The notes under the pieces are model-generated. The model did not search any database. It saw nothing but the letters and a program-made list of their open reading frames with translations, and was not told where the DNA came from. A DNA stretch of 64,000 bases from Nemertoderma westbladi (Eukaryota > Animalia > Xenacoelomorpha). Of this stretch, positions 1 to 64,000 are shown in pieces. A program made the translations under genes and the position numbers. Within the stretch, counting starts at the first letter, position 1; every line of letters starts with the position of its first letter. The stretch is taken from contig JAUCBJ010009116.1 in NCBI GenBank assembly GCA_032718475.1, positions 62,001-126,000 on the forward strand, in the 5' to 3' direction.

Positions 1-2296
1 AATGTTTGGGCCTTCTAACAGGTAGTCGTTTAAGCACTTTCCGTCGGTCTTTGCCGATGCGTCGACTACCATCCTTAGTTTACCTTTCTTTGGATCTAAA
101 GCCACGTGCAGTGGCAGGTAATATGTTCTATCCGTGTTCGGCTCGTCGACCGGTAACTCCACGGCCCATCCTTTCTCGACGTACTTCTTAATTGTTCTGT
201 GGATGTACTCATTCTTCTCGGGGCTCCGTTTTAGTGTTTGTTTCAGTTTGCGGAGTCTCGTGAGTACCATCCCCCTATTGTCGGGCAGCGGTATCTTCGG
301 TAGTTTCCATACCATTCCTATAGTATACCGTCCCTCATCGCACGTCATTGATTCCTCCACGCTTTGTAGAGCCTGCTTGTCTTCTACCGAGGTCCCGACC
401 CCGGTTTCTTTCAGTCCCTCGAAATCTTGTCTGAGCAGTCTTTTGAGCTGCTCCTCTGCTCCCTCGTCACCCATTTCCTGCATTGTTCCCGCGAACATGC
501 ATCCTGATGTCTCCGACATCCTAAATGGTATCTTGCTCTTGATTGGACCACTCAGCGTCCACCCGAATGGTGTTAATATGGCCACCGGGTCACTCTGCTT
601 GTCTTCGCCGAAGACCGTTTGCATTCTTTCGTGGGCCGTTGGGCAGTCCATACCTACTATGATGGATACCTTCCTAACGTCCACGTCTGGGATTGAGAAG
701 TCAATGTTGTCCAGGAATTTATACTGCTCGACCTCGATGTTGGTTGGCCGCCTGGCATTGATATTAATTGACTCTATCACTTGAATGGGGTCGATGGTTG
801 CCCCATAGTCGCATCCTGGTGCCACTGCTGCAATTGCGCACCGTCCTGTTCTCATCTCCAGGATCTCATCTTTGCTAGAGATGGTTGTTACCGCCATCCT
901 GCTTGGCCTCGTTCTCAATCCTATCTCCTCGGCCACCCATTCCTCGACTAATGTGAAGGCAGCTCCACTATCAACCAGCATTAGTGTTGTTACTGATCGA
1001 TTGCCTTCCCCGATCACTCGTACTGGTACTACTCCAAGTAGCACCGTTCCTCTCTTCTTCGCCCCTACTGTGCTCGTCGCCATCGTTTGGCCTCTCCTTT
1101 GACCAAATTTCATTGGCTTCTCCTTGCACTCCCTTGCTCTATGTCCACTCATTACACATCGCGAGCAGATTTTATTGCTGAACGCATAATCTATCTGATC
1201 TTGCCTAGGTAGCGCCTGCCAGTACCTGCAGTTCATAGTTTGATGAAGCGCATTTGCGTGTAGCTGACATTTGCTCTTTGGGTCGTAGCCCTCTTTATAC
1301 AGTGCATTGCGTATCGCAGTTGCGTTCGTACCAAAGTCCCTACTATTCTTATTGTTTGGGTTTTGCCTATTGGACGTACTGGGGTTATGTTTATTCGTGT
1401 TATTATTGTTTCCCTGTCCGTTCCATGATGTTGTCTTATCCTCGGCTAGCTGTGGACTTGCAGTCCCCTGCGTCGCTGCATATGGCAATGATTGCCTGAG
1501 TCTCGGTAATGCGTTCGATGTGTTGTGCTCTGGTTTCGGTCTATGGTAGTCTGTCTTCGGTCCCTTTCCCAGGCTGTCTTCGCTATAGACTGGGTCAGTT
1601 ATTAGTTCAGCCTCGTAGTTTAAGAAGTTTGACATTTCTTCTAAACCCGGTTCCGCACCCTTCTTATCTCGAGTGGAGAAGGCGATTTTCCTCCACTTGT
1701 TGCGCAGCCAGTTTGGTAGTGCCTGCGCTATCGTGGTGATGTTGTTGGACGCATTGAGCTCGTACGGCGCGTCTAGCGTCTTCAGCACGATTAGCGCCTT
1801 TTCGACTTTGTTAGCGAACGTCTTAATGCTAACGGGATTATCCTGTAGGCCACCCGATGTTATGCCTCTCAGCGTCTGCCTGATGATCTTGGCCGGGTGC
1901 CCGTATTCCCTATCCAGTGCCCGCCATGCTGTCGTGAAGCCGCCCTCTATTCCTTGATATTGCCTCACGATGTCGTATGCTGGGCCTCCCGTGTACACTT
2001 GCAGATACTTTAGGCACTCCGCCTGCGTCAAGTTCTTTGTTAGTATTTCGTTACTATACATGCGCCGAAACTGTAGATATTCTTCCGGCCTGCTCCCATC
2101 GAATTTGAATGGTTCCACGGGTGGTAACTCGATCCTCGTTTTCAACGCATCGATCAACGTGGCCATCCCCATCGCCTGCGCTTCCAATGGATTCGATGGG
2201 TGCTGCATAGTTTCTCCTGTCTGGTGCGTTCCGTCTGTCCTATTTCTTGACTTTCTCTGACTTGGGTATGTCATCGGGGGTAGCGGCCCCCTCCAT
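1..2296 (-). CDS. BEL gag core-protease-RT polyprotein, partial (appears open to the window edge)
   Basis: The in-register antisense ORFs at 134, 872, 1307, 1673 and 1970 share one codon frame, which implies no frameshift here. ATG at 2296 follows an in-frame stop at 2306-2308. The PVAILTPFGWTLSG and protease DSG motifs are shared with copy 2. Confidence 0.8.
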
Positions 2297-2348
2297 ATGT
2301 CTGTATCACACGACCTATTCTCATCCAAGGGTCTCGTTGTTCTTGCCC

Positions 2349-5300
2349 CTATCGGGGTATATTGTTGATATTGTGATGGGGGAATGTCACCCTGTCCCCC
2401 CCCCCCCCCACCGGTATGTTTGGTACTGGGGTTGATGTTAATATGTTGGGGCCCATACACCTATCCGCAATAATTCCCCCCTCCCCTGGGTATATGTTAT
2501 GTCCCTGCATGCTGTAGTCATACTGCTGTGCTGGTACCGGTATAGGCCTATCAGCTTCTGGCCTACTCGCCGGTATGTATTCCGCGACTTCCGGGTTTAA
2601 TCCCGTTGTCCACGCCATCCTATCGCCTACATTGCCTCTCTCAGTATGGCCTATGGTATGTGCAGTAAGGCCTACAGTATGTCCTACAGTCTGCATGTGT
2701 CGCTCGGGATCGAAGTTTATTCTTCTCGAATAATCCTCCCCGCGGCTACCGTATTCTCGATCGATAGGTGTATTCCGTCGGAAAGTTTCTCTTCGACCCC
2801 CCCCCCCTCTACTGTTCTCGTCTTCGTACCGGTACATCGCGTACCCCTCCATCGGCGCGTAGTGCGCCTCGCCGGGTCGCATCTCTCCGGGGCGACGGCA
2901 ATCTCCCGGAGTCCGACCCCACTGACTCTCCGTTCTCATCTCAACTACCGACGGCTCGCTATCCGTCCTCGCTCTTCTATCGTTCGCGGCGATACCTCTA
3001 CTACTGTCTTCTCTTCTTCTCCTTTCAGTGGAGTGTTCCCGCTCGTGAGATCTCTCGTCGACCTCCCGGTTAAACCCCACTGTTCTTCTTCCCTCTTCTG
3101 ATCGGGCTCGACGCTTCGTCCGCCCTCTTACGACGTCAACCTGTCTCTCTCTGCTCGGTCGCACGCCGCTGGGGATACTCGCAATCCCCCTATTACTTTC
3201 CGTCGCCGGTTGTTGCGGTTTACCTATTTCGGCCCGCGCATTATCCGCTGACGGCTGTGGGACACTCTCTGCCCCCCCCCCTTTCGCCGCTAACTCGCTG
3301 TTGTGGGGTTCTCGTAGCCCCCCCCCCCCCCCCCACTCGCCACATCTAACTTCGCTACTCCTCACCCCGCTACTATATCCCTCTCCAGTCGACACATCAA
3401 CCCTACCGCGGTCGGGTCTATTCACCCCCGCCTCTCCCTCTGCTATTGCGTGGCCTACCAGGCCCTCTACTCCCTGCCTACCAACTATGTGGCCTACCAG
3501 GCCCTCGCTGGGTCTACCTAACCCAGCCACTCCCTGCCTACCAACTACGTGGCCTACCAGGCCCTCGCTGGGTCTACCTAACCCAGCTACTCCCTGCCTA
3601 CCAACTACGTGGCCTACCAGGCCCTCGCCGGGTCTACCTAACCCATCTATTCCCTGCCTACCAACTACGTGGCCTACCAGGCCCTCGCCGGGTCTACCTA
3701 ACCCAGCTATTCCCTGCCTACCAACTACGTGGCCTACCAGGCCCTCGTCTGTCTGGCCATACACGCCCGACGTGTTTACATTAATAGCACCCGTATTGGA
3801 AACGGAATTAATTTGTTCGTTCGAAATAAAATCATTTGAATTATCTTGCGCGACTACACTATCTGAATTATTTTGTAAATTCGGGCTCGCTGAATTATTT
3901 AAGTTATTTGGATTATTTTGTGTTATTGCATTACTTAAATTATTTTGTAAGTTCGAATTTGGGTTATTACTTTGATTAATTGGATTATTTTGCGTAGCTA
4001 CATTAATATTAGAATTATTTTCTACATTAATATTAGGAATGTTCTGATTTAAATTTAAATTACTACCACTAGGTAAAGTATTTCCTGCAATAAAGGTTTG
4101 ATTAGAATTGTCCCATACGGTACTATTAATATTAACCACGTCTACTGTACCATTATCATTATTACCCCCCCCCCCCCCCCCGCCCGTACGGTCACACCAG
4201 TTTTGGGTCTGTCGTGCGGTCCCTGTAAGTGGGGTATTAATAAATGTATCCACGGCCCCCGGCTCCTCAAAAATACTCGAGCCAGCCTCGCTCTCAGACT
4301 CCCCCATCTGCGCCAGTTCCACCTCACGCGTGTGTACAGCTTCATACTCTACGAGTTTGTCTCGCTGTTTCTCCAATTCTTTTCGCTCACGCTCCACTTT
4401 TGCTATTTTATCCATAGCCTCCCGTTCGGTCTGCTTGGCCAATTCCATCTCTCTCCTAATCCCCTCCCTTCGCCTCGCCTCACGCGCTCTACGCTCACTC
4501 TCCTCCCTCGCTTCACGCTCTCTGCGTTCACTTTCCTCCTTCGCTTCACGCTCTCTCGCGTTCAGCTTTTCTCTCTCGCCACACGCTCTTCTTGTTCCTT
4601 CAACTCTATTTCATCATACTCCCTAAGGCTCCTCACGGCCCTTTCGGCCCTCTCTCTTATCTCTCCAATCGACGCCATTTCCCTCTCCAGCAGCACTCTC
4701 CCTTCCTCTAGCCGTCTACCTACTTCTCTATTACCTTGCACTGCTAGATTGAGACGGTACCTAGCGTCTATCTCTCTCACCCGTCTTTCTTTTGCGGAGG
4801 ATGTAGCAGACTTATCGGTTGTGGAGGATTCCCTCCGCCTTCCCGATCTACTAGCTTTCCCCCTCCTCCCGGAACTCCCTCCGACCGACGAGACCGAATC
4901 CGCGGGGTCAGCCTCGGATTCGCCCTCCTCAGGTCTGTTCCAACCCACTAATTTTACTCCCCGGGCATCGACCAAGTATGGCCCTATGTACACTGACGCT
5001 ACGCTAGGTTCCATACTCCCACATTCCCATAGTTCAAACAGTTCGCTGGCAACCCCTTTTGCTCTCTCCTCGGCTAGTTCTCTCTGCCCAAAACGCATTA
5101 GGTAATTAAAGTGTCTATCCGACTCACCTAGTCGTTTCCTCAGTCTCACCTCGTCTATCTCCGCCCCTTCCTTCTTAGCGTCCTTTATTAGTCTTTGGGT
5201 CGCGTTGTAGGCCCGTCGGAGTCGATCAGAAACCCCGACGTCCTCGTCGCCGATCTTTCTTCCGTCTCTCCGGGTCCGACGTCGTACCGGCGGCCCCACC

Positions 5301-5695
5301 GTCGCCGTTCCGGCGGGCCGTCCGTCGCCCTCGGCCTGTGGCTGGCCGGCGACATCGGTACCGATATCTCCTTCGTCTCTCTGCGTCCGGGGCCGCACCG
5401 TCGGCCCCACCGTCGCCGTTTCGGCGGGCCGCTCGTCGCCCTCGGCCTGTGGCTGGCCGGCGACACCGGTGCGTCGACCCCCGTCCCGTGTCGACTCGTC
5501 TCCGTCTCCCTCCGTCTCGCTCTCTCTTTCTCTCGGTTCGACCTCGGGTTCCAGGCCCCCCTCGTCCTGAACTGCCGGATGACCCGTTACCGATGGGTCC
5601 GGCGTTGTGGGCCTGTATCGCCTGGTTGCGGCCTCGCGGATCGTTAGCTCTTCGTCCGGGGTCCGCGTCGGTGTCGTGTCACCTGACCGACTCAT
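2349..5695 (-). CDS. Long low-complexity N-terminal extension of BEL gag (ORFs 4562..5695 and 2349..4448, joined by frameshifts)
   Basis: Starts about 70 nt inside the 5' LTR boundary. Contains an E/R-rich coiled coil, an Asn-rich block and peptide repeats. The frames break near a CT repeat (~4570-4590) and at a long C run (2396-2410). Confidence 0.7.
3448..3750. repeat. 60-bp coding tandem repeat x5 (EGLVGHVVGRQGxAGLGRPx)
   Basis: ccaactacgtggcctaccaggccctcg... recurs at 3481, 3541, 3601, 3661 and 3721. Confidence 0.95.
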
Positions 5696-5763
5696 CTCTC
5701 TTCTGCAGATTTCGGTGGCTAGTGGTTATTGAGTTTATCTAGGGCGGCAGCTGGTTTAGTTAC

Positions 5764-6300
5764 TGTGACGGGATCCAAGAGGGATCCCGGTTTATCCGGT
5801 TTTAGTTCACGCGTCCCCGCCGTGTATAAAGAGTGAATGAGTTCTGATGTTGTTTGTCGTATATAATATGATATGCGGATATAGATATAGATATAGTATT
5901 GTCGTATATGGAAGGCGGGATACGGTAACTAAAGTCCCGGTCCTTCCCTATCTAAAACTATGTAATAACCTAAACTAGCACCGGTATTGCACTGAGATAA
6001 CTGAATTGGTATTATTACTGCCAAGTGGCTATATTGCACGGTTGGCCTTGTTACTCTACCTAATCGATGCCTTTCCCCCCTCTGATTGGTTGATACCCTT
6101 GTTGGCGCCCTTTGGAGTGTTCCCGTTCACTCCACCTATTCTCTCTGGGTTAGGGGTTTGGCCCCTGACCCTCTTTGTGTGCTTCCTTCCCACTCTTATT
6201 GGGATGGCACGAGTTGGTTAATTATCCAATCTCGTGGCTCCCAATATTGCTTATCGGCTTATAACTTTATGGGGTGTTAGCGGGATTGAATAAGCTAACA
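5764..6300 (-). repeat. 5' LTR of BEL copy 1 (537 bp)
   Basis: Reads tgtgacgggatc... to ...gctaaca on the plus strand. Both ends match the LTR at 57028-57618 (tgtgacgggatc; ccaatattgctta...actttatgggg...attgaat). Confidence 0.88.
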
Positions 6301-6803
6301 TTAATGTTGATGGAAACTTGAGAACCATTGACAATAATCAACTAAGGAAGGTTGACGACTTCCAGTACCTTGGATCATGGATAGAGAGTAGCAAAAAGGA
6401 CATAGAAGTTAGGAAAGCAAAGGCTTGGGTAGCTCTATCAAAAATGGATACCATCTGGAAATCAGATCTCTCCAGGCACCTGAAGACTAAGTTCTTTCGA
6501 GCCACAGTGGAAAGTGTATTTTTATACGGGGGTGAGACCTGGACACTGACTAAATCACTTGAACAGCGAATTGATGGTTGCTACACAAGACTACTAAGGG
6601 CAGCCCTAAACATCAGCTGGAGACAACACATGACAAACGCCGAGCTTTATGGTACAATACCGCCTGTATCAACAACCCTCCGTGAACGCAGATTACGATT
6701 CAGTGGGCACTGCTGGCGAAGTAAAGACGAGGTCATACCAGATCTACTTTTCTGGCAACCAACTCATGGAAAGCGTAGTCGTGGACGACCGGCTATAACA
6801 TAA
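6301..6803 (+). mobile_element. RTE-clade LINE fragment (C-terminal RT region), cut at its 5' side by the BEL insertion
   Basis: Motifs KVDDFQYLGSWI, FRATVESVFLYGGETWTLT, RRLRFSGHCWR and RSRGRP are typical of the RTE ORF C-terminus. It abuts the LTR end exactly. Confidence 0.85.
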
Positions 6804-6844
6804 CTTTTTTATTTAATTCGCGCATAAGAACTTATTTTACCTAC

Positions 6845-7054
6845 CTGGATCTCCAAAAGGAACGAAAATAAATCGCGTAATTTCGTCTGATGTTCCGATT
6901 TTGTTCTCGATTATACTGACAGACCGACCGACAGCTGCGGAAATGTCGTCTCTCATACTGCCTGTGGTATCCATGACAACGCACAAAGTGGATCCGTGTC
7001 GCTTTAAACCCAACAGAGTTGAGAATCGCTCGTCTCCAAGGACGACACGTAAAT
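6845..7054 (-). CDS. VWA7: VWA7-like coding exon 7 (start of the VWA domain)
   Basis: ttag|ATTTACGT...GATCCAG|gtag; encodes LCVVMDTTGSM...FVPFGDP; 210 nt, phase 1-1. Confidence 0.9.
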
Positions 7055-10000
7055 CTAACGTGATAATTATCATATTATTAGTAACTAATTAACAAAATGC
7101 TTAAAACTTTGCTGCTTAGTTTTATTGACAAGATAGAGCTATTCATAGATAGGGTATCTTCAACAATAACAAAATCTTACTTTCCTATCATGTATCAATT
7201 TACACTTAAAAGGTGATTAACTTAATAATAATGGTTATAAATTTTTTTATCTATATAAAAACAATAAGTATAAATGAGGATAGTAAAACCGATAGCGGTA
7301 GCAATCACTTCCACTCAATTTAATAACATAAATAATCGTATTCTATTATTAATAATATATTCTAATGAAATTCGTATTCTTACAAACTATGACCCCTCTC
7401 ACTCTCACATTAATAATAAATATAATATATACATATAAATACATTACTAGGTTATTTTTACCTAGTTACTCCCGACTATGTTAGATATTTATTTTGGAAT
7501 AATAGTTATTCTCTTGAGCAACCAGTTTCACGCGTGTGAGGACTTCAGTAACAAGTTGCTCCGTGTGACGGGGGGTGGGTGGGGGTTGTGGGGGGGGGGG
7601 GGGGGGGGGGTGGCCTATGACCAATATTACATTTAATTTAACAAAGCAACAGTCTATCTATCATAGGAATATAGGATACCGGGATACTAAATTAGGTGTG
7701 GCAATAAATAATTATTTATTGGTAAGATTAGTAAAGTAACTGTAATAAATATCGCTTAGTAAGTTACATGTACCTTCCAACAGCAATACAGATGATCTTA
7801 CGGCCAGTTCTGCAGCCAACACGTGTAAATCAAACCTCGGTGATCGTTGTCTGTCTGATGAACATTTATTGATGCCACCAGTGGCAACTACTTTGTCTGT
7901 TTTATCTCTGATTCCGCCGTGGCTGCATTTACCTAGAATGTATATATTTAATTTAGATTTGAGTGTGGATTGTTAATATGCGAATATAAAAAACAATAGT
8001 GATGGTGTATTTAATGCAGACATGTTAGGAGATATGTGGGGCGAGCCATATTTCAGGTGTAGCACACTGTCTATTTGGTTTCATTAGAAAAGCGGTATTT
8101 CTTCTGCCGGCCTGTCGGTTCATCTGTAGAGATGGAGTTGGTAAATGCCCCCCGTGTTTATAGCAAGAACTCACGGCACTAAAATAATCAGCCGTTCCGC
8201 TAGGGGCGCTAAGAACTAACCCTCATCCGTTTTATCTGGAAATTTGGGCTTCTTTATTGGTTGATTATCTTCATCCAGGCTGTTGCTATGGTAACCACTG
8301 GTTAACTTATGTCCAATGACGTTGTCGGAACAGACGTAACCGAGCAACGGTATTTCCTATAGAAGTGATAAGTAAAGAAGAAGAAAAGAAACAGCAGAAG
8401 AAATAAAGTTATTAAATTAAACAAGTTGACTGAAAGATCTTCGAATAATTCCGTATAATTCCATTATGTATAATTTCGTGCAATGAGACTAAGTCAGTAA
8501 ATGTTACAAACCTGACAATTAGAACAAGTTCTATCAGATGGGCCAGCAATGGGTTCTAAGTCTGCCTCAGAACGAGCCAGCTTCTGGTTCAGTAGCTCGC
8601 CGCCGTATAACTCAACCCAATTGGTGTGGGCGTAGAAATCCTGGGCTGTGTGTAACATGTAACCCAATAACACTCGCGCCTAATATAACACAAGTACTAT
8701 AGTAACTAGTAACTATAGTAACTAGTAACTATAACTAATAATACAATATAATATAATATGTAGCAACTATAATAAATACAACTTATCCATATTCAACTGA
8801 TATTCATCAGTGTAACAATTCCAAGTCAACTGTACATGAAACATGATAGTGTTAACGAGCTATTAAACGTCACCAAATAATATCCTCCAAATATGAATCA
8901 CTCTCGTGGGAGTTCTAACCGAAAGCTTATCACCAAAAATATTAATCCTCGTGAGTAATATAAGGTAGTAAAGAGAAGGCAGCTGCTCCCATGTGGAACG
9001 GGTTGTGTTGGACTCAATCAATGAATATATGATTCATGTTGCATTAATTATCAACAACGCTATATATCCTAATAAAATTGATGGGCCACTAAGTTGCAAC
9101 GAAATAATCCATACCTGTCGTATTGGTACAGTAGGTGATGGGTGTCTGACGCAGCCGTAATGGTTAGTTCAGTCCGAAAGGCAAATATCGGTTGATATAT
9201 AGCGGGTAGTGCCGATGCTAACTTAGTTATAACTACCGTAAGTATTTTTGAATTGAAACTATTTTACTGTTAGTATCAGTACCACGGTATTAAAATAAAC
9301 TAATCTCTTATACAACTTTCTACCGGTAACTGTTAGGTATGAAACTGAAACTAACCTTGTGGTAGAGATTACTATCTGTTAGGTATGAAACTGAAACTAA
9401 CCTCGTGGTAGAGATTACTATCTGTTAGGTATGAAACTGAAACTAACCTCGTGGTAGAGATTACTATCTGTTAGGTATGAAACTGAAACTAACCTCGTGG
9501 TAGAGATTACTATCTGTTAGGTATGAAACTGAAACTAACCTCGTGGTAGAGATTACTATCTGTTAGGTATGAAACTGAAACTAACCTCGTGGTAGAGATT
9601 ACTATCTGTTAGGTATGAAACTGAAACTAACCTCGTGGTAGAGATTACTATCTGTCAGGTATGAAACTGAAACTAACCTCGTGGTAGAGATTACTATCTG
9701 TTAGGTATGAAACTGAAACTAACCTTGTGGTAGAGATTACTATCTGTTAGGTATGAAACTGAAACTAACCTCGTGGTAGAGATTACTATCTGTTAGGTAT
9801 GAAACTGAAACTAACCTTGTGGTAGAGATTACTATCTGTTAGGTATGAAACTGAAACTAACCTCGTGGTAGAGATTACTATCTGTCAGGTATGAAACTGA
9901 AACTAACCTCGTGGTAGAGATTACTATCTGTTAGGTATGAAACTGAAACTAACCTCGTGGTAGAGATTACTATCTGTTAGGTATGAAACTGAAACTAACC

Positions 10001-13000
10001 TCATGGTAGAGATTACTATCTGTTAGGTATGAAACTGAAACTAACCTCATGGTAGAGATTACTATCTGTTAGGTATGAAACTGAAACTAACCTCGTGGTA
10101 GAGATTACTATCTGTTAGGTATGAAACTGAAACTAACCTCGTGGTAGAGATTACTATCTGTTAGGTATGAAACTGAAACTAACCTCGTGGTAGAGATTAC
10201 TATCTGTTAGGTATGAAACTGAAACTAACCTCGTGGTAGAGATTACTATCTGTTAGGTATGAAACTGAAACTAACCTCGTGGTAGAGATTACTATCTGTT
10301 AGGTATGAAACTGAAACTAACCTCATGGTAGAGATTACTATCTGTTAGGTATGAAACTGAAACTAACCTCGTGGTAGAGATTACTATCTGTTAGGTATGA
10401 AACTGAAACTAACCTCGTGGTAGAGATTACTATCTGTTAGGTATGAAACTGAAACTAACCTCGTGGTAGAGATTACTATCTGTTAGGTATGAAACTGAAA
10501 CTAACCTCATGGTAGAGATTACTATCTGTTAGGTATGAAACTGAAACTAACCTCGTGGTAGAGATTACTATCTGTTAGGTATGAAACTGAAACTAACCTC
10601 GTGGTAGAGATTACTATCTGTTAGGTATGAAACTGAAACTAACCTCGTGGTAGAGATTACTATCTGTCAGGTATGAAACTGAAACTAACCTCGTGGTAGA
10701 GATTACTATCTGTTAGGTATGAAACTGAAACTAACCTCATGGTAGAGATTACTATCTGTTAGGTATGAAACTGAAACTAACCTCGTGGTAGAGATTACTA
10801 TCTGTTAGGTATGAAACTGAAACTAACCTCGTGGTAGAGATTACTATCTGTTAGGTATGAAACTGAAACTAACCTCGTGGTAGAGATTACTATCTGTTAG
10901 GTATGAAACTGAAACTAACCTCATGGTAGAGATTACTATCTGTTAGGTATGAAACTGAAACTAACCTCGTGGTAGAGATTACTATCTGTTAGGTATGAAA
11001 CTGAAACTAACCTCGTGGTAGAGATTACTATCTGTCAGGTATGAAACTGAAACTAACCTCGTGGTAGAGATTACTATCTGTTAGGTATGAAACTGAAACT
11101 AACCTCATGGTAGAGATTACTATCTGTTAGGTATGAAACTGAAACTAACCTCGTGGTAGAGATTACTATCTGTTAGGTATGAAACTGAAACTAACCTCGT
11201 GGTAGAGATTACTATCTGTTAGGTATGAAACTGAAACTAACCTCATGGTAGAGATTACTATCTGTTAGGTATGAAACTGAAACTAACCTCGTGGTAGAGA
11301 TTACTATCTGTTAGGTATGAAACTGAAACTAACCTCGTGGTAGAGATTACTATCTGTTAGGTATGAAACTGAAACTAACCTCGTGGTAGAGATTACTATC
11401 TGTTAGGTATGAAACTGAAACTAACCTCGTGGTAGAGATTACTATCTGTTAGGTATGAAACTGAAACTAACCTCGTGGTAGAGATTACTATCTGTTAGGT
11501 ATGAAACTGAAACTAACCTCATGGTAGAGATTACTATCTGTTAGGTATGAAACTGAAACTAACCTCGTGGTAGAGATTACTATCTGTTAGGTATGAAACT
11601 GAAACTAACCTCGTGGTAGAGATTACTATCTGTTAGGTATGAAACTGAAACTAACCTCGTGGTAGAGATTACTATCTGTTAGGTATGAAACTGAAACTAA
11701 CCTCATGGTAGAGATTACTATCTGTTAGGTATGAAACTGAAACTAACCTCGTGGTAGAGATTACTATCTGTTAGGTATGAAACTGAAACTAACCTCGTGG
11801 TAGAGATTACTATCTGTTAGGTATGAAACTGAAACTAACCTCGTGGTAGAGATTACTATCTGTCAGGTATGAAACTGAAACTAACCTCGTGGTAGAGATT
11901 ACTATCTGTTAGGTATGAAACTGAAACTAACCTCATGGTAGAGATTACTATCTGTTAGGTATGAAACTGAAACTAACCTCGTGGTAGAGATTACTATCTG
12001 TTAGGTATGAAACTGAAACTAACCTCGTGGTAGAGATTACTATCTGTTAGGTATGAAACTGAAACTAACCTCGTGGTAGAGATTACTATCTGTTAGGTAT
12101 GAAACTGAAACTAACCTCATGGTAGAGATTACTATCTGTTAGGTATGAAACTGAAACTAACCTCGTGGTAGAGATTACTATCTGTTAGGTATGAAACTGA
12201 AACTAACCTCGTGGTAGAGATTACTATCTGTCAGGTATGAAACTGAAACTAACCTCGTGGTAGAGATTACTATCTGTTAGGTATGAAACTGAAACTAACC
12301 TCATGGTAGAGATTACTATCTGTTAGGTATGAAACTGAAACTAACCTCATGGTAGAGATTACTATCTGTTAGGTCTAATATTCGTAGTTTCGACCTCTGA
12401 ATTCCGAGTTGAGCCTCTGATATCCGTTCGGAATCGAAATGTAAATCTGCTCGACTTGCAAACCTGTAAGAATAATTTGTAGTACCGGTACACAGTAGGC
12501 CTAATTATTTACTGTTGTATAGTGATAGCCCGATAGGCCTATTTTTTAAATATATTTTTAAACAAAAAATCGTACAAATCTTTAAAATATGAGGCGGGAT
12601 TGTTGTATAATAAGTGTAACTCGTAGAAACCTATTTTTATACCCAGTAGTGCAGTCTGTGGTGAGATGAACCGTTTATTTATGTTGCAAGCGGAACAAAG
12701 CGAGCAGGTTTTTTTCCCATTGTCAATATCGTATTTGGGAGTACGGGGTCATTTTTTGTGGAATTTTTTTTTTGCTGATTTATTTTTTAAGGGGGTTGAA
12801 ATTGCTACATGGCCCGGTTCGATTCGGAGGTTTTCCATTACTTACTAATTTAGTTCAACTAATAACCTCTTACATTAAATAGACTCTATATTGTTTATTT
12901 GTTAATTTGTTCGTTAATTATTTTTTGAAAGGTGATAATGAATATGAGCTAATTTGAAACGAATTTGTAGATTATTTCACCAAACACAACAGAATATGGA

Positions 13001-14997
13001 ACACCAGGAGGATACATTGAGTGAAGAAAGTCCAGAACATAATAATATATTGAGCAGGTGAGTGAACCGCTATGGAACACCAAATCCGAACAAATCAGTA
13101 TTGATTATTATTGTAGAATAATATTTTCAAATTAGCTTAAATTCACGCTACTTATGCATGGTTTATAAAGTTATCTTGTAGCAATAAATTATTATAGGTG
13201 ATCATTACATTGGTTGTGTATCCATATCACCATTGGCCTCTACGATGGTGTTTATTGAACGTTCCATATATTCAGCATTGTGGCTCGCCCCATAGTAAGC
13301 GCGGAACAGTTGTGTGGGTGATTGGTACGGATGGAGGGTAGATAGATTGGGTATCAGTTGGTGCCGACCTGGGTGGTCTAGGAAGTACGACTCAGCCGTG
13401 TCAATAATAGCTCTTCTGGTTATTGTTCTGCAGAAAATATTACATAATTTATATAATGCAGGTGGCTGCTGTACCTACAGTATAGCACATAAAGAAAATT
13501 GTACCAGTACATACTGATTCTGTTTGTAGACTAACTAAGCGAAAACAATAGAGGGAACACCTCCTAAATACCAGTTCATTCCTATTCGCAAGTCCTGTGT
13601 CCTTCAGCAGGCCTTCGAAGAAAGACATGGGTTCGATCCTCACATGGGCCAGGGCAGTTTCGGCACGAATGCTTTAAAGGGACCAGCCAGGGTGCATCTC
13701 TGCCTTGCATCCTTAAGTGCTAGCTAAATGAGTACTGGAGTTTCCTCTGGGGAGTAAAGTTCTGGGGGGACCGCACTGGAAATAAGTCGTCAGATGCGTA
13801 ATCTCATTAGCAGTCAGCTCTACCACGGAGAGGGTTGTTTACAGATTTGTGTGTGTGCATCGGCTACGATACTCTCTCGCCTCTCGCTGGTCTAGAATGC
13901 TTCGGTCTACCAAGAGGATCTACCTCAGATTCCGTTGTTTCATATAAACAGCTCTATTTGCAGCTGACTTTATATATTTCTCAAAGTCGTTAATTTCATC
14001 ATTTATTTAGGCTGGAGTATCTATTTGAAACCTCCAACGTAAATTTCTTCTTTTTAATTGGGTTTTTCAAGTAGACCTCTCATTACGTGGGGTGGATTTT
14101 TTTAAGGAGACCATTGTTGGCATCAAGTCTTAATTTGTTCCGTCCCAAAACCTGACTATGATCAGTCTGAAATTTGGGGCGAGCCACGAAAGTAAGCGAG
14201 CTTAGCGTACGGGTACCACTATCTCAATCGGTATGTCTGTCGTTCCGTTGTTCTGTCGTTCTGTTGTGTTTAATTTTAAGCGTTAATAACTCAGCCAAAT
14301 GTTAAAGAAATCTATCCAAACTTGGTACACATGTAGTCTGGCAAAAGTTTATAAATTTTCTAATTTGAATTTCCGTGTGGCCTTCGAGAAGCTAAGATAA
14401 TAGAAGTTAATTATTTAATTAAGTTGATTACGGTAAAAACAGCATTTTCAACCTGCTTCTTAAATGATATTAATTATTTTCTAGTATAAGATTTAAATAA
14501 TTATACTTAAAAATTATACAACTGTATTCCCCATACCCCATTCCATCACAGTTTTTAATTGCTTTAAGAAATGTGTTTTTAATTGATCTAAACGTAATTA
14601 ACTTATTAAAATACCCCGTCTCCAGCTGTAGCTACTATTGTACTACACTAAGTATAGTTCGCCTTGTTTCGTACAGTTTAACAAATAGAGTTTCTGGTTA
14701 ATTAATAATAATTTATTCTGGTGAAATCGTTTCACAATATTTATCACAACATTGAGGGACCTATAACATTTAGCAGCAGTGTACCGTATTATTTTGTAAC
14801 TAAAATATAATATTGATTCCTAATTAAATAAATAACATCTAACGTTGATAAATAACTTCCAATTTGTGGTTTACGTACTTGTGGCTGTAACTCATCTCTG
14901 TTGATGAATCACCCAAAATTGTATTGGGCATAAAACCGGAAGTTCTAGAACAATAAAAACTCATAATGGTAGCCAAAATTAACACAAAATTGCACAT
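6845..14997 (-). CDS. VWA7: von Willebrand factor A domain-containing protein 7-like, 5' part. Exons: 14879-14997, 13209-13427, 12346-12463, 8512-8679, 8221-8356, 7774-7932, 6845-7054; continues beyond the left edge
   Basis: Signal peptide MCNFVLILATIMSF, then motifs SHKTIT, LFRAYYG, HFDSE, LHTAQDFYAHTNWVEL, LTSGY, GKCSHGG, GGINK, the MIDAS-like DTTGSM and VPFGDP. All introns are GT-AG and phases are consistent (2,2,0,0,1,1,1). Confidence 0.9.
7774..7932 (-). CDS. VWA7: VWA7-like coding exon 6
   Basis: Encodes KCSHGGIRD...GGINK...SPRFDLHVLAAELA; 159 nt, phase 1-1. Confidence 0.9.
8221..8356 (-). CDS. VWA7: VWA7-like coding exon 5
   Basis: Encodes CSDNVIGHKLTSGY...KKP; 136 nt, phase 0-1. Confidence 0.88.
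8512..8679 (-). CDS. VWA7: VWA7-like coding exon 4
   Basis: Encodes ARVLLGYMLHTAQDFYAHTNWVEL...TCSNCQ; 168 nt, phase 0-0. Confidence 0.92.
9330..12374. repeat. 46-bp tandem array (~66 units) made from the VWA7-like exon 3 splice-donor junction
   Basis: The minus-strand unit is CCTAACAGATAGTAATCTCTACCACGAG|gttagtttcagtttcata. The terminal unit is the end of exon 12346-12463. Confidence 0.97.
12346..12463 (-). CDS. VWA7: VWA7-like coding exon 3
   Basis: ttacag|G TTT GCA...; encodes DLHFDSERI...LDLTDSNLYHE|gttagt; 118 nt, phase 2-0. Confidence 0.9.
13209..13427 (-). CDS. VWA7: VWA7-like coding exon 2
   Basis: ctgcag|A ACA ATA ACC...; encodes TITRRAI...LFRAYYG...EANGDMD; 219 nt, phase 2-2. Confidence 0.88.
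13585..13950 (+). mobile_element. tRNA-derived SINE-like element (degenerate)
   Basis: Pol III B-box GGTTCGATCC at ~13630, followed by a core (gctttaaa...taaatgagtac...ggggagtaaag) that resembles the SINE at 32430-32790. The ends are approximate. Confidence 0.55.
14170..14400 (+). mobile_element. Putative Helentron-associated (DINE-1/HINE-like) fragment
   Basis: gcgagc...gcgagc start, a (gtctgtc/gttctgt)-type microsatellite, and aataactc...aaacttggtacacatg motifs typical of such elements. Recognised by motif only. Confidence 0.4.
14879..14997 (-). CDS. VWA7: VWA7-like first coding exon (signal peptide)
   Basis: Acceptor ttttattttgaag at 15012, ATG at 14997, donor gtacgt at 14878; encodes MCNFVLILATIMSFYCSRTSGFMPN. 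Confidence 0.82.
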
Positions 14998-17015
14998 GAC
15001 TCCAGACAGACCTTCAAAATAAAACAAATAGTACAGTAAACTTCTCTAAGTTTCTGTGTAGCGAATTAATATGATATTGACTGAACAATTTATAATCGTG
15101 AATAATTTGAATAAAAAATATACGTAAGAAATTGGTTGGTATTATAGTGGTTTAAGTTGCGGACAATAATATGAATTCGGTCTTTACAAACTTGTCCTAG
15201 TTACAACAGAGTCGTTGTAAATACTTGAAAGACCCCCAGTAGAGTTATAAGTGTAACATCCATTGAAGTTAATTCCAATACCCTCTTTCTATTGAGTGAG
15301 ATTGTATTGGCAGTAAGGAGAGCAACCGGCCCAGACACCAACTAGAAACATTAAACAACATCTGATACCGGAAGTGACAGAATAAAAAAAAATACATTGG
15401 CCTACTGTTTGTTCCAGCCCATCACAGACTCTATGTATACAGTTACTATGCAAGTTGATACCATCTGAAGTCGTAGTGGTTAAAATTTTTGTGTTTTTTC
15501 TCTGTGACCTAAAGATGTAGCAATAAATGTAAGCCATTCGTTATTGAAAATCGTGCGCTTAAATAAAATGCAACTTACGACACAATGTGCTAATGTGCAC
15601 AATTATTGTTGCTACAGGTGAATGAACTCGCTTACGAGTCATTCAGTAGAGGAATGTCATTGTCTCTTATGATAGCATGTATGTAAGAGCGAGAATTTTA
15701 GTTAAAGTTAAGATCAATTGAGGCAAAACCATAACATCCAATCCATTGTCAATTAAACCTAAAATAAATTAAATTAACATGACAACAATAGTTACCATGA
15801 CAACAACAGAATACATTTAATTGAACATTTGGTCATCGATTAAACAGAGATGAACTCCGTAAGAATGAGAATAACGCAACAATATGGTAGGGAAAGTGAG
15901 ATACAGTTGTTACAACCCTTAATGTAGTCGGTAATACCAGTAAATAAATTCAGTTTAATGTTAACAAGTTGAAACATTTTACTTGCGTAGAAATTTAGTA
16001 GAATTGATTATTACGAAGGTTAATTAATTAAGCATAGTAGACGGGTTATTGTATTTTTATTGGATACCCTTGACCCAGCTGTGGGTGTATGTAAAGCTGC
16101 TATTTCCTTATCCACCGTAGCCAAAATATCTGCGGGAAGTCCATTTTGATATCAAAACAATAAAGTTTGAACAATAATTTGTTTTATTAATATTAGATAT
16201 CGATTGGGCCGGTGTGATCCGTAAATTCCGACGCGTTTGTGTTTGCGTAGGTTATCCGTAACTGACGGGTGATGGATTGTAATGTCATCGAAACAGGTGA
16301 AATTTAAGCAATAAGTCGCATAGCTTATTGCTTAAGCTTTTCAACTTTCGACTTGTGTCGCATTGCCTCCTACCGCTCAGAACAAGTAAACTGATACAAA
16401 TAAACTCGCATTCAATCCTATTTAATTCAGTTAGGTTGGGATGGACATTCACAGGAAAATAATGTTTATCTGGGAAGTTATTATAGACAAACATTATTAT
16501 AGACAAACATTTTTTGAATTTCTTATTATTGTAAAACTCGATAATAATACTGTATTGTAATTATTATAAACATTTACTTATATTCTATTTGTCAAATTCT
16601 TACGATATTGTGATTTATTAACGAACTATTTTGTTTCCAATTTTATAAATTAGTTGAATGTAGGAAGCTTGTAATACATAGAACACATGAGATTAGCTGG
16701 ACTCCACCATGCGTATCAATGGGCGTGTAATCACAATTCATTAAATTTACATAGCAACAATAAACCATTGATTTAGGAAATTATTTTCCTTGGGTGAGAG
16801 CAATTTAATGCTGGTTACATGGCATTGACGGCACTTCGGATTGACATGTTATTATTACCTGGTTATTTTTTATTAGAAAGTCGAATTCTGTTTAAATAAG
16901 TTAGACATGGTTCTGAAATAACTCATTTAATATTTGTTTACCAAATTCTTTTGTCAGTATATTTATATATATACAGTATATATATCTATAATGTGGTTGG
17001 AGGTTAACAGTTATG

Positions 17016-17320
17016 TAGGACAATTTGCCCCCTGAGGACAACCGCCACCGGACAATTGCCTTCTGATATCTTTTTTTTAACCTTTAATATGTATATATAT
17101 CAGCATAAATATAGACTATACAGCTTATACACCTCCACCGCGTCCTACCTACACCAATATCGTTGCCAGGCAATACATTAGGTTAATAATTAGATTAACA
17201 GTTAGGTTAGTAGTTAGGTTAATAATTAGGTTAATAGTTTGGTTGACAGTTAGGTTAACGGTTAGGTTAACAGCTATGTTAACAGTTAGGTTAACGGTTA
17301 AGTTAACAGTTAAGTTATTG
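17016..17320. repeat. Degenerate transposon-end remnant plus a 12-bp (ggttaacagtta)n repeat
   Basis: ggacaattgcc-like triplet at 17018-17060 (similar in style to the ggacacttcccc arms). ttaggttaacag repeats at 17178-17318. Confidence 0.4.
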
Positions 17321-17603
17321 TCAGTTTATATTTATAATATACGGTCAATTATTTATATTATATTATATTATATTATATTTAGTTTAAATATTGTTATTTT
17401 ATATATTAAATAAGTATATTTATATTTACTAAATAATAATTATGTATTAATAATATTATTTGATAAATAATTGACCTGGGATAATTAATTTTATTTAATG
17501 TGCGACATTTTTACTGTATCATGATTTGAGTAAACCAACGCCCCCATGTGGCCGATAGCGGGACTGTGATTTATAACTTCCGAGACTGAATCTATAAGAC
17601 ACA

Positions 17604-17761
17604 ATGTCTATCACAGCTGTAGCAATCTCTGCAATGAGACAGAAGCAGAACGAACTGGACGGTGGTAAAGATTATAGACGCGCCAGTCGGTTGAGTAGGG
17701 CGGGTGCTACTACAGGGGGATCCTTACAGGCCAATGGGATGGGTGTAACTAGTGATAGAAA
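17604..17761 (+). CDS. stum: stum-like exon 1
   Basis: ATG at 17604 with TATA-like ttataa at ~17571; encodes MSITAVAISAMRQKQ...GMGVTSDR, then aa|gtaagt. Confidence 0.7.
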
Positions 17762-20700
17762 GTAAGTGTTACAGTGGGAACCTTACAGGCCTATGGGATG
17801 AGTGTAACTGGTGATAGAAAGTAAGTGTTACAGGGGGAACCTTACAGGCCAATGGGATGAGTGTAACTGGTGATAGAAAGTAAGTGTTACAGGGGGGAAC
17901 CTTACAGGCCAATGGATGAGTGTAACTGGTGATAGAAAGTAAGTGTTACAGGGGGAACCTTACAGTGGGAACCTTACAGGCCAATGGGATGGGTGTAACT
18001 AGTGATAGAAAGTAAGTGTTACAGGGGGAACCTTACAGGCCAATGGGATGAGTCCTACTGGTGATAGAAAGTAAGTGTTACAGGGGGAACCTTACAGTGG
18101 GAACCTTACAGGCCAATGGGATGGGTGTAACGGGTGAAAGAAAGTAAGTGTTACAGGGGGAACCTTACAGGCCAATGGGATGAGTGTAACTGGTGATAGA
18201 AAGTAAGTGTTACATGGGGAACCTTACAGGCCAATGGGATGAGTTCAACTGGTGATAGAAAGTAAGTGTTACAGGGGGAACCTTACAGTGGGAACCTTAC
18301 AGGCCAATGGGATGGTTGTAACGGGTGAAAGAAAGTAAGTGTTACAGGGGGAACCTTACAGGCCAATGGGATGAGTGTAACTGGTGATAGAAAGTAAGTG
18401 TTACAGGGGGAACCTTACAGGCCAATGGGATGAGTCCAACTGGTGATAGAAAGTAAGTGTTACAGGGGGGAACCTTACAGGCCAATGGGATGAGTGTAAC
18501 TGGTGATAGAAAGTAAGTGTTACAGGGGGAACCTTACAGGCCAATGGGATGAGTGTAACTGGTGATAGAAAGTAAGTGTTACAGGGGGGAACCTTACAGG
18601 CCTATGGGATGAGTGTAACGGGTGATAGAAAGTAAGTGTTACAGGGGAACCTTACAGGCCAATGGGATGAGTGTAACGGGTGATAGAAAGTAAGTGTTAC
18701 AGGGGGAACCTTACAGGCCAATGGGATGAGTGTAACTGGTGATAGAAAGTAAGTGTTACAGGGGGAACCTTACAGTGGGAACCTTACAGGCCAATGGGAT
18801 GGGTGTAACTAGTGATAGAAAGTAAGTGTTACAGGGGGAACCTTACAGGCCAATGGGAGGAGTGTAACTGGTGATAGAAAGTAAGTGTTACAGGGGAACC
18901 TTACAGGCCAATGGGATGAGTGTAACGGGTGATAGAAAGTAAGTGTTACAGGGGGACCTTACAGGCCAATGGGATGAGTGTAACGGGTGATAGAAAGTAA
19001 GTGTTACAGGGGGAACCTTACAGGCCAATGGGATGAGTGTAACTAGTGATAGAAAGTAAGTGTTACAGGGGGAACCTTACAGGCCAATGGGATGACTGTA
19101 ACTGGTGATAGAAAGTAAGTGTTACAGGGGGAACCTTACAGTGGGAACCTTACAGGCCAATGGGATGGGTGTAACTAGTGATAGAAAGTAAGTGTTACAG
19201 GGGGAACCTTACAGGCCAATGGGAGGAGTGTAACTGGTGATAGAAAGTAAGTGTTACAGGGGAACCTTACAGGCCAATGGGATGAGTGTAACGGGTGATA
19301 GAAAGTAAGTGTTACAGGGGGAACCTTACAGTGGGAACCTTACAGGCCAATGGGATGGGTGTAACTAGTGATAGAAAGTAAGTGTTACAGGGGGATCCTT
19401 ACAGGCCAATGGGATGAGTGTAACTGGTGATAGAAAGTAAGTGTTACAGGGGGAACCTTACAGTGGGAACCTTACAGGCCAATGGGATGAGTGTAACTGG
19501 TGATAGAAAGTAAGTGTTACAGGGGGAACCTTACAGGCCAATGGGATGAGTGTAACTGGTGATAGAAAGTAAGTGTTACAGGGGGAACCTTACAGTGGGA
19601 ACCTTACAGGCCAATGGGATGGGTGTAACTAGTGATAGAAAGTAAGTGTTACAGGGGGAACCTTACAGGCCAATGGGATGAGTCCAACTGGTGATAGAAA
19701 GTAAGTGTTACAGGGGGAACCTTACAGGCCAATGGGATGAGTGTAACTGGTGATAGAAAGTAAGTGTTACAGGGGGAACCTTACAGTGGGAACCTTACAG
19801 GCCAATGGGATGGGTGTAACTAGTGATAGAAAGTAAGTGTTACAGGGGGGAACCTTACAGGCCAATGGGATGAGTGTAACTGGTGATAGAAAGTAAGTGT
19901 TACAGGGGAAACCTTACAGGCCTATGGGATGAGTGTAACTGGTGATAGAAAGTAAGTGTTACAGGGGGGAACCTTACAGGCCTATGGGATGAGTCCCATT
20001 GTAGACGCTGTAGTGTGGGACCTTTACAATATATATTTATTTCCATACAGACGCAACAGTGTGGGACCTTTACCATATATATTTATTTCCCTACAGACCC
20101 AGCAGTGTGGGACCTTTACCAGATATATTTATTTCCATACAGACCCAGTAGTGTGGGACCTTTACCATATATATTTATTTCCCTACAGACGCAGCAGTGT
20201 GGGACCTTTACCAGATATATTTATTTCCCTACAGACCCAGTAGTGTGGGACCTTTACCATATATATTTATTTCCCTACAGACGCAGCAGTGTGGGACGAC
20301 CTTTACCATATATATTTAATTCCCTACAGACGCAGCAGTGTGGGACCCAATGTAGTTATATCTGAAGCAAACGATATTGATGGACGCAAAGCATCCACAT
20401 ACTCATCAGGTATTAAAGATATTACATAATTTTATTATTATATTATATTATATTACATTATTTTACATAATTTTACATAATTTTATTATTATATTACATT
20501 ATTTTATTTTATTATTATATTATATGACATTATTTTATTATTATATTATATGACATTATGTTATTATTATATTATATTACATTATTTTATTTTATTATTA
20601 TATTATATGACATTATTTTATTATTATATTATATGACATTATTTTATTATTATATTATATGACATTATTTTATTATTATATTATATTACATTATTTTATT

Positions 20701-23700
20701 TTATTATTATATTATATTACATTATTTTATTATTATATTTATTATATTACATTATTTTATTTTATTATTATATTATATTACATAATTTTATTATTATATT
20801 ATATTACATTATTTTATTTTATTATTATATTATATTATATGACATTATGTTATTATTATATTATATTACATTATTTTATTTTATTATTATATTATATTAC
20901 ATTATTTTATTTTATTATTATATTATATGACATTATTTTATTATTATATTATATGACATTATTTTATTATTATATTATATGACATTATTTTATTATTATA
21001 TTATATTACATAATTTTATTATTATATTATATTACATTATTTTATTTTATTATTATATTATATTATATGACATTATGTTATTATTATATTATATTACATT
21101 ATTTTATTTTATTATTATATTATATGACATTATTTTATTATTATATTATATGACATTATTTTATTATTATATTATATTACATTATTTTATTATTATATTT
21201 ATTATATTACATTATTTTATTTTATTATTATATTATATTACATAATTTTATTATTATATTATATTACATTATTTTATTTTATTATTATATTATATTATAT
21301 GACATTATGTTATTATTATATTATATTACATTATTTTATTTTATTATTATATTATATTACATTATTTTATTTTATTATTATATTATATTACATTATTTTA
21401 TTTTATTATTATATTATATGACATTATTTTATTATTATATTACATTACATTATTTTATTTTATTTTATTATTATATTATATGACATTATTTTATTATTAT
21501 ATTATATTACATTATTTTATTTTATTATTATATTATATGACATTATTTTATTATTATATTACATTACATTATTTTATTTTATTATTATATTATATGACAT
21601 TATTTTATTATTATATTATATTACATTATTTTATTTTATTATTATATTATATGACATTATTTTATTATTATATTACATTACATTATTTTATTTTATTTTA
21701 TTATTATATTATATGACATTATTTTATTATTATATTATATTACATTATTTTATTTTATTATTATATTATATGACATTATTTTATTATTATATTACATTAC
21801 ATTATTTTATTTTATTTTATTGTTATATTATATTACATTATTTTATTTTATTATTATATTATATTACATTATTTTATTTTATTATTATATTATATGACAT
21901 TATTTTATTATTATATTATATGACATTATTTTATTATTATATTACATTACATTATTTTATTTTATTTTATTGTTATATTATATGACATTATTTTATTATT
22001 ATATTATATGACATTATTTTATTATTATATTATATTACATTATTTTCTCTATCACTATGTCTACATTATTTTATTTTATTATTATATTATATGACATTAT
22101 TTTATTATTATATTACATTACATTATTTTATTTTATTTTATTGTTATATTATATTACATTATTTTATTATTATATAATAATAATCGTCAAGGTACGTAGA
22201 CTCAGGTCGGTACTCAGATGGGCTATAATCCTGAACCGGCCAAGTCTATCCTCATTGTTAAGTCTGGATATGAAGAGGAAGCTGCGGAACTGTTTGGTGA
22301 CACAGGAGTCCAAATCGTCAGTGGGCCTCGTTTCCGTGGAGGATTTATCGGCGAAACAGGAGACAGAAAGGCCTTCGTTATGGAGAAGGTTACCGGGTGG
22401 ATCAACAGCTTAGTTAAGCTCTCGGAGGTAGCTAAGGAGTATCCACAATCTGCACACACGGGGATCACCCTCTGTCTCCAAGTAGAGTGGGACTATTTAT
22501 TGCGTGTTATTCCAATTGCTGACGAAGAAATCGCGCCAATCCGCTCCGCTATCCTCCGCGATTACGCCTGGCAAGGATATTGAGAATCTCCTCTTACTCC
22601 CTGCTCGTGGTATTGGTATACGCGACCCCCTGCTCTTACTCCCTGCTCGGCATGGTGGTATTGGTATACGCGACCTCCTGTTACGACGTGGGCCAGCCAG
22701 GACTGCCTCAACCGATGGTACATCGATGGTTTCTGGTATACGCGACCTCCTGTTACGACGTGGGCCAGCCAGGACTGCCTCAACCGATGGTACATCGATG
22801 GTTTCCGAAGCAATACGCAGTGGCACACCTCTACAAGTGCCAGAACACATACTTACTCTGAACCAGGCCCTCAAGCACTTGAAGAACTTGAGACTACATT
22901 CCTGGAGAAGCGGGACTCGGCACTAGAGAACCTCCCAGCCATTCGACGCAGAACAGTGGAAAGGGCTGTGAACAACAAGACGGGGGGTTGGCTAACAACT
23001 CAACCTTCAATCTTAGATTGCACGGACCTCAGTGCGGAAGAGTTTAAGGACAACCTTGCTCTTCGTTACGGCATGGTCCCTCCGGGATTACCAGCGAGGG
23101 CTGTGGGGGTAATTTCACGACTTCACATGCGTTGAGTTGCAATTCTGGGGGGCTGGTTGTAAAACGCCACGACGAGGTATGTGAGGTCTTCGGTGACCTT
23201 ATCTTCTCTGTTGTTGGGCCCAGCTGTGTTGAGCGGGAGGTGACTCTGTCGCGTGGTAGTCTAGATACCGCCGGTCTCGAGGTCGGTGGCGTTCGAGCCG
23301 ATTTGGTTGCACGTGGGTTCTGGGTGAACCAGAGGGTGGCGTCGTTCGACGTCGCAGTTATAAATGCTGACGCCACCTCCTATGCCCATTCTAATCGCTA
23401 GACCGAGTCTCTGCTAGAAGAGCGCTGCCGCTACAAAAAGCGTCATTACCACGCTGTCTGCGAGGACCGGAGGATGTCCTTCACTCCTGTGGTCAGCACT
23501 ACCGATGGTGTCTGGTGCCGTGAGGCCCAGATCCTTACGCCACATAGCCGAAGCCCTTGTGGAAAAGCGTGACGGTATGCGAGAAAGGGGCCTCGTGTGT
23601 GTTTTAGGGGGTTTGGCGTCGCTTACAATTCGCGCTCCTCATTATATGACATTATTTTATTATTATATTATATTATATTACATTATGTTATTATTATATT

Positions 23701-26700
23701 ATATTACATTATTTTATTTTATTATTATATTATATGACATTATTTTTTCATTATATTATATTACATTATGTTATTATTATATTATATGACATTATTTTAT
23801 TATTATATTATATTACATTATTTTATTATTATATTATATGACATTATTTTATTATTATATTATATGACATTATTTTATTATTATTATAAGGTTAAACAGA
23901 GTGTCTATTTTACCAGTATTATTCTTAGTTTCACTTTCAATTCCACAAAATTGCCTTTCTTCTCTTCCCCGCGCCATATAAACTTCGATTCCAGGTAGTA
24001 GCGGTAGAGTCAGCGTGTCTGATAGTGCCAGTATGACTAAACACCATAAATTCAATGAATTACTGTATACTTATGTAATGCGGAGAGCTGTTATACAGCA
24101 GTATTAGCACACGGTACATGAATGTCAACCATTTTTAGTAATATAATTTAACTGATTATTATCCATCAAATGTATTTAATAGTAATAAATTGGTTAAAAA
24201 GTTGACTTTGAATATAAAATATATTTTTTAAATACATTATAGGCTGTATTTCTCTTCTGTTTAGAGATTTATTAGCAAGTCGTTAGACTTGATTACTGTA
24301 AGAAAAAAAAGCTACTGACTACTGGCTACTGACTACTGGCTACTGACTACTGGCTACTGACTACTGGCTACTGACTACTGGCTACTGGCTACTGACTACT
24401 GGCTACTGACTACTGGCTACTGACTACTGGCTACTGGCTACTGGCTACTGGCTACTGGCTACTGGCTACTGACTACTGGCTACTGGCTACTGACTACTAG
24501 CTACTGACTACTGACTACTACCTACCAAACTGACCTAGAGCATAAACGGCGCTTACGATTATGATGAAATTTTGCATGAAACATGAAAATAGATTTCTAT
24601 GGGTTCTTGTGAAATCGCAGATTCGCAAATTTAAATTTAAACATCTCAACTTGTTTTATTTCGAAAAATAGCCCCAAAACACGAAAATTGAGATAGGAGC
24701 AATGATAAAAACACCAACTGGCACTCATGAAAAATGTATAGAGATGGCCTGGTAATGCATTCAATAGGGGCCAACTAACAAAAAAGTACTTTATGTGTCA
24801 AGTATTATCACTCTACTCTATAACCTAGACAGTAAGCAAACATTAACTGTCTCAGCTGAATAACTCTTCCCAATGCATCCTATGGGAAAATATACAATGT
24901 TACTCACTCTGCTATGTTAATTAATGGCAGTGATTTTTTATGTCAATTTATTTGACTTTTTTTGTCACTTTTTTTTTACGAATTATGCATAATGACTTTT
25001 GTTGTCCATTTAATGACTTTTATTGTCACTTTTTATGTATGTATTTCTTCAAACTGTCAGACTGCTGATTTCTGGACTGTCAGACAGTTGATTTCACTAT
25101 GCCTGTGCCAAAACATTCCATGATTCCATGATTTATAGACTATGAGATAGATTTCCATATGCGCCTGTGGTAAAAAGACTCTATATTTAATAGTTTGTGG
25201 TTGTTGTCGATAATCGATTACCACATGACGTAGCAAAACACTCATTTTATAGCCAAAAACAATTACCAATTGATGGAAAGGAGCTGGTTAAGGCCGAGTT
25301 TTCTAACCAAAACAATAAACAGTCACTTTACCAAATCAGGGAAAGGAGCAGGTTACAGAGACGGGATTTTCTAACCAAAACAATAAACGATCATTTAACT
25401 AATTGAGGGAAAGGAGCAGGTTACAGAGACGGGATTTTCTAACCAAAACAATAAACGATAACATTACCAATTGAGAGAAAGGAGCAGCTTACAGAGGCGG
25501 GATTTTCTAACCAAAACAATAAACGATAACATTACCAATTGAGGGAAAGGAGCAGGTTACAGAGGCGGGATTTCCTAACCAAAACAATAAACGATCACTT
25601 AAACTAATTGAGGGAAAGGAGCAGGTTACAGAGGCGGGATTTTCTAACAAAACAATAAACAGTCACTTTACCAAATCAGGGAAAGGAGCAGGTTACAGAG
25701 ACGGGATTTTCTAACCAAAACAATAAACGATCATTTAACTAATTGAGGGAAAGGAGCAGGTTACAGAGACGGGATTTTCTAACCAAAACAATAAACGATC
25801 ATTTAACTAATTGAGGGAAAGGGGCAGGTTACAGAGGCGGGCCTTCTGTGCTGTTGGAAGTAGTGGAGCCGCTATCCGTAACACTACTCAGACAGTAGTC
25901 ATGATCCATTATTGATTATAAAACTAATACAGTAAGGCCTAAATTATGTGAAAGGTATATCCACATTTTCCACAATCCTGCAATCCAGTTTCGCCTATCA
26001 ATTATTTAAAATTTATTAGCACAACCGGTAGGCCTACCATTACCGTATTTAAATGGTAGGCTACACAGTAGGCCTATAGCAGTACCAGTGCCGGTACCGG
26101 TACTAAAATACAGAAATACCTGCTTTATACCTACATCTGTACATACAATACAGCAAAATAGTGCTATATATACTGTATACTAACCGGTACTGATAGCCTG
26201 AGAGAACAGCAGTAGAGAAACCGGTAGCATGGAACCTAACATTAGACTTTTGGATGACATAAAAAATCAAAAAAAATTGACAAAAAAAGGATAAAAATGG
26301 ACAATAAAAATTATTGCGTTAATTAATTGGCGTGCAAGCTAAATGACTGTTAGTTACACAGTGTGTTGGCTACACAGTGTATTGTACTATGCTCTCATCG
26401 CATTATTGTTTTATTTTTAAATCTTTGTGCCAACATTAATACCGTGGAGGCTGTATGCCCATAAAGCTGAATGTTTACTCAGCCTCATGATTCTCCATAA
26501 GGCTAACATTATGAAATATGTTTGAAATATAAAAATCTGTTATAATAATAATATAATTGTTGTATTTAATTAATATCGTGGTTTACATTGAACAGTGTAA
26601 ATTGTTATTCGTGGTTTACATCTCAACTAACTTGTTTTATTTATTGCAAGCCGGCACAGCATTCTTAAAAATGCAGCTGCAATGCAGCATGCCGATCCTA

Positions 26701-29700
26701 GTAGTATTTATTGCAAAAATATACGGAAGCCCATAGCGGCCAGGACTCAAACATTAATGTGGGACACAAACATTAATGAGGGACACATTAATGAGGGACA
26801 CAAACATTAATGAGGGTCATAAACATTAATGGGGGACACAAACATTAATGAGGGACACAAACATTAATGAGGGACACAAACATTAATCAGGGACACACAT
26901 TAATAAGGGGTACAAACATTAATGAGGGACACAAACATTAATGAGGGACACAAACATTAATCAGGGACACACATTAATAAGGTACACAAACATTAATGAG
27001 GGACACAAACATTAATCAGGGACACACATTAATAAGGGGTACAAACATTAATGAGGGACACAAACATTAATGAGGGACACAAACATTACTCAGGGACACA
27101 CATTAATAAGGTACACAAACATTAATGAGGGACACAAACATTAATGATGGACACAAACATTAATGAGGGACACAAACATTAATTAGGGACACAAACATTA
27201 ATTAGGGACACAAACATTAATTAGGGCACAAACATTAATTAGGGACACAAACATTAATTAGGGATACAAACATTAATAAGGTACACAAACATTAATGAGG
27301 GACACAAACATTAATGAGGGACACAAACATTAATGAGGGACACATATTAATGAGGGACACAAACATTAATGAGGGACACACATTAATGAGGGACACAAAC
27401 GTTAATGAGGGACACAAACATTAATGAGGGACACAATCATTAATGAGGGACACAAACATTAATGAGTGACACAAACATTATTGGGGGACACAAACATTAA
27501 TGAGGGACACAAACATTAATGAGGGACACACATTAATGAGGGACACAAACATTAATGAGGTACACAAACATTAATGAGTGACACCTTAATAATTTGTCTG
27601 CCTAGGGGCCACACATATGCTTACAAACCCTTACTCATATATTTACTTAAAGTATAAAAACCTTTCAAATCACACATACAGACATATGCTTACAAGTTTA
27701 CAAGTTCCATCACAGAAACTTATACCACAAATGCATCAAAACTATTTCTACCTCACCTGATTTATATTGAACTAGAAAGCCTGTGGCCCTTCGGGCCACA
27801 GCTTTCTAGTGCACGTCAGATGATATATGAATGGATCTAGGACACTTCCCCCCCGGACACTTCCCCCCCGCCCAAGTAGGACACTTCCCCCCCGGACACT
27901 TCCCCCCCGGACACTTGCCCCCCGGACACTTCCCCCCCAGTTAAAGTGTTAAAATTAATCTGGGTGCATCAAAGCAATAAACAAAAGTTAAAGATGGTTA
28001 CAGGACAAGTTGTATCTAGACAAGTTTTTTCAAAATTATAAAAGAAACATTTTTATAGTCAAATTTTGTTTGTTTTTCTTTTAATTCCTTTAATTCTTTT
28101 AATTTATTTTAATTGGGGGCTGCCGCCCCCAAACCCTCGCATCTTTTCTTGGGGGTTATCGCCCCCAGACCCCGGCATTTCCCTGAGTGCCCGTTGAAAT
28201 AATTAATTCATGTTTGTATCATCAGATAATAAATTGACTAAGCCTAAAGTAGGAGCTGTATTGAATGTTAACCAATTTAATATATAAATTACTACAATAT
28301 TATATAATTCAACAAAATCCTATTAAAAATATTGCAAGTAACCAGGAAATTTAATATGTAGTGTGTATAATATCTATATAGTATGTATAGTATGTATAGT
28401 AGTAATATATATATCAATATGTAATGCTGAACACAGAATACAGGTCGACGCATGTCGATTTTACCCTGGAGAGGTGTAATTTTAATTGCAACAATAATAT
28501 TCATCCCCATCTGCTACAATTTGAAGAAGACTATTACATAATAATACCTATAATTAAAACAATTAATTATTATGATTCTATAGTTAATAAAAACAGTATA
28601 TCATTCCGGGGATGGAATTTATAGGTCATCTAATATAATTAATTGTTTAAAGATTAGCAAACAATACGATGTAATTGCATTGATAAAACCCATAAATAAA
28701 ACTTGGATATAAAATGTAAAATCGGGATGCAAAAGATCACTTTCTGAGCTACGAAAGGAAAATTGGATACAACTTATCTGGATACAAGCGGTCCGTTTAC
28801 CTTACAAAATGAAAAATACGAATGTGCGAAGTTAAGATCAGTCGGGGGGGAAGTGTCCGCGGGGGGGAAGTGTCTGGGGGGGAAGTGTCCGGGGGGGAAG
28901 TGTCCTACTTGAGCGGGGGGGAACTGTCCGGGGGGGAAGTGTCCGGGGGGGAAGTGTCCGAACACCATATGAATATGTGCGGGATGTGAGGGAATATCCC
29001 TCATTAATGTTTGTGTCCCTCATTAATGTTTGTGTCCCTCATTAATGTTTGTGTCCCTCATTAATGTTTGTCTCCCTCATTAATGTTTGTGTCCCCCAAT
29101 AATGTTTGTGTCCCTCATTAATGTTTGTGTCCCTCATTAATGTGCCCCTCATTAATGTTTGTGTCCCACATTAATGTTTGTGTCCCTCATTAATGTGTGT
29201 CCCTCATTAATGTGTGTCCCTCATTAATGTTTGTGTCCCTCATTAATGTTTGTCTCCCTCATTAATGTTTGTGTCCCTCATTAATGTTTGTGTCCCTCAT
29301 TAATGTTTGTCTCCCTCATTAATGTTTGTGTCCCTCATTAATGTGTGTCCCTCATTAATGTGTGTCCCACATTAATGTTTGTGTCCCCCATTAATGTTTG
29401 TGTCCCTCATTAATGTTTGTGTCCCTCATTAATGTTTGTGTCCCCCATTAATGTTTGTTTCCCTCATTAATGTGCCCCTCATTAATGTTTGTGTCCCACA
29501 TTAATGTTTGTGTCCCTCATTAATGTGTGTCCCTCATTAATGTGTGTCCCACATTAATGTTTGTGTCCCCCATTAATGTTTGTATCCCTCATTAATGTTT
29601 GTGTCCATCATTAATGTGCCCCTCATTAATGTTTGTGTCCCACATTAATGTTTGAGTCCTGGCCGCTATGGGCTCCCGTAAAAATAAGAACGAATTTGTC

Positions 29701-32200
29701 TTATCACTTCTTGTGCGCGATTGTATTGAATTCATGACAACTGCTGTTATTATTATTAATCAATTGACACCTCGACTCCTCTCTGAGACTCCGACTACTC
29801 TATCCGATAGAATAAAATAGTCATTTCGCTAACTGCTCTCTATCTTCTATAATCACAACAGCTTTTATAATTCATTAGATGATTACAACATAATAATTAT
29901 AGTTTGAAGTTGTCTAGAAAATTTATCGTACACCACCGGGACTAACCTCACACTAATCCCTTTCTAGTCAATAAATAAAAATATGTCATCATTATTGTAT
30001 TATGGGAGATTATGGGAAATAACACCGATATCAATTACGTCGTCTCTAATCAATATTATAAATGTTTTTATTCTGTTTTTTTTGCAAACAATACTGTCGT
30101 GTGCTCATTATAGTAAGTTGCATGCTCATTGCTCATTATAGTAAGTTGCGTGCTCAAAATAGTAAGTTGGGTGCTCATTATAGTAAGTTGCATGCTCATT
30201 GCTCATTATAGTAAGTTGCGTGCTCAAAATAGTAAGTTGCGTGCTCATTATAGTAAGTTTGTGTAGACTAACAAAAAATGGATCCGGGTCTCGCAACTAA
30301 TTTACCTAATTTTTCTTTCTTTTTTTAACAGGTACTAGAAAGGTGTCGATAACATCAGCGGATATCCGAAATTACATGAAGAATGTTCGCCAAGCGAAAC
30401 AGCGCCAGTCAATGCAGTTGGCGCTGGATCAGGCGGCTCAACAAGAGCGACAGGACCACTTTATGGCTATGCCGGCTTGCAAGTTTCCTGTCGCCGTATT
30501 GTGTTGTGTTATGAATGTAATAGTCCCAGGGTTGGGTAAGTACTGAATGTAACAGGTTGTTACTAGTTGAACTTCTGTTTTATTGTGTACGTCTACTCGA
30601 AATTATCTAATATTTCAGGCAAGAAGTACCTCCCTAAAGCCCTGTTCACATCCAACGGTGCGTGAGCGGTAAAGTAGTCTAGCGGTATTGAAGCGGTAAG
30701 CCAGCGGTACACTACCCAGAGCCCGTTCACACCCAACGGTACCGTTGCGGTAACTGATTGTTTATCTGTCGACTGTGTCGATTACATTAATTGTTTTAAC
30801 ATTGTTTAAATGGGCTGCGGTAAACCGCGCGGTTTAGCGTACAACTACGTACCTGTTGGGTCGTTCACAGTCAGCGGTGTACCGTTCCGTTGGATGTGAA
30901 CGGGCCTTTAAGGAAGGATGAATTGATGAGTTGACGTAATGAATATAAATTTATAGTTTTAATTTAGTTTCTTATCAATTTAAGGAAAGGAATAGGTATC
31001 AGTGACAGGCTATTCTAACTAAAAGCAGGAGTCAATAACACAGGAGAACATGTTCCTTCTTATCTTATTTAATAAATCTAATAAAGTTTCACTCCAATTT
31101 AAAATATGATGACTCATTGGGTATTTTTTTCTAACAATTTAACATTACCACTGTGATGTAGACGTTACAACTCTAGACAAGTGACTTTACACGTCCGGGG
31201 GGGCCTTCGCGCAGCAAAAATTAGCAAAAATTTAGGTCATGAATCGGTATTAATCATAAAATACATTTTAATATGAATAAATTTTTCAGGAACTGTAGTA
31301 TCTGGTTTCACCCTTCTCTGTGGATCCAGTGGTAATAAAAAGAAATACGACCACGCTATGAAGCAAGTGCTGGCCAACGTGTTTATAGGTCTCAGTATGT
31401 TCTTTACAGTAACGTTCTTCTTGGTTGGCTGGATATGGAGCATCGTATGGGGATACCAATTGGTATCATTCGCCAGTAAGTATTTATTTATATTGGATAC
31501 CAATTGGTATCATTCGCCAGTAAGTGTTTATTTATATTGGATACCAATTGGTATCATTCGCCAGTAAGTATTTATTTATATTGGATACCAATTGGTATCA
31601 TTCGCCAGTAAGTATTTATTTATATTGGATACCAATTGGTATCATTCGCCAGTAAGTGTTTATTTATATTGGATACCAATTGGTATCATTCGCCAGTAAG
31701 TGTTTATTTATATTGGATACCAATTGGTATCATTCGCCAGTAAGTGTTTATTTATATTGGATACCAATTGGTATCATTCGCCAGTAAGTGTTTATTTATA
31801 TTGGATACCAATTGGTATCATTCGCCAGTAAGTGTTTATTTATTTATATTGGATACCAATTACCTAAATTCCTAAATTTGTACACTACCCGGTTAAAAAG
31901 TACGCATGTGATGGGATTAGTCCTACAATTGCGCCAATAAAAGATAAGTTATTTTCGGTAAAATAAACTTATCATTCGAGGTTAAGACCCCTAGATCCCT
32001 TCCTATAATAAATGCATAAGAAACATGTAAGAAATGTGATTAAATTGACATGGAAAGGAGTCAATGCAAACAGAATGGAAAAGGGGCTAGTTTTATACTT
32101 AGTGCAATAACAATTAATGAATCGCCCCATTTTTATTTCATTTACAGAAGAACACCAGAAAATTGAGGATAGAAAACAGTTAAAGAATCTACTTGCTTGA
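17604..32200 (+). CDS. stum: Protein stum homolog / SPEC3-family small membrane protein (~238 aa). Exons: 17604-17761, 20330-20409, 23995-24030, 30332-30535, 31290-31475, 32148-32200
   Basis: The C-terminal domain (AMPACKFPVAVLCCVMNVIVPGLGTVVSG...NVFIGLSMFFTVTFFLVGWIWSIVWG) matches the stum/SPEC3 signature. Exon lengths sum to 717 nt with consistent phases (2,1,1,1,1), GT-AG introns and TGA at 32198-32200. Exons 1-3 are inferred from splice signals and phase only. Confidence 0.8.
17711..19995. repeat. 59-bp (variant 73-bp) tandem array (~36 units) made from the stum exon 1 splice-donor junction
   Basis: The unit is TACAGGGGGAACCTTACAGGCCAATGGGATGAGTGTAACTGGTGATAGAAA|gtaagtgt. The first unit is the 3' end of exon 1. 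The longer variants carry a 14-bp internal duplication, tgggaaccttacag. Confidence 0.96.
20003..20347. repeat. 46-bp tandem array (7 acceptors) made from the stum exon 2 splice-acceptor junction
   Basis: The unit is tttaccatatatatttatttccctacag|ACGCAGCAGTGTGGGACC. AGs end at 20050, 20096, 20142, 20188, 20234, 20280 and 20329. Confidence 0.93.
20330..20409 (+). CDS. stum: stum-like exon 2
   Basis: ctacag|A CGC AGC AGT...TCA TCA G|gtatt; encodes RSSVGPNVVISEANDIDGRKASTYSS; 80 nt, supplying the phase 2->1 change needed to join exon 1 to the downstream exons. Confidence 0.72.
20421..22182. repeat. AT-rich minisatellite (~26-bp units, tattatatgacattattttatt-like)
   Basis: gac/tac anchors at ~26-bp spacing (e.g. 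20609, 20635, 20661). It resumes at 23640-23888 after the LINE fragment. Confidence 0.92.
22183..23640 (+). mobile_element. CRE-like non-LTR retrotransposon fragment (RT C-terminus, CCHC zinc finger, restriction-like endonuclease), degenerate
   Basis: Motifs GYNPEPAKS, GGFIG, YPQSA, LPARHGGIGI, LSAEEFKDNLALRYG, HALSCNSGGLVVKRHDEV, RADLVARGFW...FDV, KKRHY and FTPVVVSTDG. It has frameshifts and an internal 63-bp duplication. Confidence 0.8.
23640..23888. repeat. Continuation of the AT-rich minisatellite
   Basis: Same units as 20421-22182. Confidence 0.9.
23995..24030 (+). CDS. stum: stum-like exon 3 (36-nt symmetric microexon, possibly optional)
   Basis: Pyrimidine tract...ttccag|GT AGT AGC GGT AGA GTC AGC GTG TCT GAT AGT GCC A|gtatga; phase 1-1. 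Confidence 0.55.
24311..24520. repeat. 7/14-bp microsatellite (gctactg/actactg)n
   Basis: Directly visible. Confidence 0.95.
25240..25840. repeat. ~68-bp tandem repeat (~9 units)
   Basis: gagggaaaggagcaggttacagagacgggattttctaaccaaaacaataaacg recurs, e.g. caataaacga at 25381 and 25449. Confidence 0.92.
26722..29680. mobile_element. Non-autonomous foldback-type DNA transposon with TACGG...CCGTA ends and a 6-bp TSD (IS3EU-like); arms made of inverted 19-bp minisatellite
   Basis: TIR TACGG(A/G)AGCCCATAGCGGCCAGGACTCAAACATTAATG at both ends; aaaata on both flanks (26716-26721, 29681-29686). (cattaatgagggacacaaa)n at 26748-27582 and its reverse complement at 28997-29654. Confidence 0.85.
27833..28966. 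mobile_element. Non-autonomous Mutator-like element with C/G-run tandem-repeat TIRs (copy A), nested in the IS3EU-like element
   Basis: GGATCTAGGACAC...GTGTCCGAACACC ends; (ggacacttccccccc)n arms inverted at the two ends; 8-bp TSD atatgaat; near-identical to 34201-35418. Confidence 0.88.
30100..30259. repeat. 21-bp tandem repeat (~7 units) just upstream of stum exon 4
   Basis: gtgctcattatagtaagttgc repeated. Confidence 0.9.
30332..30535 (+). CDS. stum: stum-like exon 4
   Basis: ttttttaacag|GT ACT AGA...GGG TTG G|gtaag; ends AMPACKFPVAVLCCVMNVIVPGL; 204 nt. Confidence 0.9.
30637..30908. mobile_element. ~270-bp MITE
   Basis: TIRs aagccctgttcacatccaacgg / ccgttggatgtgaacgggcctt, flanked by TA on both sides; internal TIR-like subrepeats. 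Confidence 0.8.
31290..31475 (+). CDS. stum: stum-like exon 5
   Basis: tttttcag|GA ACT GTA...; encodes TVVSGFTLLC...VGWIWSIVWGYQLVSFA, then a|gtaagt; 186 nt. Confidence 0.92.
31451..31861. repeat. 44-bp tandem array (9 donors) made from the stum exon 5 splice-donor junction
   Basis: The unit is GGATACCAATTGGTATCATTCGCCA|gtaagt(a/g)tttatttatatt. GT at 31476, 31520, 31564 ... 31828. Confidence 0.96.
32148..32200 (+). CDS. stum: stum-like last coding exon
   Basis: tttcatttacag|AA GAA CAC...CTT GCT TGA; encodes KEHQKIEDRKQLKNLLA*. Confidence 0.8.
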
Positions 32201-32429
32201 TTGAGAAGACTTTAAGTTTGGTGGATAAATAGATATTAATTACCAGAAACATTAATGAAATGGATTTATAACATAGTATATATTTTCAGCCAGTTTATGC
32301 GATATTCCTGGGGTTAATTTATTTATAAACTTTGCCCTCCAACTGTTATGCAGCCCGGGTTCGTTACATGTATAATTCATTACCTATTTATATTATTTTA
32401 TTGAATAGGAAAAACTTTTAGGCTCGTTA

Positions 32430-32790
32430 AGCCAAGGAATGCCTGTTCACCACCATGGGTGATCTTCCACAGTAAACCCTTCCACTCTGTTTCCTAAAGG
32501 AATGCCTGTTCACCACCGTGGGTGATCTTCCACAGTAAACCTTTCCACTCTGTTTCCTAAAGGAATGCCTGTTCACCACCGTGGGTGATCTTCCACAGTA
32601 AACCTTTCCACTCTGTTTCCCAAGTTGCCTTGGTTCCCATTTATCGACCACTGAAGAATGAAAGCCGGGGTTGGGCTAGGCTGCAGCATTTAAAGCACTG
32701 TTGCCCAAACAGTGCTGCCCCATCTAGGGATCGAACCAGGGCTCCCTAATTGGAAGCCCAGGAATTTCACCACTAGACCAAGCTGCTGCC
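32430..32790 (-). mobile_element. tRNA-derived SINE with a triplicated 63-bp 3' segment
   Basis: On the minus strand: A-box TGGTCTAGTGG and B-box GGTTCGATCC in a tRNA-like head (32717-32790), then a non-tRNA body and three 63-bp repeats (32434-32620). Confidence 0.75.
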
Positions 32791-33029
32791 TCATTGCAAT
32801 ATTATTTTATTTGTCTACTAGTAAAATAACATGTCATTATTCCATTAAAATAATGTAAATAATTATTATCCTACTTGGTAAAATAATTGTTAAATAAAAT
32901 GATATAAATGGTTTATTCTGGTTCATTTGTTACGGCCATTTCAATTTGTATGAGGAAGAAAGATATACACCATGTCCTGGAATATGGTGTCGTTTCACCT
33001 CTCACCTCGTTGCTGGCTGAGCCTGAATT

Positions 33030-34040
33030 TTTATTTTTGCTTTCAATATTATAAGAATATTATAATGTTATTTACTATATAAGAAAGAACTAAGAAAAAA
33101 AAAACCAGATGAACTTGCCAACAAAGCCAAAAAAACAAAAACAAAAATATAAACAAAGATATAAACGAATCGCCCAAATGACAGTAAGGTATAATTGATA
33201 CATAACCACATTATAAATTACATACATACCTAAAAGTATATATATATACGGAGATTGACAATAGACAAGGTGTGTATAACAAAAACAGTACGGTTCAATA
33301 AAGCAAGACTGCTAAATAACAAAATAGTTTGTGAATGAAGGCCCAGATTAAATCAATGTTGAAACTTTGTTATATTAAATTAATAGATTGTGCGAAGGAG
33401 ATAGTTAGTACTTGTTTTTAGTTAATTTATTAGTACCCTTAACAGATTCTAACGGTTTTGAGAATATAGGTAAAACGATTTTAATTTTTTCAAAAAAACA
33501 GATTTATTAGGTATACGTCGAATTTCTGGGTCTAAGGTATTCCACAGTTTGGGACCTTGCATTGCTAACGATTGGTGCGCTATATTTAGTCTTACCCTTG
33601 GGAAATGAAAGCCTCCCGCTGCTGCAGCTCTTGTGTTATATGAGTGATGTGTTGAAAGTTTAGTAAATAATTGTGATAAGGGCGAGGATAAATCTCGGCT
33701 AACGTCGTACATAATGCTGCAAACTTGATATTTATATAAATTTTCAACTGGCAATATATTTAGCTTTCGATACAATGGGAGGGATGACTCTTGGAAGTGG
33801 CTAAACGTCATAACCCTTAAAATTTTATTTATTTTAATTCTAACAGGTTTAATTATAGAAGAATAAGTACTTCCCCATACAATTAACCCATATTGCACAT
33901 AGGGGTAAATTAGTGAAAAAAAAAAGCGTACGTAAAATATGTAACGGGAAAATATGACGTAAGCGATAAAAAAGTCCAGCAGATTTTGAGATTTTTTTAA
34001 GAATATATTTGATATGATATCTGAAATTTAGATTATTATC
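33030..34040 (-). mobile_element. CR1/L2-group (Crack/Daphne-like) LINE 3' fragment
   Basis: ORF 33449..33898 has YGLIVWGSTY, HSYNTR, GPKLWNTL and FLKKLKSFYL, followed by an AT-rich 3' UTR. It is 5'-truncated. Confidence 0.8.
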
Positions 34041-34200
34041 AATTTTTCCAAAATATGTTCTGGAATAAAAAATATTTGTAACTAAGGGTTCATTTTTTCA
34101 AAATAAATAGTTAGTATATTCTAGAACGATTTCTATACAAAAAGCAACAAGTACTAACTAGCTATAATAATAAAATTGGAGAGGAAAATATAAAATTGTG

Positions 34201-35418
34201 GGATCTAGGACACTCCCCCCCGGACACTTGCCCCCCGGACACTTCCCCCCCGGACACTTCCCCCGGACACTTCCCCCCCCGGACACTTCCCCCCGGACAC
34301 TTCCCCCCCGGACACTTGCCCCCCGGACACTTCCCCCCCAGTTAAAGCGTTAAAATTAATCTGGGTGCATCAAAGCAATAAACAAAAGTTAAAGATGGTT
34401 ATAGAACAAGTTGTATCTAGACAAGTTTTTTCAAAATTATAAAAGAATCATTTTTATAGTCAAATTTTGTTTGATTTTCTTTTAATTCCTTTAATTATTT
34501 TAATTTCTTTTAATTGGGGGCTGCCGCCCCCAAACCCCCGCTTCTTTTCTTGGGGGCTACCGCCCCCAAACCCCCGCTTCTTTTCTTGGGGGCTGCCGCC
34601 CCCAAACCCCGGTACTTCCCTGAGTGCCCGTGGTGAAAGACTTAAGACCACTTTGAAATAATTAATTCATGTTTGTATCATCAGATAATAAATTGACTAA
34701 GCCTAAAGTAGGAGCTGTATTGAATGTTAACCAATTTAATATATAAATTACTACAATATTATATAATTCAACAAAATCCTATTAAAAATATTGCAAGTAA
34801 CCAGGAAATTTAATATGTAGTGTGTATAATATCTATATAGTATGTATAGTAGTAATATATATATATCAAGATGTAATGCTGAACACAGAATACAGGTCGA
34901 CGCATGTCGATTTTACCCTGAGAGATTTTACCCTTTCATCCCCATCTGCTACAATTTGAAGAAGACTATTACATAATAATACCTATAATTAAAACAATTA
35001 ATTATTATAATTCTATAGTTAATAAAAACAGTATATCATTCCGGGGATGGAATTTATAGGTCATCTAATATAATTAAATGTTTAAAGATTAGCAAACAAT
35101 ACGATGTAATTGCATTGATAAAACCCATAAATAAAACTTGGATATAAAATGTAAAATCGGGATGCAAAAGATCACTTTCTGAGCTACGAAAGGAAAATTG
35201 GATACAACTTATCTGGATACAAACGGTCCGTTTACCTTACAAAATGAAAAATACGAATGTGCGAAGTTAAGAGCAGTTGGGGGGGAAGTGTCCGCGGGGG
35301 GGAAGTGTCTGGGGGGGAAGTGTCCGGGGGGGAAGTGTCCTACTTGAGCGGGGGGGGGAACTGTCCGGGGGGGAAGTGTCCTGGGGGGAAGTGTCCTGGG
35401 GGGAAGTGTCCGAACACC
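34201..35418. mobile_element. Non-autonomous Mutator-like element (copy B)
   Basis: Same ends and internal sequence as 27833-28966; 9-bp TSD aaaattgtg (34192-34200, 35419-35427). Confidence 0.9.
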
Positions 35419-35802
35419 AAAATTGTGGTTTAGGGTTCGCTTCGCTTAGCGTTCAGCAAATAAACTTTGTATAACAACAACAACAACAGTTTATTTGCTT
35501 CAGGTTGATATATCGTATATCACTCCTAGAACAGGTGATATTCTCTGTATAATAATAATACAAGATTTAATTCGTGATTACATAAATTTTATTGATTTAG
35601 CATTTTTGGAAGATATTTGTCCTCAAATCTGGATAGTAAGGCCTTTATTATCTGGACTTTTGCTGAAAAAAGGGGATATTTTAAAGAAACCTTAAAATGT
35701 AATATTATTATATCTAAATTATTACACAATAATCTTGTATCTATAGACAATACTACTAGGCACCATGTTGTTCAATATATTGTCTTTATTTTGTAATTTT
35801 AC

Positions 35803-38800
35803 CACTTTAGTTCAGTTAACACCCACAATACACCAACCCCCCTTCATTTAGTTCAGTTAACACCCACAATACACCAACCCCCCTTCATTTAGTTCAGTTA
35901 ACACCCACAATACACCATCCCCCCTCATTTAGTTCAGTTAACACCCACAATACACCATCCCCCCTTCATTTAGTTCAGTTAACACCCACAATACACCAAC
36001 CCCCCTTCATTTAGTTCAGTTAACACCCACAATACACCATCCCCCCTTCATTTAGTTCAGTTAACACCCACAATACACCATCCCCCCTTCATTTAGTTCA
36101 GTTAACACCCACAATACACCATCCCCCCTTCATTTAGTTCAGTTAACACCCACAATACACCATCCCCCCTTCATTTAGTTCAGTTAACACCCACAATACA
36201 CCATCCCCCCTTCATTTAGTTCAGTTAACACCCACAATACACCATCCCCCCTTCATTTAGTTCAGTTAACACCCACAATACACCATCCCCCCTTCATTTA
36301 GTTCAGTTAACACCCACAATACACCATCCCCCCTTCATTTAGTTCAGTTAACAACCACAATACACCATCCCCTCATTTAGTTCAGTTAACAACCACAATA
36401 CACCATCCCCCCTTCATTTAGTTCAGTTAACACCCACAATACACCATCCCCCCTTCATTTAGCTCAGAAAACAACCACAATACACCAACCCCCCTCATTT
36501 AGTTCAGTTAACACCCACAATACACCATCCCCCCTTCATTTAGTTCAGTTAACACCCACAATACACCATCCCCTCATTTAGTTCAGTTAACAACCACAAT
36601 ACACCATCCCCCCTTCATTTAGTTCAGTTAACACCCACAATACACCATCCCCCCTTCATTTAGCTCAGAAAACAACCACAATACACCAACCCCCCTCATT
36701 TAGTTCAGTTAACACCCACAATACACCATCCCCCCTTCATTTAGTTCAGTTAACACCCACAATACACCAACCCCCCTTCATTTAGTTCAGTTAACAACCA
36801 CAATACACCAACCCCCCTTCATTTAGTTCAGTTAACACCCACAATACACCATCCCCCCTTCATTTAGTTCAGTTAACACCCACAATACACCATCCCCCCT
36901 TCATTTAGCTCAGAAAACAACCACAATACACCACCCCCCTTCATTTAGTTCAGTTAACAACCACAATACACCATCCCCTCATTTAGTTCAGTTAACACCC
37001 ACAATACACCATCCCCCCTTCATTTAGTTCAGTTAACAACCACAATACACCATCCCCCTCATTTAGTTCAGTTAACACCCACAATACACCATCCCCCCCT
37101 CATTTAGTTCAGTTAACAACCACAATACACCATCCCCCTCATTTAGTTCAGTTAACACCCACAATACACCATCCCCCCCTCATTTAGTTCAGTTAACAAC
37201 CACAATACACCATCCCCTCATTTAGTTCAGTTAACACCCACAATACACCATCCCCCCTTCATTTAGTTCAGTTAACACCCACAATACACCATCCCTTCAT
37301 TTAGTTCAGTTAACACCCACAATACACCATCCCCTCATTTAGTTCAGTTAACACCCACAATACACCATCCCTTCATTTAGTTCAGTTAACACCCACAATA
37401 CACCATCCCCTCATTTAGTTCAGTTAACACCCACAATACACCATCCCTTCATTTAGTTCAGTTAACACCCACAATACACCATCCCCTCATTTAGTTCAGT
37501 TAACACCCACAATACACCATCCCCTCATTTAGTTCAGTTAACACCCACAATACACCATCCCCTCATTTAGTTCAGTTAACACCCACAATACACCATCCCC
37601 TCATTTAGTTCAGTTAACACCCACAATACACCATCCCCCCCTCATTTAGTTCAGTTAACAACCACAATACACCATCCCCTCATTTAGTTCAGTTAACACC
37701 CACAATACACCATCCCCTTCATTTAGTTCAGTTAACACCCACAATACACCATCCCCCCTTCATTTAGTTCAGTTAACACCCACAATACACCATCCCCCTC
37801 ATTTAGTTCAGTTAACACCCACAATACACCATCCCTTCATTTAGTTCAGTTAACACCCACAATACACCATCCCCCTTCATTTAGTTCAGTTAACACCCAC
37901 AATACACCATCCCCCTTCATTTAGTTCAGTTAACACCCACAATACACCAACCCCCCTTCATTTATTTCAGTTAACACCCACAATACACCAACCCCCCTTC
38001 ATTTATTTCAGTTAACACCCACAATACACCATCCCCCCTTCATTTAGTTCAGTTAACACCCACAATACACCATCCCCTCATTTAGTTCAGTTAACACCCA
38101 CAATACACCATCCCCCCCTCATTTAGTTCAGTTAACAACCACAATACACCATCCCCTCATTTAGTTCAGTTAACACCCACAATACACCATCCCCCCCTCA
38201 TTTAGTTCAGTTAACAACCACAATACACCATCCCCTCATTTAGTTCAGTTAACACCCACAATACACCATCCCCCTTCATTTAGTTCAGTTAACACCCACA
38301 ATACACCATCCCCCCCTCATTTAGTTCAGTTAACAACCACAATACACCATCCCCCTTCATTTAGTTCAGTTAACAACCACAATACACCATCCCCTCATTT
38401 AGTTCAGTTAACACCCACAATACACCAACCCCCCTTCATTTATTTCAGTTAACACCCACAATACACCAACCCCCCTTCATTTATTTCAGTTAACACCCAC
38501 AATACACCATCCCCTCTTCATTTAGTTCAGTTAACACCCACAATACACCAACCCCCCTTCATTTAGTTCAGTTAACACCCACAATACACCAACCCCCCTT
38601 CATTTATTTCAGTTAACACCCACAATACACCAACCCCCCTTCATTTAGTTCAGTTAACACCCACAATACACCATCCCCCCTTCATTTATTTCAGTTAACA
38701 CCCACAATACACCAACCCCCCTTCATTTATTNNNNNNNNNNNNNNNNNNNNNNNNNNNNNNNNNNNNNNNNNNNNNNNNNNNNNNNNNNNNNNNNNNNNN

Positions 38801-41800
38801 NNNNNNNNNNNNNNNNNNNNNNNNNNNNNNNCAATACACCAACCCCCCTTCATTTATTTCAGTTAACACCCACAATACACCATCCCCATTCATTTAGTTC
38901 AGTTAACACCCACAATACACCATCCCCCCTTCATTTATTTCAGTTAACACCCACAATACACCATCCCCCCTTCATTTAGTTCAGTTAACACCCACAATAC
39001 ACCATCCCCTCTTCATTTAGTTCAGTTAACACCCACAATACACCATCCCCCCTTCATTTAGTTCAGTTAACACCCACAATACACCATCCCCCCTTCATTT
39101 AGTTCAGTTAACACCCACAATACACCAACCCCCCTTCATTTAGTTCAGTTAACACCCACAATACACCATCCCCCCTTCATTTAGTTCAGTTAACACCCAC
39201 AATACACCATCCCCCCTTCATTTAGTTCAGTTAACACCCACAATACACCAACCCCCCTTCATTTAGTTCAGTTAACACCCACAATACACCATCCCCCCTT
39301 CATTTAGTTCAGTTAACACCCACAATACACCATCCCCCCTTCATTTAGTTCAGTTAACACCCACAATACACCATCCCCCCTTCATTTAGTTCAGTTAACA
39401 CCCACAATACACCATCCCCCCTTCATTTAGTTCAGTTAACACCCACAATACACCATCCCCCTTCATTTAGTTCAGTTAACACCCACAATACACCATCCCC
39501 CCTTCATTTAGTTCAGTTAACACCCACAATACACCATCCCCCCTTCATTTAGTTCAGTTAACACCCACAATACACCATCCCCCTTCATTTAGTTCAGTTA
39601 ACACCCACAATACACCATCCCCCCTTCATTTAGTTCAGTTAACACCCACAATACACCATCCCCCTTCATTTAGTTCAGTTAACACCCACAATACACCATC
39701 CCCCCTTCATTTAGTTCAGTTAACACCCACAATACACCATCCCCCCTTCATTTAGTTCAGTTAACACCCACAATACACCATCCCCCCTTCATTTAGTTCA
39801 GTTAACACCCACAATACACCATCCCCCCTTCATTTAGTTCAGTTAACACCCACAATACACCATCCCCCCTTCATTTAGTTCAGTTAACACCCACAATACA
39901 CCATCCCCCCTTCATTTAGTTCAGTTAACACCCACAATACACCATCCCCCCTTCATTTAGTTCAGTTAACACCCACAATACACCATCCCCCCTTCATTTA
40001 GTTCAGTTAACACCCACAATACACCATCCCCCCTTCATTTAGTTCAGTTAACACCCACAATACACCATCCCCCCTTCATTTAGTTCAGTTAACACCCACA
40101 ATACACCATCCCCCCTTCATTTAGTTCAGTTAACACCCACAATACACCATCCCCCCTTCATTTAGTTCAGTTAACACCCACAATACACCATCCCCCCTTC
40201 ATTTAGTTCAGTTAACACCCACAATACACCATCCCCCCTTCATTTAGTTCAGTTAACACCCACAATACACCATCCCCCCTTCATTTAGTTCAGTTAACAC
40301 CCACAATACACCATCCCCCCTTCATTTAGTTCAGTTAACACCCACAATACACCATCCCCCTTCATTTAGTTCAGTTAACACCCACAATACACCATCCCCC
40401 CTTCATTTAGTTCAGTTAACACCCACAATACACCATCCCCCTTCATTTAGTTCAGTTAACACCCACAATACACCATCCCCCCTTCATTTAGTTCAGTTAA
40501 CACCCACAATACACCATCCCCCCTTCATTTAGTTCAGTTAACACCCACAATACACCATCCCCCCTTCATTTAGTTCAGTTAACACCCACAATACACCATC
40601 CCCCCTTCATTTAGTTCAGTTAACACCCACAATACACCATCCCCCCTTCATTTAGTTCAGTTAACACCCACAATACACCATCCCCCCTTCATTTAGTTCA
40701 GTTAACACCCACAATACACCATCCCCCCTTCATTTAGTTCAGTTAACACCCACAATACACCATCCCCCCTTCATTTAGTTCAGTTAACACCCACAATACA
40801 CCATCCCCCCTTCATTTAGTTCAGTTAACACCCACAATACACCATCCCCCCTTCATTTAGTTCAGTTAACACCCACAATACACCATCCCCCCTTCATTTA
40901 GTTCAGTTAACACCCACAATACACCATCCCCCCTTCATTTAGTTCAGTTAACACCCACAATACACCATCCCCCCTTCATTTAGTTCAGTTAACACCCACA
41001 ATACACCATCCCCCCTTCATTTAGTTCAGTTAACACCCACAATACACCATCCCCCCTTCATTTAGTTCAGTTAACACCCACAATACACCATCCCCCCTTC
41101 ATTTAGTTCAGTTAACACCCACAATACACCATCCCCCCTTCATTTAGTTCAGTTAACACCCACAATACACCATCCCCCCTTCATTTAGTTCAGTTAACAC
41201 CCACAATACACCATCCCCCCTTCATTTAGTTCAGTTAACACCCACAATACACCATCCCCCCTTCATTTAGTTCAGTTAACACCCACAATACACCATCCCC
41301 CCTTCATTTAGTTCAGTTAACACCCACAATACACCATCCCCCCTTCATTTAGTTCAGTTAACACCCACAATACACCATCCCCCCTTCATTTAGTTCAGTT
41401 AACACCCACAATACACCATCCCCCCTTCATTTAGTTCAGTTAACACCCACAATACACCATCCCCCCTTCATTTAGTTCAGTTAACACCCACAATACACCA
41501 TCCCCCCTTCATTTAGTTCAGTTAACACCCACAATACACCATCCCCCCTTCATTTAGTTCAGTTAACACCCACAATACACCATCCCCCCTTCATTTAGTT
41601 CAGTTAACACCCACAATACACCATCCCCCCTTCATTTAGTTCAGTTAACACCCACAATACACCATCCCCCCTTCATTTAGTTCAGTTAACACCCACAATA
41701 CACCATCCCCCCTTCATTTAGTTCAGTTAACACCCACAATACACCATCCCCCCTTCATTTAGTTCAGTTAACACCCACAATACACCATCCCCCCTTCATT

Positions 41801-44800
41801 TAGTTCAGTTAACACCCACAATACACCATCCCCCCTTCATTTAGTTCAGTTAACACCCACAATACACCATCCCCCCTTCATTTAGTTCAGTTAACACCCA
41901 CAATACACCATCCCCCCTTCATTTAGTTCAGTTAACACCCACAATACACCATCCCCCCTTCATTTAGTTCAGTTAACACCCACAATACACCATCCCCCCT
42001 TCATTTAGTTCAGTTAACACCCACAATACACCATCCCCCCTTCATTTAGTTCAGTTAACACCCACAATACACCATCCCCCCTTCATTTAGTTCAGTTAAC
42101 ACCCACAATACACCATCCCCCCTTCATTTAGTTCAGTTAACACCCACAATACACCATCCCCCCTTCATTTAGTTCAGTTAACACCCACAATACACCATCC
42201 CCCCTTCATTTAGTTCAGTTAACACCCACAATACACCATCCCCCCTTCATTTAGTTCAGTTAACACCCACAATACACCATCCCCCCTTCATTTAGTTCAG
42301 TTAACACCCACAATACACCATCCCCCCTTCATTTAGTTCAGTTAACACCCACAATACACCATCCCCCCTTCATTTAGTTCAGTTAACACCCACAATACAC
42401 CATCCCCCCTTCATTTAGTTCAGTTAACACCCACAATACACCATCCCCCCTTCATTTAGTTCAGTTAACACCCACAATACACCATCCCCCCTTCATTTAG
42501 TTCAGTTAACACCCACAATACACCATCCCCCCTTCATTTAGTTCAGTTAACACCCACAATACACCATCCCCCCTTCATTTAGTTCAGTTAACACCCACAA
42601 TACACCATCCCCCCTTCATTTAGTTCAGTTAACACCCACAATACACCATCCCCCCTTCATTTAGTTCAGTTAACACCCACAATACACCATCCCCCCTTCA
42701 TTTAGTTCAGTTAACACCCACAATACACCATCCCCCCTTCATTTAGTTCAGTTAACACCCACAATACACCATCCCCCCTTCATTTAGTTCAGTTAACACC
42801 CACAATACACCATCCCCCCTTCATTTAGTTCAGTTAACACCCACAATACACCATCCCCCCTTCATTTAGTTCAGTTAACACCCACAATACACCATCCCCC
42901 CTTCATTTAGTTCAGTTAACACCCACAATACACCATCCCCCCTTCATTTAGTTCAGTTAACACCCACAATACACCATCCCCCCTTCATTTAGTTCAGTTA
43001 ACACCCACAATACACCATCCCCCCTTCATTTAGTTCAGTTAACACCCACAATACACCATCCCCCCTTCATTTAGTTCAGTTAACACCCACAATACACCAT
43101 CCCCCCTTCATTTAGTTCAGTTAACACCCACAATACACCATCCCCCCTTCATTTAGTTCAGTTAACACCCACAATACACCATCCCCCCTTCATTTAGTTC
43201 AGTTAACACCCACAATACACCATCCCCCCTTCATTTAGTTCAGTTAACACCCACAATACACCATCCCCCCTTCATTTAGTTCAGTTAACACCCACAATAC
43301 ACCATCCCCCCTTCATTTAGTTCAGTTAACACCCACAATACACCATCCCCCCTTCATTTAGTTCAGTTAACACCCACAATACACCATCCCCCCTTCATTT
43401 AGTTCAGTTAACACCCACAATACACCATCCCCCCTTCATTTAGTTCAGTTAACACCCACAATACACCATCCCCCCTTCATTTAGTTCAGTTAACACCCAC
43501 AATACACCATCCCCCCTTCATTTAGTTCAGTTAACACCCACAATACACCAACCCCCCTTCATTTAGTTCAGTTAACACCCACAATACACCATCCCCCCTT
43601 CATTTAGTTCAGTTAACACCCACAATACACCATCCCCCCTTCATTTAGTTCAGTTAACACCCACAATACACCATCCCCCCTTCATTTAGTTCAGTTAACA
43701 CCCACAATACACCATCCCCCCTTCATTTAGTTCAGTTAACACCCACAATACACCATCCCCCTTCATTTAGTTCAGTTAACACCCACAATACACCATCCCC
43801 CCTTCATTTAGTTCAGTTAACACCCACAATACACCATCCCCCCTTCATTTAGTTCAGTTAACACCCACAATACACCATCCCCCCTTCATTTAGTTCAGTT
43901 AACACCCACAATACACCATCCCCCCTTCATTTAGTTCAGTTAACACCCACAATACACCATCCCCCCTTCATTTAGTTCAGTTAACACCCACAATACACCA
44001 TCCCCCCTTCATTTAGTTCAGTTAACACCCACAATACACCATCCCCCCTTCATTTAGTTCAGTTAACACCCACAATACACCATCCCCCCTTCATTTAGTT
44101 CAGTTAACACCCACAATACACCATCCCCCCTTCATTTAGTTCAGTTAACACCCACAATACACCATCCCCCCTTCATTTAGTTCAGTTAACACCCACAATA
44201 CACCATCCCCCCTTCATTTAGTTCAGTTAACACCCACAATACACCATCCCCCCTTCATTTAGTTCAGTTAACACCCACAATACACCATCCCCCCTTCATT
44301 TAGTTCAGTTAACACCCACAATACACCATCCCCCCTTCATTTAGTTCAGTTAACACCCACAATACACCATCCCCCCTTCATTTAGTTCAGTTAACACCCA
44401 CAATACACCATCCCCCCTTCATTTAGTTCAGTTAACACCCACAATACACCATCCCCCCTTCATTTAGTTCAGTTAACACCCACAATACACCATCCCCCCT
44501 TCATTTAGTTCAGTTAACACCCACAATACACCATCCCCCCTTCATTTAGTTCAGTTAACACCCACAATACACCATCCCCCCTTCATTTAGTTCAGTTAAC
44601 ACCCACAATACACCATCCCCCCTTCATTTAGTTCAGTTAACACCCACAATACACCATCCCCCTTCATTTAGTTCAGTTAACACCCACAATACACCATCCC
44701 CCCTTCATTTAGTTCAGTTAACACCCACAATACACCATCCCCCCTTCATTTAGTTCAGTTAACACCCACAATACACCATCCCCCCTTCATTTAGTTCAGT

Positions 44801-47800
44801 TAACACCCACAATACACCATCCCCCCTTCATTTAGTTCAGTTAACACCCACAATACACCATCCCCCCTTCATTTAGTTCAGTTAACACCCACAATACACC
44901 ATCCCCCCTTCATTTAGTTCAGTTAACACCCACAATACACCATCCCCCCTTCATTTAGTTCAGTTAACACCCACAATACACCATCCCCCCTTCATTTAGT
45001 TCAGTTAACACCCACAATACACCATCCCCCCTTCATTTAGTTCAGTTAACACCCACAATACACCATCCCCCCTTCATTTAGTTCAGTTAACACCCACAAT
45101 ACACCATCCCCCCTTCATTTAGTTCAGTTAACACCCACAATACACCATCCCCCCTTCATTTAGTTCAGTTAACACCCACAATACACCATCCCCCCTTCAT
45201 TTAGTTCAGTTAACACCCACAATACACCATCCCCCCTTCATTTAGTTCAGTTAACACCCACAATACACCATCCCCCCTTCATTTAGTTCAGTTAACACCC
45301 ACAATACACCATCCCCCCTTCATTTAGTTCAGTTAACACCCACAATACACCATCCCCCCTTCATTTAGTTCAGTTAACACCCACAATACACCATCCCCCC
45401 TTCATTTAGTTCAGTTAACACCCACAATACACCATCCCCCCTTCATTTAGTTCAGTTAACACCCACAATACACCATCCCCCCTTCATTTAGTTCAGTTAA
45501 CACCCACAATACACCATCCCCCCTTCATTTAGTTCAGTTAACACCCACAATACACCATCCCCCCTTCATTTAGTTCAGTTAACACCCACAATACACCATC
45601 CCCCCTTCATTTAGTTCAGTTAACACCCACAATACACCATCCCCCCTTCATTTAGTTCAGTTAACACCCACAATACACCATCCCCCCTTCATTTAGTTCA
45701 GTTAACACCCACAATACACCATCCCCCCTTCATTTAGTTCAGTTAACACCCACAATACACCATCCCCCCTTCATTTAGTTCAGTTAACACCCACAATACA
45801 CCATCCCCCCTTCATTTAGTTCAGTTAACACCCACAATACACCATCCCCCCTTCATTTAGTTCAGTTAACACCCACAATACACCATCCCCCCTTCATTTA
45901 GTTCAGTTAACACCCACAATACACCATCCCCCCTTCATTTAGTTCAGTTAACACCCACAATACACCATCCCCCCTTCATTTAGTTCAGTTAACACCCACA
46001 ATACACCATCCCCCCTTCATTTAGTTCAGTTAACACCCACAATACACCATCCCCCCTTCATTTAGTTCAGTTAACACCCACAATACACCATCCCCCCTTC
46101 ATTTAGTTCAGTTAACACCCACAATACACCATCCCCCCTTCATTTAGTTCAGTTAACACCCACAATACACCATCCCCCCTTCATTTAGTTCAGTTAACAC
46201 CCACAATACACCATCCCCCCTTCATTTAGTTCAGTTAACACCCACAATACACCATCCCCCCTTCATTTAGTTCAGTTAACACCCACAATACACCATCCCC
46301 CCTTCATTTAGTTCAGTTAACACCCACAATACACCATCCCCCCTTCATTTAGTTCAGTTAACACCCACAATACACCATCCCCCCTTCATTTAGTTCAGTT
46401 AACACCCACAATACACCATCCCCCCTTCATTTAGTTCAGTTAACACCCACAATACACCATCCCCCCTTCATTTAGTTCAGTTAACACCCACAATACACCA
46501 TCCCCCCTTCATTTAGTTCAGTTAACACCCACAATACACCATCCCCCCTTCATTTAGTTCAGTTAACACCCACAATACACCATCCCCCCTTCATTTAGTT
46601 CAGTTAACACCCACAATACACCATCCCCCCTTCATTTAGTTCAGTTAACACCCACAATACACCATCCCCCCTTCATTTAGTTCAGTTAACACCCACAATA
46701 CACCATCCCCCCTTCATTTAGTTCAGTTAACACCCACAATACACCATCCCCCCTTCATTTAGTTCAGTTAACACCCACAATACACCATCCCCCCTTCATT
46801 TAGTTCAGTTAACACCCACAATACACCATCCCCCCTTCATTTAGTTCAGTTAACACCCACAATACACCATCCCCCCTTCATTTAGTTCAGTTAACACCCA
46901 CAATACACCATCCCCCCTTCATTTAGTTCAGTTAACACCCACAATACACCATCCCCCCTTCATTTAGTTCAGTTAACACCCACAATACACCATCCCCCCT
47001 TCATTTAGTTCAGTTAACACCCACAATACACCATCCCCCCTTCATTTAGTTCAGTTAACACCCACAATACACCATCCCCCCTTCATTTAGTTCAGTTAAC
47101 ACCCACAATACACCATCCCCCCTTCATTTAGTTCAGTTAACACCCACAATACACCATCCCCCCTTCATTTAGTTCAGTTAACACCCACAATACACCATCC
47201 CCCCTTCATTTAGTTCAGTTAACACCCACAATACACCATCCCCCCTTCATTTAGTTCAGTTAACACCCACAATACACCATCCCCCCTTCATTTAGTTCAG
47301 TTAACACCCACAATACACCATCCCCCCTTCATTTAGTTCAGTTAACACCCACAATACACCATCCCCCCTTCATTTAGTTCAGTTAACACCCACAATACAC
47401 CATCCCCCCTTCATTTAGTTCAGTTAACACCCACAATACACCATCCCCCCTTCATTTAGTTCAGTTAACACCCACAATACACCATCCCCCCTTCATTTAG
47501 TTCAGTTAACACCCACAATACACCATCCCCCCTTCATTTAGTTCAGTTAACACCCACAATACACCATCCCCCCTTCATTTAGTTCAGTTAACACCCACAA
47601 TACACCATCCCCCCTTCATTTAGTTCAGTTAACACCCACAATACACCATCCCCCCTTCATTTAGTTCAGTTAACACCCACAATACACCATCCCCCCTTCA
47701 TTTAGTTCAGTTAACACCCACAATACACCATCCCCCCTTCATTTAGTTCAGTTAACACCCACAATACACCATCCCCCCTTCATTTAGTTCAGTTAACACC

Positions 47801-50800
47801 CACAATACACCATCCCCCCTTCATTTAGTTCAGTTAACACCCACAATACACCATCCCCCCTTCATTTAGTTCAGTTAACACCCACAATACACCATCCCCC
47901 CTTCATTTAGTTCAGTTAACACCCACAATACACCATCCCCCCTTCATTTAGTTCAGTTAACACCCACAATACACCATCCCCCCTTCATTTAGTTCAGTTA
48001 ACACCCACAATACACCATCCCCCCTTCATTTAGTTCAGTTAACACCCACAATACACCATCCCCCCTTCATTTAGTTCAGTTAACACCCACAATACACCAT
48101 CCCCCCTTCATTTAGTTCAGTTAACACCCACAATACACCATCCCCCCTTCATTTAGTTCAGTTAACACCCACAATACACCATCCCCCTTCATTTAGTTCA
48201 GTTAACACCCACAATACACCATCCCCCCTTCATTTAGTTCAGTTAACACCCACAATACACCATCCCCCCTTCATTTAGTTCAGTTAACACCCACAATACA
48301 CCATCCCCCCTTCATTTAGTTCAGTTAACACCCACAATACACCATCCCCCCTTCATTTAGTTCAGTTAACACCCACAATACACCATCCCCCCTTCATTTA
48401 GTTCAGTTAACACCCACAATACACCATCCCCCCTTCATTTAGTTCAGTTAACACCCACAATACACCATCCCCCCTTCATTTAGTTCAGTTAACACCCACA
48501 ATACACCATCCCCCCTTCATTTAGTTCAGTTAACACCCACAATACACCATCCCCCCTTCATTTAGTTCAGTTAACACCCACAATACACCATCCCCCCTTC
48601 ATTTAGTTCAGTTAACACCCACAATACACCATCCCCCCTTCATTTAGTTCAGTTAACACCCACAATACACCATCCCCCCTTCATTTAGTTCAGTTAACAC
48701 CCACAATACACCATCCCCCCTTCATTTAGTTCAGTTAACACCCACAATACACCATCCCCCCTTCATTTAGTTCAGTTAACACCCACAATACACCATCCCC
48801 CCTTCATTTAGTTCAGTTAACACCCACAATACACCATCCCCCCTTCATTTAGTTCAGTTAACACCCACAATACACCATCCCCCCTTCATTTAGTTCAGTT
48901 AACACCCACAATACACCATCCCCCCTTCATTTAGTTCAGTTAACACCCACAATACACCATCCCCCCTTCATTTAGTTCAGTTAACACCCACAATACACCA
49001 TCCCCCCTTCATTTAGTTCAGTTAACACCCACAATACACCATCCCCCCTTCATTTAGTTCAGTTAACACCCACAATACACCATCCCCCCTTCATTTAGTT
49101 CAGTTAACACCCACAATACACCATCCCCCCTTCATTTAGTTCAGTTAACACCCACAATACACCATCCCCCCTTCATTTAGTTCAGTTAACACCCACAATA
49201 CACCATCCCCCCTTCATTTAGTTCAGTTAACACCCACAATACACCATCCCCCCTTCATTTAGTTCAGTTAACACCCACAATACACCATCCCCCCTTCATT
49301 TAGTTCAGTTAACACCCACAATACACCATCCCCCCTTCATTTAGTTCAGTTAACACCCACAATACACCATCCCCCCTTCATTTAGTTCAGTTAACACCCA
49401 CAATACACCATCCCCCCTTCATTTAGTTCAGTTAACACCCACAATACACCATCCCCCCTTCATTTAGTTCAGTTAACACCCACAATACACCATCCCCCTT
49501 CATTTAGTTCAGTTAACACCCACAATACACCATCCCCCCTTCATTTAGTTCAGTTAACACCCACAATACACCATCCCCCCTTCATTTAGTTCAGTTAACA
49601 CCCACAATACACCATCCCCCCTTCATTTAGTTCAGTTAACACCCACAATACACCATCCCCCTTCATTTAGTTCAGTTAACACCCACAATACACCATCCCC
49701 CCTTCATTTAGTTCAGTTAACACCCACAATACACCATCCCCCCTTCATTTAGTTCAGTTAACACCCACAATACACCATCCCCCCTTCATTTAGTTCAGTT
49801 AACACCCACAATACACCATCCCCCCTTCATTTAGTTCAGTTAACACCCACAATACACCATCCCCCCTTCATTTAGTTCAGTTAACACCCACAATACACCA
49901 TCCCCCCTTCATTTAGTTCAGTTAACACCCACAATACACCATCCCCCCTTCATTTAGTTCAGTTAACACCCACAATACACCATCCCCCCTTCATTTAGTT
50001 CAGTTAACACCCACAATACACCATCCCCCCTTCATTTAGTTCAGTTAACACCCACAATACACCATCCCCCCTTCATTTAGTTCAGTTAACACCCACAATA
50101 CACCATCCCCCCTTCATTTAGTTCAGTTAACACCCACAATACACCATCCCCCCTTCATTTAGTTCAGTTAACACCCACAATACACCATCCCCCCTTCATT
50201 TAGTTCAGTTAACACCCACAATACACCATCCCCCCTTCATTTAGTTCAGTTAACACCCACAATACACCATCCCCCCTTCATTTAGTTCAGTTAACACCCA
50301 CAATACACCATCCCCCCTTCATTTAGTTCAGTTAACACCCACAATACACCATCCCCCCTTCATTTAGTTCAGTTAACACCCACAATACACCATCCCCCCT
50401 TCATTTAGTTCAGTTAACACCCACAATACACCATCCCCCCTTCATTTAGTTCAGTTAACACCCACAATACACCATCCCCCTTCATTTAGTTCAGTTAACA
50501 CCCACAATACACCATCCCCCCTTCATTTAGTTCAGTTAACACCCACAATACACCATCCCCCTTCATTTAGTTCAGTTAACACCCACAATACACCATCCCC
50601 CCTTCATTTAGTTCAGTTAACACCCACAATACACCATCCCCCCTTCATTTAGTTCAGTTAACACCCACAATACACCATCCCCCCTTCATTTAGTTCAGTT
50701 AACACCCACAATACACCATCCCCCCTTCATTTAGTTCAGTTAACACCCACAATACACCATCCCCCTCATTTAGTTCAGTTAACAACCACAATACACCATC

Positions 50801-52776
50801 CCCTTCATTTAGTTCAGTTAACACCCACAATACACCATCCCCTCATTTAGTTCAGTTAACACCCACAATACACCATCCCCCCTTCATTTAGTTCAGTTAA
50901 CACCCACAATACACCATCCCCCCTTCATTTAGTTCAGTTAACAACCACAATACACCATCCCCTTCATTTAGTTCAGTTAACAACCACAATACACCATCCC
51001 CCCTTCATTTAGTTCAGTTAACACCCACAATACACCATCCCCCTTCATTTAGTTCAGTTAACACCCACAATACACCATCCCCCCTTCATTTAGTTCAGTT
51101 AACACCCACAATACACCATCCCCCCTTCATTTAGTTCAGTTAACACCCACAATACACCATCCCCCCTTCATTTAGTTCAGTTAACAACCACAATACACCA
51201 TCCCCCCTTCATTTAGTTCAGTTAACACCCACAATACACCATCCCCCCTTCATTTAGTTCAGTTAACACCCACAATACACCATCCCCCTTCATTTAGTTC
51301 AGTTAACAACCACAATACACCATCCCCCCTTCATTTAGTTCAGTTAACACCCACAATACACCATCCCCCCTTCATTTAGTTCAGTTAACACCCACAATAC
51401 ACCATCCCCCTTCATTTAGTTCAGTTAACACCCACAATACACCATCCCCCCTTCATTTAGTTCAGTTAACACCCACAATACACCACCCCCCCTTCATTTA
51501 GTTCAGTTAACACCCACAATACACCATCCCCCCTTCATTTAGTTCAGTTAACAACCACAATACACCATCCCCCCTTCATTTAGTTCAGTTAACACCCACA
51601 ATACACCATCCCCCCTTCATTTAGTTCAGTTAACAACCACAATACACCATCCCCCCTTCATTTAGTTCAGTTAACACCCACAATACACCATCCCCCCTTC
51701 ATTTAGTTCAGTTAACACCCACAATACACCATCCCCCCTTCATTTAGTTCAGTTAACACCCACAATACACCACCCCCCCTTCATTTAGTTCAGTTAACAC
51801 CCACAATACACCACCCCCCCTTCATTTAGTTCAGTTAACACCCACAATACACCATCCCCCCTTCATTTAGTTCAGTTAACAACCACAATACACCATCCCC
51901 CCTTCATTTAGTTCAGTTAACACCCACAATACACCATCCCCCCTTCATTTAGTTCAGTTAACAACCACAATACACCATCCCCCCTTCATTTAGTTCAGTT
52001 AACAACCACAATACACCATCCCCCCTTCATTTAGTTCAGTTAACACCCACAATACACCATCCCCCCTTCATTTAGTTCAGTTAACAACCACAATACACCA
52101 TCCCCCCTTCATTTAGTTCAGTTAACACCCACAATACACCATCCCCCCTTCATTTAGTTCAGTTAACACCCACAATACACCATCCCCCCTTCATTTAGTT
52201 CAGTTAACACCCACAATACACCATCCCCCCTTCATTTAGTTCAGTTAACACCCACAATACACCATCCCCCCTTCATTTAGTTCAGTTAACAACCACAATA
52301 CACCATCCCCCCTTCATTTAGTTCAGTTAACACCACAATACACCATCCCCCCTTCATTTAGTTCAGTTAACACCCACAATACACCATCCCCCCTTCATTT
52401 AGTTCAGTTAACACCCACAATACACCATCCCCCCTTCATTTAGTTCAGTTAACAACCACAATACACCATCCCCCCTTCATTTAGTTCAGTTAACAACCAC
52501 AATACACCATCCCCCCTTCATTTAGTTCAGTTAACACCCACAATACACCATCCCCCCTTCATTTAGTTCAGTTAACACCCACAATACACCATCCCCCCTT
52601 CATTTAGTTCAGTTAACACCCACAATACACCATCCCCCCTTCATTTAGTTCAGTTAACACCCACAATACACCATCCCCCCTTCATTTAGTTCAGTTAACA
52701 ACCACAATACACCATCCCCCATTCATTTAGTTCAGTTAACACCCACAATACACCATCCCCCCTTCATTTAGTTCAT
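35803..52776. repeat. 41-bp satellite array (~410 assembled units, ~17 kb)
   Basis: The unit is catttagttcagttaacacccacaatacaccatcccccctt. The centre is homogeneous and the edges are variant-rich. Confidence 0.99.
38732..38831. other. Assembly gap (100 N) inside the satellite
   Basis: Run of n characters. Confidence 0.99.
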
Positions 52777-53062
52777 TTTGCGACAAGAATGTATGTAGTT
52801 TTATTCCAATATTTTAACATTACGAAATGATTGTATGTATAAATATTATAAGTGATAGAAACTGCACAAATTAAATTAGTTGCTGTATAAATAAATGTAA
52901 ATATGACATAAATTATGTTATAAATAAGTTTGCTTATATTTATCGCGGCGTTTGGAGCCATGTTATAATAATATAGCTAGGCCCTACTGGTTATTAATAG
53001 CTATACCCCGCCTACCGGTAGGTAATGCAGTAGGCCTATCTGGCTGTCAGGCAAATGTCCAC

Positions 53063-53155
53063 TTATTGTTTACGTGGTATCCAATGACGGCGTTAAGTAA
53101 TGTCCCCTTAGTGGACATTACTTAACGCCGTCATTTGTTACCACGTAAACAATAA
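53063..53155. repeat. Near-perfect inverted repeat (43-bp arms, 2 mismatches, 7-nt loop)
   Basis: ttattgtttacgtggtatccaatgacggcgttaagtaatgtcc / ggacattacttaacgccgtcatttgttaccacgtaaacaataa. Confidence 0.93.
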
Positions 53156-53875
53156 CACCAAATACAATACTAATTGTACATGCAAATACAATGCTGTAAT
53201 TTCCTTAAAAGTTGTAAGTGCTAAATAACAACTCGCTGTTAATACTAACGGCGTTGAGTAATGTTACAATTTTGGAATAAAGAGTTATAACACCAAAAAT
53301 ACACCATACCCCCTTCATTTAGTTTATTTAACACCCACAATTCACCCCCCCCCCTTAATTATTCTACATATTATAGTTCTATAATCGGCGAGCAGCGTTC
53401 GAGTTACAATTAGCATGCTACGCCGGCTTATCGATAATATAGCGCCGCCACAACTCGCTACCCCCCTTGACTTTCGCCAGTTTATCAGCTCGCTCGACCT
53501 AGTAGTAGTAAAACTGAGTTCGTTTATTGTATTTATACATAAAAGTTGCAATTCTACAGTGGTTATATAATTTTCGCAGTACCATTGGCTACAGATATTG
53601 CAAACTGAGATGGCAACAGTAGCCGATGGTTAAACATTCGAAATTACGGAATTACGGAATCCCAAACGCGGTAACTATAGAAACCACTCCAACCCAAACT
53701 AAATGTAGTAAATGCGCAAAATCACTTTACCTAGTCCGTTTTCCAATGAAACCAAAGATATATTCAATTATTGTTATCTTAATTAGCCTGACTTCTAATA
53801 TTTAGACAACAAAAACATGACTCCACAATAATTCTATTAGCGAAATCTAGAATTACGCAAATTATAATAACTAGA

Positions 53876-54164
53876 TTACGTTGAGGAATGTCTCCGTCGC
53901 ATCCGATTGGCTAAACGGCCTTCCATTGCCGCGATCATAGCTTCATTGCCTAACTCCTTGCTGAGTTCCAATGGACTCCGATTGGCCAAATTCTTTATGC
54001 GAGTTGAGGCTCCCAATGAGATTAACAATTGAGCGGCCAAACAGCTGTTATTGAGGGCGGCAACATGAAGAGCTGTATTCCCAGCCCAATCTTTAATGTC
54101 CCAACTGGTAAATCCGGCATCTTGGTACATACGGATACCGGCAACATCGTCCATGCGCGTCCAT
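53876..54164 (-). CDS. Last coding exon of an ankyrin-repeat protein; upstream exons lie beyond the right edge
   Basis: Acceptor ttatttgtttag| at 54165; encodes DWAGNTALHVAALNN...LLISLGASTRIKNLANRSPLEL; TAA at 53876. Confidence 0.82.
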
Positions 54165-54210
54165 CTAAACAAATAATAATCAAACAATAACTATTGGAAC
54201 ACATCCTCCC

Positions 54211-57027
54211 ATACCTTATCAAAAACCTTACCTAACACTACAAACTTATCAAATACATCAACAACCTTACCAAATATATCAACAACCTTACCAAACACAT
54301 AACCAAGAAGTTTACCAAACACAACAACCTTATACCAAACAAATCAACAACCATACCAAATATATCAACAACCTTACCAAACACATAACCAAGAAGTTTA
54401 CCAAACACAACAACCTTATACCAAACAAATCAACAACCATACCAAATATATCAACCACCTTACCAAACACAACAACCTTATACCAAACAAATCAACAACC
54501 ATACCAAATATATCAACAACCTTACCAAACACAACAACCTTATACCAAACAAATCAACAACCATACCAAATATATCAACAACCTTACCAAACACATAACC
54601 GAGAAGTTTACCAAACACAACAACCTTATACCAAACAAATCAACAACCATACCAAATATATCAACAACCTTACCAAACACATAACCAAGAAGTTTACCAA
54701 ACACAAAAACCTTATACCAAACAAATCAACAACCATACCAAATATATCAACAACCTTACCTAACACATAACCAAGAAGTTTACCAAACACAACAACCTTA
54801 TACCAAACAAATCAACAACCATACCAAATATATCAACAACTTTACCAAACACATAACCAAGAAGTTTACCAAACACAACAACCTTATACCAAAAAAATCA
54901 ACAACCATACCAAATATATCAACAACCTTACCAAACACATAACCAAGAAGTTTACCAAACAAATCAACAACCATACCAAATATATCAACAACCTTACCAA
55001 ACACATAACCAAGAAGTTTACCAAACACAACAACCTTATACCAAACAAATCAACAACCATACCAAATATATCAACAACCTTACCAAACACATAACCAAGA
55101 AGTTTACCAAACACAACAACCTCATACCAAACAAATCAACAACCATACCAAATATATCAACAACCTTACCAAACACAACAACCTTATACCAAACAAATCA
55201 ACAACCATACCAAATATATCAACAACCTTACCAAACACATAACCAAGAAGTTTACCAAACACAACAACCTTATACCAAACAAATCAACAACCATACCAAA
55301 TATATCAACAACCTTACCAAACACATAACCAAGAAGTTTACCAAACACAACAACCTTATACCAAACAAATCAACAACCATACCAAATATATCAACAACCT
55401 TACCAAACACATAACCAAGAAGTTTACCAAACACAACAACCTTATACCAAACAAATCAACAACCATACCAAATATATCAACAACCTTACCAAACACATAA
55501 CCAAGAAGTTTACCAAACACAACAACCTTATACCAAACAAATCAACAACCATACCAAATATATCAACAACCTTACCAAACACAACAACCTTATACCAAAC
55601 AAATCAACAACCATACCAAATATATCAACAACCTTACCAAACACATAACCAAGAAGTTTACCAAACACAACAACCTTATACCAAACAAATCAACAACCAT
55701 AACAAATATATCAACAACCTTACCAAACACATAACCAAGAAGTTTACCAAACACAACAACCTTATACCAAACAAATCAACAACCATACCAAATATATCAA
55801 CAACCTTACCAAACACATAACCAAGAAGTTTACCAAACAAATCAACAACCTTATACCAAACAAATCAACAACCATACCAAATATATCAACAACCTTACCA
55901 AACACATAACCAATAAGTTTGCCAAACACAACAACCTTATACCAAACAAATCAACAACCATACCAAATATATCAACAACCTTACCAAACACATAACCAAG
56001 AAGTTTACCAAACACAACAACCTCATACCAAACAAATCAACAACCATACCAAATATATCAACAACCTTACCAAACACAACAACCTTATACCAAACAAATC
56101 AACAACCATACCAAATATATCAACAACCTTACCAAACACATAACCAAGAAGTTTACCAAACACAACAACCTTATACCAAACAAATCAACAACCATACCAA
56201 ATATATCAACAACCTTACCAAACACATAACCAAGAAGTTTACCAAACACAACAACCTTATACCAAACAAATCAACAACCATACCAAATATATCAACAACC
56301 TTACCAAACACATAACCAAGAAGTTTACCAAACACAACAACCTTATACCAAACAAATCAACAACCATACCAAATATATCAACAACCTTACCAAACACATA
56401 ACCAAGAAGTTTACCAAACACAACAACCTTATACCAAACAAATCAACAACCATACCAAATATATCAACAACCTTACCAAACACATAACCAAGAAGTTTAC
56501 CAAACACAACAACCTTATACCAAACAAATCAACAACCTTACCAAACACAACAACCTTATACCAAACAAATCAACAACCATACCAAATATATCAACAACCT
56601 TACCAAACACATAACCAAGAAGTTTACCAAACACAACAACCTTATACCAAACAAATCAACAACCATACCAAATATATCAACAACCTTACCAAACACATAA
56701 CCAAGAAGTTTACCAAACACAACAACCTTATACCAAACAAATCAACAACCATACCAAATATATCAACAACCTTACCAAACACATAACCAAGAAGTTTACC
56801 AAACACAACAACCTTATACCAAACAAATCAACAACCATACCAAATATATCAACAACCTTACCAAACACATAACCAAGAAGTTTACCAAACACAACAACCT
56901 TATACCAAACAAATCAACAACCATACCAAATATATCAACAACCTTACCAAACACATAACCAAGAAGTTTACCAAACACAACAACCTTATACCAAACAAAT
57001 CAACAACCATACCAAATATATCAACAA
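54211..57027. repeat. 86-bp (variant ~62-bp) intronic minisatellite built from ~21-bp subunits; interrupted by BEL copy 2
   Basis: taccaaacacataaccaagaagtttaccaaacacaacaaccttataccaaacaaatcaacaaccataccaaatatatcaacaacct repeated; it stops mid-unit at the LTR. Confidence 0.95.
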
Positions 57028-57618
57028 TGTGACGGGATCAGTGGATCCCGACCGGTTTTGTTTCGTTACGCGTCACCGCGTTGTTGTGAAAAGATAATAG
57101 TTAGGGTAAACCTAGTTGTTGTTCTGATATCGTTTGACTAACTGACGCAGATATAATATAATAGCACAGTTGAGAAATAAATGTAAAGGCAGAAATAAAT
57201 GTAGTACCGGTAGTGGCGGTGACGGTACGAAATGTCACCGTACTGCACCTGATGATTGAGTAAACTGAGTAACTTTACTGCATGCAATATAATATATACA
57301 TTGGTTAATCCTACAGTATCTTGCCCTCTGTACCTAGCTGACGCTTTCCTCTCCCATTGGTTGATATACTAATTCTCGGCTCCCACCTCTGTGGGAGTGC
57401 TCCCCCCCCCCCCCCCCCCCCCGCTGCTGTTACTTTCCCTCCCCAAGAGGTTTGACCTATAACCTCTTTTGTGTGGCCCTTTGGGGCCGTGTGTTGTCCC
57501 CGTTATTGGGGGTGATACGAGGTTGATTGTAATCAACCTCGTACTACTCCCCAATATTGCTTAAAACGCCACTTCCCAACTTTATGGGGTCGGTGGGGCG
57601 GAATTGAATCCGCTCACA
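57028..57618 (-). repeat. 3' LTR of BEL copy 2 (591 bp)
   Basis: tgtgacgg...ccgctcaca terminal inverted repeat; polypurine tract at 57619-57630 (minus strand). Confidence 0.9.
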
Positions 57619-58556
57619 CTCCCCCCATGCTATCTTCCCGGTGAGAAGATAGCATCACCTTCGAGTGCGCTTCAATTCCGCTGGAACCCGATCTATTATC
57701 GGGTGTGGGGTGGAGTTCTCTTACTTGGAGTCGGCTTTCCGGGCCGCTCCCTCTGGGTACGATGTTACTACCCCCTCTTGGTGCAACCGCAACCTATGTT
57801 GCACCAAGATATCTGACGTCTCGGTTCGAGACAATTGTGGACTCCTCACACAATTTTAAAAATTCCTCTCACTCTAAGTTCACTTCAGCTCCACTCCAAC
57901 TCCACTCTACTCTATCTTACTCGTTCCCCACACCCGAATCGCACTCCTTTCACTTTCCCTTATCCTGTCAAACCTCCTCTCCATTCTCCCCCCCGATTCT
58001 CATTCTCACTTTCATTCCTCACACACTTATTGGGCCCCATACATGTGCGCATCATGTTAGTGGGAGCCGTCTAAGTCCCGTCCTGTCGCCCTAGTCAATT
58101 AATCCCCAGTCCCAGTAACTAATTGGAAAAGGGTTGTGCTTGACTACGGTACAACTTCCAACTTCTCCCACCTCTGATATGGTGTATCCACCTCCCTGTC
58201 TACTAGATGCCGGTTGTTGTAGTACACCGACTCGTCCTTCAGCCCCGGGTGGTCTACCAGACCTCCGAAGGCCACCTTGAAGGCTCTTCTGTAGTTCGGG
58301 GGTGGTCCTGATATTCTTAATTTTTAATTTTGATTTTTTTGTTTTGCCCGCATTTGCCCCTATTCTGTGCTATTATATTTGTACCTACCTCTCTACTTAC
58401 TTCTTACTTACTACTTACCATGCAACTCTCTTACTACTAACTCTATTAACTCTCTAAAACTCTACTAACTCTCTAACTCTACTAAGTCTCTAACTCTACT
58501 AAGTCTCCAACTCTACTAACTTTCTAACGGTACTATGTACCCTCCTAGTACTCTCT

Positions 58557-58786
58557 CGGTACTATGTACCCTCTTACTCCCGTGGTATGTCTCTATACCA
58601 CACTCCCTGATCTCTAACTTCTACCTCTCCCGGTACTATGTACCCTCTTACTCCCGTGGTATGTCTCTATACCACACTCCCTGATCTCTAACTTCTACCT
58701 CTCCCGGTACTATGTACCCTCTTACTCCCGTGGTATGTCTCTATACCACACTCCCTGATCTCTAACTTCTACCTCTCCCGGTACTA
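58557..58786. repeat. 74-bp tandem repeat x3 in the BEL 3' UTR
   Basis: cggtacta... at 58557, 58631, 58705 and 58779; each unit contains the hairpin gtggtat-gtctct-ataccac. Confidence 0.9.
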
Positions 58787-59046
58787 ACTTCTATCAACTT
58801 TCTAACTATTACTAACTTTCTAACTTTCCAACTACTACTAACTTTCTAACTACAACTAACTTCTGCTAACTTTCTATCTACTACTTAGTGCTACATACTA
58901 TCTAGCACTATCACTTTCTGACTTTCTCCTCTCTAACTTTCTTTCTATTATTTTATTTATTTTATTATTTTTTATTATTTGTTGTGGGAAGGGCGTCTCG
59001 CCCTCATTCCCACCCCCCTCAGTCCAACATATTGGACGACTAAACT

Positions 59047-62000
59047 CTACGGTGCCCCTTCTAGGCAGCACTTTCCTACAGCCCTCCTGTAGGTCTTCCT
59101 ATCTTTCGCTCCTATCTTGCCCCCTATCCGTACTTCCACCGATCACACTCTTCCGTCCTCGTCGGAGTAAGTGTCTACTATTCTTGCTAGCCTCCACTGA
59201 TTGTTGATGATGGTGTCGTCCGTAACGATCACCAAATCACCCTTCTTTAACTCTCTAGTGGTATTTCTCCACTTGCTCCTCCTATGTAATGTGGGTAGGT
59301 ATTCCTCGACTTATCGCCTTAGCGACTTTCCAACTCTGTCGGGAGTGTATGTCATCTGGGTCTACACCCCGCATGTCGATGGTCGCCGGCCTCTCCATTA
59401 GAAAGTGACTGGGTGTCAGCACATCTAATGATTCTGGGTCATCATTTTCTGGGTATAGCGGTCTGCTATTAATGATACCCTCGCACTTAGCTAGCTGGGT
59501 GTTCATCAACTTCGTCATCAGACGCTTGGAACTACCCACCTAAAGTATGTGGAGCATACGGCGTCCTCCTCTCCCACTTCACCTGTCGTCTTCTCATGGC
59601 TGCCCTGACTTCCTCCCCTTCCAGGATGTCCAAGGCCTCTGCCAGCTCGTTCTCCGCCCCCACAAAGTTGGTTCCATTATCGGAGTATATTACTGCGATC
59701 GTCCCACCTTTGCGGTCTCTGAACCTCTCTAGGGCATTGATGAATGCCGATGCGGTTGCGTCTTGGGCGAGTTCTATTCCTACCGCCCGCGTGTTGTTAC
59801 ATACGAAGATAATGCCGTAGCGCTTCTCCGTGTGCCGCATCACCCTGATCTTTATCGGCCCGAACATATCTACACCGCAGTGCGTGAATGGCAGGTCGTG
59901 CTGTCTCACCCTGCTGGCCGGTAATGGCGCCATCTCCTGTACGGCCTGCTCCTTCCTCGTGCGTTGGCAGGTCTGGCACTGCCCCACTACCGCCTTCACC
60001 TTCTTTCTTAGCTGTGTGATCCAGAAGGTCCTCCGTATCTCCGTGAGGGTCCGGTTGGTGCCCCCGTGCAATATCGACTTGTGGGAGTCCCAAATGATCT
60101 GATGGACCATCGGCGATCTATTCGGGATGATGATGGGTTTCGGTGGGATAATGAGGCTGTTGTTACTTAGCACTCTAGAGTTCATTACTAAGATCCCATC
60201 GTCGTTGAGTTGTTGTTGTTTACCGACGCGCTCCACTTCGTCGCCGTAGTACCTTTTCTGTTTGTAGCGAATCACGGCCTTGGCCGCTCCCTCCAGATCG
60301 ATGTTTGGTTTCCTCTTGGCGTCTTTGCCAATTCCCTTGAGGAAATCCCCGAAGGCTCTCCAGTACGCCACCAACTTCTTGGTCTTGTACCAACTTGAGC
60401 TGTAGCTGAGGAGTTTATCCGTCGGGTTATCGCATGGTTCTTCTGACTTTGGTTGCACCTCCCTAATCTCCCTCGCCATCTGACTATATATCTCTTCACC
60501 TTCTGAGTCTCCTCCCTCCTCCTCTAGTGTTACCTCCTCTGAGCCCGGGTCCATCTTCTTCATTGGTGGCCAGGCCGTCCTATCGTTCAGGAACTGTGGC
60601 CCGTGCTGCCACAATACTTCCTTCCTCAAGAAAGTGTGGCGTACCACGCCCCTTGATAACAAGTTCTCGTCCGTTGGGCAGTAGTGCCACCTCTCCAAGT
60701 CTGTCGTCGCCCTTATTTCGTCCACCCTATTTGCGACGAATATAGGGTATCTCGTCTTCTCATTGTGCAGCCACCCTAGCACTGCCATGGAGTCCGTCCA
60801 GTAGTGTGTTTCCACTATGTTGGGAATAGTGTCTATCAAGTAGGCTGTGGCCCTTACTCCTAATCTTGCAGCTGTCAACTCAAGTTTCGGGACCGATGCT
60901 GAATCTGGCGGCGTCGACTTTGCTTTGCTGAATGCAAGTCTGGGCTTGTGAGCCCCCTCTCATTGTACTAGGTAGAGTGCCGCTCCGTATGCTTCTAATG
61001 ATGCATCGGAGAACATGTGTAGATCCAGATCCATCATGTCCCCATCTGGGAAATACACGCGTGGAATGCTGTACGTCCCCATCTGTTCTAAACTCCCCGC
61101 CCACTTACTCCACTGGTTGCTGATTTCTTCCGGGACCACTGTATCCCACTCATCCTTTAACTTATATACTTTCTTAAGTATCTGTTTCCCCGCAACTAAT
61201 AGTGGGGATGCTAGGCCTAGGGGATCGTATATCCTTGCTATGTACGATACATAGCCCCTCTTTGTGCGGATGTCCGCGCCCTCCTGGCTCAGCTGATACT
61301 TGAACTCGTCTGTCTCTCGGTTCCACACGATCCCTAGTGCCTTTTGCTGGGACTCTACTCTTTTGTTCACCATGTCCTGTCCCTTGGCTGTTGTGGGGTT
61401 ATCCATGGTCGACTCTGGCCGTCTGTCCTCTATGGCTTTCATAAACTCTTCTGAGCTGGATTGGAACTTGGTCAGGTTAAACCCGGATCCCTTCAGGATG
61501 TCGCGAACCTCGCGCCCTGTATCCAGTAGTTATTTAACCGTGTTTCCAGACTCCATTCCGTCGTCTACATAGAAGCCGCATCGAATCATATCGACGGCTT
61601 TGGTGCTATATTTCTCCTCTTTCCCCTCTACTGTATCCCTCACAGCCACAGTCGTCGTAAATGAGGACGACTTGGCCCCCATATTCTGTACCACCATCTT
61701 GTACATCGGTATTGTCGACGGTTCTTCGTCGCCGTTGTACCATAGGAAGCACTGGCTGTCACTATCCTCCTCCATCACACGGACTTGGTTAAACATGCCT
61801 TCAATGTCGCAAGTGAAGGAATCGAATCATTTCTGAATCTGAGCAGGACCTCGATTCCTGAGTTATAGATATTAGGACCCTCCAGCAGATAATCGTTTAG
61901 GCATTTGCCGTTGGTCTTAGCCGATGCGTCAACTACCATCCGCAGTTTACCTTTCTTCGGGTCTAGAGCCACGTGAAGTGGAAGGTAATAGGTCCTGTCT

Positions 62001-64000
62001 GTGTTCGGTTCGTCGAGCAGCAACTCCACAGCCCATCCTTTCTCGACGTACTTCCTTATCGTCTTATGGATGTACTCATCCTTTTCGGGGCTCCGTTTCA
62101 GCGTTTGCTTCAGTTTGCGGAGCCTCGTGAGTACCATCCTCTTGTTGTCAGGCAACGGTAGCTTTGGCTGTTTCCACACCATGCCTATGGTGTACCGTCC
62201 CTCCTCACACCTCATCGACTCCTTCACACTTTGTATTGCCTGTTTATCTTCTACCGAGGTTCCGACCCCAGTCTCTTTCAATCCCTCAAAGTCCTGCCTG
62301 AGTAGTCTCCTGAGCTGCTCCTCCGCTCCTTCATCTTCCATCTCCCTCATAGTTCCCGCGAACATGCACCCTGATGTCTCCGACATCCTAAACGGAATCT
62401 TAGTCCTGATTGAGCCGCTTAGCGTCCACCCGAATGGTGTTAAAATTGCCACCGGGTCACGCTGTCTATCTTCGCTGAAGACCGTCTGCATTCTCTCGTG
62501 GGCCGTCGGGCAGTCCATTCCTACTATAATGGATACCTTCCTAACGTCCACCTCTGGTATTGAGAAATCGATACGGTCCAGGAATCTATATTGTTCGACC
62601 TCGATTTTGGTTGGTCGCCTGGCGTTGATATTTATCGATTCTATCACCTGGATGGGGTCGATCGTCGCCCCATAATCGCATCCCGGTGCTATCGCTGCTA
62701 TCCCGCACCATCCGGTCCTCATCTCCAGGACCTCATCTTTGCTGGAGATGGTTGTTACCGCCATCCTACTTGGCCTCGTCTTCAATCCTATCTCTTCGGC
62801 CACACAATTCTCGACCAATGTGAAGGCTGCTCCACTATCGACCAGCATCAGCGTAGTTACTGATCGATTGCCTTCTCCGATCACCCTCACTGGTACTACC
62901 CCGAGTAGTACCGTTCCTCTCTTCTTCGCCCCTACGGTGCTTGTCGCCATTGTCTGCCCTTTGCCTTGACTGAACTTAATTGGTGTTTCTTTACACTCCT
63001 CAACCTTGTGTCCCCCTATCACACATCGGTGACAAATTCCATTCTTATCCGCATAGGATTTTCGGTCCTGTTTGGGTAACGCCTGCCAATGCTTACAGTC
63101 CATGGTCTTATGGGTTCTGTCTTTATGTAATTGACATTTATATTATGGGTTGTAGCGTTCCCTATATAACCCTACACGTATTGCGCGTAGGTTTACGTCT
63201 ACCGGCTTAGTGTTTTGGTTATTTGGCCTACTGGGTGTGTTGGGGTTATATTTGTTCATGTTGTTATTTTGTCCCTGTTCGTGCCACAGTCTGGCCCCAC
63301 TTCCAGCTATCTGTGGACTTGCAGTCCCCTGTGTCGCCGCGTATGGTAGGGATTGTCTTAATTTTGGCAACGCATTCGCCGCGTTATGCTCTGGTTTCGG
63401 CCTGTTGTATTCGGCCCTCGGCCCCTTCCCCAGACTATCCTCGCTATAGACTGGGTCTGTGATCAATTCGGCTTCGTAGTTGAGGAAGCTCGACATTTCC
63501 TCCAAGCCCAGTTCCGCACCCTTCTTCTCTCGGGTGGAGAAAGCGATTTTTCTCCACTTATTGCGCAGCCAGATCGGCAGTGCCTGCGCTATCGTGGTGA
63601 TGTTATTAGATGCGTTGAGTTTGTATGGCGCATCTAGCGTCTTCAACACGATTAGCGCCTTCTCGACTTTGTTCGCAAATGTCTTTATGCTAATGGGGTT
63701 ATCCTGTAGGCCACCCGATGTTATACCTCTTAGGGTCTGCCGGATGATCTTGGCCGGGTGCCCGTACTCCCTAGCGCCCGCACTCCCTAGCGCCCGCCAT
63801 GCTGTCGTGAAGCCACCCTCGATGCCCTGGTACTGCCTCACGATGTCATACGCTGGGCCTTCTGTATACACCTGTAGATATTTTAGGCACTCCGCCTGCG
63901 TCAGGTTCTTAGTCAATATGCACGCTGTACATGCGCCGAAATTGCAGGTATTCTTCCGGCCTGCTTCCATCGAATTTAAATGGTTCTACAGGTGGTAACT
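59047..64000 (-). pseudogene. Frameshifted BEL gag-pol polyprotein
   Basis: Broken into ORFs 63143..63970, 61775..63103, 61530..61796, 60960..61442, 59532..60878 and 59282..59539 by frameshifts and stops. Confidence 0.9.

Follow-up and report, generated by a model that had tools for sequence, protein, structure and literature searches.

In two neighbouring genes of Nemertoderma westbladi, a VWA7-like gene and stum, four exon edges have been copied head-to-tail together with their splice signals, in 7 to 65 extra copies, into the adjoining introns. The four arrays responsible lie within the window (by which we mean the whole 64-kb stretch of DNA that was analysed), have unrelated sequences with units of 46, 59, 46 and 44 bp, and each span one splice site. 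In our judgement they are probably 'mirage'-type minisatellites that arose when an exon edge was duplicated in tandem, expanded by unequal exchange, and are tolerated by means of splicing at the exon-side site. The arrays, designated A1 to A4, were called by running Tandem Repeats Finder (TRF) on the window and were then read unit by unit:

9330..12374, minus strand: A1, at the VWA7 exon-3 donor (TRF, 46 bp x 66.2, 98%)
17711..19994, plus strand: A2, at the stum exon-1 donor (TRF, 59/73-bp units)
20003..20347, plus strand: A3, at the stum exon-2 acceptor (TRF, 46 bp x 7.4), adjoining the end of A2
31451..31861, plus strand: A4, at the last stum donor (exon 4 in the RNA-supported form; TRF, 44 bp x 9.2)

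This reading bore out a preliminary description of the stretch, made from the sequence alone, which had reported four unrelated arrays with these unit lengths at splice junctions. The copy counts given there (~66, ~36, 7 and 9) correspond, respectively, to 66 donor motifs, 36 donor motifs, 7 decoy acceptors and 9 donors, and the claim that the exon-side terminal unit is the real coding edge also held, with such units found at the exon ends of VWA7 exon 3 and of stum exons 1, 2 and 4. In all four arrays one unit spans the exon–intron boundary. In A1, where each unit comprises 28 exon and 18 intron nucleotides, the donor motifs are the real VWA7 exon-3 donor plus 65 decoys; four variants can be told apart among the 65 intronic units (43, 13, 6 and 3 units), and a block of 26 units has been duplicated, such that units 27–52 match units 1–26 with one difference. 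A2 is built of units of 58–60 and 73 bp, with 51 exon and 8 intron nucleotides per 59-bp unit and an extra 14-nucleotide internal copy in 9 of the 35 full units; its motifs are the real stum donor plus 35 decoys. A3 consists of 46-bp units, one of them 49 bp long, each with 28 intron and 18 exon nucleotides, and places its decoy AG acceptors upstream of the real acceptor at 20329/20330. The donors of A4 are the real one and eight decoys (25 exon and 19 intron nucleotides per unit). The decoy GT or AG signals are near intact in all units, which amounts to 65, 35, 7 and 8 decoy sites in A1 to A4, respectively. The duplicated block of A1 is a sign of VNTR-type turnover, and the boundary unit of A2, with three differences from the majority unit, stands partly outside such turnover. 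The unit of A4, alone among the four, begins with a perfect 16-bp palindrome (31452–31467), and the tail of that array ends just beyond the palindrome centre.

The minus-strand gene was assigned by a profile search, in which it matched Pfam VWA7_N with an E value of 3.9e-16. A HMMER search gave 106 matches to the VWA7-like protein; the best local matches are 26–42% identical and include frog, brachiopod, lancelet, echidna and turtle proteins that bear the name VWA7, and identity to a Branchiostoma lanceolatum relative is 31%. Word-index protein searches with single exons gave no match. The exons of this gene are as follows:

14879..14997, minus strand: VWA7 exon 1 (model), aligns to VWA7 relatives
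13209..13427, minus strand: VWA7 exon 2 (model), aligned with VWA7 relatives
12346..12463, minus strand: VWA7 exon 3, placed by frame and by a conserved 37-residue spacing; its last 28 nucleotides are the first A1 unit
8512..8679, minus strand: VWA7 exon 4, with the Pfam VWA7_N match (E = 3.9e-16)

Use of the exon-side donor of A1 keeps the frame and leaves 37 residues between two conserved motifs. We examined 106 relatives for this spacing; the pattern matched 61, of which 45 have the same spacing and the other 16 gave 12–62 residues. As judged from protein spacing only, the working donor of VWA7 exon 3 would be the exon-side site.

The plus-strand gene is stum/Spec3 (Pfam Spec3/stum, E = 1.4e-16). 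Its transcript could be followed in two sequencing runs, X5 and X4, which come from two studies (P3 and P2) and are not recorded as RNA; we recognised them as transcriptomes by their spliced contigs. The supported coding exons are:

17604..17761, plus strand: stum coding exon 1, left by an X5 contig at 17761; its last 51 nucleotides are the first A2 unit
20330..20409, plus strand: stum exon 2 (80 nucleotides), placed by X5 contig arithmetic and a loose end; its first 18 nucleotides are the last A3 unit
30332..30535, plus strand: stum exon 3 (RNA-supported form), in X5 and X4
31290..31475, plus strand: stum exon 4 (RNA-supported form), with Pfam Spec3, in X5 and X4; its last 25 nucleotides are the first A4 unit
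32148..32200, plus strand: stum last coding exon, whose first 30 letters are read by X5 and X4 loose ends behind 31475

An X5 contig of 1083 letters (depth 175.5) covers 17494–17761 and leaves the genomic sequence at the first A2 donor. We take it to be the same contig as the one at exons 3 and 4, which has the same length and depth. What is then left for exon 2 is 77 + 3 = 80 letters, exactly the length counted from the exon-side A3 acceptor, and the X5 loose end reads the end of stum exon 2. Further downstream, contigs of both X5 and X4 join 30535 to 31290 over a GT..AG intron and run from 31475, the first A4 donor, directly into the last stum exon. These findings demonstrate that the exon-side site is used at A2 and A3 (X5) and at A4 (X5 and X4) in the majority form of the RNA; note that assembled contigs show majority forms, such that rare decoy-spliced forms would drop out. 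For the majority form at the three stum arrays, they uphold the earlier proposal that the working junctions are intact and that the exon-proximal site is chosen. The VWA7 exons, exon 3 included, lie outside the X5 contigs, which speaks neither for nor against the modelled VWA7 sites. With five coding exons, the supported transcript encodes 226 residues and places A4 at the exon-4 donor; the preliminary description had numbered this exon as the fifth. A candidate stum exon of 36 nucleotides at 23995–24030, in frame and with AG/GT ends, is skipped in the X5 contig and is possibly alternative. At the 5′ end of the gene, 548 bases of the leader (16946–17493) are absent from the X5 contig and lack GT..AG ends; since part of this stretch is high-copy, it is probably an insertion allele. 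Beyond the stum stop lies a 63-bp repeat in three copies (32434–32620), and the X5 contig ends about where this repeat begins. In a metagenome scan for stum relatives, none of 347 candidate stretches was confirmed.

The preliminary description knew of no general system of this kind. Such repeats have, however, been described both in lancelets and in human genes. In lancelets, 'mirage' minisatellites are reported in Adh3, BflGb6 and BflGb9 (PMC3087553) and in PGBD5 and troponin C (PMC3902484); according to the accessible portion of the former paper, Adh3 units measure 10–72 bp and show somatic instability, splicing is undisturbed, the generating mechanism is called unclear, and the boundary units differ from the majority and are partly excluded from homogenisation. 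The arrays described here resemble the mirages, as far as the available text of those sources describes them, in having a boundary-spanning unit, in occurring on donor and acceptor sides, in carrying GT or AG in the units, in normal splicing, in boundary units that stand partly outside homogenisation, and in a unit size within the reported 10–160 bp. They differ in reaching 66 and 36 copies, compared with three to six in the globins, in forming one intron of abutting donor and acceptor arrays, and in belonging to a different animal, and the likeness is a structural one of class that implies no sequence kinship. Among human genes, boundary-spanning VNTRs are known in F7 (intron 7, 37 bp), 6-16, CBS, LMNB2 and PDGF (PMC1557585), and for F7 work with 50 constructs found that the most upstream donor wins. 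As in this group, at least in the sections of that paper open to us, the first unit of our donor-side arrays spans the junction, identical pseudo-donors follow it, and the most upstream donor is used, although in 6-16 and CBS two pseudo-sites close by are used as well. Unlike the human cases covered there, which are single donor-side arrays with 5–26 sites, the window holds four arrays in two neighbouring genes, one of them on the acceptor side. Repeats at human segmental-duplication boundaries likewise place minisatellite units at exon–intron boundaries, but often alter gene structure or make introns (PMC2812944, from the part available), whereas in our case the majority form of the stum transcript keeps its structure; the accessible part of PMC10078293 holds nothing on boundary-spanning units. 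All four arrays show the mirage features examined, namely a boundary-spanning unit, repeated GT or AG, and turnover, and splicing is undisturbed at the three stum arrays. They are thus likely a dense example of a repeat class already described rather than a new system.

The account we favor, that of mirage-type minisatellites tolerated through exon-side splicing, can be set out in steps. A duplication of 44–59 bp would have been seeded across a junction, in a genome that makes such repeats freely and whose introns are short when repeats and elements are set aside. The array would then have grown by block duplication, a pattern that is visible in the units and whose mechanism is presumably unequal exchange. 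Since every unit holds just a fragment of the exon, a complete exon adjoins the terminal unit alone. The site nearest to the exon body is the one chosen in the majority RNA, perhaps, given the work on F7, through exon definition or upstream scanning. Rare use of a decoy would mostly lead to a premature stop and to degradation of the RNA. The arrays would be tolerated through splicing at the exon-side site, as observed at the three stum arrays and as protein spacing suggests for VWA7. As regards the initial seeding, we sought a common motif among the four units and found none shared. We also considered a common hairpin seed and rejected it, since folding z scores for A1 to A4 were +0.1, −0.7, +0.5 and −1.2 against 60 shuffles each, that is, nothing unusual between −1.2 and +0.5.

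VWA7 and stum together have 19 junctions in the window, rather than the approximately 25 counted previously, and four of these have an array. As a null we used the introns after collapsing the arrays and taking out elements, with lengths estimated by eye aided by depth (~6.3 kb over nine introns), under which a 44–60-bp seed overlaps a junction with a probability of 0.09–0.15 per array. Among 7–9 intronic arrays, four overlap a junction where 0.65–1.3 would be expected, a 3–6-fold excess (P = 0.002–0.03, uncorrected); if A2 and A3 are counted as one event, given that both lie in the same tiny intron, P is 0.02–0.05. The count of seven takes intronic arrays with units of at least 26 bp outside elements and the count of nine adds two 19-bp arrays, whereas arrays with 7- and 12-bp units, the 63-bp array past the stop, the 41- and 86-bp arrays and arrays inside LTR elements were left out. 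Two more arrays, non-overlapping, start or end 10 and 73 nucleotides from a junction; in total TRF gave 98 rows in the window, and the 68-, 70-, 63-, 41- and 86-bp units span no modelled junction. With four of 7–9 arrays on junctions and two more so close by, purely random seeding fits the window poorly. The test is nevertheless post hoc and concerns one window selected from a scan of ~250,000. We therefore speak of a modest excess at junctions, seen locally in this window; the earlier phrase 'far more than random' captured the direction of the effect but was too strong for uncorrected P values of 0.002–0.05.

A possible explanation for this excess is a mutational bias in the lineage, by which tandem duplications start more readily at exon edges, for example owing to a composition step, polymerase pausing or break repair there. 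The size of the local excess speaks for such a bias, as do the occurrence of arrays on donors as well as on an acceptor, across two genes, the two further arrays near junctions, and a GC content of 45% in exons versus 33% in sampled intron sequence. However, the excess was computed post hoc from a handful of arrays in one chosen window with collapsed lengths judged by eye, it weakens when A2 and A3 are treated as one event, and the four units have neither a seed motif nor a hairpin in common. We consider a seeding bias unlikely on balance, while still giving it appreciable weight, and hold equally tentatively the broader statement that exon edges are seeded several-fold more often than the rest of introns, with whole introns reassembled out of their own duplicated splice sites. 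In the open-access literature we found no genome-wide enrichment test for junction-spanning arrays.

Splicing at a decoy would have different consequences in different arrays. All 35 A2 decoys lie behind an in-frame stop and read through it after residue 53, all seven A3 decoys give a stop at 70–172 residues, and the A1 decoys (four computed) meet two stops that lie in the first intronic unit. Because decoys in A1 to A3 give premature stops, the absence of such forms from the RNA could reflect NMD rather than site choice. On this question A4 is more telling than A1 to A3. Splicing at either of the first two A4 decoys would place the stop within the last exon, and at the third it would fall 40 nucleotides before the last junction. 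Junction-dependent NMD follows a 50–55-nucleotide rule, the force of which may differ in this animal, and from these stop positions RNAs spliced at the first three A4 decoys would likely escape it. The depth of the X5 and X4 contigs over the A4 decoy units is 0 at 31497–31560.

These observations bear on the suggestion, made in the preliminary description, that the arrays are kept for a function, with copy number tuning productive versus NMD-bound splicing or with decoys soaking up U1 snRNP or U2AF. Nearly intact decoy signals in all units would be expected on that account, the premature stops given by the A1, A2 and A3 decoys are what a tuner would need, and the human 6-16 and CBS cases use the second and third donor (PMC1557585, in the portion available). 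Intact signals nevertheless follow from young, homogenised arrays, the A4 decoys are uncovered in the X5 and X4 contigs even though their products would likely escape NMD, and the F7 pseudo-sites did not compete, as reported in the accessible portion of the same paper. Neither the window nor the contigs lent support to sinks or to tuning; we regard a retained function as improbable and arrays without function as the most likely case.

Intron 1 of stum (17762–20329, ~2.6 kb) consists almost entirely of A2 and, after ~10 non-array bases, A3, and thus presents 36 donors and then 8 acceptors, of which the outermost pair is spliced in assembled RNA. A2 terminates in a small fold-back formed from its final bases. 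An intron of this composition, together with proposals that introns can be gained from such repeats (PMC3087553 and PMC2812944, in the parts available), raises the idea that intron 1 is a young intron made by duplication (Rogers-type gain). That idea predicts one unit family at both ends, with a single unit supplying the two, whereas here each array gives one used end and the donor and the acceptor belong to unrelated units; since each unit brings its own AT-rich or signal-bearing intron part, the arrangement fits a pre-existing short intron. An origin of the units from junction-containing DNA circles found no support either, nor did splicing-coupled slippage, both of which had been raised earlier: nothing in the window points to circles, and the arrays show ordinary VNTR turnover. 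Both the young intron and the circles are very improbable.

Window DNA was found in three DNA runs (X1, X2 and X3) from two samples and two studies, in which A1, A2 and A4 are multi-copy by contig stops and a rise in depth. Unique contigs end inside the first unit of A1 at 12345 (X1, X3) and 12319 (X2), of A2 at 17741 (X1) and 17750 (X2), and of A4 at 31480 (X1, X2). Depth in the array relative to the flank, which for short-read contigs is not a copy number, was 727/26 (X1), 170/30 (X2) and 276/13 (X3) for A1, 271/33 (X1) and 371–839/39 (X2) for A4, and 172/23 (X1) and 46 versus 5–13 (X3) for A2; the A2 bin in X2 showed no rise (15 versus 29), even though the X2 contig breaks off there within the first unit. 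The long contigs of X1 show no differences, and this run may have been the source of the assembly, which leaves S2 as the independent sample. An origin of the arrays in faulty assembly, or a misidentification of the junctions, is scarcely credible and already largely refuted: although the check in DNA runs covers A1, A2 and A4, copy numbers rest on short reads and assembly, X1 may be the assembly's own source, and the VWA7 site rests on protein spacing with RNA cover on the stum side, the units vary in patterned ways, contigs stop in the first unit with a many-fold rise in depth in two samples, and spliced contigs use the stum junctions.

The window is rich in other repeats. An AT-rich array with 26/31-bp units (20419–23884) starts 10 nucleotides past the stum exon-2 donor and is split by a GC-richer insert of 1.46 kb (22180–23641), which by eye resembles a decayed non-LTR element and has a 183-residue frame without a Pfam match. 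A composite element at 26743–29659 has inverted 19-bp arrays around a 1.1-kb unit with inverted 15-bp terminal repeats, and this inner unit recurs at 34208–35412. Very high-copy dispersed intronic repeats, with summed depth up to thousands of times that of the flanks, lie at 13628–13794, 14175–14592 and 30617–30910, the last of them MITE-like with inverted ends. A 41-bp satellite of ~416 copies (35806–52775; 97% matches; 100-N gap at 38732–38831), with a diverged partial copy near 53290–53350, has a pyrimidine run and AG in each unit on the plus strand, and no gene was found there. A minus-strand exon with an ankyrin repeat (53885–54166; Pfam Ank, E = 1.1e-4) has an apparent acceptor ~45 nucleotides from the end of an 86-bp array (54218–57027). 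Two LTR retrotransposon copies of BEL/Pao type, related to each other and with their frames interrupted, occupy 57030–64000 and 1–6265 (minus strand), and each contains a small tandem array (74 bp and 60 bp); the right-hand copy has Peptidase_A17, integrase and DUF1759.

Our findings add four clean cases, one of them acceptor-side, to a named but little-studied class of repeat, and bring RNA support beyond lancelets and mammals. Intron 1 of stum is a ready-made test of splice-site choice, with 288 possible donor–acceptor pairs of which the farthest-apart pair is used. If the excess at junctions holds genome-wide, exon edges would be hot spots of tandem duplication, which would bear on intron growth and intron gain; exon–intron architecture would then leave a genome-wide mutational footprint, and the arrays would provide a natural library for tests of exon definition in an invertebrate.

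Follow-up and report, generated by a model that had tools for sequence, protein, structure and literature searches.

How does the spliceosome choose one splice site among many identical copies? The puzzle is already posed by "mirages", tandem copies of an exon-intron border known from the lancelet genes for Adh3, globins (BflGb6 and BflGb9 in amphioxus), troponin C, and PGBD5. In the available text of these reports, the lancelet mirages are said not to disturb splicing, though many of their units retain AG/GT (PMC3087553, PMC3902484). A locus of Nemertoderma westbladi closes the escape routes, since its donors are identical to the letter, folding gives no help, no unique intron sequence is left in which silencers could act, and the spliceosome is also presented with a compact inner intron. 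The locus lies in a window of 64,000 nucleotides (the whole stretch of DNA analysed, from contig JAUCBJ010009116.1), whose positions are used throughout. The reading considered probable is that two mirage minisatellites fill the first coding intron and that splicing from donor 1 to the final acceptor yields the mRNA. If splicing uses these outer sites cleanly, the choice would have to come from the order of synthesis and from exon context, against the proximity rule described for HeLa cells.

By its sequence, the gene hosting the arrays is assigned to the STUM/Spec3 family (PF15795). The five-exon model on the plus strand (Table 1) gives 226 aa, with phases and frame agreeing across all five exons. 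Exon 4 lies above the curated Pfam cut-off of 27 bits, and exon 3 alone falls below it. A HMMER search returned 146 relatives of exon 4, and the ten of them that were looked up, matching at 47-52% or less, include proteins from a crinoid, a sea cucumber (named "Protein stum"), a sea urchin, an acorn worm, and a shark. The best homologs are named stum or SPEC3-like, which together with the domain in exon 4 bears out an earlier note in which the gene had been called stum from the letters alone. Searching the word index with exon 3 or exon 4 by itself gave 4 and 12 candidates, respectively, with no orthologous intron among them. One sequencing run (X1, its kind guessed; 0.05 of words) gave three contigs against exons 3-4, matching in pieces of 18-40 nt and with no joint among them, a blank that carries no information about expression.

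Table 1. Features of the STUM/Spec3 gene and its border arrays (positions in the window).
Feature	Position	Strand	Description
Exon 1, predicted coding	17604..17761	+	ATG at 17604, phase-2 end; predicted, no homolog match
Donor array	17711..19994	+	59-nt unit; 36 donors; final unit partial
Predicted intron 1	17762..20329	+	2,568 nt; bounded by the outermost donor and acceptor; sole frame-keeping pair among 288
Junction 10-mer	19995..20004	+	9/10 positions like exon 2 +17..+26; degenerate acceptor AG at its end
Acceptor array	20003..20347	+	46-nt unit; 7 full acceptors
Exon 2, predicted coding	20330..20409	+	80 nt; predicted
Exon 3, coding	30332..30535	+	its end begins the Spec3 domain; PF15795 E 0.01
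Exon 4, coding	31290..31475	+	Spec3 core; PF15795 E 1.4e-16, 61.2 bits
Second donor array, one-sided, exon 4	31451..31861	+	44-nt unit, 9 donors; border supported by Pfam
Last coding exon, predicted	32148..32200	+	through the stop codon; predicted

Intron 1 is made up of 2,233 nt of donor array, 8 nt, and 327 nt of acceptor array. The donor unit consists of 51 nt from the end of exon 1 followed by the first 8 nt of the intron, and the acceptor unit of the last 28 nt of the intron followed by the first 18 nt of exon 2. Units of both kinds span an exon-intron border, the borders themselves being predicted from frame. Both arrays score far above chance in TRF (2890 at period 59 and 565 at period 46). 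The GTAAGT donors have their GT from 17762 to 19952, and their 35 spacings are of 59 nt (19 cases), 58 nt (4), 60 nt (3), or 73 nt (9), the last corresponding to a unit with an internal 14-nt copy. The AGs of the full acceptors end at 20050, 20096, 20142, 20188, 20234, 20280, and 20329, in units of 46 nt except for the last one, of 49 nt, and a degenerate eighth AG ends at 20004. The earlier count of some 36 donor units followed by 7 acceptor units is thus reproduced, with the degenerate copy in addition. The same note had placed about 8 nt of unique sequence between the arrays. These 8 nt are there, but they belong to the junction 10-mer with its likeness to exon 2, a match that 92 of 5,000 random 10-mers reached equally well against the local pool. 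Its estimate of about 100 nt for the innermost pair also agrees with the 99 nt separating the innermost donor from the nearest full acceptor (53 nt to the degenerate one). The two-sided amplification of a single intron, with no interior remaining, is the distinctive feature of this locus.

The donor units are 97.8% like their consensus and fall into 14 haplotypes (32 of 35 units compared). This look of a homogenised minisatellite counts in favor of the proposed explanation, under which the arrays most probably persist as tolerated passengers without function. Variation affects 13 of the 59 columns of the unit and none within the 9-nt donor motif (P 0.088). The decoy donors seem not to be decaying, an observation that is neutral at best toward the proposed explanation.

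Frame arithmetic singles out the outer pair. When only single cuts between the listed sites are considered, 1 of 288 donor-acceptor combinations preserves the 226-aa frame, that of 17762 with 20329. Every inner donor reads through a TAA located at the first donor, and the upstream acceptors either shift the frame (+49, +95) or lead to an early stop (20188, 20050), all of which had been proposed beforehand. The accompanying claim that only the outermost of some 250 pairs keeps the reading frame holds for such single cuts, but has to be relaxed beyond them. Acceptors 20335 and 20338 also keep the frame when joined to the first donor, as do 13 of the 76 two-step products tested that include an internal pseudo-exon of 45 or 60 nt. 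The donor units contain 80 acceptor-like TTACAG sites, which are weak, with pyrimidine fractions of 0.24-0.47 and one to four AGs just upstream.

Neither in strength nor in folding are the real sites locally favored over the decoys. From -3 to +8 there is no difference among the 36 donors, and six of the 35 inner ones equal donor 1 over 40 exon and 13 intron bases. Opening donor 1 is predicted to cost 1.2 kcal/mol (mean 1.4, range 0.5-2.1), and 13 of the 35 inner donors have a value as low or lower. RNA structure as a discriminator is ruled out on these predictions, since folding would give donor 1 no advantage. A stronger last acceptor is ruled out as well: its pyrimidine fraction is 0.65, against 0.65-0.71 for the others, and a private T to A change near the AG cuts its pyrimidine content.

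With regard to position, the arrays resemble constructs with duplicated 5' splice sites, where identical strong donors stand in tandem and contest one acceptor. In HeLa cells, two strong donors at least 45 nt apart lead almost entirely to use of the intron-proximal one, at least in the part of the report available (PMC3413131), whereas in the STUM gene it is the farthest of the 36 donors that has to be used. Because its identical donors lie 58-73 nt apart, the proximity rule predicts the wrong site here. Given that neither local strength nor folding favors the real sites, the outer choice is likely made by position or exon context. In the cis-competition experiments of Reed and Maniatis, a shorter exon piece beside the inner site reportedly shifts use to the outer site, an effect that would fit the exon fragments of 51 and 18 nt present here.

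In the proposed explanation, the outer sites would win through position and exon context, helped by decay of the wrong products. Donor 1 would be transcribed first and would close a full exon, and the cap may help if intron 1 is the first intron, as cap-linked recruitment of U1 to the first intron has been described (PMC7462061, in the text available). Acceptor 20329, in turn, is the one nearest to the exon 2 donor (20410) and stands ahead of the only complete exon 2, which would favor it through exon definition. Transcripts with early stops are removed by nonsense-mediated decay, and the wrong products, which would carry such stops, may be cleared in this way. Upstream of exon 1 are found a consensus donor (CAG/GTGAGT) at 13058 and an acceptor-like site at about 15618. 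Both could belong to untranslated exons, which bears on the cap-proximity of intron 1.

A different route to the same mRNA, considered unlikely, is nested stepwise removal, in which inner introns of about 100 nt would be cut first and donor 1 and the last acceptor joined at the end. The inner sites are locally equal to the outer ones, the proximity bias favors the inner donors, and pairing from the inside out yields introns of 99, 105, 106, 119, 105, 105, and 122 nt, sizes that fit intron definition. Strict removal in this order, however, consumes all seven acceptors and strands 29 donors in a dead product. To succeed, the route would have to reserve the last acceptor for donor 1, and this calls for the same discrimination as removal in one step. 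Recursive or nested (intra-) splicing is the removal in steps of an intron with inner splice sites, and intron 1 likewise has inner sites that could go stepwise. In contrast to recursive splicing, the acceptor copies do not recreate an AG/GT ratchet point: a GT never follows an inner acceptor directly, as all eight acceptor AGs precede AC, with which the exon 2 copies begin. The stepwise junctions would consequently rebuild no GT donor, unlike those of classical recursive splicing, and such removal appears possible but unneeded. The earlier note had concluded that the spliceosome must ignore the innermost pair, which is too strong a statement. Excising the inner pair is harmless because the same outer ends remain, provided that inner partners use up neither donor 1 nor acceptor 20329.

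Quite unlikely is a functional extension of this idea, where the intron would be peeled from inside and the 36:7 ratio of donors to acceptors would determine the frequency with which an inner donor takes the last acceptor. Through unproductive splicing, the length of the arrays would then act as a heritable and mutable dial on how much STUM is made. The locus would gain in importance if removal in steps or control of dosage were true. It is a good natural minigene and a test case for splicing, and not evidence of a new element, function, or system.

The same low probability is given to the possibility that the main 5' end of the gene is not formed by exons 1-2. The protein would then start in a different first exon or at a methionine of exon 3 (Met 95, 107, 124, or 126 of the model), and the arrays would occupy weakly constrained sequence. 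Vertebrates have STUM proteins of about 130-145 aa, and exons 1-2 lack homology: they matched no family in Pfam, no alignable homolog was found for them (best E 0.047 among 146 proteins and 0.066 among 235), and none of the 86 proteins from a profile search was near enough to span them. The length of the open frame is weak support for exon 1, because an ATG-led open stretch of at least 49 codons also precedes 3 of the 17 listed GTRAGT sites that are presumed not to belong to genes. Against an alternative start stand the fit of phases and frame over the five exons, the A at position -3 of the exon 1 ATG, and the arrays themselves, the one built around a consensus donor and the other around a plausible acceptor of matching phase.

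The N-terminal sequence adds to these arguments. The first 90 aa contain five overlapping matches, at four sites, to [RK][RK]xS, taken here to be a kinase-site-like motif, against 0.32 expected. This count was reached by none of 20,000 shuffles, although the motif had been spotted by eye before counting, which makes the test post hoc. One of the sites is created by the join of exons 1 and 2, and another lies just beyond the join of exons 2 and 3. The enrichment is common to the N-termini of homologs, where 58 proteins carry 56 matches ahead of the domain against 17.0 expected, approximately threefold; at least 100 aa precede the domain in 50 of the 75 homologs with a recognisable anchor. Frame, phases, and these motifs suggest that exons 1-2 are coding and joined in the modelled frame.

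Very unlikely is an error of assembly in otherwise real arrays, where a lost interior or inflated units would account for the numbers of copies or for the abruptness of the junction: the one assembly examined does have a 100-N gap in another array (38732-38831) and its G-runs of variable length (4-6) are as in homopolymer errors, but 17711-20347 has no gap, the units hold ordered substitutions and 14-nt insertions, and divergent edge copies flank the junction, as expected at the ends of real arrays.

As to their origin, the two arrays share a motif of about 15 nt at their unit borders, with 13 of 15 columns aligned. A motif score of this size was reached anywhere in the unit by 84 of 2,000 shuffles; in the gene, the match coincides with the border of both units. 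The bases after the real donor are a variant of the start of the unit, with two differences from exon 1, and align with the border of the acceptor unit. One motif could therefore have seeded both duplications. Slippage or unequal exchange at this short motif, common to exon 1, intron, and exon 2, may have produced the arrays, which would then have grown through the usual turnover of minisatellites, the genome being rich in repeats, and have lost the sequence between them. Collapsing each array to one copy leaves 8 + 13 + 28 = 49 nt, and together with the border motif this hints at an ancestral intron of approximately that size. The very short ancestor proposed in the earlier note is thus plausible but unproven: the present junction (19974-20022) is a chimera of part of a donor unit, the exon-2-like 10-mer, and the start of exon 2, and simple collapse requires a further rearrangement. 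A longer ancestral intron with a deleted interior is also possible. Metagenome scans for the orthologous intron gave 347 pattern hits with exon 4 and 598 with exon 1, none of them confirmed.

Compared with known systems, the arrays of intron 1 are best placed, from their sequence, in the mirage class, which the earlier note had not brought up, as an extreme variant that is two-sided and free of interior. Similar to amphioxus mirages, they are head-to-tail repeats of minisatellite-size units (59 and 46 nt) that span the exon-intron border and copy the splice signal. The unit sizes fall in the reported range (10-72 bp in Adh3, 60 and 108 bp in PGBD5), and both donor and acceptor types as well as diverging edge copies are shared. 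In the available text of those reports, however, the amphioxus mirages are one-sided, with 2-7 units where counted, and their correct splicing was tested by RT-PCR (PMC3087553, PMC3902484). Here, 36 and 7 units occupy both borders and abut, which brings an inner donor and acceptor as close as 99 nt, and splicing is predicted from sequence. A full-text literature search, whose scope took in few subscription papers and left out the original Adh3 paper and supplements, found no two-sided mirage. Internal tandem repeats at exon-intron boundaries are also described in human duplicated genes, and there too minisatellite expansion changes the structure of genes and provides cryptic sites. As far as the available text goes, the human repeats lead to new introns or alternative transcripts (PMC2812944), whereas here repeats appear to have filled an existing intron from its two ends, and the frame is broken by the alternatives listed.

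The gene lies in a repeat-rich setting, with 46% of the window in arrays of more than 300 bp, and this setting and the second donor array at exon 4, which the earlier note had not mentioned, favor the proposed explanation. Arrays coincide with 3 of the 8 splice sites (P 0.012 at 6.5% per site), or with 1 of 6 once the two selected sites are removed (P 0.33), a result that shows no excess of arrays at splice sites. At exon 4, use of inner donors in the second array would change the C-terminal tail (235-244 aa), with some versions ending in the last exon and thus being less exposed to decay. A 63-nt array with an acceptor-like site follows the stop codon (32434-32620), and a 21/70-nt array with seven GTAAGT motifs (30101-30259) ends 70 nt before the exon 3 acceptor. 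Starting 9 nt past the exon 2 donor is a very AT-rich array of 26/31-nt units (20419-22179 and 23642-23884), split by a GC-richer insert (about 22180-23640) that by eye looks like a decayed piece of a retroelement.

Further from the exons, a 46-nt unit with a donor-like TAG/GTATGA is repeated 66 times at 9330-12374, with no exon tied to it, and a 17-kb array (35806-52775) holds 416 copies of a 41-nt unit at 97%, the assembly gap mentioned above lying within it. Inverted arrays of 19 nt and 15 nt flank a shared AT-rich core that is present twice (26743-29659 and 34208-35412), and by eye look like a fold-back or MITE-type element. Both ends of the window (1-6000 and 57000-64000) are GC-richer blocks with strong T and C skew, perhaps minus-strand retroelements.
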